Shown here: positions 1-64,000 of the stretch, piece by piece
How positions within the stretch are numbered: the first letter of the stretch is position 1
How the letters are laid out: every line of letters starts with the position of its first letter
From: a virus
Direction: 5' to 3' (one strand)
DNA length: 64,000 nucleotides
Virus record (IMG/VR): IMGVR_UViG_3300032893_000735
Coordinates: 41,826-105,825 of that record
Notes under the pieces: model-generated
What the model was told of the DNA's origin: nothing
Database searches by the model: none
What the model saw: only the letters and a program-made list of their open reading frames with translations
Position numbers and translations under genes: made by a program

Positions 1-954
1 CCAGCCTTGACCGGTTGTTGTGGTGATGTCGCCTACGTTTTTGTCGAGTAGGACACCGTAGTGGTCTTCGTCGGCATACCTAGTCCCGATCAGGTCGATA
101 TATGAGCCCCCGAGCGCCAGTAGCTTTTCTGACAAGAAGAGGTGGTTAGATACCTTCTCGCAAAGCAGGGTAGTCTCCGAGTTGGTATCGGACACCGCGT
201 CATCAGCTTTGATTAATTCGTAACGCCATCCTGCCTTACTCTTGCCGACAGATGAAGCGTAAACAGTAGGTTCTTTTCGACCAGTTTTCTTTGCCGCGTA
301 AACTGGACAAGTAAACTCGTTCGCTGCGCCTGCCTTACCTTCCTCCACACAAAAGCTGGGCCAGAAGACGTTCATCCATGTGGGGTCTTCCTTGATGTAG
401 AAGTGGCCGCGAATCTCGTTTAAAAAACCCTCTGCGAGACTCTTTTCTGCGGTGAGGTACAGAATTCTAATATTCGGAAAGCAAAGAATCCAATTTACAG
501 TATCTATATGGTCGAAACTTGATTTTGCCGCGCCGCGAGGGTACAGAAGAAGTCTAGTCTTGACATCGCTTTGTTTATTTATCGGCTTCGTAGGATCTTT
601 CTTAATAAACAACTTAGTGAAAGGCCCGTAATACTCGTCACAGAAAATGTTCTCTTCGATTGGACGCGTTCCGTTGTCGGAGGCTGGGTTCGTCATCCAG
701 CAGAAGAATTGAGCCAGCCACATCAAATCAGTTTGGCAACGGTGCCGAACTTCTTTGCCAAGTCGAGTGTTTGGTATATGATCGGTGCCAAGTTGCATCA
801 TGTTTAGCAAATCTTGGCGGATACTAACTAGAAAGTCATACAAGGCCCTGTTGGGAATTTTCTCGGCATCTTTGTAGAACTCGTCGGGGGAATCCTCCAA
901 AAGAGAAGGATTCCCTCCATACTCAATTATCAATTCATCAAAATTCGACGCCAA
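1..954 (-). CDS. terL: Terminase large subunit, N-terminal ATPase part (runs off the window start)
   Basis: Not in the ORF track. Manual translation from TTG at 954 (RBS AGAGGA) gives Walker A LLLYPRGAAKS, Walker B ELIKADD and coupling motif LIGTRY. Confidence 0.85.
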   Translation of the reverse strand, partial: MASNFDELIIEYGGNPSLLEDSPDEFYKDAEKIPNRALYDFLVSIRQDLLNMMQLGTDHIPNTRLGKEVRHRCQTDLMWLAQFFCWMTNPASDNGTRPIEENIFCDEYYGPFTKLFIKKDPTKPINKQSDVKTRLLLYPRGAAKSSFDHIDTVNWILCFPNIRILYLTAEKSLAEGFLNEIRGHFYIKEDPTWMNVFWPSFCVEEGKAGAANEFTCPVYAAKKTGRKEPTVYASSVGKSKAGWRYELIKADDAVSDTNSETTLLCEKVSNHLFLSEKLLALGGSYIDLIGTRYADEDHYGVLLDKNVGDITTTTGQGW

Positions 955-979
955 GATATATCCTCTAATCTATAACTCT

Positions 980-999
980 ATTATACCACACTCTGTCAA
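980..999 (-). promoter_or_regulatory. Short-spacer promoter-like element TTGACA-N8-TATAAT upstream of terL
   Basis: Minus strand TTGACAgagtgTGgTATAAT; same architecture at 13882 and 14261. Confidence 0.6.
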
Positions 1000-1000
1000 G

Positions 1001-1150
1001 TTACTTCTTCTTTGTGGCCTTCTTTGCCTGTTTAGCGGTCATGACTTTTTCGCCCTTTTCAACCTTAGCCATTCCGCCCTTCTTGACTTTGCCGCCCTTC
1101 TTATATGTAGAGGGAGACGCCATACTGCCCGTCTGTTTCATTCCAGTCAT
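1001..1150 (-). CDS. Small Lys-rich hypothetical protein (49 aa)
   Basis: Manual translation MTGMKQ...YKKGGKVKKGGMAKVEKGEKV...KKK; start abuts the upstream stop. Confidence 0.6.
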   Translation of the reverse strand: MTGMKQTGSMASPSTYKKGGKVKKGGMAKVEKGEKVMTAKQAKKATKKK

Positions 1151-1151
1151 A

Positions 1152-1337
1152 TTACCTTCCTTTTGATTTCTTTTTCTTGCTCACCCCGGCTTCACTGAGG
1201 GCGATTGCGATCCCTTGTTTAGGGTTGGTTACTTTCTGGCCAGAGCTAGACTTCAGCTTTCCCGACTTAAACTCGTGCATCACATCCGATACCGCTTTAC
1301 GCTTACCGGCTTTGGTGGTTGGTTTTCTTGCTGGCAT
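1152..1337 (-). CDS. Small basic DUF6496-like protein
   Basis: VMHEFKSGKLKSSSGQKVTNPKQGIAIALSEAG motif; likely start is MPARK. Confidence 0.7.
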   Translation of the reverse strand: MPARKPTTKAGKRKAVSDVMHEFKSGKLKSSSGQKVTNPKQGIAIALSEAGVSKKKKSKGR

Positions 1338-1422
1338 ATTTCGTCCATTTTCTGGATTGCTTCGTCCTGTTCTCTCAGTTGATCTGGCTAGGCCGGGTAT
1401 CGTCGTGCTCACAGCGTCAGCG

Positions 1423-4128
1423 CTACTGGAAGCAGCGCACATTGTACGTTTTTGCTGTAGGCGTGGCGCTTGTTCCGCCGTAATTCCAAACGAGCACTGC
1501 CACTGTGTTTGTGCCGTTTCCATAAGCCTGAACGACGAATGGATAGCCAGGGCCGGCGGATCCATCTGTGGCGGTCGCAACACAATTCATGCCGGACGTT
1601 GCTCCAGTCACTGTGACAGCCGCGCTGGTATTGCTACCCGATGGAACGCTCGATCCGCCGATGCTTGAGCTGGTCCCCGTAAGAGGGGCGATGTAGTTAT
1701 TCACGGCCACCCACGAGGATCCGTTGTAAATCCATCCGTAGGTTGTTCCCGCGCTCAAAGCGTCGCGAACAAAGTCGCCCTGTTGGTATCCGGTTCCCGA
1801 ACTCGGAATAGATTGCCTAGTCTCAGTGCTGGAGAAAAAGACGCCTGTTCCTCCGCTCACGGTTTGCGCATAGGTACGACCGGATATTGGATCAAAAATC
1901 GAGGACCCATGCGGAGGATAATTTGGCGATGACATGCTGAGCGTAATCGGGTTGGAGTAGCTGAAATTCGGAACCTTAACGCTAAAGAACGGCGAGGATG
2001 TGGAGAAAACAACATACGGGGTCAAAGATGAAGGGCTTCCCGTATAGCTAATATCATCACCATTGAATCGAAGGCCGCTCCCTGCGTTGTCTCCACTTGC
2101 TCCAAGAAAATATGTTCCATAAACCATCGTCGGCGTCGTTTGTGTGTCCGAAATTACGTTGTTCTCTGCTACCGAACCAGACCATGCTGTCACGGTGCTG
2201 ATCGTAATTCCAGACTGCCAAAGGGAAAAACAAAAGCTGGACGCGCTTCCGTTTCGCTGGCCGGGATTATGAATATGGTTCCCCGAGATATCCAAATCAG
2301 TGACCGTCGAGAGTGGCTGAATCGTGATGCCTGAACACAGTGGGCTTTCGATGGTGTTTCCGATAATAGACACGTTCGCCAGCGGGGTCGCATTCGATCC
2401 CGACAGAGCGATGCCCGCAGAAAAGCTATTGGTCGCCAGCGTGTCTGCGACGAATCGAATGTTGTTGTTCTCGATGTGGACATTCGTCAAACCGTAGGTG
2501 CTTGCCGGAAAGAGAGCAACTCCCGATTCGTCATTGGAAACCGACCAGGGATTGGCACCTCGGTTCACGCTGATGATGTTTCCGGTTATGTTCAACCCGT
2601 CATAACTCCCGTCCGTAGCCCAGATCGAAACTCCTCGATTCACATTCGAGCAGGTGTTTCCGATCACATTGAGGTCATGAACGACGGATTCATTTGCACT
2701 CGTGGCAACGCATGCCCTGTAGTTTTGGATAACATTGCCGCTGACGATCTTCGAATCCTGGTGCACCTCGATTGCGGTTCGCACCCCAATTCCCGCGGCT
2801 TGAAACGTGTTTCCCTCCACGATCCCGCCTGTCCCCGTCAGATAAATCTCCGAGGAGTCATGGTCGTAGGTTCCACCGATCCCCATGTTGGACCAATGAT
2901 TGTTGATGATCGAACAGTTATTGCACAAGTTGAGCGAAACCGTCTGAACGTCGTTCCCATTGATGAACTTTACGTTTTGAACCGTGACATTATGCGCCGT
3001 CCCGCCATTTATCTGAAAGGCGATGTGCTCATTTGCGCCGATTGGGTTGCTGTTCACTGCGTTGTTCGCGGCGTTCCCATCGATGGTCAGGTTTTCGATG
3101 GTCACGTTTGCGGGCGAACCGCTGAAATCGAACAACGCCCGATAGTTGCCGAGTGAATTTCCAATCTTGATTGTTCCGCTTCCGGTGAAGCCGATATTGT
3201 TGTAAGGGATCGTGTAAATATAGCCGCCCGGTGAGGGATTTGAGCCGATGACACACACAGTGGAATCGGGTATGTAAATTCGCACCGGGACAGTATAGGC
3301 TCCCCCCGCCGTGATCGCTGCCCCAATCGCCGCGCGGTCGTCCGTTGAGCCGTCGCACTTCGCTCCATAAGCCGCGTTGCGAATGTCGATTACCGGCGTC
3401 ACGGCAGAGATCGCATTCGCAGCCGCGACGGTACTAAAGTTGGCAGGTCCAGGAGTTCCCGTCTGCCCGATGCTGGAGGGGTTAATCGCGTTTCCATCTA
3501 CGACGGCGGTAGCCGCGCCTTGAGCATTATTCTGCCCAGTCCCGCCTAAAGGAATCGAAATAGGGTAAGACGGGGCGGTTGAAGAATTGGCGCAAACATT
3601 CGGAATGACCTGGGACCCTTGCCCAGGCGCGGATATAGTCTCAGTTACACAATAGTTCAGAGGGATATAGTACCCGTAGTTCCCGTTCGAGTCAGTTGTC
3701 ACTGAGCTAGAGGCGATAGGAACAGACAAAGCTGGGTCAGAATAAATAGTCGCCCCAGACCCCGTACCCGTAACCGTAACCCTAACCGTAGCATAAGGAG
3801 CCACCTGAGCGGTGATAGTATTCGTCCCGCGCATCAGGACTTGGTTAGTCCGATGGTAACCTCCTGTCGCTTGCTGGGCCAGTCCGAAAAATGGACAAAG
3901 TAAAATAAGTAGTAGTAAAAGTTTCTTCACAATCCCTCTGTCTAGTTCCGGAGTTACTTGTTCTGTGGACAAATCTCGGAGGATAATCTCCGCCAGTCTC
4001 GCTTCGTTCTCATGTTCAGCAGCTATTGCTTTGTACCCATTGTGTCGAGCCATCCCAGCTTCCCGTATTGATTTCTGGCGATGGCCCGAAACGAACAACC
4101 TGACTCGCTCCAAAACTTCGAACGTCAT
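1423..4128 (-). CDS. Tailspike/depolymerase-like right-handed beta-helix protein (pectate-lyase-3-like); probable start GTG 3930 with signal-peptide-like N-terminus
   Basis: YGAKCDGSTDDRAAIGAAI motif followed by repeated IxGNxI beta-helix turns; GAGGG RBS before GTG at 3930. Confidence 0.8.
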   Translation of the reverse strand: MTFEVLERVRLFVSGHRQKSIREAGMARHNGYKAIAAEHENEARLAEIILRDLSTEQVTPELDRGIVKKLLLLLILLCPFFGLAQQATGGYHRTNQVLMRGTNTITAQVAPYATVRVTVTGTGSGATIYSDPALSVPIASSSVTTDSNGNYGYYIPLNYCVTETISAPGQGSQVIPNVCANSSTAPSYPISIPLGGTGQNNAQGAATAVVDGNAINPSSIGQTGTPGPANFSTVAAANAISAVTPVIDIRNAAYGAKCDGSTDDRAAIGAAITAGGAYTVPVRIYIPDSTVCVIGSNPSPGGYIYTIPYNNIGFTGSGTIKIGNSLGNYRALFDFSGSPANVTIENLTIDGNAANNAVNSNPIGANEHIAFQINGGTAHNVTVQNVKFINGNDVQTVSLNLCNNCSIINNHWSNMGIGGTYDHDSSEIYLTGTGGIVEGNTFQAAGIGVRTAIEVHQDSKIVSGNVIQNYRACVATSANESVVHDLNVIGNTCSNVNRGVSIWATDGSYDGLNITGNIISVNRGANPWSVSNDESGVALFPASTYGLTNVHIENNNIRFVADTLATNSFSAGIALSGSNATPLANVSIIGNTIESPLCSGITIQPLSTVTDLDISGNHIHNPGQRNGSASSFCFSLWQSGITISTVTAWSGSVAENNVISDTQTTPTMVYGTYFLGASGDNAGSGLRFNGDDISYTGSPSSLTPYVVFSTSSPFFSVKVPNFSYSNPITLSMSSPNYPPHGSSIFDPISGRTYAQTVSGGTGVFFSSTETRQSIPSSGTGYQQGDFVRDALSAGTTYGWIYNGSSWVAVNNYIAPLTGTSSSIGGSSVPSGSNTSAAVTVTGATSGMNCVATATDGSAGPGYPFVVQAYGNGTNTVAVLVWNYGGTSATPTAKTYNVRCFQ

Positions 4129-4140
4129 GCGGCCTCTAAT

Positions 4141-4860
4141 CTAGTGAGTATTATGGTAGAGTTCAGATCCCCATACGGCAGGTTCTATAAGCCGAGTTCC
4201 CATGCTAACTCCGTTCCAGGTTTTCTTCAGGGCACAGATAGTTCCTGAACAAGGGGCTGGGAACAGATAAGAATGGAACTTGGTTTGGAAATCCCCAGTG
4301 GTCTTCCCGAGATTATATGTAACGGTATTAGTGTTGTGTAGGGTTTGGGTTATGTCAGGCGAGGAGACTAATTTATCGAAATCGTATATGGACTTGTGTA
4401 GCATGTCCAGGTTGTCGTCTAATCTATTTTCAGTTTGAGGCAGGTTAACCAGAGCCCGGTGGGCATCCCCGCCGATAGTATTCATCTGGGTTTGGGTATC
4501 TTGGATCAGGCCAGTTGCGGTTTGAATGGTGCTTCGAAGGTCAACTACTCCGCCGTTCAGGTTGTCGAACAAAACTTGGCCGTGACCGTCCCAAGTAGAC
4601 ATCTGCTGCTGTTCGTGTCGTGCGACCAAATCGGTATGGACGACCAAAGACCGAGACTCATTAATCAGTTTGTCCGCGAGAACAATCGTCTCGTCGGCCT
4701 TGCTGATCGTCGTGTCCATTTTCTGGACGACAGGCGCGGCTTCGGATACGATAGCCTTGGACCGCTGTCCGACTCCACCCCACTCCCAAGTGGCCCAGGT
4801 AGCCATCGCTACCAAGGCCAGCAAGAAGATTCCAATCGAATTTAAGATATATTTGTTCAT
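4141..4860 (-). CDS. Membrane-anchored coiled-coil protein (spanin-like or MCE-like)
   Basis: N-terminal TM helix followed by a long heptad-rich region. Confidence 0.45.
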   Translation of the reverse strand: MNKYILNSIGIFLLALVAMATWATWEWGGVGQRSKAIVSEAAPVVQKMDTTISKADETIVLADKLINESRSLVVHTDLVARHEQQQMSTWDGHGQVLFDNLNGGVVDLRSTIQTATGLIQDTQTQMNTIGGDAHRALVNLPQTENRLDDNLDMLHKSIYDFDKLVSSPDITQTLHNTNTVTYNLGKTTGDFQTKFHSYLFPAPCSGTICALKKTWNGVSMGTRLIEPAVWGSELYHNTH

Positions 4861-5198
4861 TACTTCTTAATGAGAGCCGTATACTGCGGGATGTCCTTAA
4901 TCAAGGCTTCGACGGCCTGAATAACATTGATATCGAATCCAGTATTTTGCAGTTTGGCGGACGCAGCCGAGTCCCCAGCGTGCATAATAGCAGCTACATC
5001 GCCGAGAATAGCATACGCCAGTTTCTCAATAGGAAGTGCAATCGCACCATACGTAGGCACGGCTGCGGTCACTGCTTCAACCGTAGACTCAGTGGCCTGA
5101 ACTTTCTGGATACCAGCCTCGACCTTGGGTTCGTCAGCCTTAACCTTCTCGAAAACTGTTGCGAAAAAATGTCCTACTGTTTTAAACGGATTAGTCAC
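4860..5198 (-). CDS. Hypothetical protein
   Basis: GAGGAG RBS; translationally coupled to the next gene. Confidence 0.65.
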   Translation of the reverse strand: MTNPFKTVGHFFATVFEKVKADEPKVEAGIQKVQATESTVEAVTAAVPTYGAIALPIEKLAYAILGDVAAIMHAGDSAASAKLQNTGFDINVIQAVEALIKDIPQYTALIKK

Positions 5199-5212
5199 TT
5201 GTATCTCCTCTG

Positions 5213-5437
5213 TTACTTTTGTGTAGGGTCCGCTGTAGTCTGGACCTCGTTAGATTTGTTCCCGATAGCTTTGCCTGTCAATAGCCCGATGCCCGCTCCG
5301 ATTACTCCAGAGGCGGTTTCCTGCCCGAGACCAAACTGCTTGGACATAAGAGAGAAGGCAATCCCGATAATCAGAACGGTAATCGCCACCCAGGCGGTGT
5401 CCATCGTATTTAGAGCGTTAATTATTTTCTGTAGCAT
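5213..5437 (-). CDS. Putative holin (2 TM segments)
   Basis: 74 aa with two hydrophobic segments and a charged C-terminus. Confidence 0.5.
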   Translation of the reverse strand: MLQKIINALNTMDTAWVAITVLIIGIAFSLMSKQFGLGQETASGVIGAGIGLLTGKAIGNKSNEVQTTADPTQK

Positions 5438-5446
5438 TTGTTTTCC

Positions 5447-5767
5447 TTACATTCCAGGAGCAGCCGTCGGAGTCGCGGGGGCAGATTGAGGCACGGCGGC
5501 TGCGGCGGGAGGACCGGCTGGAGCGGCTTGTGCGGATTGGTCGGGAACATTCTGGTCTATATGAGCCAAAAGAGCTGCCTTATCTGGTAGAACATGTTCC
5601 TCATCTTCAGGAGTAGTACCGTCGTCAGCAGGGGCGAACTTGTGGCGGACAATGTGCCCGCCTGACTTGCCATGCCTAATGTGGATCTCGTGTGGGTGCT
5701 TACCCTTGCTGGACGACTTCTTACCCCCGCCCATTCCCGCCTTGCTGCGGCTTGATTCGTTCTTCAT
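5447..5767 (-). CDS. Hypothetical protein (basic N-terminus, Ala/Pro-rich C-terminus)
   Basis: AAGGA RBS; fits the operon. Confidence 0.65.
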   Translation of the reverse strand: MKNESSRSKAGMGGGKKSSSKGKHPHEIHIRHGKSGGHIVRHKFAPADDGTTPEDEEHVLPDKAALLAHIDQNVPDQSAQAAPAGPPAAAAVPQSAPATPTAAPGM

Positions 5768-5797
5768 TGGTTATCCTTTGTCCAGAAAATGGACGGG

Positions 5798-5989
5798 TTA
5801 CTTGATGGCCTTCTTCAGCATGTTTTTCGCAGATTCCGGAGTCGATCCCTTAACTTTGATCTTGATCTTCGTCTCCCCGAGTTTCTTGGCCTGCTTCTTA
5901 TCCGACTTAGCATCGGCCTTCATGATCTTCTTTTCCAACTTCTTGTCAGACTTCGCGTCTTTCTTTGCTGCCTTCATATCTTTTGCCAT
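5798..5989 (-). CDS. Small Lys-rich (histone-like) protein
   Basis: Roughly one third Lys, DAKSDKK repeat, AAGGA RBS. Confidence 0.65.
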   Translation of the reverse strand: MAKDMKAAKKDAKSDKKLEKKIMKADAKSDKKQAKKLGETKIKIKVKGSTPESAKNMLKKAIK

Positions 5990-6007
5990 GATAAAATCCT
6001 TTGATAG

Positions 6008-7102
6008 TTAGTTACATGTTGAGCAATTCGGCCAAGTTCCGGAAGTACAATCCCCGAGTTGACCCGATGTTTTCCAACATACTCCGTGTCCAGCCGTGGG
6101 TGTTCCAGAGATCCCTGGGACTCCTAAATTCGTCCTCGCACCTGCCGCCGTAGTTGCTCCTGTGCCGCCGTTGTAAACTGCCGCAGATGTATTGACATTG
6201 GAACCTGACACATTAGGGGTGATCGAATCGGGCGAGATGTACGTGTAAGCGGCCCCCGCCGAGAGACCGTAGTTCATATCCACGCCATTCAGAAGGTTTG
6301 GCGTGCCCGCTGTGTTCGTGTTCGTGAAGGCCACGTTTGCTGTGCCTCCGCCATTCGTCAACAAAGCTCCGGATATAATCATCTGGCCGCTTTGATTCGT
6401 AAGGTTAGCCGTTGCCGATGCCGTGCTCAGTTCGGTGTTGATAAATACAGCCACGGAGCTAGCACCGTTCTGCGTGACAAGCGCCGTACCGGTTAGCCCG
6501 TTGAAATACGGCTGTCCTCCGGTGATCGTAATCGTGCCCGCTGCTTGAACGCTGATGAACTGCGGCGATCCTCCCTGGATCGTAAGATTCGTGTTCAGAG
6601 CCCCGCCAATCCTCGCCGATTGAACCGCACCGGTGTAGGCGTAAGTAACATTCGTGGCCGTGGTGGTGAAGTTGAATAGCGTTGTCGGGCCATTTAGCGT
6701 GATGTTCCCTGTTACCGTTACCGCGCACCCATTCCCGTTGATCGTGGCCGCATAAGCAGGAAATGAAATGTTTCCCGTATACGTGTACGGAGTAGACGTG
6801 GGAGTGCAATTTATCACGAATGGTTCTGTCAGTGCCGATACGGCAGGAAGGAGAGTTGTCAGTGACTTGAACGGATAGGAGATCGATCCATTTTCAGTGT
6901 AACTATCTGCCCTCGTGCCGTCAAGATAAAATGTCGCTACCGGAGTCGTACCAGTCCCTATTCCAGCTCCGTATATAACACCACCCACATAAACATTCCC
7001 GACAACTCCGAGATTTGTGTATGGATAGTTCGTTGTCTGTCCGAATAATGGACTAGCCGCGAGAATCAGCAAGAAAAGAATAGATGCGAGAGTCTTTTTC
7101 AT
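6008..7102 (-). CDS. Thr/Gly-rich beta-solenoid, tail-fibre-like protein with signal peptide
   Basis: N-terminus MKKTLASILFLLILAASPLFGQ; tail-fibre-type motif GGTGATTAAGARTNLG; Cys-rich end. Confidence 0.7.
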   Translation of the reverse strand: MKKTLASILFLLILAASPLFGQTTNYPYTNLGVVGNVYVGGVIYGAGIGTGTTPVATFYLDGTRADSYTENGSISYPFKSLTTLLPAVSALTEPFVINCTPTSTPYTYTGNISFPAYAATINGNGCAVTVTGNITLNGPTTLFNFTTTATNVTYAYTGAVQSARIGGALNTNLTIQGGSPQFISVQAAGTITITGGQPYFNGLTGTALVTQNGASSVAVFINTELSTASATANLTNQSGQMIISGALLTNGGGTANVAFTNTNTAGTPNLLNGVDMNYGLSAGAAYTYISPDSITPNVSGSNVNTSAAVYNGGTGATTAAGARTNLGVPGISGTPTAGHGVCWKTSGQLGDCTSGTWPNCSTCN

Positions 7103-7106
7103 TCCT

Positions 7107-7733
7107 CTACAGCCTCGTAATAGCGAATTCTGTTACGGTGACTGTGTTGCTTCCGCCACCTGAAAAAGTAAATGATGGGATGAAGTTAAGGTCAGAGATA
7201 GACAAACCGGAAACACTAGCCGTGTTGCTGACGGCCACGACTGACCCGTTCATATACTGAGCAGCGGCTCCGAAACTCAGGATCTTGGTTGTCGAGTCCC
7301 ATAGGAATTGAGCCTTGAGCCAGAAGTTGATACTGGCTGACGACGTAATCCCAGAAGTTGCCGTACCTGTTACAATATTTGTGCATCCAGTTCCCAAAGT
7401 TCCGATGGTATAGTTCTTAGAGTACGGACCTTCGGACCAAGTTGACTTCTTTGCGTTGTAAAGATTAACCAGACAGTTTGTAGTAGTGGCCCCCGAGATT
7501 GTACCCGCCATCTGGACCTCAAACGGGTGACCGTCGAAAACATCAGGAGAAACATCAGGCGGTACGCTGATAAAAAGTCCAACAGGGTAGGTAGTTGTAG
7601 ACAGAGGGAACAATGGAGAAGGAAATCTAGAGTATACCCCGGATGCCGAAGGAGCGAGCAAAGGAGTCTCTGAAGTTCCCGAGACTACTTGCGTGTAGTT
7701 ACGAATTCCGTAGGAGGTATCCGAGCGGCTCAT
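7107..7733 (-). CDS. Beta-rich putative structural protein, paralog of 8902..9534
   Basis: Shared blocks FPLSTTTYPVG, FDGHPFEV, DLNFIPSFTF. Confidence 0.75.
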   Translation of the reverse strand: MSRSDTSYGIRNYTQVVSGTSETPLLAPSASGVYSRFPSPLFPLSTTTYPVGLFISVPPDVSPDVFDGHPFEVQMAGTISGATTTNCLVNLYNAKKSTWSEGPYSKNYTIGTLGTGCTNIVTGTATSGITSSASINFWLKAQFLWDSTTKILSFGAAAQYMNGSVVAVSNTASVSGLSISDLNFIPSFTFSGGGSNTVTVTEFAITRL

Positions 7734-7761
7734 TTATCCTTCAATCTGTCCACAAAATGGA

Positions 7762-8118
7762 CTAAACAGAATACCAAATAAACAATCTTGTTCCGGTTGC
7801 TGTAAGTCCCGTAACCGCAAAATCACGCCAGTTTACCCTGCCCATAACAGCAGGTTCCGAGTCTACAATAAGTTCCGTGTTGGCGGGGGAAGCAGAAGGA
7901 ACGACCAACGGAGGATACAAAGTTGAACTGTCAGAGGGGGCGGTGATAGTTACGGTACCTGCGGTAGACGCTCCGCCGGGACCGACGGCCAGAACGAGCT
8001 TGGATACTCGGATTCCACAACCCTGAGTACAGTTGGTCGAAGTCACCGCAGCGGCATTCCGAAATGTCGTTATATCTGTATCTATCACAATCGGTGAAGT
8101 ATTCAGAGAGTTCGCCAA
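7762..8118 (-). CDS. Putative structural protein
   Basis: AGGAG RBS, TTG start, beta-rich. Confidence 0.65.
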   Translation of the reverse strand: MANSLNTSPIVIDTDITTFRNAAAVTSTNCTQGCGIRVSKLVLAVGPGGASTAGTVTITAPSDSSTLYPPLVVPSASPANTELIVDSEPAVMGRVNWRDFAVTGLTATGTRLFIWYSV

Positions 8119-8127
8119 GGTGACTCC

Positions 8128-8346
8128 TTAGTCGTTTAATTTAAAGTGTTTACGAAGCAGAGTTTTGAGGCTGAAGACCTGGGCATCGAAGTGAACCTTG
8201 AGGTATGAGTCCGACACATCACGTGCGTCCATAACATCGCACAGGTATTTCTTTAGGTCAACTTCAATTTCTTTTACCAGCAGGTGCCGATCAGCTCCCC
8301 AGATTACTACGAGAACGAATACTATAGCGCAGATAATTGCGATCAT
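8128..8346 (-). CDS. Small membrane protein
   Basis: GAGGAG RBS; N-terminal TM helix. Confidence 0.6.
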   Translation of the reverse strand: MIAIICAIVFVLVVIWGADRHLLVKEIEVDLKKYLCDVMDARDVSDSYLKVHFDAQVFSLKTLLRKHFKLND

Positions 8347-8391
8347 TTCGTCTCCTCTGGGGGCCTTTCGGCCCCCGTGGGTTTAGTGATA

Positions 8392-8877
8392 TTACACGAG
8401 TTCTAGTTTAAACTCAGTAATGGTTAGAGTAGAAGTCGGGTCCCCTCCGCTTCCTTTCGCTCCGCCAACACAAAAAACCAAATCGGACTGCGAGGGGATG
8501 GAGTATAGAGTAGTGTTGTTCCCTGACTGGATAACTTGTTGAGAAACAGAGTCCCATACCAGATTCACTTCAGAAACAAAATTACTTACCAGCGAACCGC
8601 TCCCCGAAGTTGTCCCTAGAGCTACGCCGGGTAAGTTAACCAAGATAGGGGATGAAGTCGAGGTTCCCAAGTATATAGTAGCGTTCGGGTTCGCTCCTCC
8701 AGAAGAAATTTCAACCCGACCAGTTACGATCAGTCTTAAAAGTTTTCCAGAAAGAAGAGGCGCAGAAGGGGCGGACAATACAGCGGTTCCTCCCGAAGCC
8801 AGTTGTACCAAAGAAGTAGTTGTGGATGTCTCGGACAAAACTGACAGTTGAGAGGGCTCTATTTTTGCTAAGAACAA
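8392..8877 (-). CDS. Beta-rich protein, distant paralog of 7107 and 8902
   Basis: Shares WDS and terminal TITEFKL motifs. Confidence 0.65.
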   Translation of the reverse strand: MFLAKIEPSQLSVLSETSTTTSLVQLASGGTAVLSAPSAPLLSGKLLRLIVTGRVEISSGGANPNATIYLGTSTSSPILVNLPGVALGTTSGSGSLVSNFVSEVNLVWDSVSQQVIQSGNNTTLYSIPSQSDLVFCVGGAKGSGGDPTSTLTITEFKLELV

Positions 8878-8901
8878 TTTTATCTCCTGTTTTGTGGTGA
8901 T

Positions 8902-9534
8902 TTACAGCCGATTGATGCAGAATTCCTTGATGTTCACGGTTGTCGTTGCTGCCGATGCGAAGGTGAACGAAGGAATAAAGTTCAAGTCGGTAATAGCGAC
9001 CGACGTTGCGTTGGCATTGGCGGCATTGGCTACGACCGCGCCGTTGATGTACTGGGTGGTTCCGCACCACGATAGGATCTTGGTGAGGCTGTCCCACATG
9101 AACGTGGTCTTCAGCAAACAGTTGATGGTCACGCTCGAAGTCAAACCAGCGGTTGCGGTTCCAGTAAGAACCTTGGTACAACCTGTGCCGAGAGTAGCCA
9201 ATGTGTAGCTAGATGAAGCCGAACCACCAGAGAATGTTGAAGCCTTGGCATTGTACAGATTGACCAAAGTGTTCGTGGTTGCGGTGCTCGAAGCGGTGAA
9301 GGACAGGCTGACTTCGAAAGGATGCCCGTCAAACTGACTACCAGCAATATCTGCCGGAACGCCAATAAACACGCCAACAGGATAGGTGGTGGTTGAAAGC
9401 GGGAACTCCGGCGAAGGGAAATATGGAGAAACGCCAGAGGCGGTGGGAGCGAGCAGGGCGGTTTCAGAGGTTACGGATACGACCTGCGAATAGTTGAAAT
9501 TGGGGTAGCCAAAGCTAGAGTCTTGACGCGCCAT
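8902..9534 (-). CDS. Beta-rich putative structural protein, paralog of 7107..7733
   Basis: Shared blocks with 7107..7733; AAGGA RBS. Confidence 0.75.
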   Translation of the reverse strand: MARQDSSFGYPNFNYSQVVSVTSETALLAPTASGVSPYFPSPEFPLSTTTYPVGVFIGVPADIAGSQFDGHPFEVSLSFTASSTATTNTLVNLYNAKASTFSGGSASSSYTLATLGTGCTKVLTGTATAGLTSSVTINCLLKTTFMWDSLTKILSWCGTTQYINGAVVANAANANATSVAITDLNFIPSFTFASAATTTVNIKEFCINRL

Positions 9535-9642
9535 TTATTGATTCCTTTATAGTTGTGGGGTGATTTGTCTGGGGCCTAGAATCAGCCCCACGTTGCGCAG
9601 GCCCGAACCGGGTCTCGATTAGTGTCCAGAAAACGGACAAGA

Positions 9643-9724
9643 TGGAGCGGAAGACGAGATTCGAACTCGCATGTCTAAGACGGTTGCTTGGAAGGCAACG
9701 GCTCTACCACTGAGCGACTTCCGC
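9643..9724 (-). tRNA. tRNA-Gly(TCC) with 12-nt variable arm
   Basis: Anticodon arm GTTGC-CTTCCAA-GCAAC, T loop TTCGAAT, encoded CCA. Confidence 0.9.
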
Positions 9725-9729
9725 GAACT

Positions 9730-9807
9730 TGGTCCCCGAAGACGGACTTGAACCGCCCACCTAGCGGTTATCGACCGCTTGCTCTTGTCAAGATGAGCTA
9801 TTCGGGG
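9730..9807 (-). tRNA. tRNA-Ile(GAT)
   Basis: AGCGG-TCGATAA-CCGCT; CCA. Confidence 0.85.
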
Positions 9808-9808
9808 A

Positions 9809-9882
9809 TGGTGCCGAATAAGAGATTCGAACTCCTGTCTTCTGGGTGTAGACCAGAGGCCCTGCCTTTAGGCGAACTCGGC
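9809..9882 (-). tRNA. tRNA-Val(TAC)
   Basis: TCTGG-TCTACAC-CCAGA; CCA. Confidence 0.88.
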
Positions 9883-9887
9883 AAAAC

Positions 9888-9962
9888 TGGTGATCGCAGA
9901 CAGAATCAAACTGTCATATCAGGCTTCGGAGACCTGCGCTCTGTTCTTTGAGCTATGCGACC
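9888..9962 (-). tRNA. tRNA-Arg(CCG)
   Basis: CAGGT-CTCCGAA-GCCTG; CCA. Confidence 0.85.
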
Positions 9963-9966
9963 AAAC

Positions 9967-10042
9967 TGGAGATCCCGCCGAGACTCAAACTCGGGTCTGA
10001 AGTTTAGGAAACTACTGCTCTATTCTCCTGAGCTACGGGACC
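9967..10042 (-). tRNA. tRNA-Arg(CCT)
   Basis: Loop TTCCTAA; CCA. Confidence 0.85.
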
Positions 10043-10048
10043 GAAACT

Positions 10049-10124
10049 TGGAACTCCTGGAGGGAGTCGAACCCCCGACCTAGACTTTAGAAAAATCCCG
10101 CTCTTCCGTCTGAGCTACAGGAGC
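10049..10124 (-). tRNA. tRNA-Arg(TCT)
   Basis: Loop TTTCTAA; T loop TTCGACT; CCA. Confidence 0.88.
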
Positions 10125-10128
10125 AAAC

Positions 10129-10203
10129 TGGTAGACCGCCAGAGACTCGAACTCTGTCCAAGACGCGGTAAAAGCACGTTATGCACCCTCACACTCACGG
10201 TCC
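10129..10203 (-). tRNA. tRNA-Lys(TTT)
   Basis: ACGTG-CTTTTAC-CGCGT; divergent D arm; CCA. Confidence 0.75.
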
Positions 10204-10209
10204 AAAACT

Positions 10210-10285
10210 TGGTGCGTCCAGAGGGAAACGATCCCCCGACCTTCTCATTAAGAGTGAGTTGCTCTACCAACTGAGCTATGGACGC
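10210..10285 (-). tRNA. tRNA-Lys(CTT)
   Basis: Canonical D arm AGCTCAGTTGGTAGAGC; loop CTCTTAA; CCA. Confidence 0.9.
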
Positions 10286-10286
10286 A

Positions 10287-10379
10287 TGGTAGGCGATGAG
10301 TGAGTTGAACACTCCCGTTGCGCTAATCTGGCGCTTTCCCGAGTCTATAAGTCTCAGCCGCACACCGATGCTATCGCCC
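10287..10379 (-). tRNA. Long-variable-arm tRNA with TAT anticodon (nominally Ile)
   Basis: Acceptor GGGCGAT/ATCGCCT, loop CTTATAG, variable arm GCGC-CAGATTA-GCGC, CCA. Confidence 0.75.
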
Positions 10380-10386
10380 GTAAACT

Positions 10387-10457
10387 TGGTGCCAAAGCGG
10401 GGAATCAAACCCCTCATTCCGCTTTATGAGGGCAGATGCCGAATCATCGGCCTTGGC
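10387..10457 (-). tRNA. tRNA-CAT (Met or Ile2) with reduced D arm
   Basis: Loop CTCATAA; CCA. Confidence 0.7.
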
Positions 10458-10462
10458 AAAAC

Positions 10463-10537
10463 TGGCGGGAGATGTAGGATTTTAACCCACAAGTTCCGGG
10501 TTGGAGCCGGACAGTTTGACATTGAGCTTAATCTCCC
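10463..10537 (-). tRNA. tRNA-Trp(CCA)
   Basis: TCCGG-CTCCAAC-CCGGA; G73; CCA. Confidence 0.8.
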
Positions 10538-10538
10538 G

Positions 10539-10613
10539 TGGAACCCGGTAGCGGAGTTCAACCGCTGTTTCGAAGTTCGTAGCTTCGCGCCTTATGCGTT
10601 AGACGAACCGGGC
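10539..10613 (-). tRNA. tRNA-Arg(ACG)
   Basis: CGAAG-CTACGAA-CTTCG; CCA. Confidence 0.82.
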
Positions 10614-10622
10614 ATTTTAAAA

Positions 10623-10696
10623 TGGTCGGGGTAGAGGTAATCGAAACCTCGTCTTATGATCCCAAATCATAGGCTTGACCTTCCAGCTATACCCCG
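10623..10696 (-). tRNA. tRNA-Pro(TGG)
   Basis: CGGGG start; TATGA-TTTGGGA-TCATA; CCA. Confidence 0.88.
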
Positions 10697-10697
10697 A

Positions 10698-10773
10698 TGG
10701 TGGGCAGTCGCAGAATCGAACTGCGCCGTGAGGCTTTTCAGACCTCCGTTCCAACCATGCAAACTCACTACCC
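10698..10773 (-). tRNA. tRNA-Phe(GAA)
   Basis: GAGGT-CTGAAAA-GCCTC; CCA. Confidence 0.85.
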
Positions 10774-10781
10774 AAAACTTA

Positions 10782-10871
10782 TTCGGTTTTATCTGCATCA
10801 TCATTCTCGGGCATATAAGAGGTTAGTCAAGCTAACGTAGGATGCTTGCAATGGCAGAGCGGGAAACCGAA
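10782..10871 (-). ncRNA. Candidate structured RNA in the tRNA array
   Basis: Terminal pairing TTCGGTTT/AAACCGAA with nested TCTGC/GCAGA and GTTAG/CTAAC stems. Confidence 0.4.
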
Positions 10872-10885
10872 AAACACCTTTGTAT

Positions 10886-10961
10886 TGGTGGAGCATGTCG
10901 GATCTGCCCCGACTGCCTCCGCGTTGCAGGCGCGGCGCTCTCCTAATTGAGCTAATGCCCC
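10886..10961 (-). tRNA. tRNA-Ala(TGC)
   Basis: G3.U70 pair; CCGCG-CCTGCAA-CGCGG; CCA. Confidence 0.9.
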
Positions 10962-11542
10962 TACTCGGGGTGCCTCCATTTGTAAGGCCCGTCCCGATTA
11001 TTATAGTGGTCCAAATCATGACAATTAGGGCATAAGAGTTCCAAATTGTCTATCGTATTATTTGTTCGATCTCTATCCTTATGGTGAACTTGCAAAATTT
11101 CCGGATGAAGATCATACCCACATCTGTTACAAATCTTATCGTAAGTTCGAAGTGCTATCGCTCTGTAGCTGTATCTTCCATCGCCATAATGACTTGGTCT
11201 GAGAATTTCATTATGCTTTCCCATTCTTTGGGCGTCATCTTTGCAGATTCTAGAACAAAATCGGAGTCCGCTCTTCGATTTCTTGAGATTAGATTGACTT
11301 CTGTAAAAGATCAACCCACAGTTGTCACACTTTAGTTCATGTATTTTAGACGGATTGGATGCTCGGAAACATTCAGGGCTACAGTATCTCCTACCTGCAT
11401 GTTTTGGGGCATAGAAACTTTTTCCGCAAAAAGTACAGAACTGCAAAAACAACTTACGCTGCTTTCCATCATAGATAGTTGAAACAATTACCTCTTCCAC
11501 GTTTAGTCCTCTTCTGGGGGCGGGACCTACGCGAATCATCAA
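10961..11542 (-). CDS. HNH homing endonuclease with N-terminal zinc-finger repeats (likely start GTG near 11500)
   Basis: CxxC...YCSxxC repeats; VHHKDRDRTNNTIDNLELLCPNCH; AT-rich. Confidence 0.85.
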   Translation of the reverse strand: MMIRVGPAPRRGLNVEEVIVSTIYDGKQRKLFLQFCTFCGKSFYAPKHAGRRYCSPECFRASNPSKIHELKCDNCGLIFYRSQSNLKKSKSGLRFCSRICKDDAQRMGKHNEILRPSHYGDGRYSYRAIALRTYDKICNRCGYDLHPEILQVHHKDRDRTNNTIDNLELLCPNCHDLDHYNNRDGPYKWRHPE

Positions 11543-11615
11543 TCCACCACCTGTAGAATTTCTATGCTACAGGACATTTACCACGCTTGAGTTTAGCATC
11601 CTCAAACACTTATTT

Positions 11616-11695
11616 TGGGGTGGCCGGAGGAAGTTGAATCCTCAAGAAGCAAATTCCACAGACTTGTCCGACATACCCGTAGTCGGCACGGCCAC
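11616..11695 (-). tRNA. tRNA-His(GTG)
   Basis: Loop CTGTGGA; C73; CCA; extended D stem. Confidence 0.78.
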
Positions 11696-11722
11696 ACTTG
11701 TTGTCCATTATCTGGACGAAAC

Positions 11723-11804
11723 TGGAGCCTAGTGAGGGACTCGAACCCTCGCGTTGGAATGGCAGTTTACAAAACTGCTGCTGTCGCCGCTGAGCCAACT
11801 AGGC
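11723..11804 (-). tRNA. tRNA-Thr(TGT) with enlarged variable loop
   Basis: GCAGT-TTTGTAA-ACTGC; GCC acceptor; CCA. Confidence 0.85.
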
Positions 11805-11850
11805 ATTTCACGTCCGCACTTAGGGAGGCGGAACTCCAACTTACAAAGAA

Positions 11851-11879
11851 ATACTACCACAACATTTCTTAATTGTCAA
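11851..11879 (-). promoter_or_regulatory. Sigma70-type promoter inside the tRNA array
   Basis: TTGACA-17-TAGTAT with TG extension. Confidence 0.75.
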
Positions 11880-11887
11880 GCGAAATC

Positions 11888-11962
11888 TGGAGCCGAATAG
11901 CGGCCTCAAACCGCTGTCTCATGCGTACCAAGCATGTGCTCTTTCTGTTGAGCTAATTCGGC
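11888..11962 (-). tRNA. tRNA-Thr(GGT)
   Basis: CATGC-TTGGTAC-GCATG; CCA. Confidence 0.87.
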
Positions 11963-11963
11963 T

Positions 11964-12037
11964 TGGAGCCCAATTGGGGAATTCAACCCCAGTCTTCTCT
12001 GTACGAAGGAGATGTACTGGCACTGTACTAATCGGGC
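11964..12037 (-). tRNA. tRNA-Thr(CGT)
   Basis: Loop TTCGTAC; CCA. Confidence 0.83.
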
Positions 12038-12043
12038 ATTAGT

Positions 12044-12118
12044 TGGCTCCGCCGCGAGGTTACGATCCCCGTTTCCCGAGTTCAAAGCCCGGTGCCTTAC
12101 CGATTAGACGACGGCGGA
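12044..12118 (-). tRNA. tRNA-Gln(TTG)
   Basis: U1-A72; loop CTTTGAA; G73; CCA. Confidence 0.85.
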
Positions 12119-12124
12119 ATAACT

Positions 12125-12203
12125 TGGGGAGGTAGACGGGAATTGAACCCGCGTAACACGGTGTGAAAGACCGTGGACAAAAACCAGCGTTGTCGGCTAC
12201 CTC
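12125..12203 (-). tRNA. tRNA-Glu(TTC) with atypical D arm
   Basis: CACGGT-CTTTCAC-ACCGTG; T loop TTCAATT; CCA. Confidence 0.78.
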
Positions 12204-12220
12204 AAACTTTTTATCTAAAA

Positions 12221-12307
12221 TGGCGGAAGTCGGAGGTAACGATCCCCCATCCCTTTCGGGAGCCACGGTTTTCAAAACCGTTTGTCTCACCATCGACGGC
12301 GACTTCC
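12221..12307 (-). tRNA. tRNA-Ser(TGA)
   Basis: Loop TTTGAAA; long variable arm; G73; CCA. Confidence 0.85.
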
Positions 12308-12311
12308 AAAC

Positions 12312-12399
12312 TGGCGGTTGGTTGAGAAATCGAATCCCCGTGCCTTACGACACTCCGACTGCTTTCGAAACAGTTTGCGAACCTTTCGCGGAACCAACC
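12312..12399 (-). tRNA. tRNA-Ser(CGA)
   Basis: Loop TTCGAAA; long variable arm; G73; CCA. Confidence 0.82.
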
Positions 12400-12408
12400 T
12401 TAAACTAA

Positions 12409-12547
12409 TTCGCGGAGAGAATTTCGGCGTCAGTACAATGTTTCTTTCGCTGGGCAGTTTCTCTCTGCCTCGGATCGGGTTCTAGACCCCGTTAGCTAGT
12501 ACCTGAAAAGCATCCCTCGTCTGCACACGACCTATTTCTAGCGCGAA
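12409..12547 (-). ncRNA. Candidate multi-stem ncRNA between Ser tRNAs
   Basis: TTCGCG/CGCGAA closing stem with internal CGGG/CCCG and GGCAG/CTGCC hairpins; no cloverleaf. Confidence 0.5.
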
Positions 12548-12549
12548 AC

Positions 12550-12635
12550 TGGCGGAAAGCACAGGAGTTTAACCTGATACCTTTCAGTACGCATCCGCTT
12601 CCAACGGAGCCTCGGAACGTCCGAGTTTACTTTCC
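12550..12635 (-). tRNA. tRNA-Ser(GGA)
   Basis: Loop TTGGAAG; variable arm; G73; CCA. Confidence 0.78.
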
Positions 12636-12636
12636 A

Positions 12637-12725
12637 TGGCGGAGAAGGTGGGTGCTGACCCCACGCGGCTCTTTCAAGTCCACTGGTTTAGCAAACCAGC
12701 CCGTTTACCGTTCCGGCACTTCTCC
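12637..12725 (-). tRNA. tRNA-Ser(GCT)
   Basis: CTGGT-TTGCTAA-ACCAG; variable arm; CCA. Confidence 0.85.
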
Positions 12726-12733
12726 GTAAAACT

Positions 12734-12799
12734 TGGTTGAGAACGTGTGCTCTGGTCGGGTTGATTAAGCACGTTTACCGCAGCCGACCAGCGTTCTCA
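12734..12799 (-). ncRNA. Rod-shaped CCA-terminated RNA (tRNA-like minihelix)
   Basis: TGAGAACG/CGTTCTCA-ACCA plus CTGGTCGG/CCGACCAG; no D, anticodon or T arms. Confidence 0.55.
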
Positions 12800-12803
12800 A
12801 ACT

Positions 12804-12881
12804 TGGTGCGGATGGTCGGATTTGAGCCGACAGACCGAAAGGTTTGAGCTTTCGAGGTATTCCAATTCCCATCACATCCGC
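12804..12881 (-). tRNA. tRNA-Leu(CAA) with short variable loop
   Basis: GAAAG-CTCAAAC-CTTTC; A73; CCA. Confidence 0.82.
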
Positions 12882-12886
12882 AAACT

Positions 12887-12968
12887 TGGTACCCGCAGAG
12901 GGACTTGAACCCCCACCCCTAGAGAATGCATCCTAAGTGCATCGTGTCTGCCATTCCACCATGCGGGC
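12887..12968 (-). tRNA. tRNA-Leu(TAG)
   Basis: D arm GGTGGAATGGCAGACAC; loop CTTAGGA; CCA. Confidence 0.92.
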
Positions 12969-12978
12969 AAAATTAAAC

Positions 12979-13065
12979 TGGTACTCGGGAAGGGACTCGA
13001 ACCCTCATCCCCTTTCGAGGATTAGCACCTCAAGCTAACGCGGCTTCCAATTTCGCCACCCGAGT
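12979..13065 (-). tRNA. tRNA-Leu(GAG)
   Basis: TTAGC-TTGAGGT-GCTAA; variable arm; CCA. Confidence 0.9.
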
Positions 13066-13140
13066 AAAACTTTGTCGGATTTGTCCAGGCGGGGTCCGAC
13101 TGGCCTCGATACGTTTAAAGTGGTGTTTGTCATCCACTAA

Positions 13141-13215
13141 TGGAGTACCGTGCTGGACTTCAACCAGCTAAAGAGGTTTTGCAGACCTCTGATTCGAGCC
13201 TTTATCTTACGGTAC
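13141..13215 (-). tRNA. tRNA-Cys(GCA)
   Basis: GAGGT-CTGCAAA-ACCTC; U73; CCA. Confidence 0.82.
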
Positions 13216-13216
13216 A

Positions 13217-13292
13217 TGGTAGGCGGCCCGAGATTCGAACTCGGATATCAACGATCTTAAATCGTTTGCCTTTGCCGTTAGGCTAGCCGCCC
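13217..13292 (-). tRNA. tRNA-Leu(TAA) with short variable loop
   Basis: AACGA-TTTAAGA-TCGTT; T loop TTCGAAT; CCA. Confidence 0.82.
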
Positions 13293-13301
13293 ACTAAAAA
13301 C

Positions 13302-13330
13302 ATCCTACCACGGACAATTGGGTTTGTCAA
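13302..13330 (-). promoter_or_regulatory. Sigma70-type promoter of the tRNA array
   Basis: TTGACA-17-TAGGAT, 9 nt before the first tRNA. Confidence 0.8.
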
Positions 13331-13875
13331 GCGAAAAGATAGGGCCTCCACCGTTCATCTTCTTCCAACCCAACAAGTCTCAGCAAAGCACGAGACGTAT
13401 GAACAGTCAATCGACCAGGAGGATTTAGCAACTTCATGTCCGCCTCTTCGGGCGTCCTATCAGCCTTCTTGAGGTTGCAAAATTTGCAAGCGGAAGTCAG
13501 GTTCTCCCAAATAAATCCGCCGCCTCGACTCTCAGGCAGGATATGATCCAGCGTCAGTACAACCTTCTGTGGCTTCCCGTTAACGAGGATCGTCGAGCCT
13601 TCCTTAGCCCCGCAATACTGGCATCTATAACGATCCCTAGCGTAAATGTTCGACCGAGTAAGGATCGATATCCGAACAGGAATCCGCTTGTAGTTCCTCA
13701 GCCGGATAACGCAGGGGAGCATGATGCCGGGATAGACCTCAACACCGTAGTCTTCTTCCGCAACCGCTGAACCCTTGACTAGCAACTTCAGGGCGTTCTT
13801 AGCCCGCGTGATGCTGACGGGCTCATACGAGGCGTTAAGAACAAGAACTGCTTTATTTACGAGTGATCCGCTCAT
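13327..13875 (-). CDS. HNH endonuclease (VLVLNASYEP family)
   Basis: VLVLNASYEP...RDRYRCQYCG...TLDHILPESRGG...CKFCNLKK. Confidence 0.9.
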   Translation of the reverse strand: MSGSLVNKAVLVLNASYEPVSITRAKNALKLLVKGSAVAEEDYGVEVYPGIMLPCVIRLRNYKRIPVRISILTRSNIYARDRYRCQYCGAKEGSTILVNGKPQKVVLTLDHILPESRGGGFIWENLTSACKFCNLKKADRTPEEADMKLLNPPGRLTVHTSRALLRLVGLEEDERWRPYLFA

Positions 13876-13881
13876 GAGTCT

Positions 13882-13901
13882 ATTATAGCATACCCAGTCA
13901 A
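13882..13901 (-). promoter_or_regulatory. TTGACT-N8-TATAAT element, 6 nt before a leaderless-type ATG
   Basis: TTGACTgggtaTGcTATAATagactcATG. Confidence 0.6.
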
Positions 13902-13908
13902 ACCGTAC

Positions 13909-14253
13909 TCACCATAGCCCGTTGAACGCACCTTTGTTAGCAAGTTGCTTCATCCGTTTATTGAACAAACGACCGTGGCAGGACTTCTGTGTGACTCTAT
14001 CCCATGTTTCCACATGTACGCATTCATGAAGGACCGTAAGGATCGTGATCGCCTTGAATTTCTTTATCTCTTCCGAAATCCAGATTTCGAACTTCCGCTC
14101 GTCTTTAGGAACCTTTCCATGTTTGGACAAGGTGTTCCCGATGGAGTGCGGTGGCATCTTTGACTTCTTCTGCCACTTGATTTTCACATTCTTTAGTTTG
14201 TTCCGGAAGTACCGTGAGTTGGCCAGATGGAATATCTCTTCAAGTCTAGTCAT
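13909..14253 (-). CDS. SprT-like zinc metallopeptidase
   Basis: TVLHECVH...CHGRLF. Confidence 0.8.
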   Translation of the reverse strand: MTRLEEIFHLANSRYFRNKLKNVKIKWQKKSKMPPHSIGNTLSKHGKVPKDERKFEIWISEEIKKFKAITILTVLHECVHVETWDRVTQKSCHGRLFNKRMKQLANKGAFNGLW

Positions 14254-14260
14254 TTAATAT

Positions 14261-14280
14261 ATTATATCACGCAGAGTCAA
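14261..14280 (-). promoter_or_regulatory. TTGACT-N8-TATAAT element, 7 nt before a leaderless-type ATG
   Basis: TTGACTctgcgTGaTATAATatattaaATG. Confidence 0.6.
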
Positions 14281-14594
14281 CCATTAAGATAAGCCAACAG
14301 ATCTGGATTGTCCCTGAGAACCTGGAGCAGAACCGGAGCCACACAGTTCACGAAATCTTCCGCGTCCAGTTTTGGATCAGTTTCATACGCTCCGGTAAAC
14401 GACGGGTAAGTGCAACAATGCAGGGCCTCGTGCAATAAAACTTCTTTGGCTTTAGTCGCCCTGAGATTTTTCCGGATACGTATCTCCGTCAGATCGAAGT
14501 CCGTTGAACCGAGTTCGTCAGGAAGTTCTTCAAGTGTCTTCCGGACAATCTTGTACGTATGAGGTCCGATCTTGATTGTCCGTGGCATCTTCAT
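14277..14594 (-). CDS. Small HExxH zinc metallopeptidase-like phage protein
   Basis: EVLLHEALH; ATGA overlap with the lysozyme stop. Confidence 0.75.
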   Translation of the reverse strand: MKMPRTIKIGPHTYKIVRKTLEELPDELGSTDFDLTEIRIRKNLRATKAKEVLLHEALHCCTYPSFTGAYETDPKLDAEDFVNCVAPVLLQVLRDNPDLLAYLNG

Positions 14595-15052
14595 GTTCGC
14601 GCCTTGAATAATTCCGATTCCCACTGCCTACGTCTGGTCAGTCCATCAACCGGGGCCAGAACTCCCTTAACCCGAGACTTGTTATATTTCAGGATCTCAG
14701 AGGGAACAGCATCGTACTTCCCGTCATTAAGTCCAGTTTCGGACACTAGGGTTTTAAGGGTTCCGCAACCTAGATTGTAACAGAAGCTGGACAGCGCGTC
14801 GAACTGGTTCTGGTTCAGAGGGGTTTTAATGAAAGCTACAATATATTTTTCTGAGCGATTCTTCAAGTCCTCCGCAAAGTCGGACATGGCTTTGTCCATA
14901 GTCTCGGGAACCTTCTCATTGTCCAGCAGCGGACCCTTGTGCATCAAGTGCCCGACGCCTTCCGTGGCATTCCCTGACAGGTCATTATATGGAACAAGTT
15001 TGACGCCTTCAAATCCGGCGATCTTCTTGACAGCTTCTGGGGAGGTGTTCAT
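14591..15052 (-). CDS. Endolysin, GH24 phage lysozyme
   Basis: FEG..LVPYND..G..T.G.GH; LNQNQFDALSSFCYNLG; GLTRRRQWE. Confidence 0.92.
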   Translation of the reverse strand: MNTSPEAVKKIAGFEGVKLVPYNDLSGNATEGVGHLMHKGPLLDNEKVPETMDKAMSDFAEDLKNRSEKYIVAFIKTPLNQNQFDALSSFCYNLGCGTLKTLVSETGLNDGKYDAVPSEILKYNKSRVKGVLAPVDGLTRRRQWESELFKART

Positions 15053-15597
15053 AGGGGCCAGTGATAAACCTGGGGGTCAGTTTGTCTAGCAAATTTTCGC
15101 AAAAGATGGATAGGTACTTTATCTGCATCGGGGCGGAAGTCAATTATCTTGTAAGCACCCTTCCACAGATTGCACCTGACGCACAGAGGCTGAATGTTAT
15201 AGATCTGATTACTTCCTCCTAAAAAAAGAGAAAGGATGTGGTCTGGGACAAGACGATACTCGGATGATCCGCACCTCAGACATTCGTGATTATATTTTTC
15301 TTTAAGGGATTCCCATTCTTCGGGGAGAAATTTACCGTCAGCCTCTGCTTCTCTTTGAAGCCTGTGACGTTTCTTCCTCGCAGCGTAACTCTCTGTTCCG
15401 TCTTCGCTGTGTACTCTTCGAACTCTTTCTTTTCTGAAAGTCGAACGAGTCTCTCTAGGCTCTATTCTATCTGGGTCTTCGTCCCAGCGACTACTCCTAC
15501 ACCCAGCACATCTGACTGGAATCGAATAGGCAGACCATGCGTACCCACATAGGTTGCACTCACATTCATACATTGTTACTATGATTTTTTCAATCAT
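15049..15597 (-). CDS. HNH endonuclease
   Basis: CLRCG...DHILSL..GG.N...NIQPLCVRCN. Confidence 0.85.
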   Translation of the reverse strand: MIEKIIVTMYECECNLCGYAWSAYSIPVRCAGCRSSRWDEDPDRIEPRETRSTFRKERVRRVHSEDGTESYAARKKRHRLQREAEADGKFLPEEWESLKEKYNHECLRCGSSEYRLVPDHILSLFLGGSNQIYNIQPLCVRCNLWKGAYKIIDFRPDADKVPIHLLRKFARQTDPQVYHWPL

Positions 15598-15620
15598 TCG
15601 TTTCCTCTTCCGAACAGTAA

Positions 15621-15968
15621 CTACTGCTTCGGCGGTTTACAGATATAGCAAGTGCAGGTAGCAGAATGTTTAGGTCTTCCAAGTTTTAAGGCCATCTGCG
15701 CCAAAATAGATTCAGCTACAGAAGATCCAGGTGGCTTTGGTTTCTCTGTTTGAGTCTCGTTCTTCAAAACTTCTACACAGGAGAATTGGTCTAACTCCGA
15801 AGAGGAAAGTATTCGACTAACTTCTTGTTCTATCGGTACTGTTTTAGAATCCCTAGAATTCCAGTCTCGATGCTTCCCTTTTCCAGCACAACGCTTAGGA
15901 ATGCTTTCGGATAGCCAAGTATGCCCGCACCAGCAAATACATTCGTTTACTTCTTTTCGTCTTATCAT
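15621..15968 (-). CDS. Hypothetical Cys-rich protein
   Basis: Start MIRRKEVNECICWCG resembles the N-terminal zinc finger of the downstream HNH. Confidence 0.55.
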   Translation of the reverse strand: MIRRKEVNECICWCGHTWLSESIPKRCAGKGKHRDWNSRDSKTVPIEQEVSRILSSSELDQFSCVEVLKNETQTEKPKPPGSSVAESILAQMALKLGRPKHSATCTCYICKPPKQ

Positions 15969-16433
15969 CTGGTTCCATAGTACCAAGTTATTTGTCGTCC
16001 CATAGAACCCGATCTTTATCTTTTGGTTCCATAGTACCAAAACTTTTAAGGGAGGGTCGGGGTCGCTAGGTGAAGTCTCAGTCCTACGGCACAACGCGGG
16101 GGTCAGGCCCCCGGTGGGTGGGCCGCGTTTCGTAGGGTCCCCCGCAAGTCGCACATATCAAACGACTTAGCGCCACCGTAGACAAGTCTCTTGGAGAATC
16201 TCCGCCGGACCGATACTGCATCTATTGCCACACTGTAGTCACAGCTTACCTGTAACCTATTGATTCTAAAGGGGCGATGCAAAACTAATGTTATCGGTCG
16301 ATGGGTTTGGCCGATTCGGTGGCCGATGCCCGGTGAAAACTGTATGTTGATTCTAAACGACTTAGGCCATGTAACCCCGCCGCTGTGTCCTGTTCTATGG
16401 CCGATAGCCTAAGGTAAACGTCTCAGTACTGAG

Positions 16434-16637
16434 TCATTTAGATCCTAATACAGACGTGCTACTTGCCTTGGACACGTCTTTGCCTCTACCCTTGCGCTTT
16501 GCTCTAGTCTTTGGCTTAAGTCTTTTAAAGCCTTGCAGTTGCCTAGTCGCATCCAAGACTTGTTTAATGCTGGCCTTGGGGTCCTGGATAATACGGATTA
16601 GGGCTAGCTCTGCTATTTGAGATTGAGTCTTGGGCAT
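16434..16637 (-). CDS. Small basic hypothetical protein
   Basis: MPKTQSQ... with a very basic C-terminus. Confidence 0.45.
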   Translation of the reverse strand: MPKTQSQIAELALIRIIQDPKASIKQVLDATRQLQGFKRLKPKTRAKRKGRGKDVSKASSTSVLGSK

Positions 16638-16851
16638 TAGGTAAGCGATACTACGTAAGCGTATGGGTTGGTACGGGCCCGTGTGATCCATTGCGAATCT
16701 AGCAATAATTGACCGCGACTGAGGATAGCGCTTGCTGTGTGCGGGCCCGTCTATAGTGTATAGAGTGATTCGGGGCGCGAAAACGTGCATTCCGTCCGTA
16801 AAATGGATTTTCGCAATGTTTTTCGGCCTTCATTATCAATCGTTTAGGGTA

Positions 16852-16910
16852 GTTTTCCACATTTTCCACAGACAGGGGAGATTGACACAAATTCGGGATA
16901 GTGGGAATCT
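16852..16910 (+). promoter_or_regulatory. Early promoter 1 with two TTTTCCACA boxes
   Basis: GTTTTCCACATTTTCCACA...TTGACA-17-(TGg)GAATCT. Confidence 0.55.
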
Positions 16911-16939
16911 AGGAATGTCAACGCAACAAAGGAGACGAG

Positions 16940-17431
16940 ATGGCACAGCAACCAAATTGGAAGAGCATCGGCACGGTCGGAGATGTTAACCCGTTGGACT
17001 ATGACGGCGGATACGTATATGAGGATACGACTGGCGTCTATCCTGCCGAATTGGAATATGTCCGGAATGTATCGGGCACAGAAGACGAAAACGGACCGTG
17101 GGAAGTCTATCGCTGGCCATTGGACCGCTACGAAATGGTCGACGCGGGCGGTGATACGCTGCTAGTGCCGTTTGGGTTTGGCTCTCGTTCAGATCTTCCT
17201 CATCCGCTGGCCAATTACGACGCGTGGTTTAATGACGACATTTCGCAAGTAGCATCCTATGTTGGATCCAACGTTGCGGAGATGCGTGCTTCGCTGTGCT
17301 CCGACAATCCGATGGAGCGGGCCTGGGTATATTTGGACCTTGCGACCTGCCACGGTTTCGAGAATTTCGACTCTTACCCTCTTGACTACTCGGACCGCGA
17401 AGAACTGGAGAAGCGGTACGCAACGTTATAG
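16940..17431 (+). CDS. Acidic hypothetical early protein
   Basis: AAGGAG RBS; first gene of the right arm. Confidence 0.8.
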   Translation: MAQQPNWKSIGTVGDVNPLDYDGGYVYEDTTGVYPAELEYVRNVSGTEDENGPWEVYRWPLDRYEMVDAGGDTLLVPFGFGSRSDLPHPLANYDAWFNDDISQVASYVGSNVAEMRASLCSDNPMERAWVYLDLATCHGFENFDSYPLDYSDREELEKRYATL

Positions 17432-17690
17432 AATCCGTCCAGATAATGGACAACTTACAGCGTAACCCATCCGCTATATGATGGGCGGGGAGTTGAGACA
17501 ATGCCTGATTTTTCTATCGGATGTTTGCTGGTTATTCTCGGCGTAGTGTTGTGTTTAGTGGCGCAGTTTCTCGCCGAATGGATCAATGATTAGCGTCCAT
17601 TTTTCAGACAACACCCTAGGGTAAAATCGCCAGTACTGCGCTGTTTTGCCCTACTGATCTGTACTCACGGCGCAATGGAGGAGCTAGAAA

Positions 17691-17894
17691 ATGAATTCCT
17701 ATGTGGTAATCTGCGGAAACATTGGAATGGTGTATTCCGGCGGAGTGTATCAATCCGCATTGGACGCGTTCACAGTCTACAAAAACAAGTCTATTCGGGG
17801 CGAGGGGCGCGCAAGCGGCGAAAGTGTTACCATGTTCCGGAATGGCGAAGTAATCAAGGAATTCATCGGAAGCACGGACGAAAACGAAGACTAA
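17691..17894 (+). CDS. Hypothetical early protein
   Basis: GGAGGAG RBS. Confidence 0.75.
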   Translation: MNSYVVICGNIGMVYSGGVYQSALDAFTVYKNKSIRGEGRASGESVTMFRNGEVIKEFIGSTDENED

Positions 17895-17896
17895 TC

Positions 17897-17955
17897 GCAG
17901 AGTGGCCGTCCGGAAAATGGACGGTTAATGCGGCGGTCCCGTCACAAGCCGGGAC
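17897..17955 (+). ncRNA. Twister ribozyme (circularly permuted, P1 closed as a hairpin)
   Basis: GCAGAGTG-[P1 hairpin]-TAATGCGGC-g-GTCCCG-TCACAAGC-CGGGAC; loop CAC can pair with GTG (pseudoknot). Confidence 0.8.
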
Positions 17956-17997
17956 AATCCAAACCGTATTCCGTGAAACTCACGGCGAAAGGGAAAC

Positions 17998-18516
17998 ATG
18001 TACGTCCCGAAGAATCTCAAGCTATGGACATTGCCGGATTCATACTTCGGCGAGCGCTGGACGGATTATTACGTGGTAATCGGTGCTCACCGGGACAGCG
18101 ACACAATTTCTCGGTGCAACTTCGATTGCATCCTTGCCGACTTGGAAAAACTGGAATCTGAAACGTGCAAGGAATGGGACAATGGGACGGATGACGAATC
18201 CGCCTTGCAGCACGTCACAGAGAATCATTGGGCCGTTGGATGGGTCGAATGGATCGGAATTCACAAGAATGCGCCCGATGAATTGTTGCGGCGAGCCGAT
18301 GAAATAATTGGCGAGCTGGAAGATTATCCGGTGTACAACGATGACAAGCTGTCAGAATTCGAAGATGAACAGGCTTGTGAAGCTTGGAAGTCTTACAGCT
18401 TGCGGGACCGAATCGAACTATGTGCGGAGTATGGAGTCTCGATTTTCGCCGCGCGGCGCGACTATCCGCCGTATGACGATCAAGGCGGAATTCAGCAAAC
18501 CTTACTAGGCTACTAA
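17998..18516 (+). CDS. Acidic hypothetical early protein
   Basis: AAGGG RBS; HWAVGWVEW motif. Confidence 0.8.
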   Translation: MYVPKNLKLWTLPDSYFGERWTDYYVVIGAHRDSDTISRCNFDCILADLEKLESETCKEWDNGTDDESALQHVTENHWAVGWVEWIGIHKNAPDELLRRADEIIGELEDYPVYNDDKLSEFEDEQACEAWKSYSLRDRIELCAEYGVSIFAARRDYPPYDDQGGIQQTLLGY

Positions 18517-18956
18517 TCCCATTTTCCGGACAAAACAATGAAACCAAATAATTGGATCAATCCTCGGGACGATTACGCGATCTGTAGAGCAAAACAGGTC
18601 GTCGGGTACCGGACCGGCTCCGCCCTGCAATCACACATTAACACTTGTCACGGCGGGCAAGTTTCCGATACTTGCCCCGCGTGCAAAGAGATTCAGCGCA
18701 AGATGGAGGCAGCAAAGTGACCATTCAGCAAGCCGCATGGCAAAAAAGAAGCGACGTTGTCGATGTAGACTGGAAGGAATTGTGGGAGCGGTACGACTAC
18801 CCGCATGCTACGATTCTCGGAGGCTGCCAGAACGTCTCGCACCGCACGGCGCAACCGTTCTGGAGCACACTCAAACGGGCGGCGGTTTTGACCGTGCTGT
18901 TTACGGCAGTGTTCGCCATTTTCACCGCAATTGTGTTTTAGTCCATTTTCTGGAAA

Positions 18957-19005
18957 GTTTTCCACAATTTTCAGGCTTGACACGGAAAACAATAACAACT
19001 AATCT
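18957..19005 (+). promoter_or_regulatory. Early promoter 2
   Basis: GTTTTCCACA...TTGACA-17-TAATCT, preceded by palindrome copy 18941. Confidence 0.7.
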
Positions 19006-19026
19006 TGAATCATTGGAGGGCAAGAC

Positions 19027-19341
19027 ATGGTCCTCGACCCGCGTTACAAAGCAATGGAGAACCCTACTATCCTACTCATGCACGCTATTGGATGGCAGGG
19101 CGGAACGGTTCACCAAGTGGCGGAACATACAGGCTTGCCCGTGCCCGATATTCTTTCCTTACACAAGCATGAGCCGTATTCCGGCTTGAATTCTTCGGCG
19201 TGCTCCGGGTGGACCAGTGTAAGAACGTGTTCTCTCGAATGGAACCAGGAACGGATCTTCCCGAAGTACCACGGCAACATTGACTTTTGGTCCGGGGTTT
19301 TACAGGCTCAGTTCAGCATCGAGGTAATGGGCCTATCCTAA
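19027..19341 (+). CDS. Hypothetical protein
   Basis: GGAGG RBS after the promoter. Confidence 0.7.
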   Translation: MVLDPRYKAMENPTILLMHAIGWQGGTVHQVAEHTGLPVPDILSLHKHEPYSGLNSSACSGWTSVRTCSLEWNQERIFPKYHGNIDFWSGVLQAQFSIEVMGLS

Positions 19342-19535
19342 CGGCACAATCCGAAAAATGGACAACTCACGGGGGGAAGGTGTACCATGAAAACAATTTT
19401 CTGGGATGTGTTTCATAATGGGCGCAAGATTGACAGCGTACCATATTCGGCGGACTGTGATAAGGAATATGTGCGCCGCTCACTGATTGAACACGACGGG
19501 TATAACCCCGACATCCTTGTCCGCAAGGCGCGATA

Positions 19536-19871
19536 ATGCGAATGTGGATGGTCGAACCCCGGCTAATGTGTCGCAAGCATCTGTTAGGTGAGCACGTAGA
19601 GCTGCACATGCTAGTCGGGAGCCTTCAGCGCGGAAAGTCAATAGCAGGTTTCTTGTCTAGGGGCCTGCTAGAACCTCAACACATACGAGAGCGTCACGCG
19701 ATTTTAGTTGCGGAAATGGAACGGCGGGGATACTCTCATAACAGTGCACTCGCGGAATACGAAACCGATATAACCGGCAAGGTGGACAGACAAAAGTCAT
19801 TGCAGGATCTTTCGGGAAGGTGTATCGAGTGTGCGGAACGGATCAAAGAACAAGGAGGCGCGGAAAAATGA
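19536..19871 (+). CDS. denV: Pyrimidine-dimer DNA glycosylase (T4 endonuclease V family)
   Basis: MRMW....LMCRKHLLGEHVELH...RH..LVAEMERRGY.H. Confidence 0.8.
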   Translation: MRMWMVEPRLMCRKHLLGEHVELHMLVGSLQRGKSIAGFLSRGLLEPQHIRERHAILVAEMERRGYSHNSALAEYETDITGKVDRQKSLQDLSGRCIECAERIKEQGGAEK

Positions 19872-20062
19872 TTTTCAGGACAAGGAAAGACGCGAAGTCG
19901 TGGGCGAAAGCGAATCTCCGAGGAAAATACTATCGCCTTGTGACATCTTACGTAAACGCAGAGCGCGGCTATGAGACGAAAATCGCTCTCCAGTCCCGCC
20001 CATTTAGCCGAATGAATGATCCGAAAGTTTACGCCTAACCGCTTAGCCGGAGCGTTATCCGG

Positions 20063-20118
20063 CCCCTCTACCGGGTTTAACGGTCCCGGCACTGATGAGC
20101 GCGAAAGGCGCGAAAGGG
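20063..20118 (+). ncRNA. Hammerhead ribozyme, type III
   Basis: CCC-TC, stem I (CCGGG/CCCGG), CTGATGA, GCGC-GAAAG-GCGC, GAAA, GGG. Confidence 0.85.
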
Positions 20119-20133
20119 AGAATCCAAAAAAAA

Positions 20134-20961
20134 ATGGACAGAACGACGAATCGAGTGGACGTACCGAAACGGGTTTTAGATCGCGTCTACGCATCGAAAC
20201 CTGAAGACTGGAAACAGCACGAAAACGGCGGCGGATGGGTGCATAAAACCGCTTATGTTGAAAAATCGGCTTATTTGCATCCTACGTCGATTGTGTCCGG
20301 CGATGCTCGGGTGTACGGCAATGCTCGGGTGTACGGCGATGCTTGGGTGTCCGGCAATGCTTGGGTGTACGGCAATGCTCGGGTGTACGGCGATGCTTGG
20401 GTGTCCGGCAATGCTCGGGTGTCCGGCAATGCTTGGGTGTCCGGCGATGCTCGGGTGTCCGGCGATGCTCGGGTGTCCGGCGATGCTTGGGTGTCCGGCA
20501 ATGCTCGGGTGTCCGGCAATGCTCAGGTGTCCGGCGATGCTTGGGTGTCCGGCAATGCTCGGGTGTACGGCAATGCTCAGGTGTCCGGCAATGCTCAGGT
20601 GTCCGGCGATGCTTGGGTGTCCGGCAATGCTCGGGTGTACGGCAATGCTCAGGTGTCCGGCGATGCTCGGGTGTACGGCAATGCTCGGGTGTCCGGCGAT
20701 GCTCGGGTGTCCGGCGATGCTTGGGTATTTTCGCCCCTCTACATCCAAGGCACAATGCACTCGCTCACCTTGTGCAGTTTTACGCAAATTGCTGTAGGGT
20801 GCCACGTCCATGATATAACCTATTGGATGAAGCATTACAAGGCAATAGGGCGGACCGAGGGGTACACGAAAGAACAGGTAAGCGAGTACAAACGACATTT
20901 GGATTATTTGGCCGCAGAGTCTGAGCGGCTACTGGCTGCAAAAATCGAAACGAAGGAATAA
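20134..20961 (+). CDS. Hexapeptide-repeat (V[SY]G[ND]A[RWQ]) left-handed beta-helix protein
   Basis: About 24 tandem hexapeptides; likely start ATG 20134 after GGGAG. Confidence 0.8.
   Translation: MDRTTNRVDVPKRVLDRVYASKPEDWKQHENGGGWVHKTAYVEKSAYLHPTSIVSGDARVYGNARVYGDAWVSGNAWVYGNARVYGDAWVSGNARVSGNAWVSGDARVSGDARVSGDAWVSGNARVSGNAQVSGDAWVSGNARVYGNAQVSGNAQVSGDAWVSGNARVYGNAQVSGDARVYGNARVSGDARVSGDAWVFSPLYIQGTMHSLTLCSFTQIAVGCHVHDITYWMKHYKAIGRTEGYTKEQVSEYKRHLDYLAAESERLLAAKIETKE
20293..20727 (+). repeat. 18-bp coding tandem repeat, about 24 units
   Basis: GTGT[CA]CGGC[AG]ATGCT[CT][GA]G units. Confidence 0.95.
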
Positions 20962-20989
20962 CCAACCGCCCGCCGGAGCGTATCCGGTA

Positions 20990-21041
20990 GGCTCTACAGG
21001 CAAGCCGTCACGGGGCAGAGCTGAGCATCTACTAATTGCCT
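20990..21041 (+). ncRNA. Minimal HDV-like ribozyme
   Basis: P1 GGCTCT/AGAGCT (G.U at +1), P2 AGGCAA/TTGCCT, P3 GCC/GGC, 7-nt L3, P1.1 TC/GA, J4/2 CTAA. Confidence 0.8.
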
Positions 21042-21052
21042 AAAGGAGAACC

Positions 21053-21580
21053 ATGAGTAAGTACACGGAACAGGCGGAAAAGTTTCTCAAGGACCACGGC
21101 CTGACATTCACGGCGCAGCTTATCGGGTCTGATTGCCCGAAGTTTTGCGAAGATGCAGCCAAAATGCGGGAAATGGACAACCACGAATTCCTATCAGAAG
21201 TAAACGAAGCGGGCGAAAGTTTTGCAGAATCCGCCCAAGAAATGTTAGACGCACTCCGCGCGGCGCAAGAATCCGAGGACAATGAGGCTGAGGATGAAGC
21301 GCGGCGGACAATTGACGCGCACCCGCTTTCGGTCCAGGTTCGTGGCGGATGGCATACTCCGGGTTGCGGCGGCAGAGTGGCGGAGGAATTCGAGATTCTG
21401 CTAGGCACCGGTGGCCCCGCATCCAGGATCATCGGGGAACTGAACGAATACGCCGAACCCGATTCGGCGCGGTTTGAATATCAGGATTGGTTTAAGCCGT
21501 GGACTCCAGCGCTCAACTTGTCTGAAGATCAGAATGAAGCGATCCTAGAATTTGCCCGCCAGTTCTATTACGGCGAATAA
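21053..21580 (+). CDS. Acidic hypothetical early protein
   Basis: AAGGAG RBS; FEILLGTGGPA..I.G motif. Confidence 0.8.
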   Translation: MSKYTEQAEKFLKDHGLTFTAQLIGSDCPKFCEDAAKMREMDNHEFLSEVNEAGESFAESAQEMLDALRAAQESEDNEAEDEARRTIDAHPLSVQVRGGWHTPGCGGRVAEEFEILLGTGGPASRIIGELNEYAEPDSARFEYQDWFKPWTPALNLSEDQNEAILEFARQFYYGE

Positions 21581-21778
21581 CTCACGGCGCAACCGGCCCG
21601 CCCATCGGCCTAAAGGTGGGGCAGAGAATCAGGAAAGGGGAGTAAAAAAAAAGATGGCATACCCAACTCTTGAGCAATTTGAGCAAGCCCGCCGCGAACT
21701 AAGGCGTGCGGATAACACCGAACTGGAACAGAAAAAGCCAAAGAGCAACGAGTAACAGTCCAGAAAATGGACGACAGA

Positions 21779-21826
21779 GTTTTCCACAGCTTTCGGCTTG
21801 ACAAAAACAACCAAACGAAGTAGTTT
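21779..21826 (+). promoter_or_regulatory. Early promoter 3
   Basis: GTTTTCCACA...TTGACA-17-TAGTTT, preceded by palindrome copy 21758. Confidence 0.7.
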
Positions 21827-22077
21827 TGATTGAAAAGGAGAAACTATGTCACCAGCAACGAAAGGCCAGATCACCAAGGCGCGGAAGATCGAGGACAGCC
21901 GCGCACGTTTTAACGCCGTCCGGGCGGTGTTTGCCAAGTCGATGCCCGCCGAACAAGCAAAGCACGCGGCGCGAAAGGCACTCGTAACGTCCAAGTAATG
22001 GACACGGCAGACTTGCTCTGCCCAGATAGCTAACCCCGATTATCTGGAGAGGGCAAGAACCGAAATAGGGAGAATTT

Positions 22078-22269
22078 GTGATTGAAACCACAATCAAGTG
22101 TGACGTGTGCGGGGCTGTCAAGGGCCAAACCAACCATTGGTTCGACTTGTGGCGGAGCGACGAAGGTTGTATCATCGTGGCCCCATCAAAACCTGACGTA
22201 ACCGCCAGTCAAGTATGCGGGAAGAAATGCCTGCATGTTCTGATCGACAAATTACTGGAGGGGAAATGA
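22078..22269 (+). CDS. Small Cys-rich hypothetical protein
   Basis: GGGAG RBS; CDVC and CGKKC. Confidence 0.65.
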   Translation: MIETTIKCDVCGAVKGQTNHWFDLWRSDEGCIIVAPSKPDVTASQVCGKKCLHVLIDKLLEGK

Positions 22270-22829
22270 ACATCCTAGTCGAACCCCAAGGTGAGGGCGA
22301 CGTAGTGGCAGGAATGGTTAACGGTGTTATCCTGTCTGTCCCGTTTTGGGCAATTGTACTAGTCGTGATGTGGCTGAAGGGGTGCTTGTGAGGAAACCAA
22401 TTGCAACTTTGGAGATCACTGCGGGGTCCCTCCTTCGCGGAGAAATTCGCAGAGAACTTGACAAAATTGTCTATCGACACCCTGAGATTTCTTACCGTGA
22501 GTTTAAGGGATTTCTTTCTAGTGATTTCATCATACGTGGCCCTTTGGCGCATGTAGGCAGGATCAAGAGGTGGCTGGAGGAGGTAGGCAATTGACCGACC
22601 TCACGGCGAGATCAACCCGGCTACGATTCACAACCAGCTCCGAGGTTCGGGAGGCGGGCAAGCATCGGAGAGTAGTCTGCGAAGCGCGACCACAATACCT
22701 GATTGTCAAGGCATCCGGCCTGCATTCGTGTTATAGTATCCCTTGGGATGCTATCTGGAGCCTAGCAGTTAAACAAGATGTCGCGGCTAAGAAGGCCGCG
22801 AAGAAGGCGAAGAAGGAACCGTCCAAATA

Positions 22830-23993
22830 ATGGACGAGAAAGCAGGATCAATGAAAGGCTTCAAGGGTTTTGACAAGGATCTGAAGTGCCGAGGTTTCCA
22901 ATACGAACTTGGCAAAACATTCGCCCACGAAGGAACCGTAGACCTTTGTTCGCCCGGCTTCCATTTCTGCGAAAACCCGCTTGACGTGCTCTCTTATTAC
23001 GGGGTGGCAAACGGAAATCGTTTCGCGGAAGTAGAGGTCGATGGAGTAACTGACCAGAAGGAAAACGATTCAAAACGGGTCTGTTCTTCTCTTGCCATCG
23101 GTGCAGAAATTTCCCTCAAGAATCTAGTCGATCATTCGATTAAATTCATCTTCAACAAAACCACAAACCCCACCAGTGGCGACTACGCGCACTCGGCCAC
23201 CAGCGGCGACTACGCGCACTCGGCCACCAGCGGCAACAACGCGCACTCGGCCACCAGTGGCGACTGCGCGCCCTCGGCCACCAGTGGCGACTGCGCGCGC
23301 TCGGCCACCAGCGGCAACAACGCGCATTCGGCCACCAGCGGCGACTACGCGCACTCGGCCACCAGCGGCGTCTACGCGCACTCGGCCACCAGCGGCAACT
23401 ACGCGCACTCGGCCACCAGCGGCAACTACGCGCACTCGGCCACCAGCGGCGACTACGCGCACTCGGCCACCAGCGGCAACAACGCGCACTCGGCCACCAG
23501 CGGCGTCTACGCGCACTCGGCCACCAGCGGCATCTACGCGCGCTCGGCCACCAGCGGCAACTACGCGCACTCGGCCACCAGCGGCGACTACGCGCACTCG
23601 GCCACCAGCGGCAACAACGCGCATTCGGCCACCAGCGGCGACTACGCGCACTCGGCCACCAGCGGCAACAACGCGCACTCGGCCACCAGCGGCATCTACG
23701 CGCGCTCGGCCACCAGCGGCAACTACGCGCACTCGGCCACCAGCGGCGACTACGCGCATTCGGCCACCAGCGGCGACTACGCGCGCTCGTCTGCTATGGG
23801 GGGAAATTCAATAGCCGCCGCTATTGGTAGAAACGGCGCAGCAAAGGCATCCGTAGGAAACTGGATCGTTCTGGCGGAATACAAGGACAACGGAGAGATT
23901 GTATCCGTGAAAATGGCAAAAGTGGACGGCGAGAAGATCAAGGCCGACACTTTTTACCAACTCAAAAACGGGGAGTTTACGGAAGCTGAATGA
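22830..23993 (+). CDS. DUF7666-like protein with 9-residue (SATSGxYAH) repeats
   Basis: KGFDKDLKCRGFQYE...GFHFCENPLDV N-terminus; VDGEKIKADTFY C-terminus. Confidence 0.85.
   Translation: MDEKAGSMKGFKGFDKDLKCRGFQYELGKTFAHEGTVDLCSPGFHFCENPLDVLSYYGVANGNRFAEVEVDGVTDQKENDSKRVCSSLAIGAEISLKNLVDHSIKFIFNKTTNPTSGDYAHSATSGDYAHSATSGNNAHSATSGDCAPSATSGDCARSATSGNNAHSATSGDYAHSATSGVYAHSATSGNYAHSATSGNYAHSATSGDYAHSATSGNNAHSATSGVYAHSATSGIYARSATSGNYAHSATSGDYAHSATSGNNAHSATSGDYAHSATSGNNAHSATSGIYARSATSGNYAHSATSGDYAHSATSGDYARSSAMGGNSIAAAIGRNGAAKASVGNWIVLAEYKDNGEIVSVKMAKVDGEKIKADTFYQLKNGEFTEAE
23171..23789 (+). repeat. 27-bp coding tandem repeat, about 23 units
   Basis: CCACCAGCGGCxxCTACGCGCACTCGG units. Confidence 0.95.
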
Positions 23994-25081
23994 CCAATCT
24001 AACCAAACGCGGAAACGTGTACCATTATCAATCCACAGTCGGCGGGAATCGCCTTCGCTGTTCGTTGGGCGTCTCTGACCCGAAGTCCGCGTCTCGGCTG
24101 GAGAACCGCGTCACCTTTGCTCTGGCGGACGGGCCAAAGTCCGCTATCTGGCCCGAACTGAAAGCGGCGCTCCCGAAGACCGGTTTTGATATTTTAACCA
24201 AAAACTTGAACCTTCCGGCGGATTCTCCTGACCTGCTAGAGTTTGAGCAATCGTTTTTAAAGGATCTGTCCCGCCGAGCGGACCTAAGCGACATCGCCGC
24301 TTCCACGGCAGAAATGTATGGGCGGATTTGCGGTACTTTTTTTGATCGGATGGTCGAGATTGGCGTCCAGAAAATTGACGAACTCACGGCGCAAACGATG
24401 GCCGATTACTTTGTCTGGCGGAAGAAATCTATACTGGCCAAAAACCCGGACAAAGGTGCTAGGGGTCTCGAAACCGAAAGCCGCATCTTGAAAGAGATGT
24501 TCAACTTCGCGGAGAAATCCGGCCTACCAGCACCCCAGTTTGACCCGTACAAGTCGCCGGTCGCGGCGGACGAACCTGATCCGTTTTCGGCGGACGATCT
24601 GGAAAAAATGAATAGTGTAGCCGAAGAAACCGAACGACTTGTCTACTTGATTTTCCGATGGACAGGTCTTCGCCGGTCGGACGTAGCGGATCTAACCTGG
24701 GGCGCAATCGAATGGGGGAAGTCGGTTCTGTCCTGTGTTACCAAGAAGCGGAAAGTGATGGTTCATGTTCCGATGGCTCCAGTTTTGGTCGATGCGCTAA
24801 AGGATGTGTACTCGGGTCAACCCGCGTCCGAAAATATTTTGGTCGGACTCACCAAAAACATGCTATACTCAATCATCAAGGGTTTGGGGGAGAAGGCTGG
24901 AGTTGAGAACTGCCACCCCCATAGGTTCCGCCACACGTTCGCTATTAACATTTTGGAGCGCGGCGGATCGATCTATGACGTGGCTAAGATCCTGGGCAAC
25001 CAAACCAGCACCGTAGAGAAATACTACGGGAAATTCACTGATCAGGCGCAGGAACGAGTACGGACAATGTTGTCCAAATAA
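23990..25081 (+). CDS. int: Tyrosine recombinase/integrase
   Basis: TGLRRSD, TKK, HPHRFRHTFA, LGN...YY. Confidence 0.9.
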   Translation: MTNLTKRGNVYHYQSTVGGNRLRCSLGVSDPKSASRLENRVTFALADGPKSAIWPELKAALPKTGFDILTKNLNLPADSPDLLEFEQSFLKDLSRRADLSDIAASTAEMYGRICGTFFDRMVEIGVQKIDELTAQTMADYFVWRKKSILAKNPDKGARGLETESRILKEMFNFAEKSGLPAPQFDPYKSPVAADEPDPFSADDLEKMNSVAEETERLVYLIFRWTGLRRSDVADLTWGAIEWGKSVLSCVTKKRKVMVHVPMAPVLVDALKDVYSGQPASENILVGLTKNMLYSIIKGLGEKAGVENCHPHRFRHTFAINILERGGSIYDVAKILGNQTSTVEKYYGKFTDQAQERVRTMLSK

Positions 25082-25097
25082 TGGACGAGGAGGAACA

Positions 25098-25448
25098 ATG
25101 GCTGATTTATCTGGTTTGAAGGTCGGGGACCCTGTAGTAATCTGCACGGCTGGGTATGGAGATGCGCCCGACAAGATGGAACGTTCCGAGGTAGTCGAGG
25201 TCACAAAAGGCGGAAACTACAAACTCAAGGGAAGCACGGCAGTTTGGAATACTAAAGGAAACTATCGAGGTCAAGATCCTTACAGTAGGATGTATTTCGA
25301 CAGGTTCAACCAAGAGATCTGGGACGGAAACGTTAAACAATGGCGGGAAGTAAGAGACCGTTTTCGTCTCAAGAATCTCGATTTTGGAAAGCTACCCATT
25401 GAGACCGTTCGCAAAATGTTGAAGGTTCTCGGAGAGGAGAGTTTATGA
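25098..25448 (+). CDS. Hypothetical protein
   Basis: GAGGAGG RBS after a palindrome copy. Confidence 0.75.
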   Translation: MADLSGLKVGDPVVICTAGYGDAPDKMERSEVVEVTKGGNYKLKGSTAVWNTKGNYRGQDPYSRMYFDRFNQEIWDGNVKQWREVRDRFRLKNLDFGKLPIETVRKMLKVLGEESL

Positions 25449-26872
25449 GTGATTTGAACTGGAAGCAACGGCTCGGCTTAATCGCGGGCCTGATTATTTT
25501 CTTCCTGTTTTTCGCAACGGTATTCATCGACCTAACCTGCGGCGGGTTGTTTTAACAGAACGGGGGTAAAATGCACATCGAATTATCCAAAGCGTATTTG
25601 TGTCTGGACTGCGACTGTATTGGGGATAACTCACGGCAGTGCGCGGCCTGTGGGAGTCATTCGATTATCAGCATGAAGGTTGTGGCTAAGGCAGAGAAAG
25701 CATCCAAATGAAACACTACAGTCTGATTGACGAGATCGTCATTGTATTTGGAGTAGTCGGGCTGGTTCTGTACCTGACGAAGTAACGACAACGCTGGCAC
25801 AACGGTATCAGCCCAAGGAGGGCAAAAATGTACGACCCGATGAGTGAACCTAACTGTCAGGACTACCAACGCGCCTACGGAGACGAGACGGTTCGCGTTG
25901 AGTGCTCCCAGTGTTGCTACGCGGTTTCCGGCACGGACATCATGTCCCTCGAAGCCAAGGTTGATAGACATGAGCGAGAGCAACACCCGCCGCACGTTGA
26001 GCGGTAACGTCGCGATGTCCACAACGAACATGAGCGTAAAAGATAAAAGGAGTCCAAAAAATGGACAACGAATCCGTGTTTGTAAGCATGGTCTGCGATC
26101 AAGTAGCCAAGATCGAGAAGAATATGAGGGAGATGCGGGCCTTCTATATCTTCTCAGACACCCGACCCGGAACCGACACCGAACGTCTGACTAAAGACGC
26201 CGATGATTGGGTAGCGTATCAGAAACTATTCCAGTTTTAGGAGGAGAGATGACTGTAAACAACAAGAAATTCCCGACAAGATGGGAACCGACCGGCTACG
26301 TCTTTGAAGACCCGCCAAAGAAGGATCTCAGTGGGCAGAGGTTCATCCTCGCCACTTTCATCGGGTTCTTCGTGGGGTTGTTTTTGGCGATTGTTGCCGA
26401 CCCTGCGGCTTTTCTGCTTGGGTGGGTGATTTCTACGGGAGTAGTTTACGCGGCGCTCAGTTCGTAGGAGGATGAAGGATGATCTACGAGGAGACATTCT
26501 TCGACTTACTCAAAAGTCCGGGGCATTGGCTGTTTGAATTGTTTTTGATGGCCGTGTTTGATGGTATAATCGGAGCGTTGCTCTGGCCGTTTGTTCGGAA
26601 ACACTGGGCGCATCATTTGGACAGAGACAGAAAAGAAGGGTTGTCCAAATAATGGACGAGGAGGTGTCATGAGTATTACTCACATTTTAGCTAGGATCGC
26701 GCTCTACAGTGCGGGATGGTTCCTGACCGCCACGACTTTCATTAACCTCTTCCGTTGGGCCGAAAAACAACGAACGAATCAGAAAGTGGACTGCCGGTTT
26801 GAAGGGGTTGTAGTGGCTACTTTCATCTGGGCGGTTTTGCTCGGGATTATTTACTGGTAGATAAGGCGGGGT

Positions 26873-29071
26873 ATGGACGACGTATTATGGCTTGACTATG
26901 AAATCGTAAGCGAATGTGACCTCTCAGTTCGGGGGCTCGACAACTACGCAAAACATCCGTCTACCCGTGTAGCGATTGCGGCTTATGCGCACGGAGACCG
27001 GGCCACCAGAGCTTGGGAATCCCATAAATCCCCAATGCCGTCCGACCTGCGAGACGCGCTCGAAAATCCTTTCGTAACTGTCTACGCTTGGAACGCACAA
27101 TTCGAGCAAGCGATTACTTGGGAGGTCTTGGGGATTCATAAGCCAATCGAAGAGTACCGTGACCCAATGGCGGCGGCGCGGTACTTGTCCCTTCCTGGTT
27201 CTCTGGAAGATGCGGGCGAAATCCTTGGACTCGGGGCAGATCAGGCCAAAATGGCGGCAGAAGGAAGGCGACTTGTCCGGTTATTCTGCGAACCGGAAGA
27301 ATCGGGCGGCGCAGATACTTTATTCGGAAAGAGCAGTGCGTCCTTCCGCGACGGGCAGACCGACCCGGAGGACTGGAAAAAATTTGTAGGGTATTGCAAA
27401 CGAGACGTTGACGCGATGCGCACGATCTACAAGAAGCTAATGAAATTCCCCATGCCGGATTTTGAATGGGAGACTTGGCTTCTAGACCAGAAGATCAACG
27501 CTCGCGGCTTGCCTGTTTCGATGGATCTGGTTTCCGGCGCACAGAGGATCGTGGATAAGGAGATCGACCGGCTTACTATCCGGTTGAGGGAAATAACCAG
27601 CCTCGAAAACCCAAACTCGACTGTCCAGTTTCTGGACTGGGTTAAGTCACAAGGGTATGGATTCTCCAGCATCGGTAAAAATTTCGTTGCTCGTGCTCTG
27701 GCAGGCGAGTGCCCACTCACCGAAGAGGCTAAAGAAGCCCTTATCATCCGAGGGCAAACGGCCAAGTCGTCAATCAAGAAATACACCAACATTGCCGACA
27801 CGGTAAGCAGCGACGGGCGGTTGCGGTATCAATACACGTATTACGGAGCGTCACGCACCGGCAGATGGGCGGCGCATGGGGTCAACGTCGGAAACCTTTC
27901 AAAGCCGACCAAGCAGGTTGAAAAGAAAATGGACAGGGCTATTGAGCTTGTCCGTAAAGGCGACTATGAAACTGTTCTGTCCGAATTTGGCAAGCCGCTG
28001 GACGTTGTCACTTCCACGGTTCGGTCCAGCTTTGAGGCCCCCGAGGGCCAACAATTTGTTGTGTGCGACCTTGGCTCGATTGAAAACAGAGTCCTCGGGT
28101 GGGTTTCTCGATGCGACAAAATCCTGAACGTGTTCAGGTCCAAGTTTAAGTACGAAGGTCCGGACCATCCAGAAAAAGGCATCTTCAACGGTATGGAATT
28201 TCCGATGGACCCCTACTTGGATTTTGCAACCAAGATGTACGGTCAGAGCTACCATGACCTCTGGGTGGAATGGAAAATCGGTGGCAACTCAACCAAACGA
28301 AACAACAGTAAGGCTCCGGTTTTGGGCGCGGGTTTTCTTCTTGGCCCCGGTAAAGAAGAGTTAGACGAAAACGGGAATCTAATCCGCACAGGGTTACTCG
28401 GGTATGCCAAGGCGCTCGGGGTAGATATGACTCTAGAAGACGCAACTCAATCTATCAAGGTGTTCCGGGATACTTTTGTAGAGGTAACTTGGTACTGGAA
28501 GGACATCCACAATGCCGCGATTAGGGCTATACGAAACCCTGGACAGATCGTCGGGGTGGGTGTTCCGCATACAGACCGAGATCGGGAATACTACCTGAAG
28601 ATTGGGCATCCTCTAGATTGGGAACCTTTAATCTTTTTCCGCTGCCACGGGACCAAAGTTCTGGAAATGAAACTGCCCAGCGGGCGAAGTCTTCATTACA
28701 TGTTCCCTGAGATTAGGGAAGAAGACGCTGAATATCAGGGACGGACCTACAAAAAGAGTTTCGTCTACTACAAAGGGAAAGAACAGGGTAGTCAGTCCTG
28801 GGGTGAGTGCATCGCTTCCCCAGGACGATTTACTGAGAACTCGGTGCAGGCGATTGCCAGGGATATTCTGGCAAGCGGGATGAAGGAAGCGGATCAAGCG
28901 GGTATGGACATAGTTTTGCATTGCTACGACGAAATCGGGGTGTTAGCCCCTATCGGGTCTCATCTGGACGAAAAGCTACTTGCCTCTTGCATGACCAAAA
29001 AACTTTCATGGGCACCTGACCTTCCACTAGTAGCTGAGGGTTTTTCGAGTCCGGCATATAAGAAGGGATAA
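26873..29071 (+). CDS. polA: DNA polymerase, family A, with 3'-5' exonuclease
   Basis: Exonuclease LDYE, NAQFE, YCKRD; SRTGRW; motif A DLGSIENR; motif B KAPVLGAGF; motif C HCYDE. Confidence 0.93.
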   Translation: MDDVLWLDYEIVSECDLSVRGLDNYAKHPSTRVAIAAYAHGDRATRAWESHKSPMPSDLRDALENPFVTVYAWNAQFEQAITWEVLGIHKPIEEYRDPMAAARYLSLPGSLEDAGEILGLGADQAKMAAEGRRLVRLFCEPEESGGADTLFGKSSASFRDGQTDPEDWKKFVGYCKRDVDAMRTIYKKLMKFPMPDFEWETWLLDQKINARGLPVSMDLVSGAQRIVDKEIDRLTIRLREITSLENPNSTVQFLDWVKSQGYGFSSIGKNFVARALAGECPLTEEAKEALIIRGQTAKSSIKKYTNIADTVSSDGRLRYQYTYYGASRTGRWAAHGVNVGNLSKPTKQVEKKMDRAIELVRKGDYETVLSEFGKPLDVVTSTVRSSFEAPEGQQFVVCDLGSIENRVLGWVSRCDKILNVFRSKFKYEGPDHPEKGIFNGMEFPMDPYLDFATKMYGQSYHDLWVEWKIGGNSTKRNNSKAPVLGAGFLLGPGKEELDENGNLIRTGLLGYAKALGVDMTLEDATQSIKVFRDTFVEVTWYWKDIHNAAIRAIRNPGQIVGVGVPHTDRDREYYLKIGHPLDWEPLIFFRCHGTKVLEMKLPSGRSLHYMFPEIREEDAEYQGRTYKKSFVYYKGKEQGSQSWGECIASPGRFTENSVQAIARDILASGMKEADQAGMDIVLHCYDEIGVLAPIGSHLDEKLLASCMTKKLSWAPDLPLVAEGFSSPAYKKG

Positions 29072-29499
29072 ATTTTCCGTTGACCACCCCTAGTTTGTGG
29101 TATACTTCTCGTGATGGAGGGAACATGACCCAGGAACAGCTAGTAGACAAAATCATTGAGGTATTTCTTCGACCGAAGATCTCAGACGACGAATTCGTAA
29201 ACAAGGTAGCCGTTCGGACGGATATTTGGGATCTGGTCGAAAGATACGAAAAGGAAATCATAGGCGAGGTGGAAGACGAAAACAACGAACTTCGGGAAAG
29301 AATACGGGAAATGGAGGGGATGAATGGCAGCGTTTGAAGCTAGGGTTTTGGCGTACATCTGCGTAGCTCTGGGAGTAGTCTCCTCGGTAGTAAACTCTCT
29401 GGGTCTGTCTTTATTGTTTTTCCTTGTAGGGTTGACCTTCTTCGGGGTTGTTTTCTACCTACAATACAAAAATAACGGAGGTGGGCCGCTGAGTCCAGC

Positions 29500-29706
29500 A
29501 TGACAGAAATTGCGGAAAGATCGGAAATTGAAATTATGAGGGAGCAACAGCAGGTTATCCAGAAACTTCAGCGTAAAATCTGGAGGCTGGAGAAGCGGTT
29601 GCAGGAAAAGATCAAGTACGAATATGGTCTCCTGCAAGGGGTAGGGATCGACCCGAATTTGTTAGCAAAGATTCAAGCCAAGGATCAGAAGGTTCTGAAT
29701 AGTTAG
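29500..29706 (+). CDS. Hypothetical coiled-coil protein
   Basis: ORF in operon. Confidence 0.55.
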   Translation: MTEIAERSEIEIMREQQQVIQKLQRKIWRLEKRLQEKIKYEYGLLQGVGIDPNLLAKIQAKDQKVLNS

Positions 29707-29997
29707 TCCAGAAAATGGCCGGAATTTGTCGGAACCGAAGACTGGATAGACAAAAACGGGGTTGTGTTTTGCTCGGAAGAGTGCTATTCTGAGCTTCACC
29801 AGAGGGAGGAAGACAATGGCTAATATTCAGCAGGCGGCGAAGTGGCTTCGAGAAGGGAAGAGGGTCCGAAGGCCCGATTGGTTTGACGGATTTTATCTTA
29901 TTGTAGGTGCCGATGGGTGCGTGCAAACCGCGTATGAAAACCCTTTTGAGGATTTGGAAGTAGAAGATCTTCTCGCCGAGGATTGGGAGGAACACAC

Positions 29998-30939
29998 GTG
30001 GGTCAACTAGCTTTGGATCTCAGGCCCGACCGTTTAGAGGACGTTCTGGGGAACGAGTCTACGAAAAAGGCTCTACAGTCCTTCATAGACAAGGATTCAT
30101 TCCCTAATGTCTTCTTGTTCATCGGACCCCCCGGCTGTGGCAAGACTACCTTAGCTCAGATCGTAGCTGAAACCGTTGCTGGGGAAGGCGGAAGCATCCA
30201 CGAGGTCAATGGGTCCGCTCAAAATAAAGTTGAGGACGCCAGAGAACTTTCCGAAATCGCCGCTAGCTGTCCGTTTAACGGACGGCGCAGGGTGTTCATT
30301 CTAAACGAGTTCCACCAATTTACCGGCCCAGCCCAGGAATGTCTGAAAGACCCGATGGAGAAAACGCCTTCGGTTTGGGTCATCACGACGGACATGCCTG
30401 AAAAAATCAGCCCAGCCATCAAGTCCAGGGCGTCGGCAGCTACCTTCGAGCTAAAGCCTCTCGCCCGAAAAGAAATCCGAACCCTAATCAACCGGGCAGC
30501 AGGAGAAGTTCTACCAGCCCTCCAGATCGACGAGATCATCAAGGTTCTGGAACAAAGAAACATCGGGGCACCTCGGGAAATCTTGGGGGTCGTGGATCAG
30601 ATTTTGGCGGGGGTTCCGCTCGAACAAGCCATCCACGGTTCCGAACACGAGCCGCTTTACCGAGACGTGGCTTCTGCCGTTTTGTCCGGAAACTGGACTA
30701 AGACTGCGAACCTGCTAAAGCAGATTCCGACTCCTGATTTTCAGGCGATGGTAAGTGTGGTTTCTGCTAAGCTAAGCTGGGCACTTTTGGACGAAGGATT
30801 CGGCACGAGGGCAGATGCTTTGTCGGCATGTCTGGTCGGAATGGCTGGGGCTACGTACCAAGCTGGAGTGGCTTACGGTAGCTTGAGAGCATTGCTATAC
30901 AAGGCTTGCCGAGCGATTCAGAAAGGAGAAAACCGATGA
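29998..30939 (+). CDS. Clamp loader subunit (DnaX/RFC-like AAA+)
   Basis: LRPDRLEDVLG, GPPGCGKTT, ILNEFH, IKSR. Confidence 0.88.
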   Translation: MGQLALDLRPDRLEDVLGNESTKKALQSFIDKDSFPNVFLFIGPPGCGKTTLAQIVAETVAGEGGSIHEVNGSAQNKVEDARELSEIAASCPFNGRRRVFILNEFHQFTGPAQECLKDPMEKTPSVWVITTDMPEKISPAIKSRASAATFELKPLARKEIRTLINRAAGEVLPALQIDEIIKVLEQRNIGAPREILGVVDQILAGVPLEQAIHGSEHEPLYRDVASAVLSGNWTKTANLLKQIPTPDFQAMVSVVSAKLSWALLDEGFGTRADALSACLVGMAGATYQAGVAYGSLRALLYKACRAIQKGENR

Positions 30940-31155
30940 TCAAACTGAAAAATAGCAGCGGGGTTTTGGTCTGGGCTAACCCCGACCAAGTAGCTATGTT
31001 GTTCCAGCGGCCAGTAGATATCTCGGAGAGCACTTTGGTTTTCGCAAACGGAATGGTAGAGAAGTTCAACTACTCCGGGCAGTATCTGGCGGACCTGTTG
31101 GATGGGAAAGAAGTTCTAACCGATTAACCGTCCAGAAAATGGACAAGGAGACGTT

Positions 31156-31959
31156 ATGTTTGAAGTATCGGGAGTGGTAGCCGGAAATATTCCGTATTCC
31201 CTTCTAAAGTTTTCGGGAGGAGAGTTGCATCCTAAACTTCTGAAGAACATAAATGGCAGGGAAACCGCAATTCACATCCACGGAAATATCACATCATCCG
31301 ATGACCTAATGGAACTTGCTCTTTTGGTGGATGCCCTCCGCCGGAGCGCTGTTCCTTGTCCGCCAATCACGGCGTCGATTCCTTACTTTCCTTACGCTCG
31401 CCAAGATCGAGCTTGCGCACAAGGGGAATCTCTAGCCGTCAAGGTGGCTTGTGATTTCATCAATAGCCTTAATTTTGTTTCCGTGGAAGTATGGGACGCC
31501 CACAGTGATGTGACTACGGCTCTTTTGAACAGATCTATCAATCGGCATCAGAAAGAATTTGTCTCCCGAATTAAGTGGCAGAATACCGTTCTGGTGGCCC
31601 CAGACGCCGGGGCTATTAAGAAAATTCTGGAGATTGCCAAACTCACGAGTATGTCAGTGGTACGCGCCGATAAAATTCGTAGCGTAGAAGACGGAAGCAT
31701 TACCGGAACCGTGGTATACTCGGAACACATCGGAAACAAGGATTTCCTGATTGCTGATGATATTTGTGATGGAGGACGAACTTTCATTGAACTGGCTAAG
31801 GTTCTTAGACCGCTGACAACTGGAAAAATCTATCTGTATGTCACGCATGGAATTTTCAGCAAGGGATTGGATGTGTTTAACGGACTTATTGACGGAGTTT
31901 ACACGGCCAATCCGTTCCCAGACGTGGACATCTCCCACAAACTTCTGACAATCATTTAG
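31156..31959 (+). CDS. prs: PRPP synthetase-like protein (Adps candidate)
   Basis: FSGGE, PYFPYARQDR, DAHS, APDAGA, DDICDGGRTF, VTHGIFSKG. Confidence 0.92.
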   Translation: MFEVSGVVAGNIPYSLLKFSGGELHPKLLKNINGRETAIHIHGNITSSDDLMELALLVDALRRSAVPCPPITASIPYFPYARQDRACAQGESLAVKVACDFINSLNFVSVEVWDAHSDVTTALLNRSINRHQKEFVSRIKWQNTVLVAPDAGAIKKILEIAKLTSMSVVRADKIRSVEDGSITGTVVYSEHIGNKDFLIADDICDGGRTFIELAKVLRPLTTGKIYLYVTHGIFSKGLDVFNGLIDGVYTANPFPDVDISHKLLTII

Positions 31960-31967
31960 GAGGCAAT

Positions 31968-33437
31968 GTGAACATCTTCCCGCCGCACGCGACGGACTTT
32001 TACAAAACCGGACATATTCGCCAGTACCCCGAAGGTACCGAATACGTCTACTCTAATTGGACTTGCCGAAGCGACAAATGGGCGCAAGTTCTCCCAGATT
32101 TTGACCATAAGATAGTATTCTTTGGCCTGCAAGGAGTATGCAAGTGGCTGCTGATTGACTTGTGGAACGACAACTTTTTCCATCAGCCGAAAGAAGTTGT
32201 TCTTGACAAGTACAAACGGAGGATGGACGCGGCGTTGGGTTCCGGGGCGGTCGGTACGGAGCACATCTCGGCACTTCATGATCTCGGATACCTTCCTGTG
32301 CGCATTAAGGCGCTTCCAGAGGGGAGTAGGGTCGATGTTCGAGTTCCCATGTGGACCATCGTAAACACGAAGCCGGAGTTCTTCTGGGTGACTAATTACC
32401 TAGAGACACAGCTTAGTGCGGAATTGTGGCAAGCCATGACCAGTGCAACGACGGCGTATGAATACCGTCGTTTGTTTGAAAAGTACGCAGAGACGACAGG
32501 AGCTAACAAGGATTTCATTCCTTGGCAGGGGCATGATTTCAGCTTCAGAGGAATGAGCAGCATCGGTAGCGCCGTTCAAAGCGGGGCAGGCCACTTGCTC
32601 AGCTTTAAGGGAACAGACACCATCTCGGCTATTGACTATCTGGATGAATACTACGAATCAAAGTGGTCTTTGATAGGCGGGAGTGTCCCTGCTACGGAAC
32701 ATTCTGTAATGTGCATGGGTGGGTTTTTGGGAGAGGAAGATACCTACCGTCGTTTGATCGAGGAGGTGTATCCTTATGGCGTCGTCAGTATCGTAAGCGA
32801 CACGTGGGATTTCTGGCATATAATGACCGATACAGTCCCTCGTCTGAAGCCGTCGATTATGGCACGAAACGGAAAAGTAGTTTTCCGCCCAGACAGCGGT
32901 GATCCAGTTAAGATAATCTGCGGAGACCCTAGTGCCGACCTTGGAACACCGGAGCGCCGAGGAGCAGTAAGTATTTTGTGGGACGAATTCGGGGGAACCA
33001 CCACCGACAAGGGGTACAAAACCCTAGACAGCCACGTCGGTTTGATTTACGGAGACAGTATCAGTCTGGATCGGGCGGGGCAAATATTCGAACAGCTAAA
33101 AGCGAAGGGATTCTCTAGTGACAATATCGTGTTCGGTATAGGAAGCTTCACCTACCAGCACGTCACGCGGGATACTTTTGGAACGGCCATTAAGGCTACT
33201 TGGGGAGTAGTGAACGGGCAAGAACGTGATCTATTCAAAGATCCGAAGACTGACAATGGCGTGAAGAAATCGGCTTGCGGATTGATTCGGGTGGAGTTTG
33301 AGAACGGTCATTACGTCCTCTACGACCATCAAACAAAAGAACAAGAAGAAGGTGGTCTACTTGAAACTGTATTCTTGGACGGAAAGATAGTCAAGAATCA
33401 GACTTTACAGGAGATCAGAACTAGGATGGCAGAATAA
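31968..33437 (+). CDS. nadV: Nicotinamide phosphoribosyltransferase-like protein (Namat candidate)
   Basis: TDFYKTGH, HDFSFRG, PATEHSVMC, SIVSDTWD, RPDSGDP, IYGDSI, KDPKTD. Confidence 0.92.
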   Translation: MNIFPPHATDFYKTGHIRQYPEGTEYVYSNWTCRSDKWAQVLPDFDHKIVFFGLQGVCKWLLIDLWNDNFFHQPKEVVLDKYKRRMDAALGSGAVGTEHISALHDLGYLPVRIKALPEGSRVDVRVPMWTIVNTKPEFFWVTNYLETQLSAELWQAMTSATTAYEYRRLFEKYAETTGANKDFIPWQGHDFSFRGMSSIGSAVQSGAGHLLSFKGTDTISAIDYLDEYYESKWSLIGGSVPATEHSVMCMGGFLGEEDTYRRLIEEVYPYGVVSIVSDTWDFWHIMTDTVPRLKPSIMARNGKVVFRPDSGDPVKIICGDPSADLGTPERRGAVSILWDEFGGTTTDKGYKTLDSHVGLIYGDSISLDRAGQIFEQLKAKGFSSDNIVFGIGSFTYQHVTRDTFGTAIKATWGVVNGQERDLFKDPKTDNGVKKSACGLIRVEFENGHYVLYDHQTKEQEEGGLLETVFLDGKIVKNQTLQEIRTRMAE

Positions 33438-33466
33438 CCGTCCAGAAAATGGACAAAGGAGAAGGT

Positions 33467-33811
33467 ATGAAGCTGGTAATCTCACTCGACTACAGTACGT
33501 TTCTGGCAATTCCTGCGGAGCAAGCCGGTATTGTTGTCCCCGCATTGAGCCAAGCGACGTATGTTTCCAAGAACTATAACGAAAAAACCTACAAACCCGA
33601 CGAGGCGCGTACTCTTGACTTTAAGTTCGAGCCGGACAGCATGTTCGAGGAGGCCCCCGACGCGATCACGGCAATTCAGAAGTCCAGGGACGAGAGCGAA
33701 CAGAAGTACCTGAAGGAATGGACCAAGGGACAGGAACTCCAGAAGGAAATCGTAGAGTTGAAGAAGAAGTTGGAGGCTCTGAAAACCGCCGTAACTGAGG
33801 AGGCTTTGTGA
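33467..33811 (+). CDS. Hypothetical protein
   Basis: GGAG RBS after a palindrome copy; C-terminal coiled coil. Confidence 0.65.
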   Translation: MKLVISLDYSTFLAIPAEQAGIVVPALSQATYVSKNYNEKTYKPDEARTLDFKFEPDSMFEEAPDAITAIQKSRDESEQKYLKEWTKGQELQKEIVELKKKLEALKTAVTEEAL

Positions 33812-34083
33812 CAGAATATGAACCTTACGATCCAGAAGAAGGTGAAGACCTATACATGAAAGATCCCGAATCCCAATCGATTAAGGGGTTCAAAGAGGCT
33901 CTAGACATCTTCGCTAAGTATGCCAAAAAAGGCGACTTAGAAAGATTCTTCTGTGGCGCGGAGCATGATATTATCTACATGTACACGGACACCGATACCC
34001 TACACCCGAATTCTCCAGACGGAAAGAGACTTCGGGAACTAGGCTTCCACGTATCGGATGATGCCTGGGCGTACTTCACTTAA
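33808..34083 (+). CDS. Hypothetical protein
   Basis: GAGGAGG RBS; AEHDIIY motif. Confidence 0.7.
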   Translation: MTEYEPYDPEEGEDLYMKDPESQSIKGFKEALDIFAKYAKKGDLERFFCGAEHDIIYMYTDTDTLHPNSPDGKRLRELGFHVSDDAWAYFT

Positions 34084-34088
34084 CCCAA

Positions 34089-34118
34089 AGGCCCCAAAAT
34101 ATCGGGGCCTAATTTTTT
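34089..34118 (+). terminator. Intrinsic terminator
   Basis: AGGCCCC-loop-GGGGCCT followed by a T run. Confidence 0.7.
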
Positions 34119-34126
34119 GAAATATG

Positions 34127-34154
34127 TTGACAAATCTCGGAAGCGTGATAGTAT
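34127..34154 (+). promoter_or_regulatory. Sigma70-type promoter
   Basis: TTGACA-16-(TGa)TAGTAT. Confidence 0.7.
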
Positions 34155-34160
34155 TGTTCT

Positions 34161-34313
34161 AGGTGGTTCTGATTTGTTTCGTTGGGACTGGCCAGTCCCC
34201 TGCTCTGCGGGTCTCGAATCCCGCCCGGTATGCATGTAGTCGGTCCTAGGAAACCGCTATACACCGCAGAGACGCGAAAGCGTTAGGTAGGCCGAAACAA
34301 ACCGGAACCATCT
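34161..34313 (+). ncRNA. Candidate structured ncRNA of about 150 nt
   Basis: 5' AGGTGGTTC..TTTGTTTCG pairs with 3' CGAAACAAA..GAACCATCT; internal stems GGGACT/AGTCCC, CTCTGCGG/CCGCAGAG, ACGC-GAAA-GCGT; starts at the predicted +1. Confidence 0.7.
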
Positions 34314-34344
34314 GTTTCATCCATTTTATGGAAAAGGAGGCATC

Positions 34345-34611
34345 ATGAAACAAATCGTAACAGTCACCGAAGTCGAAGGAGAGGGTCTTGAGGCTCTCTT
34401 GGGGCAGAATGTTTTGCTGTTCTGCATGAACTACATATACGCCGGAAAGCTGGTAGGCGTGAATACAACCTTTGTCAAGATTGAAGGGGCTAAGATCGTG
34501 TTTGAAACTGGTCCTTTCTCGGATAAATCGTACAAGGACGCACAGAATCTTCCGGCGTCGGAGTGGTATGTCCAAACCTCCGCTATCGAGTCTTTCGGAC
34601 TCGGAAAGTAG
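34345..34611 (+). CDS. Hypothetical protein (small Sm/DUF6948-like fold possible)
   Basis: AGGAGG RBS; YIYAGKLVGVN. Confidence 0.75.
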   Translation: MKQIVTVTEVEGEGLEALLGQNVLLFCMNYIYAGKLVGVNTTFVKIEGAKIVFETGPFSDKSYKDAQNLPASEWYVQTSAIESFGLGK

Positions 34612-34616
34612 GTTTT

Positions 34617-34844
34617 ATGCGGGCAGTTAAACAAAAGTATCGGTCAGGGTCAGGGTCACGGTCACGGTCAGGGGCACGGTCAGGGTCAGGGTCAGGGTCA
34701 GGGTCAGGGGCACGGTCAGGGTCAGGGTCAGGGGCACGGTCACGGTCAGGGTCACGGTCAGGGGCAGGGTCAGGGTCAGGGTCAGGGTCATGGTCATGGT
34801 CACGGTCATGGCCATGGTCACGGTCAGGGTCATGGTCGTATTGA
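34617..34844 (+). CDS. Ser-Gly/Arg/Trp dipeptide repeat protein
   Basis: 6-bp GGTCA[GCT] repeat from 34642 to 34836. Confidence 0.55.
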   Translation: MRAVKQKYRSGSGSRSRSGARSGSGSGSGSGARSGSGSGARSRSGSRSGAGSGSGSGSWSWSRSWPWSRSGSWSY

Positions 34845-35468
34845 CGAATGAAGGGTCTATTAAAGTAGGCCCTTTGTCCATTCTGGACGGAGGCGACATG
34901 AAAGTTTGGGTAGCTACTGCACATGAACATTACGAAGCAGGTTGGACGTTCGCCGTCTACCGCAACGAACCCACCGACGAAGAAATGAAACTGGACGCAG
35001 AAGATACCGATCCAGATGAACCGCTGTTTGATTGGTACTCAGCAAAAGAATTTGAGGTTAAGGAGAACTGATGAAAGTGGAATACAAAGTAACACCGAGA
35101 GAAGTTGAAGAGTTGATGGACAAGATTGATGATCTTGGCCCGAGCAAATATCCTGGAATGACCTATGAGCAGGGTATCTACGAGGCCCTGAGTTGGGTAC
35201 TTTACGGGGAAGACAAACCGGAAGTTTAAGGAGAACTGATGAGCGTTTCACAGCAACAAATCGACGAAAATGTAGAGTTAGCCAAGGCGTGTATACCGTC
35301 CCTGTTGGAAGACCCTTCTTACCTGAGGATGGTCCGCAACCAATTTGCAGCAGCGGCTTTGACTGGACTGCTTTCAAAAGAGGGTTCCGGTACTTGCAGG
35401 CGGTTCGCAGAGACTGCTTTTAGGTTCGCAGACGCTATGCTCGAAGAAATGAAGAAGGAGTCCATTTA

Positions 35469-36710
35469 ATGGAATTCACAGAACAAGAACTAAAAGCAAT
35501 ACGATCCGAATTTTGCCGTGGGTTTACGGACGACCAATTCAACGTTTTTATGACTTTCTGCCGAGTACGTAACCTGATGCCCGGAAAGCATGTTGTCGGG
35601 CAGATCCGCAAGTCTAGCGAGTGGGACGAAGTAGCCAACGCTAAGGTGAAGACGGAGAAGGTCATCTTTATCACCACAATTGACGCCGCTCGATTGATTG
35701 CCCAGCGGTCAGGGGAATACACGGGGCAAGCCCCAGAACAGTATATCTATTTGGACGATAGCGGACTTCCGAATTTGATCTCGGAAATTCCCCTGCCTGA
35801 CCCGAAAAACAAGCAACTACCTCGGGAACCTTGGGCCGTGCGCACATCCATCTATCGCAAGGGATTTGACCATCCGATTACCAGTGTAGCTCGGTTTGAT
35901 GCCTACGCGGTTACTCGTCGCGTACAAGGGGGAGGTCTAGTTTTAACGGACATGTGGCAACGTAGGGCTCCGGAGATGCTCGCAAAATGCTGCGAAATGC
36001 TAGGACTGAGGAAGGCATTTCCTGAAGAGTTGGCAGGCATCTTTGTTGAGTCAGAATTTAAGCCTGATCCTGAGGATGTAACGTCGCCTGTAACTCCCGC
36101 TGCGGTGCTCTCTGCACAAAACATTCCCCTTCCCCCGACCGTACCTGTCGTGAACCAAGCACCAGCCGAACCGACGAACAACCCGAGGCTGACAGATCCT
36201 GAAGTGAAGCAAACTCCACCTGAACCAAAGGCTTCCGCTTCGGAAAAGGCGGAAAAAGCAGCCTTCAAGCCAGTGAAGAAGTCGACAAAGAAGGGAGCCG
36301 AACCGGCTAGTCCAGTTTCTGGAAAAAATGAGTGGGAGATCACCGACGAGGATATCGAAAACGCCTGCAAGCCCCGACCCGAGTTCGACGAAGCCGCCAA
36401 CAAAAGGGAGGCGCAAGAATTCGTAGAGGCGGTAACCAGCTTTACCCCAGAAGAGGCAGTTGCCCAAGGTCTGCCGGTCCCTCCTGATCCGCTCCCGACT
36501 AAGGAGGAGATGAAGAAGAACACAGATCATGTCCGCGAACTTACAGCAGCCGGGGCGATGAACGGAGACTTGAAAAACTACTTCCTGAAGATCAGCGGAA
36601 AGACCGATCCAAAGTTTTTGACAGTCGGGGATTGGAAGAGGGCTTTTGACGAGTTGGACAAGGCTAAGGCTGACGGTCGGCTCAAAGAATTCTTGAAGGA
36701 GAATAAGTAA
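35469..36710 (+). CDS. bet: Single-strand annealing recombinase (Red-beta/RecT-like)
   Basis: TTIDAARLIAQRSGEY.G...MLAKCCE..GLRKAFPEEL.G; Pro-rich linker. Confidence 0.85.
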   Translation: MEFTEQELKAIRSEFCRGFTDDQFNVFMTFCRVRNLMPGKHVVGQIRKSSEWDEVANAKVKTEKVIFITTIDAARLIAQRSGEYTGQAPEQYIYLDDSGLPNLISEIPLPDPKNKQLPREPWAVRTSIYRKGFDHPITSVARFDAYAVTRRVQGGGLVLTDMWQRRAPEMLAKCCEMLGLRKAFPEELAGIFVESEFKPDPEDVTSPVTPAAVLSAQNIPLPPTVPVVNQAPAEPTNNPRLTDPEVKQTPPEPKASASEKAEKAAFKPVKKSTKKGAEPASPVSGKNEWEITDEDIENACKPRPEFDEAANKREAQEFVEAVTSFTPEEAVAQGLPVPPDPLPTKEEMKKNTDHVRELTAAGAMNGDLKNYFLKISGKTDPKFLTVGDWKRAFDELDKAKADGRLKEFLKENK

Positions 36711-37327
36711 TGCGCAACCACCTGCCTGCTAAACTTCAGATGTGGAGCCGCCCTCCTGACCACGAGGGGAGGATATATCTTAGCGCGATGTGCGGTTCTT
36801 GCGGATTAAAAGGACCGCCTGCTTTGTATATCAAGGATGCGGACAGATTGTTTTGGGAAATGGTTAAGGAGGAACCAAAAATGAAATGTGACCACAGATT
36901 CGCCAGAGCCATGGAACTTTATCCTGGAAACGTAAAGGTTATCTGCGGACCCTGCGGGAAAACAGGACCATCGGGAGGGGCAAGTGTGGCTTTCGCCTAC
37001 AAACTGTTCTGGGAATCTGTTAAACTGAAAGAGGAAGGAAAGACAATGAATGAAGACTATGAGCGGGGAGTTATGGACGCGACTAAGCCTTTTAGTTCGG
37101 ACCCCGAAGAATGGGGTAACATACGTTTGGCCGAACGCCGCAAGTCACTTCTCGCCAAGAAGGTAACGAAGTGGGTAATTGTTATGAGGCGCGGGTTTGG
37201 CTTAGAGGAATCAATATTCCAAGGTCGTCTTTTTGATTCAAAAGAACGTGCAGATGAACATGCTAGGTCTACCATCGGAGATCAAACGCTAGGTGTATTC
37301 CCCCTCGAAATCGAGGTCCCAGCTTGA
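36710..37327 (+). CDS. Hypothetical protein with CxxC repeats
   Basis: Coupled ORF; internal RBS-ATG pairs suggest possible fusion. Confidence 0.5.
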   Translation: MRNHLPAKLQMWSRPPDHEGRIYLSAMCGSCGLKGPPALYIKDADRLFWEMVKEEPKMKCDHRFARAMELYPGNVKVICGPCGKTGPSGGASVAFAYKLFWESVKLKEEGKTMNEDYERGVMDATKPFSSDPEEWGNIRLAERRKSLLAKKVTKWVIVMRRGFGLEESIFQGRLFDSKERADEHARSTIGDQTLGVFPLEIEVPA

Positions 37328-37531
37328 CTCACTACGAGACCCAGCTAAAACCGAGCCTAGAAACTGTCAAAATAGACGCCGATAAATTCCTGTGCGACGA
37401 GCCGGGATTTGTGGTATTCTATAAGCGAAATCCAGAGACTTTGAAAGCCGAGGAAGTCGCACGATTCAAATCTTCGAACGTGAAGAACGTTTCGGAGACC
37501 TAACCCGTCCATTTTGCGGACAAGGAGATTT

Positions 37532-38344
37532 ATGGCTACTTATTATGTTCGAGACACATTCGGATTTGTGACCGTGGTAGAGGCTGATTCTTTCTACACG
37601 AACGCGGGGGCGTATGTTTTCTACAATACTACAACAGAAGGACCCGTCAACAGTACGGCGGTAGGCAACTTCCGCACCGAACACGTTGTGTCCGTCATCG
37701 AGGACGAGGCTTTCGAGACACACTTCCCCGCTCATGAAGACGAAGAAGATCCAGAAGAAACGGGCGAGGAAGAGGAATGTGGCGAGTGCGACGGCGTTTG
37801 CCTTGACTGCCGGTTCAAGGAACTCTTGGATTCCGATGAGTTCTTCGAAGCTGTTTACGACGTAATCGAGGCGCGGGAGCAAGCGACTTCTGAGATGGAG
37901 GCAGAAGACGCCGAAGCGGAGGCGACTGCCCCCGAAGTTGGACCTGTTGAAATCCGATGGAACTCCGATCGCGAATATTTTGAATACGGATTCACTACCC
38001 CGAAGGGGTGGGTTGGGTTCAACAGAGCAGACAAGGACGACAAGGAAACCGCAGAAGAATCTCGTGCAGAGTATTTGGGCGGGGGTGAAGAATCGTGGTT
38101 CTTTGAAGATATTGGGGTAACAGTCCCTCTTCTCAAGGTAGTCAAGTGTACTCCAAAGGACGGAGATTCGGTTCAACTCGGATTCTTGACTACTGACGGG
38201 TTTGTTAACTTCTACGAGGGAGTGGGCGAAGAGGGTGCATTTAGTTCAGCCAGCTACGGGCTAAAGCAATACAATGAAGGATTTCGTAAATGGAGGTATA
38301 CGGACCCCTCCAAGTATACCTTCTCGGAGGTGGAGAATGGCTAA
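37532..38344 (+). CDS. Acidic hypothetical protein
   Basis: AAGGAG RBS after a palindrome copy; likely start MATYY. Confidence 0.7.
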   Translation: MATYYVRDTFGFVTVVEADSFYTNAGAYVFYNTTTEGPVNSTAVGNFRTEHVVSVIEDEAFETHFPAHEDEEDPEETGEEEECGECDGVCLDCRFKELLDSDEFFEAVYDVIEAREQATSEMEAEDAEAEATAPEVGPVEIRWNSDREYFEYGFTTPKGWVGFNRADKDDKETAEESRAEYLGGGEESWFFEDIGVTVPLLKVVKCTPKDGDSVQLGFLTTDGFVNFYEGVGEEGAFSSASYGLKQYNEGFRKWRYTDPSKYTFSEVENG

Positions 38345-38777
38345 GGGTTATTCGTTTGCAATTGTAGAGGGGAACATTGGTCGCGATCCGGAAGTGAAAG
38401 CTCTCCCCTCGGGGGCTAAGGTAGTCAACTTCAGCCTTGGATACGAACGAGGTTTCGGAGATAAGACTCACACCTGCTGGGTCGATGTTGTTTGCTTCAA
38501 GGATCAGGCCGACTTTGCTGAGCGGTATTTGAAAAAGAGCAAGGCTGTCCGAGTAGTCGGTGAGATTGATGTCAGGTCTTGGGAAGACAAAAACACAGGC
38601 CAAAAGCGGTACAAGACGGAGATTATCGCCGACAAAATCCAGTTTGTGGACAGTGGTTCTCGTTCAGAAGCTCCTGCTCGACAGCAATCAGCTCCACAGA
38701 CCCGCCAGCAAGCGGCACCTGCGGCTAGGGAAGAGTCTAACCCGTTCGATGACGACAGTTTGGATATACCGTTCTGA
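38337..38777 (+). CDS. ssb: Single-stranded DNA-binding protein
   Basis: GNIGRDPEV, RSWEDK, KTEIIAD, C-terminal DIPF. Confidence 0.93.
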   Translation: MAKGYSFAIVEGNIGRDPEVKALPSGAKVVNFSLGYERGFGDKTHTCWVDVVCFKDQADFAERYLKKSKAVRVVGEIDVRSWEDKNTGQKRYKTEIIADKIQFVDSGSRSEAPARQQSAPQTRQQAAPAAREESNPFDDDSLDIPF

Positions 38778-38783
38778 GGTGAA

Positions 38784-39044
38784 ATGAAAATCCAAGTAAC
38801 TCAACAGCACATCAACCAGGGCCACCGAGGATCTTGCACCAAAGATCCGGTGGCCTTAGCTTTGTCTGACGCTGGGTATATTATGCCTTGGGCGTCCCCC
38901 TCTTATATCAAGTGGATGGATATACACGGGTATTGGAGAGAAACAGAAACTCCGTCGGATGTTTACTACTTCATGAGTTCATTTGACAATAATGGGCCTG
39001 TGGAGCCTTTTGAGTTTGAAATTGGCGAGGGAAACGTAGTATAG
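38784..39044 (+). CDS. Hypothetical phage protein
   Basis: GAGG RBS; MKIQVTQQHI...PVALAL...PFEFE. Confidence 0.7.
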   Translation: MKIQVTQQHINQGHRGSCTKDPVALALSDAGYIMPWASPSYIKWMDIHGYWRETETPSDVYYFMSSFDNNGPVEPFEFEIGEGNVV

Positions 39045-39061
39045 TTACGACAGGAGTAAAA

Positions 39062-40081
39062 ATGCCGCGTAAGAAACCAGAACCGAAGAAGATTGAACTC
39101 AACGAAGAGCAGAAAGAAGTAGTTGAATTCAGGGAGGGATTTGCTTGCTGCCTAGCAGGCCCCGGCGCGGGAAAAACCAGTGTTTTAGTTGAGAGGCTTG
39201 TCTCTCTGATTGAGGAGGGAGTACCCGCCTCTGATCTGATATCCCTCAGCTTCACATCTACCGCCGCGAAGAATCTTCGAGACAGAGTCGAAGCTAGAGT
39301 CGGAAAACTGTCCACTAATCGGACAGCGGGTTGTGTCACCTTCCACTCAATGGCCCTGAGTTTTGCGCAAGAAGAACGAAACGAATTCAGCTATAATTTG
39401 TCCGAGTTTCCCTTAGCCACAGAGCCGGTAGCTAATAAACTGTCCGCCGAAGCCGCTAAAAAATACGAAATTGACCCGAGGTCTCTACGGTCGTCGGTCA
39501 GCCTGTTCAAGAGGCGCAGGATTTCCCCGCGTAAGGCGGTTCGGGATTCCGAGAATTCACTAAAAGCCTCTGAGCTAAAGATGGCGCTGGCGTACCAGGA
39601 CTATGAAAAGCGTTGCGCGGAACAAGGTATTCTGGATTTTGATTCTCTGATTTTTCAGATGGTGGAGATTCTGGACAAGAAACCGAAAGTCAGGGGACGC
39701 TGGGTTCGGGATTGGCTGCAACTCGATGAATCCCAGGACATGTCCAAAATTGAATGGGACCTGGCCAAACTTATCTCCGGCAAGAGCGTTCTCGCCGTAG
39801 GGGATATCTCGCAGGGAATCTATGGATTCCGGGGAAGCGACCCCCGACTGTTTCGTGACATGTCCGAGATTTTCCCAGGCACAAAAACTCTATATCTGAG
39901 TTGCAATTTTCGTAGTTCGCCCCAGATTATCGACTTCATACGACCAGTTGCGGCCAGTCAGGATCTGGCGGCTAAGTTTCACACTCAAAATCCATCCGGT
40001 CCTCCTCCTCTAGTGAAGGGCTTTTCTTCCGCCGTGGAAGAAGCGAACTGGGTGGTTAGTAGGATCAAGGAGAATCTATGA
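39062..40081 (+). CDS. uvrD: UvrD/PcrA-like helicase, N-terminal part
   Basis: LNEEQ, AGPGAGKT, FT..AA, TFHS, LDESQD, VGD..QGIYGFRG, NFRS. Confidence 0.9.
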   Translation: MPRKKPEPKKIELNEEQKEVVEFREGFACCLAGPGAGKTSVLVERLVSLIEEGVPASDLISLSFTSTAAKNLRDRVEARVGKLSTNRTAGCVTFHSMALSFAQEERNEFSYNLSEFPLATEPVANKLSAEAAKKYEIDPRSLRSSVSLFKRRRISPRKAVRDSENSLKASELKMALAYQDYEKRCAEQGILDFDSLIFQMVEILDKKPKVRGRWVRDWLQLDESQDMSKIEWDLAKLISGKSVLAVGDISQGIYGFRGSDPRLFRDMSEIFPGTKTLYLSCNFRSSPQIIDFIRPVAASQDLAAKFHTQNPSGPPPLVKGFSSAVEEANWVVSRIKENL

Positions 40082-40263
40082 GAATCATCAGGTGGTTTAG
40101 GCAGTTTCGAGCTTGGATTGAGTCGGTAGAGGCGGAACGAGAGGAACAGCTTATAAAGGACGTTATGTACGAGATGACTGGGGTGTACGAGGACAACAGA
40201 CGAACTCGGGCGGAGGCTATCATACGGATAGTAAGGTACCGCGACCCAAAAAGGTCTTGGTGA
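40078..40263 (+). CDS. Small hypothetical protein inserted in the split helicase
   Basis: AGGAG RBS; ATGA overlap. Confidence 0.55.
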   Translation: MRIIRWFRQFRAWIESVEAEREEQLIKDVMYEMTGVYEDNRRTRAEAIIRIVRYRDPKRSW

Positions 40264-40277
40264 GGAGAATCCAGATA

Positions 40278-40466
40278 ATGGACAAGTGGATTAGCGTAGA
40301 GGAAGAACTGCCGAAATTCGTAGGCAAAAGTGCAGGAGACGGTCGAGACTTCGCCTACATCGGTTGGGACGGCGTAGACATCGCACCCCTTAACGAATAT
40401 TCAGGGTATTGGCCGCATCTTGTGACCCACTGGATGCCTCTTCCGGAACCGCCGAAGGAGAAGTGA
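40278..40466 (+). CDS. DUF551-like small protein
   Basis: WISVEEELP...VTHWMPLPEPP. Confidence 0.7.
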   Translation: MDKWISVEEELPKFVGKSAGDGRDFAYIGWDGVDIAPLNEYSGYWPHLVTHWMPLPEPPKEK

Positions 40467-41311
40467 TGGACAAAACTACTGCGATCATTTGCAGGACAAA
40501 TCTCGGACTTAGGCCGTTTGAGCAGGCTCTGGCCGATGCTAGCATACCTTACAGGCTCGTGGGCCGTAGCGGGTTTTGGCAACAGCCCGAGGTTCGCCTC
40601 CTTCTAGCCCACCTCCAATGCTGTATCTACCCTTCGGACTACGCCGTTCTATCCGCGCTTCGGGGGCCATTCTACGTCACAAAGTACCTCCCCAAATCCA
40701 AAATAGCGGCGCGAGTCAAGGAGTTGCAGACAGACGGGGAACCTTCTGCTTGGCACCTACTTACCAAGGAAAGCTACTCGCTGGTCGAGAACAAGAACCT
40801 AAAGGCACTTCAAGATTTTGTCCAGTTTATCCACCAACTCAGCCGGTACAAGGATCTCCGACCGGCGGACGTGGTTAAGCAGGTCATCGTGGCACTCCAC
40901 GCAGTTGACTACTACGACTGTGAAACAACGGAAGACAATGACCCAATCCAGAACTTAAACGAGCTTGTGAAAATCGCAGGTAAGCATTCTACTCTGAAGG
41001 AGTTTTTGGATTACGCCCGCCGAGTAACTGCGGCGTCTAAGAAGCGATCTGGGGTAGCGCTGAGCACAATCCACAGCGCCAAGGGGCTCGAATGGCAACG
41101 TGTCTTTATGGTCCAGTGCTCGGAAGGAATAATCCCGCACGCAAAATCCACGGACCTAGACGGAGAACGCAACGCTTTTTTTGTCGGCGCATCCAGAAGC
41201 GAGCGGGAGCTGATCCTGACGTATTCAGGACGACCGTCGCAATTCCTTGAGCCTTACCTAAAGACCGTGGTAGAATCTGAGACAAAGGAGGAGACAGATG
41301 TCCGCAATTGA
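40463..41311 (+). CDS. uvrD: UvrD/PcrA-like helicase, C-terminal part
   Basis: AIICRTN, IPY.LVG, TIHSAKGLEW, ERNAFFVGASR. Confidence 0.88.
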   Translation: MMDKTTAIICRTNLGLRPFEQALADASIPYRLVGRSGFWQQPEVRLLLAHLQCCIYPSDYAVLSALRGPFYVTKYLPKSKIAARVKELQTDGEPSAWHLLTKESYSLVENKNLKALQDFVQFIHQLSRYKDLRPADVVKQVIVALHAVDYYDCETTEDNDPIQNLNELVKIAGKHSTLKEFLDYARRVTAASKKRSGVALSTIHSAKGLEWQRVFMVQCSEGIIPHAKSTDLDGERNAFFVGASRSERELILTYSGRPSQFLEPYLKTVVESETKEETDVRN

Positions 41312-41885
41312 GTTGTACAAAAAACTAGAAGATGGAACGATGAAGGCGTGCGGGATCTTTTACTGTTCTGAATGCAGAATTGTGGCTAATACAAAAGAGG
41401 ATGCTGAATGGTGCCACGGACCACACCTTTGCGCTTGCGGGGAGAAAGTAACCCAAAGCTACCGTAGAATCTGCGACAGGTGCCAATCAAAAGAGTGGCG
41501 TGAAAAAGAGGAGGCGAGGGAAGCCGAACGATTCGAGAAAGCAGAAAAGATCACCGAGGACGAATACACAGGAGAACACGTCTACGCGGGCGATTCCTTC
41601 TACGAGTCGGTAGAATACGCACTTAATTCCTACGACGAAGGATGCGGACCTGAATATGTATGGGCCTGCAAACCACGTGGATTGCCGAAAGTTGGCATAG
41701 AGGACGTAGTGTGCAACCTTCTGGATAACATGTGGGAGGACGCGGATGAATCAGATTTAGAAGGTCTGCCCGAACTAGAAGCAGCGTTGGAAAAGTTTAA
41801 TGAGGCCAACGAGCACATACAAGTTTGGGAACCGGACTACAGCACGGCTATTTTAGTCCACAAAATGGACAAGGAGGAAGCATGA
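41298..41885 (+). CDS. Cys-rich hypothetical protein
   Basis: GGAGG RBS. Confidence 0.7.
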   Translation: MSAIELYKKLEDGTMKACGIFYCSECRIVANTKEDAEWCHGPHLCACGEKVTQSYRRICDRCQSKEWREKEEAREAERFEKAEKITEDEYTGEHVYAGDSFYESVEYALNSYDEGCGPEYVWACKPRGLPKVGIEDVVCNLLDNMWEDADESDLEGLPELEAALEKFNEANEHIQVWEPDYSTAILVHKMDKEEA

Positions 41886-42533
41886 CTAAGTGGCGTAAAT
41901 TCTTGGATTTTCTGATTTCACTGACCCCGAAATATTGGTTGATGAGTTACGGATACGATGAAATCTGGGACAAGAAGCTCAACTGTTTACTGGATAAATA
42001 CAATTTCACAAGGCATACCCAATACACGGCCTTTCTCGGCAAGTGTGAAGTTTGGGTGGCAAACCATCCGTATGCTTCTTTCACCCCTCCATACCTAGAC
42101 TCAGTTAGACCGTCTCGATTAACTATCATCCGTGCTCAGAGGAAACTGGTAGAGGATGTAATCAAGATGCAGGCGGACGAGGGGGTCGAATGATATTACC
42201 ATTCTACAAAGTAGCCTTATCGTTTCCCCTACCTGCGGGAATTTTTGAAACAGATACGAGCAGGATAGTAGACACGCCTTGTTTGATCTTCAAGTCAGAG
42301 GTTCCGAGATACGTAGACTTTGACTTACCTGACGACTGGATACCGATTCGTTGGATTTGTTTATCCTGCTTCGAGGCGTGCGGAGATGAAACTGATGTTT
42401 TCAAAACAGGAAGCGCACCACGGAGGGAACTGAAGAGAGTAACGGGACCTACTCAGAAGCAGCAAAATCAAATGCTCGACCACGCTCGGCAACACGAGAT
42501 CATGTGGGCTTGGGCGAGAGGATTGGAGAAGAA

Positions 42534-43697
42534 ATGAGCTTGTACACATCCGCGAATGGTCGAGTTGTGAGCCACGCCTCAAGTTCCGCAATTGATCTTT
42601 TTAAGGGATGCAGGCGAAGGTTCTATCTGGAAAAGATACAAGGCTGGAGAGAGAAGGACAAGAAAGGGTCCTTGGAATTTGGCAAGGCAATCGAAGCCGC
42701 CGTCCAGTTCTTCTATGAGAACGGATGCAAACCAGGAGGCGCAGTAGACCACTTCAAAATGATCTGGCTGAAGTTCGCCGAGATCCCGATGAAATACACC
42801 GACCAAGAAGGTGACTTCTGGAACCTGATGAAGATGGGGTCCGAACTCATGCGGTTGTTCGAGGCTACCTACCAGACAATCCCGATCAAGCACCCGAAAT
42901 TCCAACTCGAATACCGTAAGAAGATCTACCCTGGCTCTCAGTACGATGACCTGGAGTTCCTGGGGTACGTGGACATCCTGAGTACGGAGGACGACGGAGA
43001 ACGCCGGGTAGTTGATATGAAGACGGCGAAAAACCAGCTTGACCTAACCCCGAACATGCTGTCTATGGATGGACAGTTGAGAAAATACGCATGGCTCACC
43101 GGAATACCCCGAGTAGCCTTCTTGAACTTCGTCAAAACTTCCAACCCTGATTCTTTTAAGAAGGGGGTTTCGGTTACTCTTCTGGAGGACGAATACGGAT
43201 TTAAGGCCGGGGAATCGTTTGTTGTCTACAAGGCAGTGGTTCAGGAGGAAGAAGACGGAAGCGACTATACTATTCTGACTCTGGCCTCCCCTGAAACAAT
43301 CCAGAAAATGGACGAGGAACTCGAAGCTATCTCAGGTAAGGGTTCCACGGCCAGGAAGGAAGAGGTCGTAGCTCGGTATTTCACAGAGAAACTTCTTTTC
43401 AACGTAGATCGGCAGTCGGTAACGAAGACGCGAATCCAATACGTCGAAGCCTACATCTCCCCCGAAGACATCCAAGAAACTGGACAAGGTGTCGGGATAG
43501 ATGTATTATCGATTAAACAGGCAGGGGATATGAACTTCTTCGCGGCAGATGGTGGCGTGCGATTCCCAAATAATAGGTGCGTGTACTGCCAATTTAGCCC
43601 GATCTGCCTGAAGAACAAGGAACTGACCGAGCAGACTTTGGTTCAGATCAAAGCTGATTCGGACGACTGGTTGAAGGATTTGGAGGAAGCAGAATGA
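42534..43697 (+). CDS. PD-(D/E)XK exonuclease (Cas4/RecB-like)
   Basis: S.S......C...F, GYVD, VDMKT, QL..Y, C..C...C. Confidence 0.85.
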   Translation: MSLYTSANGRVVSHASSSAIDLFKGCRRRFYLEKIQGWREKDKKGSLEFGKAIEAAVQFFYENGCKPGGAVDHFKMIWLKFAEIPMKYTDQEGDFWNLMKMGSELMRLFEATYQTIPIKHPKFQLEYRKKIYPGSQYDDLEFLGYVDILSTEDDGERRVVDMKTAKNQLDLTPNMLSMDGQLRKYAWLTGIPRVAFLNFVKTSNPDSFKKGVSVTLLEDEYGFKAGESFVVYKAVVQEEEDGSDYTILTLASPETIQKMDEELEAISGKGSTARKEEVVARYFTEKLLFNVDRQSVTKTRIQYVEAYISPEDIQETGQGVGIDVLSIKQAGDMNFFAADGGVRFPNNRCVYCQFSPICLKNKELTEQTLVQIKADSDDWLKDLEEAE

Positions 43698-43927
43698 TCA
43701 TCACCACAAAGTCAGGAAGCAAGTACCGTATTGACCTGGATGCAAAAACCTGGTCGAGTGTCCATTTTTCGGACGAATCTGGCTACCTGCGAACCGCAGG
43801 CGGGGACTATGACTATATCCGATTTGAGATCGGAGCACCCCTGGAGATGCTATGCCCGCCGATCACCGAAGGGTCAGCGGCACGGTACATTGAAACCAGC
43901 GATATTGTTTCTGTGGAGGACGAATGA
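43694..43927 (+). CDS. Hypothetical protein
   Basis: TTKSGSKYRID motif. Confidence 0.65.
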   Translation: MIITTKSGSKYRIDLDAKTWSSVHFSDESGYLRTAGGDYDYIRFEIGAPLEMLCPPITEGSAARYIETSDIVSVEDE

Positions 43928-44217
43928 CCCAGTATAGTACGCCCGATAATACCCCCGTTGAACGCATTTTGCGTAATAAAATACGCTGTTTGCGTTGTAA
44001 CACTGAGATCGAAAGCAAGCACAGACATGACTTCAAATACTGCCCGTGCGGAGCCGCAGCGGTGGACGGAGGACTGGACTACCTGAAGAGGTGCGGGAAC
44101 ATGGAGGACATTGTGGAACTGTCCGAGTTCACAACTGAACCGGAGCCGCCACGCCGGAAAAGGACAGAGGCGGAGACTGAACAGCTACTTTTAGCCCTGT
44201 TTGGGAAGTCCAAATAA
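43924..44217 (+). CDS. DUF7695-like zinc-binding protein
   Basis: C..C...IES.HRHDF..C.CG...VDGG..YL.R. Confidence 0.8.
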   Translation: MTQYSTPDNTPVERILRNKIRCLRCNTEIESKHRHDFKYCPCGAAAVDGGLDYLKRCGNMEDIVELSEFTTEPEPPRRKRTEAETEQLLLALFGKSK

Positions 44218-44259
44218 TGGATTTCGGCCTGCACCACTGGAAAATGATGTTTTTCGACC

Positions 44260-45519
44260 GTGGATAATGTTTTTCGACGGAAAGGAGGATATGTGCCAAA
44301 AAGAGTAGTAGATGGGGAGGGGATATGGGGGTCCGACAAGATCCTCCGGCTAAGTACGGAATTCCAGCCTGAATACGCCAACCTTCTTCCGCTCGCGGAA
44401 GCTAACGGAGTTTTCGAAGTTAACCCGCATAAAGTGTGGTCAAGGGTCTATGCCTACAACAGACGGAACGTAACTGTCGAGTGGGTCCAAGAACTTCTCA
44501 ACGAACTCGTGGAGGTCGGTCTTCTCTTGATATGGGAGGACAACGGCAAAGTGTGGGGATTCTGGGACGGGAACGAAAAGGCCGGACGGTTGCCGAAAGA
44601 GTCAGAGCAAAAGAAGTATAAAAACCTCCCACCGAACCCTCCCAAAAATCTCAGCGAAGTCTCAGCGGAGACTCAGCGGAGACTCAGCGGATTCTCAGCG
44701 GAGCTTCCGCTGAATCTCCCCCCTAGGTTTGGTATGGTTAGTAATGTAATGGTTAGTATAGGAACGGACCCTGCGGGGCTCGGTTCTAATTTTTCAAATC
44801 CAGAAAACGGACAAGACTGCGAGGAAGATGTGAACCTGAAGAGATTCAAAGACGAGATGGCAACCATCGGAGTAAACCACGGATTTAAGGTGAAGGCATA
44901 TGACGACGCTTGGGCGGAGTTGAAGACTCTAACCACTGCCCACGGATCTCAGGCGGTCCTGAACGACTTCGACGAGTTCCTGTCCGAGAGTGAAGGTGAA
45001 GAATTCCCGAAGGGAGTTTTGCAGAAGTACCAGTACATCGCCGCCGACCGGCTTTTGGGGAACTCGCCCACGTCGGCAAAGGCGGAAATCAAGTCTCCCG
45101 CCGTGACTGACCTCTGCCGAGAACTCACCTACATGTCCGATGGGGTAATTTCCTTCATCGACAAGCAGAAGATCAAGCTGGCTGAGTTGCTGAAGGACTG
45201 GACGGTAGACGAAATCAAGGCCGTGTTCCGCGAGTGGCTGGACGCCCAAGACGTGAATGACGCCAAGAATGTCCAGTACCTCCCTGGCAAGTTCGTACAG
45301 ATTGCCGACTCCAAGTGCTATTCTTTGCGTAGGAGCCGTCAGGAGAAGGCTGCCGAGGCCGAGGCTAGGGCAGCTAAGGTCAAAGAGCTACAAGAGGCCG
45401 CAGAACGCGATCTAGAGGCATCCAGGAAGAAGAGGGAAGAGGAAGAACAGGTTCTGGACCCACTTGGGCTGTTCTCAGACGAAAATAATTCTACCAGTGT
45501 CGCGGAAGGTGTGGTATAA
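44260..45519 (+). CDS. Putative replication initiator (lambda-O-like architecture)
   Basis: Winged-helix-like N-terminal domain; linker carrying five 11-bp direct repeats. Confidence 0.65.
   Translation: MDNVFRRKGGYVPKRVVDGEGIWGSDKILRLSTEFQPEYANLLPLAEANGVFEVNPHKVWSRVYAYNRRNVTVEWVQELLNELVEVGLLLIWEDNGKVWGFWDGNEKAGRLPKESEQKKYKNLPPNPPKNLSEVSAETQRRLSGFSAELPLNLPPRFGMVSNVMVSIGTDPAGLGSNFSNPENGQDCEEDVNLKRFKDEMATIGVNHGFKVKAYDDAWAELKTLTTAHGSQAVLNDFDEFLSESEGEEFPKGVLQKYQYIAADRLLGNSPTSAKAEIKSPAVTDLCRELTYMSDGVISFIDKQKIKLAELLKDWTVDEIKAVFREWLDAQDVNDAKNVQYLPGKFVQIADSKCYSLRRSRQEKAAEAEARAAKVKELQEAAERDLEASRKKREEEEQVLDPLGLFSDENNSTSVAEGVV
44650..44704 (+). repeat. Five 11-bp iteron-like direct repeats (CTCAGCGGAGA); candidate origin
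   Basis: CTCAGCG at 44650, 44661, 44672, 44683, 44694, followed by two ATGGTTAGTA repeats. Confidence 0.8.
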
Positions 45520-45527
45520 TCCAGAAA

Positions 45528-47372
45528 ATGGACAAAGCACTTACAGTTGGGTCGCTATTCGCGGGTATAGGCGGCTTCGACCTTGGATTTGAGAGAGCGG
45601 GATTTGAGGTAAATTGGTGCGTCGAGATCGATCCGTTCTGCCGAAAGGTCTTAGCCAAGCATTTTCCGAACGCCAAACGGTATGAAGACGTTAGGGAAGT
45701 TGGAAAACACAATTTGGAACCAGTGGACGTGATTTGTGCTGGGTTCCCTTGCTTTCCGTCAGGGAGCCTAGTTCTTTCTTCTAAGGGGTATCAACCTATT
45801 GAAAACATACGGGTAGGCGATCTTGTGCTTACCCATAAAGGTAGGTGGAGAAAGGTCACAGGAACCGGTGGTAGAAATAATGCGCCACTTGTTACTCTTA
45901 AAGGACAAGGACATTGCGGATTAGAGGCTACTCCCGACCATCCATTTTGGAGCAGAAAAACTAAAGGATATTATCCTTCTGTCAACGGTAAAAGGAAGAA
46001 TTTACGTGTATTTGACGGAGAAGCCTCGTGGACTGATGCGAAGGATATGTCGGGTTTGAGATGGGCTTGTCCTACGTCGGTGGAACCTCTTCCCGTTCCT
46101 GTTATAGAGCCTCTGAACAACCGTTGCAAGACTCCCCCGGTTCAGGATGAAAAATTTTGGTGGATTGTCGGGCGGTGGTTAGGAGATGGTTGGTGTCAGC
46201 AGACTCAGAGGCCGGATCGCCCTGAAGGGGAATTGTGGGGTAAATTTGTAATATGCTGCGACCATGTTGAAGCTGATGAGTTGGAGTTGAAAATATCAGA
46301 AGTATTTGGTATTTCTCCTAGAAAAGAAGTATGCCGAACTGCTACCAAATTTTACATAGGAGATAAGTCAACTTGTACGTGGTTTGAATCTAACTTCGGA
46401 AAAGGAGCCTCCGAAAAAACATTACCGGCTTGGGTGTACGGGATGCCTGAAAGATTTCGAACTGCCCTTCTTGAAGGTTACAAGAGTGCCGATGGGTCTA
46501 CAAATAAGCCTGGAAATCATCGTTTTACGACGGTAAGCAAGTCTCTTGCAACCTCGATTCGTTTATTATCTGAAACTTTGGGTTTTAGTAGTTCTTTGCA
46601 CCACTATGAAATTCCCCCGACGACGGTTATTGAGGGGCGAGTTGTAAACCAAAAACCTCAGTATCAAGTAGTTATGAATCAAAATCCTCGTAGCAACGGG
46701 ATGCGAGATGAAAAACATAACTGGTATAAGGTACGAAGTTCTAAATCCTGTGGAAAATTTACTGATGTATTTAATATTGAGGTAGAAGAAGACAATACCT
46801 ACGTGGTAGAAAACATAGTAGTACACAACTGTCAAGATATTTCCGTAGCTGGAAAAGGTGTTGGAATTTCAGGAGAACGAAGTGGACTCTTCTTTGAAGC
46901 GGCAAGGATCATTAGCGAGATACGACCGCGATACGCAGTCTTGGAAAATGTACACGCCCTCCTTGTTCGGGGAATGGACCGAGTTCTCGGGACGCTTTCC
47001 GAAATCGGGTATGATGCGGAGTGGCATACTATTCGAGCTTCGGAATTCGGGTTGCCGCAAGAGAGAGAGAGAATCTGGATTGTTGCCTACCCTTCCGAAG
47101 AGCGAAACGAGAGATTCTTCGAAAGCCTCTATTCTAGCGAAGTTGGACAGAGGTGGTCGGGTGGCGAGACGGATTTGCAGTCGATCATCGATCTTGCGCT
47201 CGTCGGATCAAATAGTTTCCCTAAACCCTTGCTTTGCGGAGTGGATGACCGGCCTACCGGTTGGGTGGACAGAGTTGGATCTTGTGGAAACGCAGTAGTA
47301 CCGCAGATTCCAGAGTGGATAGCAAAACGGATACTTGAAGTTGAAGGCGTCCAGAAAATGGACAGGAGCTAA
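45528..47372 (+). CDS. dcm: C5 cytosine DNA methyltransferase with intein
   Basis: FAGIGG, GFP|CQD split by the intein, ENV, QERER, GNAVVP. Confidence 0.93.
   Translation: MDKALTVGSLFAGIGGFDLGFERAGFEVNWCVEIDPFCRKVLAKHFPNAKRYEDVREVGKHNLEPVDVICAGFPCFPSGSLVLSSKGYQPIENIRVGDLVLTHKGRWRKVTGTGGRNNAPLVTLKGQGHCGLEATPDHPFWSRKTKGYYPSVNGKRKNLRVFDGEASWTDAKDMSGLRWACPTSVEPLPVPVIEPLNNRCKTPPVQDEKFWWIVGRWLGDGWCQQTQRPDRPEGELWGKFVICCDHVEADELELKISEVFGISPRKEVCRTATKFYIGDKSTCTWFESNFGKGASEKTLPAWVYGMPERFRTALLEGYKSADGSTNKPGNHRFTTVSKSLATSIRLLSETLGFSSSLHHYEIPPTTVIEGRVVNQKPQYQVVMNQNPRSNGMRDEKHNWYKVRSSKSCGKFTDVFNIEVEEDNTYVVENIVVHNCQDISVAGKGVGISGERSGLFFEAARIISEIRPRYAVLENVHALLVRGMDRVLGTLSEIGYDAEWHTIRASEFGLPQERERIWIVAYPSEERNERFFESLYSSEVGQRWSGGETDLQSIIDLALVGSNSFPKPLLCGVDDRPTGWVDRVGSCGNAVVPQIPEWIAKRILEVEGVQKMDRS
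45750..46829 (+). mobile_element. Intein with LAGLIDADG endonuclease (360 aa)
   Basis: CFPSG...TPDHPF...VVHN|C; GRWLGDG and EGYKSADG motifs; lower GC than flanks. Confidence 0.93.
46858..47298 (+). CDS. Nested out-of-frame methyltransferase small (beta) subunit carrying motif IX
   Basis: LLPT...LNPCFAEWMTGLPVGWT in the +1 frame; the main frame lacks a recognisable motif IX. Confidence 0.7.
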   Translation: MLEFQENEVDSSLKRQGSLARYDRDTQSWKMYTPSLFGEWTEFSGRFPKSGMMRSGILFELRNSGCRKRERESGLLPTLPKSETRDSSKASILAKLDRGGRVARRICSRSSILRSSDQIVSLNPCFAEWMTGLPVGWTELDLVETQ

Positions 47373-47373
47373 A

Positions 47374-47814
47374 ATGGAAACTTCCACAAAATGGGATCTA
47401 CGATTTTTGAATCTAGCCAAAGAGGTTGCCTCATGGAGTAAAGATCCTCCGACTCAGGTGGGTGCGATTATCACCAGAGGAAAGAAGGTAGTCTCTTTGG
47501 GTTTCAACGGGTTTCCTTCTGGGATTGTGGATGATTCTAGGTTGGATGACCGGCCGACGCGACTCGGAATGACGATCCACGCTGAGCCCAACGCAATTCT
47601 CCAAGCCAAACAAGACCTGTCTGGATGTACGATTTACGTTTGGCCGTTTATGCCGTGTTCCGACTGCGCTCTTTTGGTGGTACAATCTGGAATCAAGCGA
47701 GTTGTTGCCCCTAGATCCGACAATCCGAGGTGGGCAGACAGCTTCACGCTGTCCGAAGAAATTTTCAACGAAGCAGGTGTATTTGTCCAGAAAATGGACA
47801 AGGAGATTTTATGA
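47374..47814 (+). CDS. dcd: dCMP deaminase
   Basis: SKDP.TQVGA, GFNGFP, HAE.NA, PCSDC. Confidence 0.9.
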   Translation: METSTKWDLRFLNLAKEVASWSKDPPTQVGAIITRGKKVVSLGFNGFPSGIVDDSRLDDRPTRLGMTIHAEPNAILQAKQDLSGCTIYVWPFMPCSDCALLVVQSGIKRVVAPRSDNPRWADSFTLSEEIFNEAGVFVQKMDKEIL

Positions 47815-48797
47815 AACACATTCCGTTTCCAGATATTCAGCAATTCCGAAACACCGTCAAGACCGTCCGAGAACGGGCGGAGTACAGTGGGGTTCCGCTC
47901 CCTACTCTGACATTTGTTGGGTCTGTTGAACTGCACGGAACAAACGCTTCTGTTGTCTTTCCAGAAAATGGACAGATTGTCGTGCAGAGTCGGACACGAA
48001 TCATTACCCCAGAGCACGATAACGCTGGGTTCGCTAAATGGGTTACAGAGAACGAGGAATGGTTCGTTACTCTTCGTCGTGTTTTGCGGGAAGAATTCAA
48101 ACTAGCAAACGGATTCGTTGTCTACGGAGAATGGTGCGGCCAAGGAATCCAGAAGGGTGTGGCTATTTCTCAGGTCTCCAAGAGATTTGTAGTATTTTCA
48201 ATCGCAGTTCTCAAAGGGGAAGATCGTGAATGGGTCCATCCTCTCTGCGTCAGGTCTTTGGTGTCCCCCATGTTTTACTGCATTTACGACTACCCGACTT
48301 GGACTTTGGATATTGATTTTAACAAGCCCGAAGAATCTCAAAACCGTCTGGTAGAATTGACTCAGGCGGTTGAGAATGAATGCCCAGTAGGGAAATCGTT
48401 TGGAGTTTCTGGAGTCGGTGAGGAGATTGTTTGGTGGCCGCTTCCCGCCCTTGACTTCAATACCAGAGATTTGGCTTTCAAGGTAAAAGGAGAAAAGCAC
48501 TCCGAGTCGAAAGTTAAGACTCTGGCGGCGGTTGATGTAGAAAAACTCAACTCCTTGAACGAACTTGTTGATACTATCTTGACAGAGCACCGTCTAGAAA
48601 AGAAAATCGAATCTCTTCTTGAGCAAGGAGGAAGTCTAGACATCAAGCAAACTGGCGCTTTTCTGAAGTTAGTCGGCCAGGATGTCTACAAGGAAGAAGC
48701 GGATACCATTTCCGAGGCAGGCTTCAAGGATAGCGAAGTCATGGGCGCGGTACAAAAGAAAGCAAAGAAATTCTGGATGGAAAAATTGTCCAGATAG
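47811..48797 (+). CDS. Rnl2-like RNA ligase (motif I Lys appears as Glu)
   Basis: ELHGTN, QSR, YGEWCG.GIQK, GEEIVW, FKVKGEKHS. Confidence 0.8.
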   Translation: MKHIPFPDIQQFRNTVKTVRERAEYSGVPLPTLTFVGSVELHGTNASVVFPENGQIVVQSRTRIITPEHDNAGFAKWVTENEEWFVTLRRVLREEFKLANGFVVYGEWCGQGIQKGVAISQVSKRFVVFSIAVLKGEDREWVHPLCVRSLVSPMFYCIYDYPTWTLDIDFNKPEESQNRLVELTQAVENECPVGKSFGVSGVGEEIVWWPLPALDFNTRDLAFKVKGEKHSESKVKTLAAVDVEKLNSLNELVDTILTEHRLEKKIESLLEQGGSLDIKQTGAFLKLVGQDVYKEEADTISEAGFKDSEVMGAVQKKAKKFWMEKLSR

Positions 48798-49418
48798 TGG
48801 ACAAGGAGGAACAATGAAATACCAGAACGTGAAGAATGCTATGGAAGAAGCCGAGCGGTTTATCCGGAAATCGGACGCCCTGCTCAAACTGACGGACGAA
48901 GCTGTGGGGAACGATCACCTTGACGGCGACTACGTTGTTCAAGGGCACGCATCGGCCTCTGTCCGCCGGTCGTCCTTGGAGCTTTCCCATCTTTTGTCTC
49001 AGATGCGCAAGTCAGATTGGGAGGAGTAATGAGGACTACCACGCGGCAAGACACAGAACTTACGGATCAGATTCTAGATTGGGTGGTTTCGTCGGTAGAT
49101 ATGGAAGACCTTTACGGTAGAGAATCCATTCTGGAATATGCTTCCGAAAATTTCGAATTGGAGGACTTATTTACCGAGAAGGAACTTTCCAGTTGGGCTT
49201 ATGACAACGGATTTAAGAAGTTTGAATAGGAGGTACGGTGGAAACTCCTGAGCAATATGCAATGCAGATCCTAGACCGCCTTGGATTTTTGTTCGGGCAC
49301 GACTACGTTCCTGGAAACGCAATCGACAAGGCGGTTAAATTCACTATCGAAGTCTTTGAAGATAAAGATTTCGAGGATCTTAACGGGTATAACCAAAGTG
49401 ATTCGGGGTGGACATAAC

Positions 49419-51290
49419 GTGGAAGATTTGGATGCGTTGAAGAGTAATCCAGGGGTAATCAGGGTATACTCACGATACGTAAAGTTGAAGAAGGCGGGGA
49501 ACAAATACGTAGGATGCTGCCCGCTTCCTGAGCACAATGACGGCAGTCCGAGTTTCACAGTGTTCCCAGACATGCGGGCTAGTTGCTTCGGGTGCGGGGC
49601 TAATCTGAACGTATTCCAACTTGTCCAGAAAATGGACGGATGCGATTTTAAGACTGCGGTAGAAAAGGTGAAGGAAGAAGTGGGCGAGACGAGCTGGGAA
49701 TCCGCGAAGCAGAAGGTAGAAAGCACGTTTAAGGCCGTCGCGGAGCCGAAGACCTACAAGACCATCTCCTTAGAGCAGTGGAAGAAGATGGAGGATAATC
49801 TCGCGCAATCAAAATCCGCCCAAGACTTTCTCCTGAACGAGCGCGGGATTACATTTGAAACCGCCCAGAGGTTGCGACTTGGGTTTGTCCAGAATCTAGG
49901 AGCTTTGGCGGGGGCAGATGGGGCAGACATTGCTAACCAAGGCTGGATTGCTCTTCCTTCGATTGAGGACGGCAAAGTCGTGTCCGTGAAATACAGGTCC
50001 ATTATTCGGAAAAAGCCGGGAGGGTTTAGCCGCCAACCCGGTATGGCTACGGCTTTGTTCAACGCGGAAACCATTGATCCGTTTGAACCAGTAATGGTGG
50101 TGGAGGGGGAGTTCGATTCGTGCGCGCTAGAACAAGCAGGATTCAAAGCTGTTTCTGTCCCAAATGCAGGGGCGAAATTAACCCCGGAGCAGAAGGACAA
50201 GCTGATGCAAGCATCGATGGTGATCCTGGCTGGGGATACCGACGCTGCTGGCGTGACTTCGATGGACCGGCTCTGGAAGGAACTCGGAGAACGGGTTTAC
50301 AAACTGACGTGGCCGGAGGGGATGAAGGACGCGAACCAGACGCTTCTTGAGAACTGCGGTCGGGACGTTTCAAAATTCAAGAATCTTGTAGATGAGTTGA
50401 CTAGAAAGGCGAAAAGCCAGCCTATGCCCTCCGTTTATTCACTGCAAGAAGCCATGATGAATGGGGAAGAGGGAACGCTGTCCGAGAGGACGGATCGTCT
50501 TCGGATGCCGTGGTCTTGCCTTGATGACTCTTTGATTATTCTACCGGGGCATGTCTTCGGGTTCGGCAGCTCCAATACTGGCATGGGCAAGACACTTTGG
50601 ACAGTTCAGGTTAGCTTGTATAACGCTCGTAAGTTCGGGAGAACCGTGCTGAATTTTCAAGCTGAGATGGACCCGTCTGAGATCGGTGATTTGGTCGCCG
50701 CACAGATGCTCAGGGTTGACCGGAACACGTTGACTAAGTCGGACAGGGTTAAGGCGGCGCAAATCCTAGGGTCCGAAGGTGTTAATTACTATATTGGCCG
50801 GGATTCTAACCTTACGGAACTGAACGAGGTTCTTGACCTTTTGGAAGCAGCCATCAAGAGGCTGTCCCCCGAAATCGTGATCCTGGACCACTTCCATCAT
50901 TTTTCGGCTGGAACTTCGAACGAAGTGAACGCACAATCCGCTGCGATGACCAGAATCAAGGCGCTAGCAGACGCCTACAAGGTAATTTTTATCAACGTAG
51001 GACAACCCCGCAAAAGTAACCAGCAATCTCGTGGACGCAAAATTACAGTGGATGATTTTAAAGGCTCAGGCGCGTGGAAAGACGCCGCTAACTCTGTAAT
51101 GATTATCCACCGTGACCTAAACAAAGATGACGCTCCGACATCTAAGGGGCCTTACGAGGACCGTACTCTGGTCCAGGTTCTTAAGGGAAGATCGTTGGGT
51201 AGAGGATCATCCTCTGCCGTTCTTACTTGTTTCGGAGAGTTCGGCTGCTTCGAAGAAATTGATTCCGTCCACGAAGATCCTGAAGAATAA
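49419..51290 (+). CDS. Primase-helicase (CHC2 zinc finger, TOPRIM, DnaB-like)
   Basis: CPLPEHNDGSPSF..CFGC; VEGEFD; DTDAAG; KDAN; GMGKT; ILDHFH; KGSG. Confidence 0.9.
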   Translation: MEDLDALKSNPGVIRVYSRYVKLKKAGNKYVGCCPLPEHNDGSPSFTVFPDMRASCFGCGANLNVFQLVQKMDGCDFKTAVEKVKEEVGETSWESAKQKVESTFKAVAEPKTYKTISLEQWKKMEDNLAQSKSAQDFLLNERGITFETAQRLRLGFVQNLGALAGADGADIANQGWIALPSIEDGKVVSVKYRSIIRKKPGGFSRQPGMATALFNAETIDPFEPVMVVEGEFDSCALEQAGFKAVSVPNAGAKLTPEQKDKLMQASMVILAGDTDAAGVTSMDRLWKELGERVYKLTWPEGMKDANQTLLENCGRDVSKFKNLVDELTRKAKSQPMPSVYSLQEAMMNGEEGTLSERTDRLRMPWSCLDDSLIILPGHVFGFGSSNTGMGKTLWTVQVSLYNARKFGRTVLNFQAEMDPSEIGDLVAAQMLRVDRNTLTKSDRVKAAQILGSEGVNYYIGRDSNLTELNEVLDLLEAAIKRLSPEIVILDHFHHFSAGTSNEVNAQSAAMTRIKALADAYKVIFINVGQPRKSNQQSRGRKITVDDFKGSGAWKDAANSVMIIHRDLNKDDAPTSKGPYEDRTLVQVLKGRSLGRGSSSAVLTCFGEFGCFEEIDSVHEDPEE

Positions 51291-51292
51291 TG

Positions 51293-51321
51293 TTGCAGTT
51301 TAACCTTTGGTATGCTACACT
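51293..51321 (+). promoter_or_regulatory. Sigma70-type promoter
   Basis: TTGCAG-17-(TGc)TACACT. Confidence 0.55.
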
Positions 51322-51338
51322 CAAAAGAAAGAGGAGAA

Positions 51339-52109
51339 ATGAGAGAACTTAACCCGCATGACCTTCTTTGGGCGGTTCGATTGCTGCCTCAAAGGGTTCG
51401 AAATCAAATGATTACCTACGGCTCCCGTCTGGTTCTTGGCGGTGGATTCGTTAGGTCAACCGTATCTGGCGAGAAGCCGAATGACATTGACCTTTTTACC
51501 CAGACGCCCGAAGACGCGAATTTGTTTGCTTCAGAACTGGCGAAGGAGGCGAAGAAGGGAGATCCTTACAAAACAGGGAATGCATTATCCGTTAAGCTGT
51601 CGCCCCGGCACTTTGTTCAATATGTCCACCGTTGGTCTTTCCCGACACCAGCGCATCTGATCGAGTCTTTTGATTTCACGATTGCGTGTTCTGCGTTGTG
51701 GTTTGACACCGAGTCCAGAAAATGGACAAGTTTGATCGACGATGAGTTCTATTCGGATTTGGCCGCGAAAAGGCTAGTGTATCGTTCTCCGCTTCGTAAT
51801 GAGGACGCTGGCGGTTCGATGCTCCGTGTTCTCAAGTTCTACCAGCGTGGGTTCCGAATCCCGATTGATTCGCTCGGGGCCGTTATTGCCCGTCTAGTAG
51901 ATGGAGTAGACTTGAACGGAGTAGCAACGGAGAGCTATAAAGATGGTCGTGTACTTGGTGGTACAAACATAGGAGATACCACTGAGAAACGGTGGGCAAG
52001 TATCATCACCGGCCTGCTTCACGAAGTAGATCCACAGATCGACCCCGACCACCTATCTCATTTGCCGAGGTCGGTACAAGAAGTAAAAGACGAGGAGGAA
52101 GTTCAGTGA
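51339..52109 (+). CDS. Pol-beta superfamily nucleotidyltransferase
   Basis: GGGFVRS....DIDLF; SFDFT; RVLKFYQRGF. Confidence 0.75.
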   Translation: MRELNPHDLLWAVRLLPQRVRNQMITYGSRLVLGGGFVRSTVSGEKPNDIDLFTQTPEDANLFASELAKEAKKGDPYKTGNALSVKLSPRHFVQYVHRWSFPTPAHLIESFDFTIACSALWFDTESRKWTSLIDDEFYSDLAAKRLVYRSPLRNEDAGGSMLRVLKFYQRGFRIPIDSLGAVIARLVDGVDLNGVATESYKDGRVLGGTNIGDTTEKRWASIITGLLHEVDPQIDPDHLSHLPRSVQEVKDEEEVQ

Positions 52110-52253
52110 AGCCAGTAAGATGTCCCAACTGCGGTAAAGGCTGGGACCGATTCGGAGACGGTGATTGCGACTACTGCACCCGTAAAGAATTCCGTCCAGA
52201 AAATGGGCAGGATGACGACTTGACTATGTGGCCAGCTTGGCAACGGAGGACCG

Positions 52254-53324
52254 ATGAAAATCCTAGCAAGTGAACTCAAGAAGACTCTTAAGGTACTCTC
52301 TCCGATCAAAACGGAGACCTACCAGATCGGAGAGAACGGTATCTCCGCTCAGGACCAGTCAGAGGCTCTAGTTATCCTGGAATCTCCGTTGTCGCAACTT
52401 GGCGGTCCTTTCAACTTCTCCGGCAAGAAGTTCTCGCAGGTCGTCGCCCGAATGTCCGGGGAGATTGACTTGACGGTAGAAGGTAACAAGATGACCATCA
52501 GGTCCTCCAAGGCAAAGATCGAACTTGAGATCCAACAGATCAAGAAGCAGAACATCCCGGAGACTCCAGACAAGTTCATCAAGTTCTCAGAAGAGGAGTT
52601 TAAGACAGCGCTGGCTTTGTCCGCTTCGTTCGCCTCGACCAAGAAGAGCGAAGACTTCGGTGGGAAGGTTTTGATCCAGAGTCTTCCAATTGGAATTGAG
52701 GATGAACACCCGTCTGGGTATCGAATCGTAGGTACGGACAGCTTCGTCCTGACAGTAGCCAGTCGTGACCAGTCGGTTCCGTTTGAGTTCAAGTATTCGT
52801 TGAACCTTCTCGCTGCCTCGATTGTCCAGTTTCTGGACGGAGACATTGAGATCGGAGAAACGATTAGCCATCTGGTCCTGAAGGCGAAGGGTGCGACAGT
52901 TTACGCAGCCAAGTCAACCAAGGTCTATCCTCCGTTCGACCGGACTTTGGCAGCTACTAGCCCCGTAACTATCTCATTCCAGACTCATAAGTGGATGTCT
53001 TGCTTGAAGACGGTAGAACCCCTGATAGACGAATCGGTTGACGACGGAAATATCTGTTTACATTTCTTGGATGGTGTGGTACAATTCAAGACAATAGGAG
53101 TTGGATCAACGGCTTCGGACGAGACAGAGTATGAGCAGACTCTGCCCGATCCAGTTTTTGATCCGAAGGAATTTGAGATGCGGATTAAGGCTGAGCGACT
53201 GGCTAGTTTTCTTTCCAAGGCTGGGGAGTTCTCCACGTTGGGGGTAGCCTCTAGCAAGCAGCCATACCGATTTGAATCAGACGGGATTATTTCCATTATC
53301 CTGCCGCCAGCGGAGAAGCGATGA
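52254..53324 (+). CDS. Sliding clamp (DnaN/beta-like)
   Basis: 356 aa; VGTDSFVL and YPPF motifs; clamp loader in the same arm. Confidence 0.7.
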   Translation: MKILASELKKTLKVLSPIKTETYQIGENGISAQDQSEALVILESPLSQLGGPFNFSGKKFSQVVARMSGEIDLTVEGNKMTIRSSKAKIELEIQQIKKQNIPETPDKFIKFSEEEFKTALALSASFASTKKSEDFGGKVLIQSLPIGIEDEHPSGYRIVGTDSFVLTVASRDQSVPFEFKYSLNLLAASIVQFLDGDIEIGETISHLVLKAKGATVYAAKSTKVYPPFDRTLAATSPVTISFQTHKWMSCLKTVEPLIDESVDDGNICLHFLDGVVQFKTIGVGSTASDETEYEQTLPDPVFDPKEFEMRIKAERLASFLSKAGEFSTLGVASSKQPYRFESDGIISIILPPAEKR

Positions 53325-53656
53325 AAAAGACAATCATGACCTTGACTCTAATTTTGATGGTCGGAGTAGCCTTAACCGCGCAAACAAACACTCCCTGCGA
53401 CAAGTCGGAAGTGAAAAAACCGAAGAATATTGATCCTACCTGGACTGAGTTTCTTGTTGCGCACCAAGTTCCCAGTTGCCCAGACGGGTACACCCTGCAA
53501 AAACGAACTTGGAGTGGTGGATATTATTTCCCCAATGTAGACCACGGTACGGTTGGTTCTTCAGAAATAGGTCATTATATTTGGGGAGATGTAAAGGACA
53601 ACCCATACAGTGATCCAGAATATCGGTGCCATCTTGATTCGTCAAAAGGTAAGTAA
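53321..53656 (+). CDS. Secreted hypothetical protein
   Basis: Signal peptide MKKTIMTLTLILMVGVALTA. Confidence 0.65.
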   Translation: MKKTIMTLTLILMVGVALTAQTNTPCDKSEVKKPKNIDPTWTEFLVAHQVPSCPDGYTLQKRTWSGGYYFPNVDHGTVGSSEIGHYIWGDVKDNPYSDPEYRCHLDSSKGK

Positions 53657-53658
53657 AA

Positions 53659-54081
53659 ATGAAAAATCCATCTTATGTTTACTTATGTGGGGGGATCAAC
53701 GGTTTAAATGATTCCCAATGTAAAGATTGGCGACAAGTAGCCAAGTCTCTGCTGGTTATCCCAACTCTTGACCCTATGCGTAGGGACTACAGAGGTATTG
53801 AGGGTGGTAACGTCAACGAAATAGTACACGGGGATATTCGGGATCTAGAATCTTCTGAATTTGTTCTGGTGAATGCTACGAGACCAAGCTGGGGTACTGC
53901 TATGGAAGTTAGGGCGGCTTGGTCCGAGTACGGCCTCACAGTTGTTTCTTTCGTTGAGGACTCGAAGGTGTCTCCTTGGTTGGCTTATCATTCCAGCCGA
54001 ATAGTAAAAACAGTTGAAGAGGGGGCTGAGGTGATAAATAATCTCTATTCGGAGAGGGCGAAGTATGATAGTTTTTGTTGA
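53659..54081 (+). CDS. Nucleoside 2-deoxyribosyltransferase-like protein
   Basis: VYLCGGI...WR...D......LVN...SWGTAME. Confidence 0.75.
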   Translation: MKNPSYVYLCGGINGLNDSQCKDWRQVAKSLLVIPTLDPMRRDYRGIEGGNVNEIVHGDIRDLESSEFVLVNATRPSWGTAMEVRAAWSEYGLTVVSFVEDSKVSPWLAYHSSRIVKTVEEGAEVINNLYSERAKYDSFC

Positions 54082-54424
54082 GGACAGTTTTGTTTCGGCT
54101 CATTGGCTCCCAAATGTCCCTGATGATCATAAGTGCAAGAAGTTGCACGGTCATACTTATCGAATCCGAATAGAGTTTGAGGGGAAAGTTGATAAACAAA
54201 CGGGCTGGGTGGTAGATTATTCGGAAATCAAGGAAAAATGGTCAGCCGTGAAGACCATCCTGGATCGTACCTGTTTAAATGAAATCAAAGGACTTGAAAA
54301 CTCTACTTGCGAGAACTTAGCGGATTGGATATGGGAAAGATTGGATGGCTTTAAGCACCGATACCCTTACCTGAAACGAATTGAGTTGCGAGAGACGGCA
54401 AATTGCGGAGTCGTTAAGGAATGA
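54065..54424 (+). CDS. queD: 6-carboxy-5,6,7,8-tetrahydropterin synthase
   Basis: SAH.L....HKCKKLHGHTY; STCENLA; ET. Confidence 0.9.
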   Translation: MIVFVEDSFVSAHWLPNVPDDHKCKKLHGHTYRIRIEFEGKVDKQTGWVVDYSEIKEKWSAVKTILDRTCLNEIKGLENSTCENLADWIWERLDGFKHRYPYLKRIELRETANCGVVKE

Positions 54425-55173
54425 TACACTATCATGGGTGTCCGATTACTCCAGAGGCGGACGGGGCCAGAATCCTGAAAGGAAAACATGCTATGGTTTC
54501 CTTCGCCCATCCGTCTCAGTTGCCAATGGTGGCGGAGGTTTGCCAGTCGTTTTGCTTGGACAATGGGGCTTTCTCCGCTTGGAGGTCGGGTGATCCTGTT
54601 ACTGATTGGTCAAAATTTTATGAATGGGTAGAATTTTGGTACCGTAATCCAGGATTTGATTTTGTACTCATACCAGACGTAATTGAAGGAAGTGAGGGAG
54701 ATAATGACAGATTGATCCAAGAATGGCCGTTCTCTAGAACAGTAGGGGTACCGGTTTGGCATCTTCATGAATCTCTGGATAGACTTGAAAAGTTAGTAAA
54801 TGAATGGCCTAGAATCTCTTTCGGAAGTTCGGGGAGATACGAAAGGGTAGGTGATCGTATTTGGTGGGGCCGTATGAGTGAGGCTATGCGAGTATGCTGC
54901 GACGATCTTGGAAGACCGAAATCTAAACTTCATGGTCTTAGGATGCTAGACCCTGCGGTGTTCACTAAACTTCCGTTTTCCAGTGCAGACAGCACGAATG
55001 TAGCAAGAAACGTAGGCATAGATAAGAACTGGGAAGGTTCGCGCTACGCGCCAAAAAGTAAGACAATTCGAGGTTTGATACTTGCTGACAGAGCCGAGCA
55101 ATTCAATTCAGCCTCAGTATTCACAAAATTCGAATTTCAACCGACTTCTATCTTCGATTTTGAGGAACAGTGA
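54421..55173 (+). CDS. DpdA/TGT-like base-exchange transglycosylase
   Basis: LDNGAFS, IPDVI, PVWH, LHGL, SADST motifs; coupled to queD. Confidence 0.65.
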   Translation: MIHYHGCPITPEADGARILKGKHAMVSFAHPSQLPMVAEVCQSFCLDNGAFSAWRSGDPVTDWSKFYEWVEFWYRNPGFDFVLIPDVIEGSEGDNDRLIQEWPFSRTVGVPVWHLHESLDRLEKLVNEWPRISFGSSGRYERVGDRIWWGRMSEAMRVCCDDLGRPKSKLHGLRMLDPAVFTKLPFSSADSTNVARNVGIDKNWEGSRYAPKSKTIRGLILADRAEQFNSASVFTKFEFQPTSIFDFEEQ

Positions 55174-55877
55174 TGAACGAACCTGAATACCTAGTACCAG
55201 TAAAAACTGATGCACTTCAGCTCGGGGAGGATATCAACGTCCTCCTCGGGCAAATTTCTAGCCACGAACTACGCCTCAGTCATTCTTACGCCCGTCTCGG
55301 GTCGCTACTTCTCCGCGCCAAAAACGAACAAGCCTGGACATTGCTGGGGTATGATCGGTTCTCCCTGATGATCGAAGATATTGGTAAGAAGATCGACCGG
55401 CGCAGGAGCCAGATGTACGCTATCCTGTCCGTTGCGGAAGTCCTGTCTCCGTATCTTTCCGAGCCACAGCTTGAGGCAATCGGGATCGCTAAGAGCCACG
55501 AATTGCGCAGGTTCGTTAAGCAATCAGGACGCAGGCCGGATGTTCACCTTCTGGACATGATTAAGACTCCTGAAGAAGACCCGATCACCTTGTCCGAACT
55601 CGCTGCTTCTTCTGAAATCACCGCCGCTCAACTCCGAGTCGAAGTGAACAAACTGCTCCATCAGGACGAACAACCGAAAGGTTTGTGGTACGATCTAGGA
55701 GGATGCTACTTCCTTCCTGACGAGAAGAAAGAAGTAGAACAGTTTTGGTCAGTAGGCCGGATGCTACTTGAAATCTCAGACGAGACTTCTGAGCACGAAG
55801 CCAAGAAACAAGTTATGTTGGCGGCAGTCCGCGAGTGCTTGGGTACTTGGCAGGCCGAGGTGGACAATGCGAATTGA
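55170..55877 (+). CDS. Hypothetical protein (possible HTH DNA-binding)
   Basis: GAGG RBS; helical LGY..F...RRRSQMY segment. Confidence 0.6.
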   Translation: MMNEPEYLVPVKTDALQLGEDINVLLGQISSHELRLSHSYARLGSLLLRAKNEQAWTLLGYDRFSLMIEDIGKKIDRRRSQMYAILSVAEVLSPYLSEPQLEAIGIAKSHELRRFVKQSGRRPDVHLLDMIKTPEEDPITLSELAASSEITAAQLRVEVNKLLHQDEQPKGLWYDLGGCYFLPDEKKEVEQFWSVGRMLLEISDETSEHEAKKQVMLAAVRECLGTWQAEVDNAN

Positions 55878-56068
55878 GTGGATCGAACATCTTTGGGCTA
55901 AAGTATTCGGATATTTCTGGATGCCTTGTCCAAATTGTGGTCGCATGTACGGCGGGCATGAAGATGGCGGTGGCCTATACAAGTCAGTCTGGTCTGATTA
56001 CGCCGTTCCTACTTGCGCTGATCCTAAGTGCAAGGAAGAAGTTCACGAGAAGAACAAAAGGCTTTTTG

Positions 56069-56461
56069 ATGAGTATTAAGTGGGTTCGGGTACTAATAGG
56101 CCCAGAAGGCCGACCAATTCGGATTTTTCGTAACAAGGACTGGCTGGATTTTCCAGTAGAGCAAGTCCCACTTATGACCAAAGCCGAGGCCGTAGGTTCT
56201 ATCCGAGAGCAAGTTTTTGAGCGGGCAAGAAATCCAGAAACTAGACAGTTCGAGTGCGAGAACTGCGGGAGAGTTATTACTCGGGCGAACGGAGAGATGA
56301 ATGAACGCCGACCGAAAGGTGCTCGCGGAGGATTTACCGGAGGCGAGGTGTCGCTAGACAACTGCGAGGCGCTATGCCACTCTTGCCACCAGTCAGGCCC
56401 TGACTCCCGACATGGAGATCGACGCTGGCAAACAGCAAAACTAAGGACAACCAATGATTGA
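56069..56461 (+). CDS. HNH-like nuclease
   Basis: CENCG...GG...NCEALCHSCH. Confidence 0.65.
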   Translation: MSIKWVRVLIGPEGRPIRIFRNKDWLDFPVEQVPLMTKAEAVGSIREQVFERARNPETRQFECENCGRVITRANGEMNERRPKGARGGFTGGEVSLDNCEALCHSCHQSGPDSRHGDRRWQTAKLRTTND

Positions 56462-56972
56462 TGTACTGAAATTCCAACACGTAATCAAAGACGTAATCAC
56501 CAAGACCAAGGTTCCTCCGAACAAGGTCGAGGATCTTACTCAAGAATGTTACTTGTCTTTGATCGAACAACAAGACCTTATTGAAAAGGCTAGGAGTCCT
56601 GAGGATTATGCTGCCTCCGTCTGCCGAAGCAAGATTTATCAGGTTTGGAAGCAAGAAAACGATATTAGCCGGGTAGACGGAAAGAACTACAAACCGGACA
56701 TCTGGTTCTTATCCTTGTCCGACCCTAAGATATACCAGAAGGTAGCTAAGATCGCTTGCCAGAGAACAGACATAACCGACGAAGAACTTTATTCTGGTAT
56801 TTTGCAATTACCTCTTGACGAAGCCCAGGTTATCTATGGTATATTTGTCGAAGGGTTGAAGAAGAAGGATTTAGCCGAGCAGCTTGGGATTGGAATACGG
56901 AGGCTTAATACTCGGCTGAGACGTGGAATTAAAAATCTGAAGGAATACTTCGAGGTGGTGGATGGGGATTAG
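56454..56972 (+). CDS. ECF-like sigma factor
   Basis: Region 2 EDLTQECYL; region 4 LP....VI.....EG....DLAEQLGI.......LRR. Confidence 0.78.
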   Translation: MIDVLKFQHVIKDVITKTKVPPNKVEDLTQECYLSLIEQQDLIEKARSPEDYAASVCRSKIYQVWKQENDISRVDGKNYKPDIWFLSLSDPKIYQKVAKIACQRTDITDEELYSGILQLPLDEAQVIYGIFVEGLKKKDLAEQLGIGIRRLNTRLRRGIKNLKEYFEVVDGD

Positions 56973-57288
56973 AAACACAACCGAAGTTAGTTGTGATTTT
57001 AAAGGATGCAATCTCGGTCATGGCGGCGGGCCTGTTGTACTGTCTTGGTGCAACGAAGATGTTTCTTCTGGAAAGGTTCCGCCGCCTACTGGTTCGGAGA
57101 CTTTTGTGACTCTAACTCTTAACGGAGCACATCTTGCGTTTTGCTCCCGACTTCATGCAGCGGAATTCTTTCTGCCGGATATGTACGAAATTAAGCAGAA
57201 GGGGTTGGTGGAGTTCCCGAAAGACAAATGGACTGGACCAGAGGTTAGTCCAGAAAATGGACAGGAGGTCCCAAGTGCCGAAGTTTAG
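56962..57288 (+). CDS. Hypothetical Cys-containing protein
   Basis: GAGGTGG RBS. Confidence 0.6.
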   Translation: MGIRNTTEVSCDFKGCNLGHGGGPVVLSWCNEDVSSGKVPPPTGSETFVTLTLNGAHLAFCSRLHAAEFFLPDMYEIKQKGLVEFPKDKWTGPEVSPENGQEVPSAEV

Positions 57289-57541
57289 GAAGAAGCCAGT
57301 AGTTATTGAAGCGTATAAGTACCAATCTGAACTAGGGAATAACCGTTTGATGAATTGGTTAGCTCAACAGGAAGCAAACGTCAAAGGATGGCTTTTCCAC
57401 GATGGCGAGATTGTAATTCCTACCCTCGAAGGCAACATGAAAGCGTCAGACGGAGACTGGATTATTCGAGGGGTTAGCGGTGAATTCTATCCTTGTAAGC
57501 CAGACATTTTTGAAAAGACCTATGATCCAGTGGAGGGCTAA
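57275..57541 (+). CDS. Conserved phage protein (RKKPVVIEA...YPCKPDIF family)
   Basis: TLEG.M..GDWII.GV.GE.YPCKPDIFEKTY. Confidence 0.8.
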   Translation: MPKFRKKPVVIEAYKYQSELGNNRLMNWLAQQEANVKGWLFHDGEIVIPTLEGNMKASDGDWIIRGVSGEFYPCKPDIFEKTYDPVEG

Positions 57542-57903
57542 TGAACGTAACTGAATTTCGAAACGCACAAATCGCTCTGGCCTGCTGGCGGGCGGGAGAA
57601 GGTGAACTCCACCAGACACAGTTGGCCGTCTGCCAAGTGTTCATGAATCGTTCCAAGGCCGGGTGGTACGACGGCGACTTGTACGAAAACTGCTACCGTT
57701 GGATTATGGAAAACCCAGGCAATTTCCCAGATGTCCGAGACCCGCAGTTCGCCCAGTTGCTCAACAAACTGGAGGCAGTGACCTCTGGTTTGGTTGCGGA
57801 CAAAACTGGAGGGGCTATGTATTTCTGCCGTAAGGACGAATTGCCTGAGAAATTTGACGGCGAAATCACCACCACAATCGGAAGTATTGTTTTCATTCGA
57901 TAG
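57541..57903 (+). CDS. Cell-wall hydrolase (SleB/Hydrolase_2)-like protein, divergent
   Basis: GE....QLAV.QV.MNR; D.TGGA.YF; IG...F. Confidence 0.5.
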   Translation: MNVTEFRNAQIALACWRAGEGELHQTQLAVCQVFMNRSKAGWYDGDLYENCYRWIMENPGNFPDVRDPQFAQLLNKLEAVTSGLVADKTGGAMYFCRKDELPEKFDGEITTTIGSIVFIR

Positions 57904-58075
57904 GAGGGTAAGTGAGTCCGATTTACAACTACTCGTGTTTGGAATGCGGCAAGAAGATTGAAAAGCTGGTCAAGACTAGAGAGGAGCCTCCATACTGTCC
58001 AGATTGCGGACTTCCTACTGTTCAGGTTTGGAGTGCGCCAAGTCCAGCGCAATGGAAATGTTCTAAGGGGTCTTT

Positions 58076-58537
58076 ATGAGCAAGAAGCCGAAGACAAAAG
58101 CACAACTCGACCGAGCCGCCGATCTGAGACTCAAGAAGACGTATAACATTTCATTGGCGGACTACGATTATCTTCTGAATAAGAACGAGGGGAAGTGCTG
58201 GATCAGTGGGAAAGACCCAGGAACTCGGCGGCTACATGTTGATCACGACCACCGATGGAAGAAAGTTACGATCCGAGCAACTAAGTATGGAGACACTTGG
58301 GAGGCGACCGGAACCTATAACGGGGTCACATACAAAACCTTTGGAGCCAAGAAATCTCTCGCGGTTAGGGATCTGAAACGGAAGCTGCTACGGGCAAGTG
58401 TCCGTGGCTTACTCTCATACTCGTCAAATGCCGGTTTGCAAAAGTTCTCCGATGACCCAGAACAACTCCGGTCCGCCGCAGATTATCTCGAAAACTTTCA
58501 ACAAGGTAGTCCATTATCTGGACGGGAGGCAGAATGA
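58076..58537 (+). CDS. Endonuclease VII-like Holliday junction resolvase
   Basis: YNIS..DY; LHVDHDH; VRGLL...N.GL..F.DDP..L..A..YL. Confidence 0.8.
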   Translation: MSKKPKTKAQLDRAADLRLKKTYNISLADYDYLLNKNEGKCWISGKDPGTRRLHVDHDHRWKKVTIRATKYGDTWEATGTYNGVTYKTFGAKKSLAVRDLKRKLLRASVRGLLSYSSNAGLQKFSDDPEQLRSAADYLENFQQGSPLSGREAE

Positions 58538-58989
58538 ACTGGTTCTGGAAGAAGAAGAAAGAAGAGCAAGATAAACCAGAGGATGAAATTGAATACTATG
58601 CTTGCTTTTCATGCGAAAACGGACACTGCCAAGATTACAAAATAGAAACGGACTACGTTCCACTTCTCAATAAGATTGAAGTTTGTGAGAAGTGCGGTGA
58701 GAGTTCGTTCCCATCTGTTTGTAAAGTAACAAAAACACATGTTCTACGTCTTGGTAGGTGTTGGGTTCCGAGGCGATCTGAAGGAACATTTGTCCGTTTT
58801 CTGGACAACGAAGATGAAGTAACCCTTTCAGAAGAATCAGTCACCTATCTCAAGAAGTTGTCCGGCCGAGAGTTTGCCGATGCTGATAAAGACTCTTCGG
58901 CATCCTACAAGAACGGACTCACAGACGGATGCACTATGACGGCTCAATACGTGTTGAGAGAACTGAAGGACGAGGAGACTAATGCCTAA
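58534..58989 (+). CDS. Hypothetical protein
   Basis: GGAGG RBS after a palindrome copy. Confidence 0.65.
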   Translation: MNWFWKKKKEEQDKPEDEIEYYACFSCENGHCQDYKIETDYVPLLNKIEVCEKCGESSFPSVCKVTKTHVLRLGRCWVPRRSEGTFVRFLDNEDEVTLSEESVTYLKKLSGREFADADKDSSASYKNGLTDGCTMTAQYVLRELKDEETNA

Positions 58990-60127
58990 GACGGTTCCGG
59001 TACCCTATGACATTCGGAAGGAAATCCACAAGGTCCATAGTCTGGACCCAGGTCGAAGTGCGCGTAAAATCGCTAAGGAGTTCGGGCTGCACCATAAGAC
59101 TGTTAGTCGAATCCTGAGAAACGGAGATTCGTGCGAACCGGTTGTCGAAGTAGAAGAACCTATCCGTCACGAATCTATTCTTCGGCTTCTCAAGAAAGGG
59201 CCTCGTTCGACAGAGGAACTAGCAGCATCTTTGTCTAGTTCCGTTCAAAACGTGTCGAAAACTATCGGAGAGATGAAGGAACGCGGGGCTATGTTGATCC
59301 AGACCGCGAATGGACTCCACGACCTCGCCGATAGTATTCTTCTTGAACCAGGAAGCGGGCAGGTGGATGGAACAAGTGATTATTGGACGCACGTATTCGG
59401 GTTCACTTCTGATAATCATTTGTGCAATCGTAACTCTCGTCTGGATGTGCTGAACTCCGCCTACGACCACTTCGAACGCGAAGGTGTTCGAATCGCCTAT
59501 AACGCCGGAAATTGGATCGACGGAGAGGCGAGATTCAACAAGACAGAATTGGTTACCGCTCCGGGTATGGACCACCAACTTGACTATCTGATTGACAACT
59601 TTCCGGAACGTGACGGAATTGAAACACATTACATCGCGGGAGATGACCACGAGGGGTGGTATCAGCAAAGAGAGGGAATCGAGATAGGCAAGTACCTTCA
59701 GATGAGGGCGGAAGAACAAGGAAGAACCGACCTCAAATATCTTGGGTACGGAGAGGCCGATGTCAAGCTATCTTTCGGGACAGGCTCCGCCGTTATGCGT
59801 GTCGTTCACCCTGGCGGCGGTTCTGCTTACGCAATTTCCTACACCGATCAGAAACGTGTAGAATCTTACCAAGGCGGAGAGAAGCCGCAAATTGAACTTG
59901 TCGGGCACTACCATAAGTTTAACCATGGTTATCCCCGAGAAGTCCACACTGTCCAAGGGGGGACAACTTGCGATCAGAGTATGTTTATGCGAAAGAAGAG
60001 GTTGCAAGCTCACGTTGGATACTGTATCATCAAGATCAAGCAAGATGATACTGGAGTTGTTACCCGATTCTCTGTTGAATGGTTCCCTTTTTTCGACAGA
60101 GGGTTTTATGAGAAGAGGTTTGCATAG
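58982..60127 (+). CDS. Calcineurin-like metallophosphoesterase with N-terminal HTH domains
   Basis: SDNH, AGN..DG, GDDH, HP, GHYH. Confidence 0.85.
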   Translation: MPKTVPVPYDIRKEIHKVHSLDPGRSARKIAKEFGLHHKTVSRILRNGDSCEPVVEVEEPIRHESILRLLKKGPRSTEELAASLSSSVQNVSKTIGEMKERGAMLIQTANGLHDLADSILLEPGSGQVDGTSDYWTHVFGFTSDNHLCNRNSRLDVLNSAYDHFEREGVRIAYNAGNWIDGEARFNKTELVTAPGMDHQLDYLIDNFPERDGIETHYIAGDDHEGWYQQREGIEIGKYLQMRAEEQGRTDLKYLGYGEADVKLSFGTGSAVMRVVHPGGGSAYAISYTDQKRVESYQGGEKPQIELVGHYHKFNHGYPREVHTVQGGTTCDQSMFMRKKRLQAHVGYCIIKIKQDDTGVVTRFSVEWFPFFDRGFYEKRFA

Positions 60128-60153
60128 TCCAGAAAATGGACAGGAGGAAAAAG

Positions 60154-61011
60154 ATGGTTCCGATTGTAATTTATCACGGCAACTGTGCCGACGGATTTTC
60201 CGCAGCCTGGGCTGTTTGGAAGGCGCGTCCGTCATACGAGTTCTTTGCTGGTAAGTATCAGGAAGACCCTCCAGATGTGACTGGACGAGATGTGTATTTT
60301 GTAGACTTCTCGTACAAGAGGAATGTTATTCTTGAGATGTCGAAGAAGGCTCGGAGCATTATCGTACTCGACCACCACAAATCTTCGCAGGAAGACCTCG
60401 TTGATTTGCCCAGCAACGTGTCTGTGTATTTTGACATGAACCGTTCAGGGGCTCATATTGCCTGGGATCATTTCCATCCAGGAGAACCAGCACCTCCGCT
60501 GCTTCTTCGGGTCGAAGACAGAGATTTGTGGAAGTTCAGCTATCGAGATACGAAAGGAATTTCCGCTTATCTGTTTAGCCAGCCGTATGATTTTAAGCAA
60601 TGGGACTTCCTCATGAGGCTGTCCGAAGATGAGCATGATCTAGAGGAGATGGAGTCCTACGGAAATGTCATTTTGAAGAAGCAGGCCAAGGATATTGACG
60701 AAATCCTTCAGAACAAGTTTAGAATCAACCTTAATGGATCAGAAGTCTGGTGCGCAAACCTTCCTTATATGTGGCGCTCTGAGGCCGGACACATCTTGTC
60801 TAAGGACGAACCTTTTGCGGCTACGTTCTACACGGACGGAAAGTATGTAATCTTTAGCCTTCGATCTGCGGAGGATGGTTCGGATGTCTCAGAAGTGGCG
60901 AAGAAGTTTGGAGGCGGCGGGCATAAACACGCCGCTGGATTCAAAGTTACCTTCGAAGAGTTTGTCCGAATAATGGACGGGAGGAAAGATGAAAAAGCTA
61001 TTCAAGTTTAG
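60154..61011 (+). CDS. DHH/DHHA1 phosphoesterase (NrnB-like)
   Basis: YH.NCADG, VDFS, LDHH, DRDLW, SLRS, GGGGHKHAAG. Confidence 0.9.
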   Translation: MVPIVIYHGNCADGFSAAWAVWKARPSYEFFAGKYQEDPPDVTGRDVYFVDFSYKRNVILEMSKKARSIIVLDHHKSSQEDLVDLPSNVSVYFDMNRSGAHIAWDHFHPGEPAPPLLLRVEDRDLWKFSYRDTKGISAYLFSQPYDFKQWDFLMRLSEDEHDLEEMESYGNVILKKQAKDIDEILQNKFRINLNGSEVWCANLPYMWRSEAGHILSKDEPFAATFYTDGKYVIFSLRSAEDGSDVSEVAKKFGGGGHKHAAGFKVTFEEFVRIMDGRKDEKAIQV

Positions 61012-61291
61012 ATGGAACTGTGGTCGGATGGGCGAGGTAGAGGGCCTGTTCATCTCTACGACCGAAGAACTCGAATCCTTCTACGATAAGGAACTCTACT
61101 TCGGAGAGATCCTCGGAAAGCACAGCGAAATTTTCGGAACTCTTGAGCGAGAAGACATCACAGTTCTGTCCGAGGACCAAGAATTTCTGGGCAAGATGGA
61201 GGAGATTCTGGGGGATCGTATTTCAGGGTATTGTCCGATGGACTATCTTTGGGATTACGAGGACGAGGAAGAGGATGAGGAGGACGAATAG
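60989..61291 (+). CDS. Acidic hypothetical phage protein
   Basis: CGRMG.VEGLF; YFGEILGKHSE. Confidence 0.75.
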   Translation: MKKLFKFRWNCGRMGEVEGLFISTTEELESFYDKELYFGEILGKHSEIFGTLEREDITVLSEDQEFLGKMEEILGDRISGYCPMDYLWDYEDEEEDEEDE

Positions 61292-61566
61292 TGAGTGCCA
61301 ATGACAAACAAGTAGGCGGTGACCACTATAAGTCCCGAGCTATCCAACCATGGGATTACATTGCGGCAAACAAACTTGATTTCTTTTCGGCAAATGTTGT
61401 AAAATACGTGACTCGATTCTCCCAAAAAGGTGGTATAGTTGATCTTGAGAAGGCGAGACACTATCTCGACAAGCTGATCGAGTTGCAAGAGGAAGACATT
61501 ACCGATGAAATCGAAGTCAGCCAGTATACAACACCTTTGGAGGAATCATGCCCGCAAACCCACTGA
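61291..61566 (+). CDS. DUF3310 (SaV-like) protein
   Basis: QVGGDHYK..IQPWD...NVVKYV.R...KGG..DLEKA.HY. Confidence 0.85.
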   Translation: MSANDKQVGGDHYKSRAIQPWDYIAANKLDFFSANVVKYVTRFSQKGGIVDLEKARHYLDKLIELQEEDITDEIEVSQYTTPLEESCPQTH

Positions 61567-61943
61567 TGAACCGGCTAGGAAACTCAGGTAACATATTCCA
61601 GGGAAAGTACAAGCGCGTACTTTGCGTGTGCTCGGCTGGCCTTCTCCGGTCCCCGACTGTGGCTCTGGTTCTTTCCCAGGAGCCGTACAACTTCAATACC
61701 CGAGCGGCGGGAGTAAACGAAGAATTCGCATTGATTCCCGTGGACAAGGTTCTTCTGCGGTGGGCGGACCAGATTGTAACAATGGACGACCGACAGGCCG
61801 AACTGATTCGTAACATGATGGAGGAAGGCGACGATACTCCGATTGTGGTACTAAATATCCCGGACGTATTTGAATACCGAGACCCTGAATTGATTGAGTT
61901 GATTCGGGAGCGGTATGATGAGGCTGCAAGCGGAGTGATGTGA
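61548..61943 (+). CDS. Low-molecular-weight phosphatase-like protein
   Basis: VLCVCSAGLLRSPT (CX5R); WAD; LNIPD. Confidence 0.85.
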   Translation: MPANPLMNRLGNSGNIFQGKYKRVLCVCSAGLLRSPTVALVLSQEPYNFNTRAAGVNEEFALIPVDKVLLRWADQIVTMDDRQAELIRNMMEEGDDTPIVVLNIPDVFEYRDPELIELIRERYDEAASGVM

Positions 61944-61992
61944 GCAATTTTTAAGTTGTAATGACAACGCGGGCACGAGGGTACATGGAGGG

Positions 61993-62370
61993 ATGATGGG
62001 AACGTGTTCAGTTAGCTTCGGTACGGAAGCGGATGAGATTTGCGACTTTTGGGAAACCAAAATCAAAACCGCACGCAGGATTCATCGCTGCGGAGAGTGC
62101 GACAAAGACATCCAGCCTAAGCACAAGTACGAATCTCAGGCCTACGTCTTCGATGGTGCATTTCATCATGAAAAGAGATGCCTTATCTGTGCGGAAATTC
62201 GAGATGCGTTTCTTGAGGAAGGCTGCGCATATTGCCCCGGTGATATGTGGTCTGAAATACGCGATTACGTCTTTCCTGAGATGACGACCATCTGCTTTGA
62301 CCGACTGAAAACACCAGAAGCAAAGGATGAGTTACGGAGACGATGGATAGAATGGAAGTTTAACCGCTAG
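61993..62370 (+). CDS. Cys-rich hypothetical protein
   Basis: AR..H.C.EC...C..C. Confidence 0.7.
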   Translation: MMGTCSVSFGTEADEICDFWETKIKTARRIHRCGECDKDIQPKHKYESQAYVFDGAFHHEKRCLICAEIRDAFLEEGCAYCPGDMWSEIRDYVFPEMTTICFDRLKTPEAKDELRRRWIEWKFNR

Positions 62371-62827
62371 GCAACATCACGACTAAAACAGTGAGAGGTT
62401 GACATGACACAGAAACTGAATCCATATGATCCGGCTGCAATGAGGCGAGCTGCGCCAAAGCACACACCGAAACCTGTTCGCGGCCTGAGCCCCTATCAGG
62501 GACCAATCGGGAAAACCAAGTAGCGTCGCGATCAGCACTACAATACTGGAAGATGTAGAGCAGCAATAACCGTCCAGAAAATGGACGAGGAGGAAAGATG
62601 AAGCCAAGGCTTTTGACTGAGAAAGAACTGAACACTGTTCGCGGAAAGGCGATGGTCGGCCACGCGACAACAGACGAGATCATGTCCGTATTTACGCACT
62701 ACGATATGATCGAGATGATGTTAGACGAGGGCAGACGAAGACGATTGTCTCGGTACTGAAGGGTGGCGTCATTGGATGGGGTTACCTGACGCGGAATAAA
62801 TAGTCCATTTTCCAACAAGGAGGAAGT

Positions 62828-63163
62828 ATGAAGCAGTTTTTCATTGTGGCCGCAGTTGTGGTCCTATTCGTCGGCGTTACGGTGGGAGTTGATTTTGCCG
62901 GAAATGCCTACGGACTATGGAGTTATACTTTCTGGGCACCGAAGCAGGCTAACGCAGAGCGTAAGGTGTTCGTGAATACAAACAGTTACGTACAAGGAAA
63001 GACAGACTATCTGAATCGTCTTCGGTTTGAGTATGTAAAGTCTAAGGACCCCGACGAGAAAGCCGGATTGAAGACATTGATTCTTTCCGAAGCAGCTAAC
63101 GTGGACAACGACAAGTTGCCCGCCGATCTTCACAGCTTTATCAACACTCTAAAGGAGGAGTAA
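62828..63163 (+). CDS. Membrane-anchored hypothetical protein
   Basis: N-terminal TM; ER.VF.NT.SYVQGK. Confidence 0.75.
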   Translation: MKQFFIVAAVVVLFVGVTVGVDFAGNAYGLWSYTFWAPKQANAERKVFVNTNSYVQGKTDYLNRLRFEYVKSKDPDEKAGLKTLILSEAANVDNDKLPADLHSFINTLKEE

Positions 63164-63711
63164 TGAAGAGGATTCTTTCCGTAGTATTTTGCTTGGTGGT
63201 ATCTTTTGCGTTTGCTGGTTGCTCTACAGAAGAGCATAAATCCGCAGATCAGAAGATTTCGGAACAGCAAGAAAGTATGCAGACGCAAGCAATGTCCCAA
63301 ACTGGAATGCCCGGGATTACAAACTTTACCGAACTCAAGCTCGTAAAACATCTCTATGAGTTGAGGGACCAGAAGATTGTCACTTATTCGTATGTTCCCG
63401 ACATGAACGGCAAACTGTGGCATCTCTGCGACTCTATTGGCTACGGCATACCCTACGCCGCGCAATTTTCAAACTCTGAAAAGTTTGCGGGTGGATACGT
63501 TACAGATTCAGCAGGGCATCAATGGAGTGTTTCTGGTACTCTGCCGCAATCGGAACCAAATGGCTTGTTCATGCCCGCAGCAGCGGAGGGTACTTGGATT
63601 ACATGTGTCGATCCGAGTGGAAATGGACAGATTCAACCGGTGTACGTCGAACCTCGCGTGATCGTCAGTCCGTTTAAGTTGCGTGCAGAAGGTGAATACG
63701 CTTTGAAGTAG
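63163..63711 (+). CDS. Lipoprotein
   Basis: Lipobox FAGC; SIGYGIPY; QSEPNGLF.P...EGTW; YVEP. Confidence 0.8.
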   Translation: MKRILSVVFCLVVSFAFAGCSTEEHKSADQKISEQQESMQTQAMSQTGMPGITNFTELKLVKHLYELRDQKIVTYSYVPDMNGKLWHLCDSIGYGIPYAAQFSNSEKFAGGYVTDSAGHQWSVSGTLPQSEPNGLFMPAAAEGTWITCVDPSGNGQIQPVYVEPRVIVSPFKLRAEGEYALK

Positions 63712-63730
63712 TCCATTTTTCGGACATAGA

Positions 63731-63773
63731 AAAGCCCCGGCTCTCAAGAACTTCGAGGGTCGGGGCTTTGTTT
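63731..63773. terminator. Bidirectional intrinsic terminator between convergent genes
   Basis: AAAGCCCCG.CTCTC-loop-GAGGG.CGGGGCTTT. Confidence 0.75.
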
Positions 63774-63776
63774 GTG

Positions 63777-64000
63777 TCAATCGGAGTACAAATCGTAGGC
63801 TTCGACCACCTTCTTAACAACCGGGTGCCTGACCACATCCTTGTCCGTAAAATGGACAACCGCTACTTCTGGGACGTTGCGCTTTAGTCTCTTGGACAAG
63901 TGGGCTCCGTTTGTTAAAGTTTGGTTAATGAGGGTTGTTTTGGGCGACGGTATCACTCTATACAGTATAGGAACCTTGAAATAATCCAACAGGATACTTG
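63777..64000 (-). CDS. phoH: PhoH-like protein, C-terminal fragment
   Basis: VHFTDKDVVRHPVVKKVVEAY is a typical PhoH C-terminus; the upstream part is uncertain. Confidence 0.6.
   Translation of the reverse strand, partial: SILLDYFKVPILYRVIPSPKTTLINQTLTNGAHLSKRLKRNVPEVAVVHFTDKDVVRHPVVKKVVEAYDLYSD

Follow-up and report, generated by a model that had tools for sequence, protein, structure and literature searches.

The window analysed here is a 64,000-nucleotide stretch (G000:C1:41826-105825) of the 105,825-bp record of a wetland phage of about 106 kb, and a 15-bp motif, GTCCA-N5-TGGAC, is dispersed between and within its genes. The window holds 26 exact copies against 0.05 expected, a number that none of 100 shuffles reached. 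With at most one arm mismatch allowed, the count rises to 54 (26 perfect and 28 further copies) against 1.96 expected, in agreement with the 26 perfect and about 27 near-perfect copies reported in the first-pass annotation. The sites, in window coordinates, are as follows.

1343..1357, one mismatch, GTCCATTTTCTGGAT; intergenic
3882..3896, one mismatch (G5); intragenic
4714..4728, perfect; intragenic
5780..5794, perfect; abuts the Shine-Dalgarno sequence (SD) of the minus-strand gene 5447-5767, position kept in G003
7039..7053, one mismatch (G5); intragenic
7748..7762, perfect; abuts the SD of the minus-strand gene 7107-7733
9624..9638, one mismatch (C11); just past the end of the tRNA cluster
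11703..11717, perfect; between tRNA-His and tRNA-Thr
17437..17451, perfect; intergenic
17908..17922, one mismatch (G5); hairpin of the twister-P5 ribozyme 17896-17953
18941..18955, one mismatch; precedes the -35 element of a sigma70-like promoter by about 20 nt
21758..21772, perfect; at a second similar promoter, same relative position as the 18941 copy
21989..22003, perfect; intergenic
22821..22835, perfect; contains the TAATG in which the stop of gene 22591-22830 overlaps the start of gene 22830-23993
24365..24379, one mismatch; within the tyrosine recombinase gene
25072..25086, perfect; abuts SD
26052..26066, perfect; supplies a start ATG
26643..26657, perfect; abuts SD
27623..27637, perfect; within the conserved 732-aa gene 26873-29071
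29706..29720, one mismatch; intergenic
30684..30698, one mismatch; within the clamp-loader gene
31130..31144, perfect, TAACC-motif-AAGGAG; borders the PRPP synthetase/NAMPT block on its left
33440..33454, perfect, flanks as at 31130; right flank of the same block
35460..35474, one mismatch; contains the ATG at which the RecT gene starts
36310..36324, one mismatch; within RecT, the aligned codon of G003 also has a copy, but with a flipped spacer
37507..37521, one mismatch, T-rich spacer on the sense strand; abuts SD, position kept in G003
38637..38651, one mismatch; within the SSB gene
39310..39324, one mismatch; within the helicase gene, conserved in position in G003
40269..40283, one mismatch; supplies a start ATG
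41856..41870, perfect; abuts SD
43299..43313, one mismatch; within the exonuclease gene, conserved in position in G003
43760..43774, one mismatch; intragenic
44208..44222, one mismatch; gene end
45519..45533, one mismatch; contains the ATG at which the C5 methyltransferase gene starts
47349..47363, perfect; abuts SD
47785..47799, perfect; abuts the RNA ligase SD
47959..47973, one mismatch; intragenic
48788..48802, perfect; abuts SD
49623..49637, perfect; within the primase-helicase ORF 49281-51290, in its N-terminal part
51713..51727, perfect; intragenic
52194..52208, one mismatch; intergenic
52824..52838, perfect; within the sliding-clamp-like gene, conserved in position in G003 but with a different spacer
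55542..55556, one mismatch, weak and may be chance; within the candidate binder gene
55928..55942, one mismatch, weak and may be chance; within the HNH ORF
57248..57262, perfect; abuts SD
57997..58011, one mismatch; intragenic
58509..58523, perfect, T-rich spacer on the sense strand; abuts SD
58792..58806, one mismatch; intragenic
59033..59047, perfect; intragenic
60127..60141, perfect; abuts SD
60964..60978, one mismatch; abuts SD
62572..62586, perfect, TAACC-motif-GAGGAGG-ATG; abuts SD
63711..63725, one mismatch; near-identical copy at genome position 121
63843..63857, one mismatch; near-identical copy at genome position 253

The array is not confined to the window but spans the entire record. 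The survey of the whole record and of related phages that the first-pass annotation had suggested yielded 85 perfect or one-mismatch sites here, 37 of them perfect, and 23 to 74 copies in relatives whose proteins are on average 40%–50% identical. The spacer is A/T-rich, as described before, most commonly GAAAA/TTTTC, and both of its orientations do occur in both transcription arms. Read on the A-rich strand, the 15-mer becomes GTCC[A/G]-N-AAAA-TGGAC, and one half of it, AAAATGGAC, is near-invariant, with 54 copies genome-wide. With this half and an intrinsic polarity, the motif is a near-palindrome rather than the palindrome originally reported. Two bases on each side are weakly and symmetrically conserved (tT...Aa) and extend it; beyond 2 bp on either side no flank conservation was found. 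The centres of the half-sites lie 10 bp, that is one helical turn, apart with the central A-tract between them, and this geometry, together with the A-tract and the symmetric flanks, is typical of a protein-binding site.

The gaps between sites are more even than chance would produce, with coefficients of variation of 0.52–0.85 for six of the seven genomes; simulations that preserved the intergenic/coding split of the sites gave about 1.0 (Fisher combined P = 2.8e-9). Gene boundaries are enriched 3–5 times for the motif, and 50%–88% of the sites are intragenic in the genomes compared. In the phage studied here, 18 of the 85 sites (21%) are followed after 0–1 nt by an SD and after another 10–14 nt by the start codon, a placement met by 0.9% of random positions, and around seven more contain the start ATG. 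Both the stop-motif-RBS layout at 31130, 33440 and 62572 and the copies supplying a start ATG at 22821, 45519 and 40269, singled out in the initial reading, are real. Junction location is nevertheless not a defining feature, as SD abutment reaches 19% in G005, is rare in G001, G002 and G004 and was seen at none of the 50 sites in G006; the tight fit between motif and RBS is lineage-specific. The pile-up between stop codons and RBSs can mainly be attributed to the fact that a site of 15–19 bp fits there without protein cost. The polarity of the motif matches the direction of transcription in 63% of sites. The intein, the HNH genes and the queD block do lack the motif, as reported, except for the one-mismatch copy at 55928, but this has no statistical significance, since phage-unique genes contain 0.52 sites/kb and core genes 0.56 sites/kb.

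The motif is common to uncultivated relatives at 30%–55% protein identity (mean 40%–50%), and the preferred 15-mer differs genome by genome. The favoured spacer is GAAAA in G000 and G004, GATAA in G005 and TAAAA in G003, while both arms are altered in G006 (GTCCG-N5-CGGAC, 28 perfect copies). L251 carries a TGGAA half, G007 has TTCAC-N3-GTGAA, and the more distant L256/L257 version, GTACGGAAAA-YGRA, is not self-complementary; no dispersed motif was found in G008 and G009. This genome-specific consensus suggests that the reader of the motif co-evolves with the phage. Conservation at homologous positions was observed between G000 and G003, where 8 of 29 intragenic sites occupy the aligned codon against about 0.6 by chance (our estimate from site density). 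Some of these sites have a different or flipped spacer, which indicates that the arms rather than the peptide are kept.

The proximity to RBSs could also point to an element acting in RNA, namely a 5-bp stem with a 5-nt loop before the RBSs of polycistronic mRNAs, at which transcripts would be processed, mRNA ends protected, translation insulated or an RNA-binding protein recruited. The palindrome yields the same stem from either transcribed strand (predicted at -5.5 kcal/mol for the G000 form), the SD and start-codon placements would suit such a role, and the 17908 copy is a truly functional RNA hairpin in a twister ribozyme, so RNA processing does occur elsewhere in the phage. However, 59 of the 93 G5..T11 variants are oriented so that the mRNA could form a G.U pair, the same 63% as for all sites, hence G.U is not preferred over A.C on the sense strand. 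Compensatory double changes show no enrichment (8, from four genomes, versus 28 uncompensated doubles at the same edge positions), the loop length is constant at 5, and SD-abutting sites carry both spacer orientations, and so both loop sequences (28 vs. 14). The largely intragenic location and the scarcity of SD abutment in most relatives do not fit this role either; the L256/L257 form is predicted to remain unfolded (0 to -0.8 kcal/mol), and even spacing along DNA has no obvious RNA rationale. These data favour a DNA-level site, as was thought at first, and leave a general function in RNA unlikely. The tight SD fit in G000 and G005 and the ribozyme copy nevertheless show that an RNA form of the motif exists, and it could matter locally.

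The most likely reader of such a DNA site, judging by its predicted structure and its recognition helix, is a helix-turn-helix protein encoded next to an HNH endonuclease.

55173..55877, plus strand, candidate binder, 234 aa, helical, helices 63-73 and 78-91 forming a helix-turn-helix; found in each of the nine related genomes
55874..56461, plus strand, small HNH endonuclease, start overlaps the stop of the candidate binder; pair kept in nine of nine genomes
56454..56972, plus strand, ECF-like sigma factor; context only, no link to the motif

Searches of Pfam and PHROG assigned the candidate to no family. Its AF2 model (mean pLDDT 82) has as top structural matches the DNA-binding domains of Spo0J (Z 7.1), ParB (6.4) and KorB (5.7, 5.3), followed by SopB (4.9), VirB (4.9) and P1 ParB (4.4); these matches are middling, with all Z below 8 and Foldseek E-values above 0.3, a range in which helical models often score. 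The ESM Atlas pointed to DUF3102, DUF1016_N/ParB HTH and DUF222, as leads only. Among the proteins conserved by tblastn in all five complete motif-bearing relatives, the candidate is the only one found to have a predicted fold of the type that reads specific double-stranded sequence; of the others, SSB and the HNH nucleases are linked to nucleic acids, and several could not be assigned to a family. The recognition helix starts with R-S where the half-site is TGGAC, with K-S where it is TGGAA and with K-T-P where there is no array, and R-T accompanies CGGA in two lineages placed apart on the tree. The recognition helix thus appears to covary with the motif, although the three or four changes involved are in part confounded with phylogeny. 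The candidate lacks a ParB N-terminal domain, and ParA was not detected. Members of the family occur in the array-less G008 and G009 as well, so the protein alone does not confer an array.

The first-pass annotation had proposed a dimeric phage or host protein. A reader co-evolving with the phage agrees with the first part of this proposal, while a host protein is unlikely because the drift of the motif is phage-specific. A simple symmetric dimer is too simple for a site with intrinsic polarity and one invariant half, and it leaves that polarity and the steady 63:37 sense-strand bias unexplained.

Silencing of the kind exerted by the immunity repressor of mycobacteriophage L5, a temperate phage, which blocks RNA polymerase across the prophage, would account for dispersed sites concentrated at gene boundaries, for a genome-specific consensus and for the two copies upstream of sigma70-like early promoters. 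A tyrosine recombinase gene (23990-25081) with homologues in G003, G004 and G005 is in keeping with temperate growth, but tblastn found no recombinase in the array-bearing G001, G002 and G006. Stoperators are oriented with transcription (PMC4351075), whereas the polarity of the phage motif does so only in 63% of sites. The genome looks lytic, with 22 tRNAs, a primase-helicase, clamp loader, processivity factor and sigma factor; one complete relative has direct terminal repeats, and a 21-base probe of motif plus SD detected no prophage in 185,579 species genomes. A scan of about 100 ORFs found no repressor family. The earlier remark that no repressor was visible has to be qualified, as one of the candidates listed there (55170, the ORF 55173-55877) is the best candidate binder, with a predicted ParB/KorB-like fold, and an ECF-like sigma factor is encoded at 56454-56972. 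The silencing explanation is therefore quite unlikely, and the L5 stoperator was rightly treated as a mere analogy.

Regular single-strand interruptions are found in the DNA of phage T5 and phiKMV-like Pseudomonas phages. Programmed nicking or cutting, in which the helix-turn-helix protein directs the adjacent HNH nuclease to the motif, would produce such regularly spaced interruptions or mark phage DNA as self for a nuclease. The overlapping, invariably paired genes, the interrupted-palindrome shape, polarity and even spacing are compatible with this, as is the resemblance of the candidate's Atlas model to DUF222, HNH-fused in Actinobacteria, again as a lead only. Nevertheless, the gene pair also occurs in array-less G008 and G009, double-strand cutting at a near-palindrome would break up the genome, and HNH genes are many here, mostly probable homing enzymes, which makes this mechanism improbable to a similar degree as silencing.

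A host-factor site, or a spreading short repeat mediating cassette exchange, is very improbable: the G000-only PRPP synthetase/NAMPT block does lie between identical copies with identical flanks, and repeat-repeat recombination has produced deletions in Cluster O phages (PMC4351075), but junctions between conserved and unique genes are not motif-richer than others (12/48 vs. 27/92, P = 0.69), the 2-bp limit of flank conservation rules out a mobile element, the motif variants follow phage lineages and a phage protein, and the motif-plus-SD probe gave a single isolated chance match in bacterial genomes.

We therefore prefer, with a probability of roughly 55%, to regard the motif as a DNA docking site, arrayed genome-wide, for a phage-encoded, co-evolving sequence-specific protein, putatively the product of 55173-55877. 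The site has a strong half (AAAATGGAC) and, on the other side of the central A-tract, a weaker half (GTCC[A/G]) that is roughly symmetric to it, and the putative reader may act with the HNH nuclease whose gene overlaps its stop codon. Selection would maintain the even spacing of about 1.2 kb chromosome-wide, whether a region is early, replicative, structural or tRNA-bearing. This spacing across the whole chromosome is the reason to propose an array-wide role, in which the sites would be docking points for a protein to mark or organise all phage DNA rather than operators of particular promoters.

Among known elements, the dispersed 17-bp repeat that Cluster O mycobacteriophages carry comes closest. 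In the manner of dispersed docking, the phage array may be likened to the KorB operators on plasmid RK2 and the Noc sites on the Bacillus chromosome.

Exact copies of GTCCA-N5-TGGAC, a near-palindrome of 15 bases, occur 26 times in the window, the right-hand 64 kb of the 105,825-bp phage record (G000), where dinucleotide-preserving shuffles give an expectation of 0.05; if up to one arm mismatch is allowed, the window has 54 sites and the expectation is 1.96. The excess that the first-pass annotation had claimed from 26 perfect copies is thus confirmed, and it extends to 37 perfect and 85 near-perfect copies in the whole record, where no region is spared and the mean density is one site per 1.2 kb. 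Its individual examples were also borne out, both the TAAcc-motif-AAGGAG arrangement at 31130, 33440 and 62572 and the copies providing the start ATG at 22821, 40269 and 45519. A literature search for the letters of the motif returned unrelated primer matches only.

The TCC...GGA core is nearly invariant, and single mismatches fall almost exclusively at positions 1, 5, 11 and 15. The spacer is always 5 bases long in G000 and six relatives, and the symmetry is extended by two weakly conserved bases per side (tT-GTCC...GGAC-Aa), with none conserved beyond them. The centre is A/T-rich, AAA(A) in G000, and the strand carrying the A-rich spacer reads GTCC[A/G]-N-AAAA-TGGAC, which is not a true palindrome: on this strand, the G5..T11 form is found 93 times and the A5..C11 form 12 times in six genomes. 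The half-site AAAATGGAC is the commonest 9-mer of G000 (54 copies). The mismatch pattern, the polarity and the abundance of AAAATGGAC indicate a site in which an off-centre A-tract separates a strong half from a weaker one.

Neither DNA nor protein comparison revealed a close isolated phage. When the commonest 15-mer was searched for exact matches in IMG/VR, several contigs with many copies emerged, and nine related genomes of 60–109 kb (G001–G009) were compared, sharing 22–67 reciprocal best hits per relative with G000 at a mean identity of 39%–50%. The motif is common to at least eight related IMG/VR genomes. A 21-base host and prophage probe (motif plus Shine-Dalgarno sequence) had one isolated match among 185,579 species genomes, in an Acidobacteriota MAG with no second copy and no shared gene, i.e., a chance match. 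DNA of the phage is present in three wetland metagenome DNA runs, and no RNA dataset is listed.

Copies of the dispersed motif (perfect/at most one mismatch) and its preferred form in G000, in related genomes and in loci of further relatives (L-numbers)
G000: 37/85; GTCCAGAAAATGGAC
G003: 35/74; GTCCATAAAATGGAC
G005: 36/68; GTCCAGATAATGGAC
G004 (60-kb fragment): 24/53; GTCCAGAAAATGGAC
G001: 12/50; GTCCGGAAAATGGAC
G002: 7/23; GTCCGGAAAATGGAC
G006: 28/50; both arms altered, GTCCGCAAAACGGAC
L250/L251: loci, no genome-wide count; strong half ATAATGGAA
L256/L257: about 15 per 20 kb; GTACGGAAAA-YGRA, not self-complementary
G007: 19 copies; another palindrome, TTCAC-N3-GTGAA
G008, G009: no array, no high-copy motif

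The dispersed motif of L250/L251 reads kTCCAGATAATGGAA, that of G007 was seen in loci L223–L227, and L256/L257 have a second frequent word, TCGCCCGAA/TTCGGGCAA. Between G000 and G003, the aligned position is kept at 8 of 29 intragenic and 3 of 10 pre-start sites, where our own estimate from site density gives about 0.6 and about 1, respectively, by chance. Some of these site pairs differ in their spacer or have it flipped, e.g., GTCCAGTTTCTGGAA versus GTCCGGAAAATGGAC in RecT. The deep sharing, the aligned sites and the altered spacers indicate that the element is old, that selection acts on the DNA letters and not on the peptide, and that positions turn over and the sequence drifts with the phage lineage.

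Gene orientation in the window switches from minus to plus at about 16.8 kb, and motif copies are present in the structural arm, the tRNA cluster and its surroundings, the early region and the replication arm. The following features of the genome were mapped.

Features of G000 (window positions unless marked as genome positions)
Genome 114–287 and 857–986, against the last 300 bases (window 63530–64000): contig-end pieces 91% and 99% identical, including two motif copies; they do not form a simple terminal repeat and reflect either a diverged duplication or overlapping assembly with an insertion
Genome 35551–38697 (L245:15551-18697, minus strand), outside the window: large terminase of 1048 aa (672–692 aa in relatives) with foreign-looking primase and DnaC-like matches in its middle; probably carries an intein or other insertion
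9643–13292, minus strand: cluster of 22 tRNA genes, with motif copies at its end (9624) and between tRNA-His and tRNA-Thr (11703)
17896–17953, plus strand: type-P5 twister ribozyme between two early genes (57.3 bits, gathering score 37.6)
18956–19030 and 21775–21850: two sigma70-like promoters (TTGACA, 17 nt, TAATCT or TAGTTT) sharing the upstream box AGTTTTCCACA..TTTC.GGC, each preceded by a motif copy
19536–19871: pyrimidine-dimer glycosylase gene
20019–20107: sub-threshold hammerhead candidate (20.3 bits, gathering score 37)
20134–20961, plus strand: ten YdcK beta-solenoid repeats with a bactofilin-like match, in the early region
22830–23993: gene lying shortly before that of the tyrosine recombinase; its product has a DUF7666 domain at the N-terminus, and 23193–23790 holds 22 tandem units of 27 bp, each encoding nine residues
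31130–33454: PRPP synthetase and NAMPT (NAD salvage) block with no counterpart in the nine relatives, bracketed by two identical motif copies with the same flanks (TAACC-motif-AAGGAG)
39062–40081 and 40466–41311: split UvrD-like helicase, the gap of about 385 bp holding two small ORFs and motif copy 40269; a single gene (586–593 aa) in G002 and G004, so that an intron or other insertion could account for the split
45528–47372: C5 cytosine methyltransferase interrupted by an intein (Hint and LAGLIDADG domains); the 289-aa homologue of G003 has no intein

Sites are concentrated at gene boundaries without being confined to them. In G000, 28% of site centres are intergenic compared with 8% of the genome; intergenic DNA is 2–5 times enriched in sites in all seven motif-bearing genomes and the vicinity of gene ends 2–3 times in most of them, and coding sequence still holds 50%–88% of the sites. 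About half of the G000 sites are intragenic, mostly in the frame reading V-Q-K-M-D. The Shine-Dalgarno (SD) sequence begins 0–1 nt after 18 of the 85 G000 sites, with the start codon 10–14 nt further (0.9% for random positions), and about seven additional sites contain the start ATG. This abutment amounts to 21% in G000, 19% in G005, 8% in G003, 4%–9% in G001, G002 and G004, and 0/50 in G006; being lineage-specific, it does not belong to the definition of the element. The distances between sites are more even than random placement would give: gap lengths have a coefficient of variation of 0.52–0.85 in six of seven genomes, against about 1.0 in simulations preserving the intergenic/coding split of each genome (Fisher's combined P = 2.8e-9).

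One alternative to a DNA site is a structured RNA hairpin. Since either strand of a palindrome is transcribed into an identical stem, the two cannot be told apart by orientation alone. The G000 form folds at −5.5 kcal/mol, and copy 17908 constitutes the distal hairpin of the twister-P5 ribozyme. The compensatory and wobble changes on the transcribed strand that characterize structured RNA hairpins are, however, not what the sites display. G5..T11 sites are oriented for a G.U pair on the mRNA in 59 of 93 cases, equal to the 63% of all sites, and in four genomes 8 compensatory doubles stand against 28 uncompensated doubles at the same positions. SD-abutting sites carry both loop sequences (28 A-rich, 14 T-rich), and the L256/L257 version folds at 0 to −0.8 kcal/mol. 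The wobble and compensation results, the fixed loop length, the acceptance of either loop, the unfoldable L256/L257 version and the even spacing all favour recognition at the DNA level, and we consider the motif quite likely to be a DNA-level protein site. The ribozyme, in our reading, tolerates any hairpin at this position, and the DNA site has made opportunistic use of it. No HDV-like ribozyme match was reported at E ≤ 1.

The consensus is genome-specific, which favours a reader encoded by the phage itself. Such a protein would need a docking point every 1–2 kb and, once docked, may serve to cover, mark or organise the entire chromosome, and gene boundaries would then be enriched largely because a site of 15–19 bp costs least there. 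This combination of a DNA site, a phage-encoded reader and dispersed docking is the best explanation we can offer, with a probability of roughly 0.55.

Operators of particular promoters, or silencing of the L5 type, are disfavoured by the even spacing, the presence of sites in all functional regions, the turnover of positions with density kept and the indifference to orientation. Two motif copies do precede, by about 20 nt, the −35 boxes of the two similar sigma70-like early promoters, so that local regulatory effects are conceivable there. Silencing as in L5 presupposes a temperate phage whose sites point along transcription (PMC4351075). Site polarity agrees with transcription in 174 of 278 cases over the seven genomes, and G000 looks lytic, with its 22 tRNAs, primase-helicase, clamp loader, processivity factor and sigma factor; direct terminal repeats occur in one complete relative. 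Four of the seven motif genomes have a tyrosine recombinase, and tblastn finds none in G001, G002 and G006. The 21-base probe of species genomes revealed no prophage. Lysogeny is doubtful.

The candidate for the reader of the motif lies in the following gene group.

Candidate reader locus (window positions)
55173–55877, plus strand: 234-aa protein, candidate binder
55874–56461, plus strand: small HNH endonuclease, its partner gene
56454–56972, plus strand: ECF-like sigma factor (sigma-70 regions 2 and 4), directly following the pair

About 100 ORFs were scanned with Pfam or PHROGs, and no classical repressor or ParA was found among them. Proteins were counted as shared if tblastn found a match in each complete motif-bearing relative. 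None of the relatives has a tblastn match to the DpdA/queD block, the C5 methyltransferase matches only in G003, and the tyrosine recombinase and RecT only in G003–G005; as they are not co-distributed with the motif, all were dropped as readers. The product of 55173–55877 is the sole shared protein showing a fold type that reads specific double-stranded sequences; the others linked to nucleic acids are SSB and HNH nucleases, and several shared proteins have no family. Conserved proteins of 106 aa (5447–5767) and 79 aa (22591–22830) have no family matches, and a 189-aa Cys/His protein (genome 23202–23771), composed of a coiled coil and a small beta domain, has no informative structural match; these were set aside as binders.

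The candidate itself has no Pfam, PHROG or PDB-sequence match, a profile search of PDB sequences included. Its family counts at least 330 metagenomic homologues (5.8 billion proteins searched), none with a Pfam match and nearly all unnamed or 'hypothetical'. An AlphaFold2 model (ten orthologues) has a mean pLDDT of 82 and places a helix-turn-helix (HTH) at residues 63–91. Foldseek gave weak rows (E-values > 0.3) whose top entries include ParB, Spo0J and Noc, and exhaustive structural comparison ranked Spo0J (Z 7.1 over 109 residues), ParB-parS (6.4), KorB (5.7 and 5.3), SopB (4.9), VirB (4.9) and P1 ParB (4.4). The matches span residues of about 10–165 and only the DNA-binding parts of the listed chains; no ParB N-terminal (CTP-binding) domain was detected in the candidate by Pfam. 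ESM Atlas leads were DUF3102, DUF1016_N/ParB HTH and DUF222. Since helical models often reach such Z values by chance, the argument for a ParB-type fold is the recurrence of one family at the top and not the score.

Start of the predicted recognition helix of the candidate, dispersed motif, and genomes or loci
R-S-Q/H/A-x-Y: ...TGGAC; G000–G005, L247, L248, L253
G-R-T: ...CGGA(C); G006 and L256/L257, not grouped on the protein tree
R-K-S: ...TGGAA; L250/L251
G-K-T: TTCAC-N3-GTGAA; G007
K-T-P: no array; G008, G009, L258–L265

In these alignments, changes of the motif go along with changes at the beginning of the recognition helix, which is suggestive, the independent changes being few and partly confounded with phylogeny. 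The ORF at 55170, already listed by the first-pass annotation, is kept as the best candidate on its modelled fold; its identity as the reader of the motif is put forward tentatively, at less than even odds.

The stop codon of the candidate gene overlaps the start of the HNH gene in all nine genomes, and the conserved Cys/His residues of the nuclease are kept. A role of this nuclease in nicking or in self/non-self discrimination is possible; the gene pair is, however, also present in relatives without the array. A still bolder proposal, in our opinion improbable, is that the array serves as a genome 'barcode', with even, polar sites read by the HTH protein working with the adjacent nuclease. 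Either the pair would introduce regular nicks, or the bound protein would separate phage from host DNA, leaving one of them exposed to a nuclease or to a packaging or replication compartment and the other untouched.

The remaining roles can be dismissed briefly. A role as target of DNA modification is rejected because the motif is family-wide, whereas among the relatives DpdA/queD has no tblastn match and the C5 methyltransferase has one only in G003. With the motif set directly against the SD sequence, a promoter of the phage sigma factor would have no room for a leader, and 37% of the copies point the wrong way. The core site of a tyrosine recombinase has inverted arms around an overlap region of 6–8 bp; here, the spacer is always 5, and the recombinase is absent by tblastn from G001, G002 and G006. 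Nor does the motif mark mosaic junctions: it shows no enrichment at synteny breaks, being found at 12 of 48 junctions between conserved and genome-specific genes and at 27 of 92 others, and the earlier suggestion that mobile DNA lacks it is not supported, as genome-specific genes are as motif-dense as core genes. The flanks of the PRPP synthetase/NAMPT block look like an insertion or a duplication at a site, and this pattern does not generalise.

Phages have been known to carry dispersed short repeats ever since the stoperators of L5 were described; that of Cluster O has gone unexplained since 2015. The array described here allows the drift of a motif, the change of its arms, its loss of symmetry and its disappearance to be tracked across a deep clade of phages of about 100 kb, and it comes with a named candidate reader that changes alongside the motif. 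The even spacing is a new quantitative property which points to chromosome-wide coverage and not to promoter control. If confirmed, the protein–site pair would provide a simple DNA-binding module that is orthogonal and comes with naturally occurring specificity variants, and a route to ask whether such arrays organise, silence, nick or mark DNA as self. The 'barcode', if true, would be a sequence-based self-marking of a lytic phage, distinct from base modification and Chi sites.

KorB, Noc and parS/sopC systems use short palindromic sites over the replicon, some of them intragenic or far from promoters, which are read by a ParB-type HTH domain. The best structural matches of the modelled candidate are these very domains. 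The array differs from KorB, Noc and parS in its asymmetric site and in having far more copies per kb (one site per 1.2 kb), and from ParB-type readers in that no ParB N-terminal domain was detected in the candidate, sequence searches do not place it in these families, and no ParA was found in the ORFs scanned. With the Cluster A stoperators, bound by the L5 repressor gp71, the array shares tens of sites in both arms, mostly in short intergenic spaces near starts and stops, and a phage-specific consensus; the stoperator consensus co-evolves with the phage protein. Stoperators are asymmetric, oriented with transcription and serve prophage silencing (PMC4351075), whereas the polarity here is 63:37, more than half of the sites lie in genes, and no repressor was found in the roughly 100 ORFs scanned. 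Cluster K start-associated sequences (SAS) are characterised by their close coupling to translation starts (PMC4351075). In G000 and G005, roughly one copy in five does lie directly before an SD sequence and start codon, but the proportion varies from 21% in G000 and 19% in G005 to 8% in G003 and 0% in G006. The array thus follows the ParB/KorB pattern only in part and lacks the orientation that defines stoperators and the link to starts that defines Cluster K SAS.

The closest parallel is the 17-bp repeat of Cluster O (Corndog), TGTTCGG-NNN-CCGAACA (Cresawn et al. 2015, PMC4351075). It has 34 copies with an AAA/TTT centre, located between and inside genes, about a third to half of them at gene boundaries, AAA being slightly preferred on the sense strand; the repeat is shared throughout the cluster, absent from the host and presumed to be the site of a dimeric protein, its function being unexplained (PMC4351075). 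Both repeats are dyad-symmetric with an A/T-rich centre, have at least 30 copies genome-wide, occur inter- and intragenically and are loosely oriented. They differ in sequence and geometry, 5-5-5 (7-5-7 with flanks) here and 7-3-7 there, and in the phages that carry them, which here are unrelated, uncultivated wetland and soil phages of about 100 kb with tRNAs and ribozymes. The arms of the present motif are not invariant, forming a strong and a weak half; it was traced with drift and symmetry loss through relatives 30%–50% identical in protein, and its copies are evenly spread, whereas those of Corndog are denser at one genome end. The G000 array is not a new class but a further case of the Cluster O kind in unrelated phages, to which it adds features not reported for Corndog: strong and weak halves, statistically even spacing, drift with loss of symmetry, and a candidate reader.

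Follow-up and report, generated by a model that had tools for sequence, protein, structure and literature searches.

Ribozyme motifs of three classes, each with a hairpin just before its predicted cut, in gene spacers of a temperate wetland phage

Three ribozyme-like elements, a twister, a hammerhead and a minimal HDV-like element, were found in three spacers of the genome of an uncultured wetland phage (temperate, genome of about 106 kb), within the 64,000-nucleotide stretch of DNA that was analysed (hereinafter referred to as the window). All three are on the + strand, in the sense direction, each placed after a stop codon and before the ribosome-binding site of the following gene. Every predicted cut has a hairpin just to its 5' side, and other ribozyme classes occur at one of the same junctions in relatives. 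The original prediction, made from the sequence, had placed three such elements in these spacers; this observation was confirmed, and re-reading of the sequence found the elements, stop codons and ribosome-binding sites as described. The explanation that we favour, with moderate confidence, is that the elements are cis-acting self-cleaving RNAs that cut a polycistronic RNA into hairpin-capped single-gene messages.

The twister (17896-17953, + strand) is of type P5. A search with Infernal gave a match to RF02684 of 57.3 bits (E = 2.8e-9), above the curated cut-off of 37.6 bits, and the cmscan alignment covered model positions 1-58 of 58. Helices P2 (17896-99/17929-32), P1 (17905-12/17918-25) and P4 (17938-41/17950-53) were assigned by cmscan, and two pseudoknots were read from the sequence: GUG at 17902-04 can pair with CAC at 17943-45, and GC at 17933-34 pairs with GC at 17948-49. 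P1, P2, P4, both pseudoknots and the UAA cleavage loop are all present, and the predicted cut lies between U17926 and A17927. The element begins 2 nt past the stop codon (17892-17894) of a 67-aa gene (17691-17894, + strand), which has a homologue with 52% identity at the syntenic place in the relative L122. The ATG at 17998, 44 nt beyond the end of the twister, opens a 172-aa gene (17998-18516, + strand) with a weak PHROG match and with homologues in L187 and L188.

The second element is a type III hammerhead (20064-20120, + strand), complete in its core bases and with all three stems. It was the sole match to the hammerhead descriptor in the whole 106-kb genome on both strands, where 0.005 matches are expected from dinucleotide shuffling. 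Stems I (20069-75/20085-91), II (20099-102/20108-11) and III (20064-67/20115-18) have 6, 4 and 4 bp, respectively, stem I containing one additional A.C mismatch at its second pair. The core is intact, with CUGAUGA at 20092-98, GAA at 20112-14, A20115-U20067 as A15.1-U16.1 and C20068 as C17. Stem criteria were taken from a previous study (PMC3088659) and require intact core-adjacent pairs; here U20069-A20091, G20099-C20111 and A20115-U20067 are all formed. Cleavage is predicted between C20068 and U20069. When the hammerhead was folded alone, the minimum-energy structure was the three-way junction; when the upstream hairpin was included, an alternative fold that breaks stem I was slightly more stable. 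Upstream of the ATG at 20134, the one Shine-Dalgarno-like sequence is GGGAG (20116-20120), which forms the 3' strand of stem III and is likely the ribosome-binding site.

The core, stems and descriptor match bear out the hammerhead assignment, but the Rfam cut-offs (48.5 bits for RF00008 and 37 bits for RF02276) were not reached. The best match was Hammerhead_II (RF02276) with 20.3 bits (E = 1), and RF00008 gave no match, at permissive thresholds too. In a permissive scan, canonical type II hammerheads of L171 and L306 scored only about 30 bits with RF02276, and for L159 neither the RF02276 search nor a later permissive scan listed any canonical type II hammerhead.

The third element (20990-21041, + strand) is a minimal HDV-like element without a P4 helix, found with a descriptor based on the published segment format of theta ribozymes (PMC10879173). 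This descriptor matched once in the genome and never in 600 shuffled genomes; both the hammerhead and the theta-format element are far beyond chance. Helices P1 (20990-95/21017-22), P2 (20998-21003/21036-41), P3 (21004-06/21014-16) and P1.1 (21008-09/21023-24) can all be drawn without mismatch as a nested double pseudoknot. The first P1 pair is G.U (G20990 with U21022), L3 spans 21007-13 (GUCACGG), C21032, at the first position of J4/2 and followed by N-R-A bases (UAA), is the candidate catalytic C, and the predicted cut lies between A20989 and G20990. In HDV ribozymes, the opening U of L3 pairs with an L3 G, holding the catalytic metal ion. This U is fixed in the theta descriptor and more than 97% conserved, and CUAA, the J4/2 of the present element, is the commonest J4/2 form in the published theta table (PMC10879173). 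The element departs from the theta format at G21007, where the consensus has U, and in P2, whose 6 bp are one fewer than the usual 7. Because G21007 replaces the near-invariant L3 U, its activity is uncertain. Neither RF00094 nor RF02682 matched the element up to E = 10, and the unusual L3 together with its flanking bases had no exact match in viral contigs. The assignment as HDV-like was upheld by the theta format, but not by the Rfam HDV models or the L3 U.

Upstream of both the hammerhead and the HDV-like element is nearly the same hairpin, as had been predicted. The string CCGGAGCG(T)TATCCGG occurs at 20047-20062 and 20973-20987 and nowhere else in the window (0 expected). The first unit (20037-20063, + strand) has an ACCGC box at 20037-42, a stem at 20046-51/20058-63 and the loop GCGUUA, and the second (20964-20988, + strand) has an ACCGCC box at 20964-71, a stem at 20972-77/20983-88 and the loop GCGUA. 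Both belong to a motif that recurs in phage spacers and consists of an ACCGCC box with a CCGG hairpin behind it; the motif is found at gene borders of many otherwise unrelated viral contigs. The aligned motif is 97.7% paired, and its outer pair varies among GC, CG, AU and GU. In L282 and L053 it directly precedes a ribosome-binding site. Catalogued ribozymes were not generally found behind the motif (16 loci searched at gathering cut-offs, 10 at E<=1), and the exact hairpin strings had no match in the literature searched. An ECF-type promoter was dropped as an identity for the motif, the AAC-to-CGT spacing being 12-13 nt where ECF-type promoters have 16-17 nt. A lambda-type nut site was dropped because a single operon has several copies, and an intrinsic terminator because a U run is missing; an integron attC site and a tRNA-like arm were also considered and dropped.

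The predicted cuts are 1, 5 and 1 nt past a hairpin for the twister, the hammerhead and the HDV-like element, respectively. Cleavage at any of these sites would therefore leave the upstream product with a stable hairpin at its 3' end, followed by 1-5 nt.

The spacers belong to a co-directional block of small accessory genes adjoining the integrase module, and no terminator-like site was found on the + strand from 16300 to 22700. The hammerhead is preceded by a 56-aa gene (19868-20038, + strand), which ends in a TAA stop codon (20036-38) sharing bases with the first ACCGC box. This gene is missing from a minor strain of the source sample, in which position 19842 is joined to 20046 via AACCGCCC. 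The hammerhead and HDV-like elements flank a 275-aa gene (20134-20961, + strand) that encodes YdcK-type beta-solenoid repeats (PF18836, 126 bits; PF04519, 40.6 bits). The HDV-like element is followed by a ribosome-binding site (21043-50) and a 175-aa gene (21053-21580, + strand), which has no assigned function and belongs to a large phage family with 294 homologues. Single proteins were used to look for close relatives among viral contigs, and none was found. Inside the three elements, zero variation was seen among the compared contigs.

A change of ribozyme class at the same spacer, suggested in the original prediction as a check, was found at the junction before the 175-aa family. In L122, the box-hairpin is followed by a twister-P1 (52.2 bits, E = 1.4e-9), a ribosome-binding site and the 175-aa homologue; the 3' strand of its helix P1, GGGGA (within GGGGAGG), serves as that gene's ribosome-binding site. 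In L179, a full HDV-like ribozyme stands behind a hairpin directly before the 175-aa homologue, and another directly follows the gene. This contig contains five HDV-like ribozymes and a twister-sister within 3.2 kb. Its full-length HDV-like elements scored 33-38 bits with Rfam, and in three of the five a hairpin of unrelated sequence ends 2-4 nt before the cut. Judged from these motifs, the ribozymes fit interchangeable modules, and the swapped classes at one junction support modules of this kind that would leave hairpin-capped messages. The hairpin alone was found in two more phages, L053 and L282, only the former at the 175-aa junction. Additional hammerheads are present near homologues in L159, L171, L259 and L306, and in L202 a hairpin of the same type is followed by an evidently decayed hammerhead without U4. 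At the corresponding junctions, ribozymes are absent from most relatives, and the window and L122 have different genes between conserved anchors. L122 also contains a possible HDV-like element at 6144-6218 (21 bits, E = 2.5, with an over-long L3) and a twister-like candidate at 2918-2990.

We infer that transcription crosses these spacers and that every ribozyme would fold and cut itself as the polycistronic RNA emerges. The 5' product would then carry a stable hairpin plus 1-5 nt and end in a 2',3'-cyclic phosphate, the capping hairpin being the ribozyme's own P1 in the case of the twister and the ACCGCC-box hairpin for the hammerhead and HDV-like elements. The 3' product would start with a 5'-OH and retain the greater part of the ribozyme, folded, as a leader running into the next ribosome-binding site. 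In this way, a long message is probably chopped into hairpin-capped single-gene messages, the beta-solenoid gene (20134-20961) being excised on both sides, and message stability and translation would be freed from the neighbouring genes.

Several other explanations were weighed. There is a substantial chance, somewhat short of even, that only the twister and perhaps the hammerhead are active, and that the HDV-like element derives by decay from a full HDV-like ribozyme of the sort seen in L179 and no longer cuts. The G at the near-invariant L3 U, the P2 one pair short, the missing P4 and the lack of an Rfam match point in this direction, and the hammerhead of L202 indicates that decay does happen in the group; on the other side, each of the four helices is preserved, as are the G.U first pair, the L3 ACG and the CUAA junction, none of the 600 shuffles produced the motif, and theta ribozymes without P4 cleave in vitro (PMC10879173). 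It is rather unlikely that the ribozymes are mainly cleavage-triggered translation switches, in which a ribosome-binding site held in a short helix is freed when that helix falls apart after the cut. The hammerhead, with its sole Shine-Dalgarno-like site in stem III, and the twister-P1 of L122, with the site of the homologous gene inside P1, would suit such a switch, whereas the twister of the window ends 44 nt ahead of the start codon and the HDV-like element stops just before, not across, the site AAAGGAGA. Since switching applies to only two of these four cases, it may add to message processing rather than replace it.

The motif and ribozyme could also chiefly be borders of gene cassettes, with the conserved 25-nt motif as a recombination point and the ribozymes as passengers having no role in expression. 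The recurrence of the motif at gene borders of otherwise unrelated viral contigs agrees with this, as do the minor strain, in which the motif is the exact point where a different upstream sequence is attached, a second contig in which the sequence upstream of hairpin 2 continues into that downstream of hairpin 1, and the differing gene content of the window and L122. We nevertheless consider it improbable: the intact ribozyme cores argue for selection on cleavage, and the pre-cut hairpins of L179 are unrelated in sequence, so that the hairpin-then-cut layout is not tied to one recombination sequence. Similarly improbable, in our estimation, is that the box-hairpin is a sequence-specific portable end module (for a host or phage factor, or as a recombination point) that, with an exchangeable ribozyme, makes up a mobile intercistronic cassette setting message borders; if true, the box-hairpin would be more than a passive 3' cap.

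The hairpin-to-cut spacing and the class change in relatives agree with the message-processing system of the original prediction. Its further proposal, that an Rnl2-like ligase of the phage could act on the cut ends, did not hold up. A gene with an RNA_ligase domain is present at 47730-48797 (PF09414, 48 bits), but it is only distantly Rnl2-like, the Rnl2 match scoring 35 bits against a cut-off of 197. Rnl2-type ligases need 3'-OH and 5'-phosphate ends, and do not join a 2',3'-cyclic phosphate to a 5'-OH. RtcB, polynucleotide kinase and 3'-phosphatase were searched for in the phage and none was found, so the link between ligase and cut ends is unsupported. The phage also has more than 20 tRNA genes, which suggests tRNA repair as a more usual role of the ligase. 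DRB0094, a different RNA ligase family, is enriched in theta-ribozyme phages (PMC10879173), whereas spliced or circular products of clustered hammerheads were sought by Perreault et al. and not found (PMC3088659). That the phage ligase rejoins or circularises the cut ends, in RNA repair or splicing, therefore appears very improbable, given the ends such an enzyme needs.

The predicted processing resembles that of T7. In T7, host RNase III cuts the early mRNA between genes at sites R0.3 to R1.3, leaving 3'-OH and 5'-phosphate ends, and the upstream products end in a 3'-protecting hairpin. Here too a polycistronic RNA would be cut between genes with a hairpin-ended upstream product, but the RNA would cut itself, leaving 2',3'-cyclic phosphate and 5'-OH ends, whereas T7 relies on a host protein and a double-stranded site. 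Clustered ribozymes flanking phage genes have been known since 2011, when Perreault et al. described clustered hammerheads flanking single prophage genes and showed that all three of a native triple arrangement cut an in vitro transcript (PMC3088659). As in those clusters, several sense-strand ribozymes occupy spacers within a block of phage genes and bracket single genes, and conversion of long phage transcripts into gene-length messages was likewise proposed there. Unlike those clusters, the present block combines three classes, has a hairpin just 5' of each predicted cut, and has another class at the same junction in relatives. Neighbourhood association of bacterial and phage ribozyme classes has also been reported, with a function described as elusive and polycistronic RNA processing suggested (PMC6765202). 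Different classes are similarly close together and near phage genes here; those associations are statistical, whereas this is a concrete three-class array with positionally homologous arrays in relatives.

The HDV-like element shares with theta ribozymes (Kienbeck et al., 2024; PMC10879173) the segment order and lengths, the G.U first pair, a 3-bp P3, a 7-nt L3 with internal CG, a two-pair P1.1 (UC with GA), a short unpaired L4 replacing P4, and the J4/2 CUAA. It differs in the first base of L3, the length of P2 and its wetland rather than gut source, and it is not beside a tRNA, unlike the tRNA-adjacent members; 526 'isolated' theta matches have no assigned role (PMC10879173). The arrangement as a whole is of a known kind, here tidy and modular. 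What is new is the recurrent box-hairpin motif, the predicted cuts 1-5 nt past a hairpin, and the other ribozymes at the same junction in relatives.

Together with L122 and L179, the locus offers a compact test case for the purpose of bacterial and phage self-cleaving ribozymes (PMC6765202), in which one junction carries three ribozyme classes in three phages, a hairpin precedes each cut, and one gene is bracketed on both sides. Punctuation of messages by hairpin caps thereby becomes directly testable with a 3-kb construct. In addition, the locus provides minimal HDV-like ribozymes, so far explained only beside tRNAs, with an mRNA context, and points to an uncatalogued spacer motif common to many phages.

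Three classes of predicted self-cleaving ribozyme were found in one block of the genome: a twister scoring above its Rfam cut-off, and a hammerhead and an HDV-like element recognized by descriptors. The original prediction was confirmed as an observation, and its interpretation was partly supported. The IMG/VR virus record, assembled from a wetland metagenome, comprises 105,825 bp (estimated 98% complete), and the window covers its right-hand 64 kb. Genes left of approximately 16.8 kb lie on the minus strand and include more than 20 tRNA genes (9646-13292), two of which are only weak tRNA-Sec-like matches. From 16.9 kb onward, genes lie on the plus strand. The ribozyme array is located at the start of this plus-strand block, amid small genes of unknown function, and this position is the sole basis for regarding the region as early. 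An integrase gene (23990-25081) follows the array, and the phage is therefore probably temperate. Terminator-like sites were absent from the plus strand of 16300-22700, a result consistent with read-through transcription. Elsewhere in the plus-strand block, a ribose-phosphate pyrophosphokinase-like gene adjoins a nicotinate phosphoribosyltransferase gene (587 bits; 31156-33437), possibly forming an NAD salvage pair of the phage. A UvrD-type helicase was found to be split, with N-terminal domains in 39062-40081 and the C-terminal domain in 40409-41311, separated by a 61-aa ORF and a 145-nt gap.

In the Rfam check, the twister passed, but the hammerhead gave only 20.3 bits and the HDV-like element gave no match to any family. 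The twister (17896-17953), which starts 2 nt past a stop codon (17892-17894), matched the Twister-P5 model end to end (57.3 bits, cut-off 37.6, E 2.8e-9). Helices P1, P2, and P4 were paired and both pseudoknots were able to form, one of them as GUG with CAC, which is the consensus GGG with CCC in compensated form. By the family consensus, cleavage is predicted at U17926|A17927, one base past the P1 hairpin. The top of this hairpin is also a copy of a 15-bp palindrome, GTCC-N7-GGAC (mostly GTCCAGAAAATGGAC), of which the window contains 48 copies (5.8 expected). Copies were found in spacers and gene interiors in both orientations (e.g., 17908-17922, 21758-21772, 31130-31144, 47349-47363), and in most spacers of a related phage contig (L122).

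The type III hammerhead (20064-20120) contained all invariant core bases and C17. Core-adjacent pairs were intact in stems I, II, and III, with one A.C mismatch in stem I and 4 bp in stem III, and the minimum-energy structure of the element folded alone was the expected three-way junction. A descriptor written for this analysis (core, three stems, and H17) matched only this site on both genome strands, and 0.005 times per genome in 200 dinucleotide shuffles. The Rfam score came from a permuted match to Hammerhead_II (RF02276), with no Hammerhead_3 match. This counts only weakly against the call, because RF02276 missed a canonical type II hammerhead found by the same descriptor in one related locus (L159) and gave equivalent elements in two others (L171 and L306) only about 30 bits. 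Four CCGG-type segments within 20040-20134 make up two hairpin arms and both strands of hammerhead stem I. They allow either the hairpin plus active-form hammerhead or a nested fold, approximately 2-3 kcal/mol more stable, in which stem I is destroyed; the choice could be set by transcription order or by a ribosome stopping at 20036-38.

For the HDV-like element (20990-21041), a first, loose descriptor was not convincing (0.18 matches per shuffled genome). The element was then compared with the segment format of minimal HDV-like (theta) ribozymes given in the supplementary tables of PMC10879173. It contains a 6-bp P1 beginning with G.U, a 2-nt J1/2, P2, P3 (GCC/GGC), a 7-nt L3 with internal ACG, P1.1 (UC with GA), and J4/2 (CUAA), and P4 is replaced by seven unpaired bases as in the format. 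A theta-format descriptor gave this single match in the genome, none in 600 shuffles, and none in 1.67 Mb of other phage DNA, where a control with the catalytic C swapped for A, G, or U, as also used in the theta study (PMC10879173), gave one match. Two departures were noted: P2 has six pairs versus seven, and the first L3 base is G21007 rather than the U that is fixed in the published descriptor and more than 97% conserved (PMC10879173). On these features, HDV-like descent is almost certain. Activity is doubtful, with roughly even chances that the predicted ribozyme cleaves.

The near-identical hairpins predicted before the hammerhead (20046-20063) and the HDV-like element (20972-20988) were both present, with no further copies in the genome. 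By prediction, the twister and the HDV-like element are each cut 1 nt past the base of a hairpin, and the hammerhead 5 nt past it, so each 5' product would be hairpin-ended. Cleavage would leave a 5' product with a terminal hairpin and cyclic phosphate, and a 3' product in which the ribozyme forms a leader ahead of the next ribosome-binding site. A YdcK-type beta-solenoid gene is flanked by the hammerhead on one side and the HDV-like element on the other. The proposed processing with interchangeable modules agreed with this hairpin-then-cut layout and with the class swap in relatives described below, but its suggested link to an Rnl2-like ligase acting on ribozyme ends was unsupported. The RNA ligase-like protein (47730-48797; RNA_ligase domain, 48 bits) resembled Rnl2 only weakly and below threshold (35 bits, cut-off 197), and no RtcB, PNK3P-type phosphatase, or polynucleotide kinase was found in the genome. 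The single weak P-loop match belongs to a clamp-loader-like AAA+ protein.

The hairpin string matched many IMG/VR contigs, and about 30 of these carried it in a spacer, preceded by the same (U)AACCGCC box, which frequently overlapped a UAA stop codon. Across 29 aligned copies, 97.7% of cells paired; the outer pair varied among GC, CG, AU, and GU, one inner A-U changed to G-C, and the CCGG core was invariant, partly owing to how copies were retrieved. Variants with different loops occurred in four related loci (L053, with five copies in all, L122, L202, and L282). In most hairpin contigs a ribosome-binding site directly followed the hairpin and no catalogued ribozyme was present; the box-hairpin is therefore an independent spacer element absent from catalogues. 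In this genome, a ribozyme follows both copies. Contigs from the source sample, which were short and of low depth, included a minor strain lacking the small gene 19868-20038 and joined at the box (19842 to 20046, with AACCGCCC before 20046). Another contig ran from the upstream side of hairpin 2 (20981) into the downstream side of hairpin 1. These junctions fit module exchange at the motif.

Related loci were gathered around the 175-aa gene following the HDV-like element, whose family is large (294 proteins). The ribozyme class at this junction differed among relatives, with a twister-P1 in L122 and an HDV-like ribozyme in L179 before the homologue. L122, a 104.7-kb contig, shares four genes with the window in the same order. 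A box-hairpin variant there is immediately followed by the twister-P1 (52.2 bits, E 1.4e-9), whose short P3 puts the score below the high cut-off of that family; its predicted cut lies 4 nt past the hairpin, and the ribosome-binding site is formed by the 3' strand of P1. L179 contained five HDV-like ribozymes with P4 (33-38 bits) within 3.2 kb (2849-5989), one immediately 5' and another immediately 3' of the homologue, together with a twister-sister above cut-off (55.3 bits). Stable hairpins of unrelated sequence lay 2-4 nt before the cut in three of the five. In this phage fragment, ribozymes occupy most junctions in a series of small genes. Elsewhere, L202 carried the hairpin and a hammerhead-like sequence without U4 before the small gene preceding the homologue, L053 carried the hairpin without a ribozyme before the homologue, and in L282 the same hairpin lay directly 5' of the ribosome-binding site of an unidentified gene. 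Type II hammerheads occurred near the homologue in four loci (L159, L171, L259, and L306), and no ribozyme was seen in most of the approximately 190 other homologue loci. From this sequence survey, ribozymes appear sporadic and, where present, occupy the same slot behind a hairpin, with the class varying by phage.

The L122 spacer homologous to that of the twister (L122:2918-2990) contained a hairpin, UAACGCACC, and a twister-like P4 whose loop is CAAGC; the matching P2 strand was absent and Rfam gave no match. The same element was found in L053 around 6078 (minus strand), where a two-base P4-loop change from UCC to CUC was matched by GGA to GAG beside the ribosome-binding site. It may be a regulatory fold derived from a twister.

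The arrangement is of a known kind, and the locus is a clean modular example of it. Clustered hammerheads flanking single prophage genes were published in 2011, with native arrays cleaved in vitro, and the idea that long phage transcripts are cut into gene-length messages was proposed in the same study (PMC3088659); as in those clusters, ribozymes here flank single phage genes. Different ribozyme classes tend to be neighbours of one another and of phage genes, a tendency that underlies later ribozyme discovery, and their role is still termed elusive (PMC6765202). Minimal HDV-like ribozymes that do not adjoin tRNAs have also been recorded, without assigned function (PMC10879173). What this locus newly contributes is the regular hairpin-then-cut layout, a common box-hairpin motif, and evidence by position for the interchangeability of three ribozyme classes at one junction.

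Follow-up and report, generated by a model that had tools for sequence, protein, structure and literature searches.

A type-P5 twister ribozyme at a phage gene junction whose P1 tip matches a dispersed 15-bp box

Can the same few bases of a phage genome be both a helix of a self-cleaving RNA and a copy of a box that recurs at gene starts, and if so, are the two roles linked? This question is raised by a locus in the window (the whole 64,000-nt stretch of DNA analysed here), which makes up the right-hand 64 kb of the 105,825-bp virus record G000 (98% complete according to CheckV). The first-pass annotation had proposed that a permuted twister ribozyme lies at this locus, that its P1 stem contains a copy of a genome-wide palindrome, and that one sequence serves as both DNA operator and ribozyme helix. 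The ribozyme is located within a 103-nt spacer separating a 67-aa ORF and a 172-aa ORF, two small early genes of this uncultured phage, both on the + strand. The 67-aa ORF has no PHROG match, and no relatives of the 172-aa protein were obtained in the related-locus search. The features in and around the spacer are collected in Table 1.

The record carries a 22-gene tRNA cluster, an SU10-type portal with an intein, a DNA polymerase, a primase-helicase, a large terminase and an RNA ligase. The RNA ligase is encoded at window 47730-48797 (PHROG 548, E 5e-64), and it is co-encoded with the 22 tRNAs and with a ribozyme of a class whose products have 2',3'-cyclic phosphate and 5'-OH ends. An intein with a LAGLIDADG domain splits the C5 cytosine methylase, and the SU10-type portal contains Hint and LAGLIDADG domains (window 45528-47372; L022:15551-18697).

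By the covariance model, the locus carries a type-P5 twister. In the Rfam cmscan, RF02684 (Twister-P5) matched window 17896-17953 on the + strand over the full model (1-58); the match scores 57.3 bits, well above the gathering threshold of 37.6 bits, and has a local E of 1e-11. P5 was the model retained within the twister clan, with P1 closed by the loop 17913-17917, and this is the sole RF02684 match in the whole 105.8-kb genome; the permuted twister claimed beforehand was thus borne out by the covariance-model check. In the same framework, no hammerhead or HDV-like ribozyme was found in window 15000-23000 at E up to 1, so that a neighbouring first-pass claim of three ribozyme classes has no backing from Rfam. 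The defining features of twisters, namely the helices, the T1 and T2 pseudoknots that link the internal loop with the P4 loop, and some ten strongly conserved nucleotides in L1 and L4 together with an A 3' of the scissile bond, have been reviewed (PMC5408937). Nearly all of the upper-case model consensus is matched here (GCAGAG, UAAUGC, GC, GUC and CAAGCC), the exception being one upper-case A after T1, which is G in the window and is variable among homologues. The core elements named in the first-pass annotation, GCAGAG, UAAUGCGGC and a P4 with the loop UCACAAGC, are all present, and the complementarity of GUG and CAC that it had read as a pseudoknot corresponds to T2.

Table 1 Features in and around the ribozyme-containing spacer (positions in the window)
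Feature	Position	Strand	Remarks
Junction block shared with L025	17590-17693	+	90% identity; degenerate antisense box 17594-17608
Upstream 67-aa ORF	17691-17894	+	stop TAA 17892-17894, 1 nt before the ribozyme
Type-P5 twister ribozyme	17896-17955	+	Rfam match to 17953; two extra P4 pairs extend to 17955
P2 5' strand CGCA	17896-17899	+	pairs with UGCG 17929-17932; 4 bp; invariant in 4 variants
Core GCAGAG	17897-17902	+	twister consensus element
Pseudoknot T2 strand GUG	17902-17904	+	pairs with CAC 17943-17945 in the P4 loop
P1 hairpin	17905-17925	+	8 pairs (17905-17912/17918-17925), loop GAAAA 17913-17917
Box copy GTCCGGAAAATGGAC forming the P1 tip	17908-17922	+	fits the family pattern without a mismatch
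Predicted scissile bond U^A	17926-17927	+	from alignment to the model consensus UAAUGC
Core UAAUGCGGC	17926-17934	+	twister consensus element
Pseudoknot T1 strand GC	17933-17934	+	pairs with GC 17948-17949; invariant
P4 hairpin	17936-17955	+	CCCG/CGGG core 17938-17941/17950-17953, loop UCACAAGC
Conserved downstream hairpin	17971-17985	+	6-bp stem, loop AAC; between ribozyme and ribosome site; common to the L025 and G004 cassettes
Downstream 172-aa ORF	17998-18516	+	ATG 17998; weak PHROG 3906 match; preceded by AGGGA ~17990-17994
Third junction block shared with L025	18514-18562	+	94% identity; box-like sequence disrupted in the window by a 1-nt insertion

Every helix is present, as are the two pseudoknots. 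P1 is closed by the pair G17912-U17918, and P4 is extended by U17937-A17954 and G17936-C17955. The minimum free energy of the ribozyme strand is -28.9 kcal/mol (z = -3.3). When both pseudoknots are written in, 95% of the helix cells are paired over four distinct variants, as compared with 30-38% in slid controls. Compensatory changes occur in P1, P4 and T2 of this four-variant alignment: three P1 pairs have changes on both sides, and T2 is 92% paired with one compensatory pair among the variants. In twisters the U-A scissile step is located beside P1 (PMC5408937), and here the unpaired UAA next to P1 bears the step U17926-A17927, A17927 being aligned with a consensus A. The cut formerly predicted at this position agrees with the alignment to the model, and we infer self-cleavage there. 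Twister cleavage leaves 2',3'-cyclic phosphate and 5'-OH ends (PMC5408937, PMC8782182).

The comparison with homologous cassettes leads to the same picture. The cassette of the window, consisting of the ribozyme and the hairpin at 17971-17985, has two homologues, one in L025 and one in G004. L025, a 1-kb metagenome contig, provides the closest one (94% identical over 107 nt). All six differences between them amount to two compensatory pairs, U-A to C-G in P1 and U17937-A17954 to C-G at the P4 base, and two loop positions; the single difference in the downstream hairpin sits in its loop. Since the differences are confined to compensatory pairs and loops, they are strong evidence of selection on RNA structure. 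The element is, by sequence and structure, a genuine type-P5 twister with its helices under selection. In the G004 phage (polymerase 48% identical), the downstream hairpin is likewise present, and the twister scores 48 bits.

The position of the ribozyme is also typical. The order of stop codon, twister, SD and ATG recurs in 18 other twisters on related and unrelated phage contigs. Phage twisters start 0-1 nt past the stop codon or overlap it, and they end 10-45 nt before the next ATG with the SD in between. In one metagenome contig, six Twister-P5 matches (44.6-58.5 bits) occupy consecutive junctions within 3.3 kb (L026:231-2803) and make up a full junction array, in which each twister directly follows a stop codon and ends 10-25 nt ahead of the next SD and ATG. 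Another viral contig, L017, has two twisters and an HDV-like ribozyme; the latter is an HDV-F-prausnitzii-type match at L017:11533-11601 with 48.4 bits (cut-off 44). Self-cleaving ribozymes between phage or prophage genes have been proposed to process polycistronic transcripts (PMC6765202), and the layout of the present twisters fits such a role. A twister of the same subfamily was found at L027:5045-5082 in a Verrucomicrobia subdivision 3 MAG, on a contig of 120 kb that may represent a prophage or a phage assigned to the wrong bin; this gives a weak hint at the host range of such phages.

The alignment of the window with L025 revealed three non-coding blocks that are 90-94% identical (17590-17693, 17892-17998 and 18514-18562), while the intervening genes are unrelated. 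Such conserved junction blocks around unrelated genes suggest, as far as the sequences tell, cassette shuffling in which junction modules act as linkers. Neither the conserved leader nor the third junction block had matches in exact scans of the viral collection.

We now turn to the box. Its family pattern is GTCC-R-G-N-W-AATGGAC (that is, GTCCRGNWAATGGAC), and its commonest form in G000 is GTCCAGAAAATGGAC. The latter occurs 45 times in the window at ≤2 mismatches, where 0.14 matches would be expected, and the G000 genome contains 21 perfect copies of it. The relatives G003, G030, G004 and G005 were located via the primase and polymerase. The numbers of matches to the family pattern at ≤1 mismatch are 68 in G000 (105.8 kb), 75 in G003, 53 in G030 and 19 in G004 (27.5 kb), which correspond to densities of 0.64-0.77 per kb; no copies were found in the more distant G005 (polymerase 40% identical). 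The flavour of the box differs among these genomes, being GTCC(G/A)G(A/G/T)TAATGGAC in G003 and G030, and GTCCAGTTAATGGAC in G004. The box abuts the SD or supplies the ATG in 24 of the 68 copies in G000 and in 10 of the 19 copies in G004, and other copies occur after terminators, between tRNA genes or inside ORFs. Before the SD, the sense orientation is seen in 14 copies and the antisense orientation in 5 in G000, while G004 has 6 antisense copies and no sense copy. The perfect G000 copies are sense-biased by about 19:2. The sequences flanking the copies lack conservation. The dispersed box is therefore real, with a clade distribution and an association with gene starts. As a literal string, it gave no relevant match in the literature searched.

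Several copies deserve separate mention. One at window 11703-11717 lies between tRNA-His and tRNA-Thr, and another at 9624-9638 lies just past the last tRNA of the cluster, which shows that the box is not tied solely to translation starts. A diverged direct repeat is present at both contig ends (G000:C1:75-330 and 105490-105745; the IMG/VR class of the record is linear), in which a terminator hairpin is followed by the box GTCCGAAAAATGGAC and, ~130 nt on, by GTCCGTAAAATGGAC; part of the repeat is ~90% identical. Several antisense two-mismatch 'copies' (window 3882-3896; G000:C1:21707-21721) are signal-peptide codons for CPFFGL and not independent boxes; the proteins concerned are two ~900-aa paralogues with a pectate-lyase-like domain.

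Two simple accounts of the box were rejected. One is that it is a core promoter. Some copies lie upstream of TTGACA, and most abut ribosome sites; the copies differ in orientation and in where they lie with respect to the SD, and none of the large ORFs was recognisable as a phage RNA polymerase, two large structural-module proteins being without annotation. A core promoter was accordingly set aside as the main model. The other is that the copies are relics of decayed twisters. The twister core is present on both flanks only at true ribozymes; because no other box is flanked by it, the boxes are not ribozyme relics.

How, then, is the box related to P1? The P1 tip GTCCGGAAAATGGAC agrees with GTCCAGAAAATGGAC at 14 of 15 positions and with GTCCRGNWAATGGAC at all 15. 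The number of mismatches to the family pattern is 0 in the P1 tip of the window, 1 in that of G004 (in the opposite orientation), 3 in that of L025, and 5-8 in 13 other twister tips of the same subfamily, which were retrieved through Rfam and by scanning viral, metagenome and genome collections for a pattern. The probability that a random hairpin tip (4-bp stem, 7-nt loop) matches at ≤1 mismatch in either orientation is ~2e-5. The tip of G004, GUCC-AUUAGUC-GGAC, is a reversed box carrying G004's own T at box position 8. Both embedded copies follow the flavour of their own genome (A in the window versus T in G004 at this position) and the orientation that their genome favours at SD-abutting sites. 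That P1 contains a copy of the genome-wide palindrome, as had been asserted, is thus upheld, and the G004 cassette with its own box flavour adds to it.

The other twister junctions of the clade were compared in the same way. In the box-bearing clade, 4 of the 5 twister junctions have a box or its remnant, 3 of them nested and 1 adjacent, whereas roughly one junction in five has a box genome-wide (a rough estimate). The adjacent case is the second twister of G030, where a perfect box lies 3 nt upstream of the ribozyme while the P1 tip is unrelated. Twister A of G003 and G030 has no box within or beside the ribozyme, and G005 has neither the box nor a box-like P1. The twisters of G003 and the window are in the same early region at different junctions, that is, without strict synteny. 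A 12-nt overlap between the G003 twister (P1 3' strand and core) and one G003 box variant was judged to be coincidental, as only 3 bases in it are free. The box thus recurs inside the ribozyme or next to it, and does so non-randomly. Since the cassettes of the window, L025 and G004 are homologous, a single ancestral event may lie behind the nesting instead of repeated selection.

L025 is particularly informative here. Its compensatory change in P1 hits box positions 2 and 14, by which the helix is kept and the box is spoiled, while T2/A14 (the bases at these two box positions) are retained in the other box copies of L025. Because the box identity was lost yet the helix was kept, the dual role is not obligatory. 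The integrity of the box inside P1 is dispensable; selection on it there is weaker than that on the helix and can lapse, as in L025. The proposal that one sequence is both operator and helix is borne out as regards the helix and the box copy. The word 'operator' found no support: no promoter-like site was found above chance near the ribozyme (sigma-70-like sites in 16200-22200 number 6, versus 4.8 in shuffles), and about a third of the copies are at translation starts and away from recognisable promoters.

The reading to which we lean, at a little better than an even chance, is that of a predicted-active type-P5 twister whose P1 tip hosts the gene-start box of the clade, with the helix and the box being probably independent of each other. 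P1 is phylogenetically conserved yet dispensable for twister catalysis (PMC5408937). As it is the one twister stem that catalysis can spare, the sequence of its tip is free; since the tip is the only cost-free lodging for a 15-bp signal in the ribozyme, the simplest account is that two junction signals have been packed into one place. As judged from the family membership, self-cleavage of the polycistronic RNA would fall between U17926 and A17927, giving an upstream product that ends in the P1 hairpin plus a U with a 2',3'-cyclic phosphate, and a downstream product that starts with the 5'-OH of A17927 and carries the P4 hairpin, the second conserved hairpin and the ribosome site. The box would most likely be bound by a sequence-specific and probably dimeric protein, the DNA level being favoured. 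At a junction filled with a ribozyme, the box would be placed either alongside it (as in G030) or nested in P1 (as in the window and G004), and the two signals would probably act independently, the helix in the RNA and the box on its own target.

The box may instead be an RNA signal, namely a 5-bp hairpin with a GNRA-like pentaloop that is bound or cut by a protein and flags the junctions at which the message is processed, stabilised or controlled in its translation; the twister would then do the same job autonomously, with P1 doubling as the box hairpin. The copies flush with the SD or containing the ATG speak for this, as do the loop pattern G-N-W-A-A with its free position 2 in two phages, the A/G variation at box position 5 opposite a fixed U, and the junction slot shared by the box and the twisters. 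An RNA-level role is kept alive by the link with translation starts and by the sense bias among the perfect G000 copies, a bias that is unexpected for a symmetric DNA site and thus runs counter to the DNA-site view. However, no compensated stem variants were found among the ~90 box copies per genome, and changes at position 1 break the pair. The antisense form, which has a different loop, occurs at the same kind of gene-start site, the P1 copies of the window and G004 are oppositely oriented, and copies also occur after terminators and in the interiors of ORFs. Moreover, the cleaved P1 hairpin would stay on the upstream fragment, and hence it could not act on the downstream ribosome site. These features do not match a protein-binding RNA hairpin, and we regard the RNA signal as unlikely, if the strongest of the rivals. 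What is expected of a duplex-DNA site is mostly seen: the sequence and not the pairing is conserved, and both orientations occur at equivalent places, P1 included, which makes us lean to a DNA-level site. In rough terms, a DNA site is the leading possibility, somewhat short of an even chance, an RNA signal is less probable and still substantial, and a functionless P1 copy comes last. At either level, we infer that the box is a protein-binding site. No box-binding protein was found. A wHTH protein at window 58982-60127 is an incidental DNA-binding candidate.

The two roles might also be coupled, in that the same 15 bases are DNA operator and RNA helix with linked functions: a box factor would, for example, govern the making or cutting of the read-through transcript, or bind the P1 RNA and tune its folding. 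A phage protein acting at ~70 gene starts would then also bind the ribozyme gene or its RNA, giving a natural protein-responsive or transcription-coupled twister, and the box and the ribozyme would be interchangeable or cooperating elements that co-evolve in flavour and orientation. The recurrence of nesting with genome-specific flavour and orientation agrees with this, and the A-to-G change at box position 5 of the window preserves the RNA pair as G-U. Yet the L025 cassette persists with a broken box, the box is outside the ribozyme in G030 and absent from twister A of G003, no regulator or promoter was identified, and, as P1 is unnecessary for catalysis (PMC5408937), binding there need not alter cleavage. 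Such coupling, both in its general form and as a protein-responsive twister, is therefore rather improbable. The opposite extreme is that the P1 copy has no function, having arisen by chance or by gene conversion between dispersed palindromes, and persists as P1 tolerates any paired sequence. Indeed, 13 of the 16 P1 tips are unrelated to the box, the tips are freely variable, and L025 drifted off the box by a compensatory change. The palindromic arms provide homology whichever way round they lie, and the flipped copy of G004 could have arisen in this way. The probability of pure chance per tip given above, the two tips at ≤1 mismatch that each show the flavour and favoured orientation of their own genome, and the excess of boxes or remnants at the clade's twister junctions all count against it, and we consider it the least probable of these explanations, a distinctly improbable one.

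What twister ribozymes do for bacteria and phages is not yet settled (PMC6765202). The present clade offers a natural experiment in this respect, in which the junction slot holds a ribozyme, a 15-bp box, both side by side, or a nested box, and in which L025 is a natural compensatory mutant that breaks the box and keeps the helix. Identification of the box binder would reveal whether phages combine protein-dependent and RNA-autonomous junction signals. It would also bear on whether a natural ribozyme stem can be a protein docking site, a function for which engineered twister switches have so far been the main examples. Should the nesting reflect compaction alone, the locus is still a clean case of two signals that overlap where a phage genome is tightly packed.

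The ribozyme itself is of a known family and a known kind of location; for the nested box, no earlier description was found in the literature searched. It belongs to the type-P5 class of Roth et al. 2014 (reviewed in PMC5408937 and PMC6765202), and it shares with the RF02684 twisters the permutation, the P2/P1/P4 arrangement, T1 and T2, the core nucleotides and the U-A step beside P1. It differs from them in that its P1 tip is a copy of a genome-wide 15-bp box and not an arbitrary hairpin, and its cleavage is predicted. Like the intergenic ribozymes of phages and prophages (PMC6765202), it is on the sense strand, with a stop codon immediately ahead of it and the next ribosome site a short way downstream, and related contigs have arrays of such ribozymes (six in L026). 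In contrast, G000 has a single ribozyme, and most of its other junctions carry the 15-bp box. Clustered hammerheads between phage or prophage genes were reportedly described by Perreault et al. in 2011. The PeSL regulatory cassettes of T4-type phages are said, after work of Arbiol et al. in 2010, to flank shuffled small early genes, and in a similar manner the conserved non-coding blocks common to the window and L025 (90-94%) flank unrelated small genes; one of the window blocks is, unlike those cassettes, a ribozyme cassette, and a role in recombination may be read from the pattern.

Several known systems resemble the box in part. The C1 repressor of phage P1 has more than a dozen 17-bp operators, and such dispersed phage operators resemble the box in having many conserved copies near gene starts without compensatory changes. 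The difference is that the box has ~70 copies, many of them at translation starts or in ORFs, with no recognisable promoter partner or regulator identified. Among protein-binding RNA hairpins are boxB of lambda and P22, with a 5-bp stem and a GNRA-like pentaloop, and the MS2 replicase operator, and the Cas6/Csy4 sites are likewise RNA hairpins recognised by proteins. The box has a 5-bp stem and a 5-nt loop G-N-W-A-A, and some copies hold the start codon, as in boxB- or MS2-like hairpins; it differs from them in the lack of covariation, the occurrence in both orientations and the far larger number of copies, so that the likeness is a resemblance only. Finally, engineered twister switches have ligand-binding modules grafted on their stems (PMC5052635). 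The locus of the window shares with them a foreign recognition module on a non-catalytic stem, and whereas those switches are artificial and carry aptamers, the insert of the window is natural and any ligand of it would be hypothetical.
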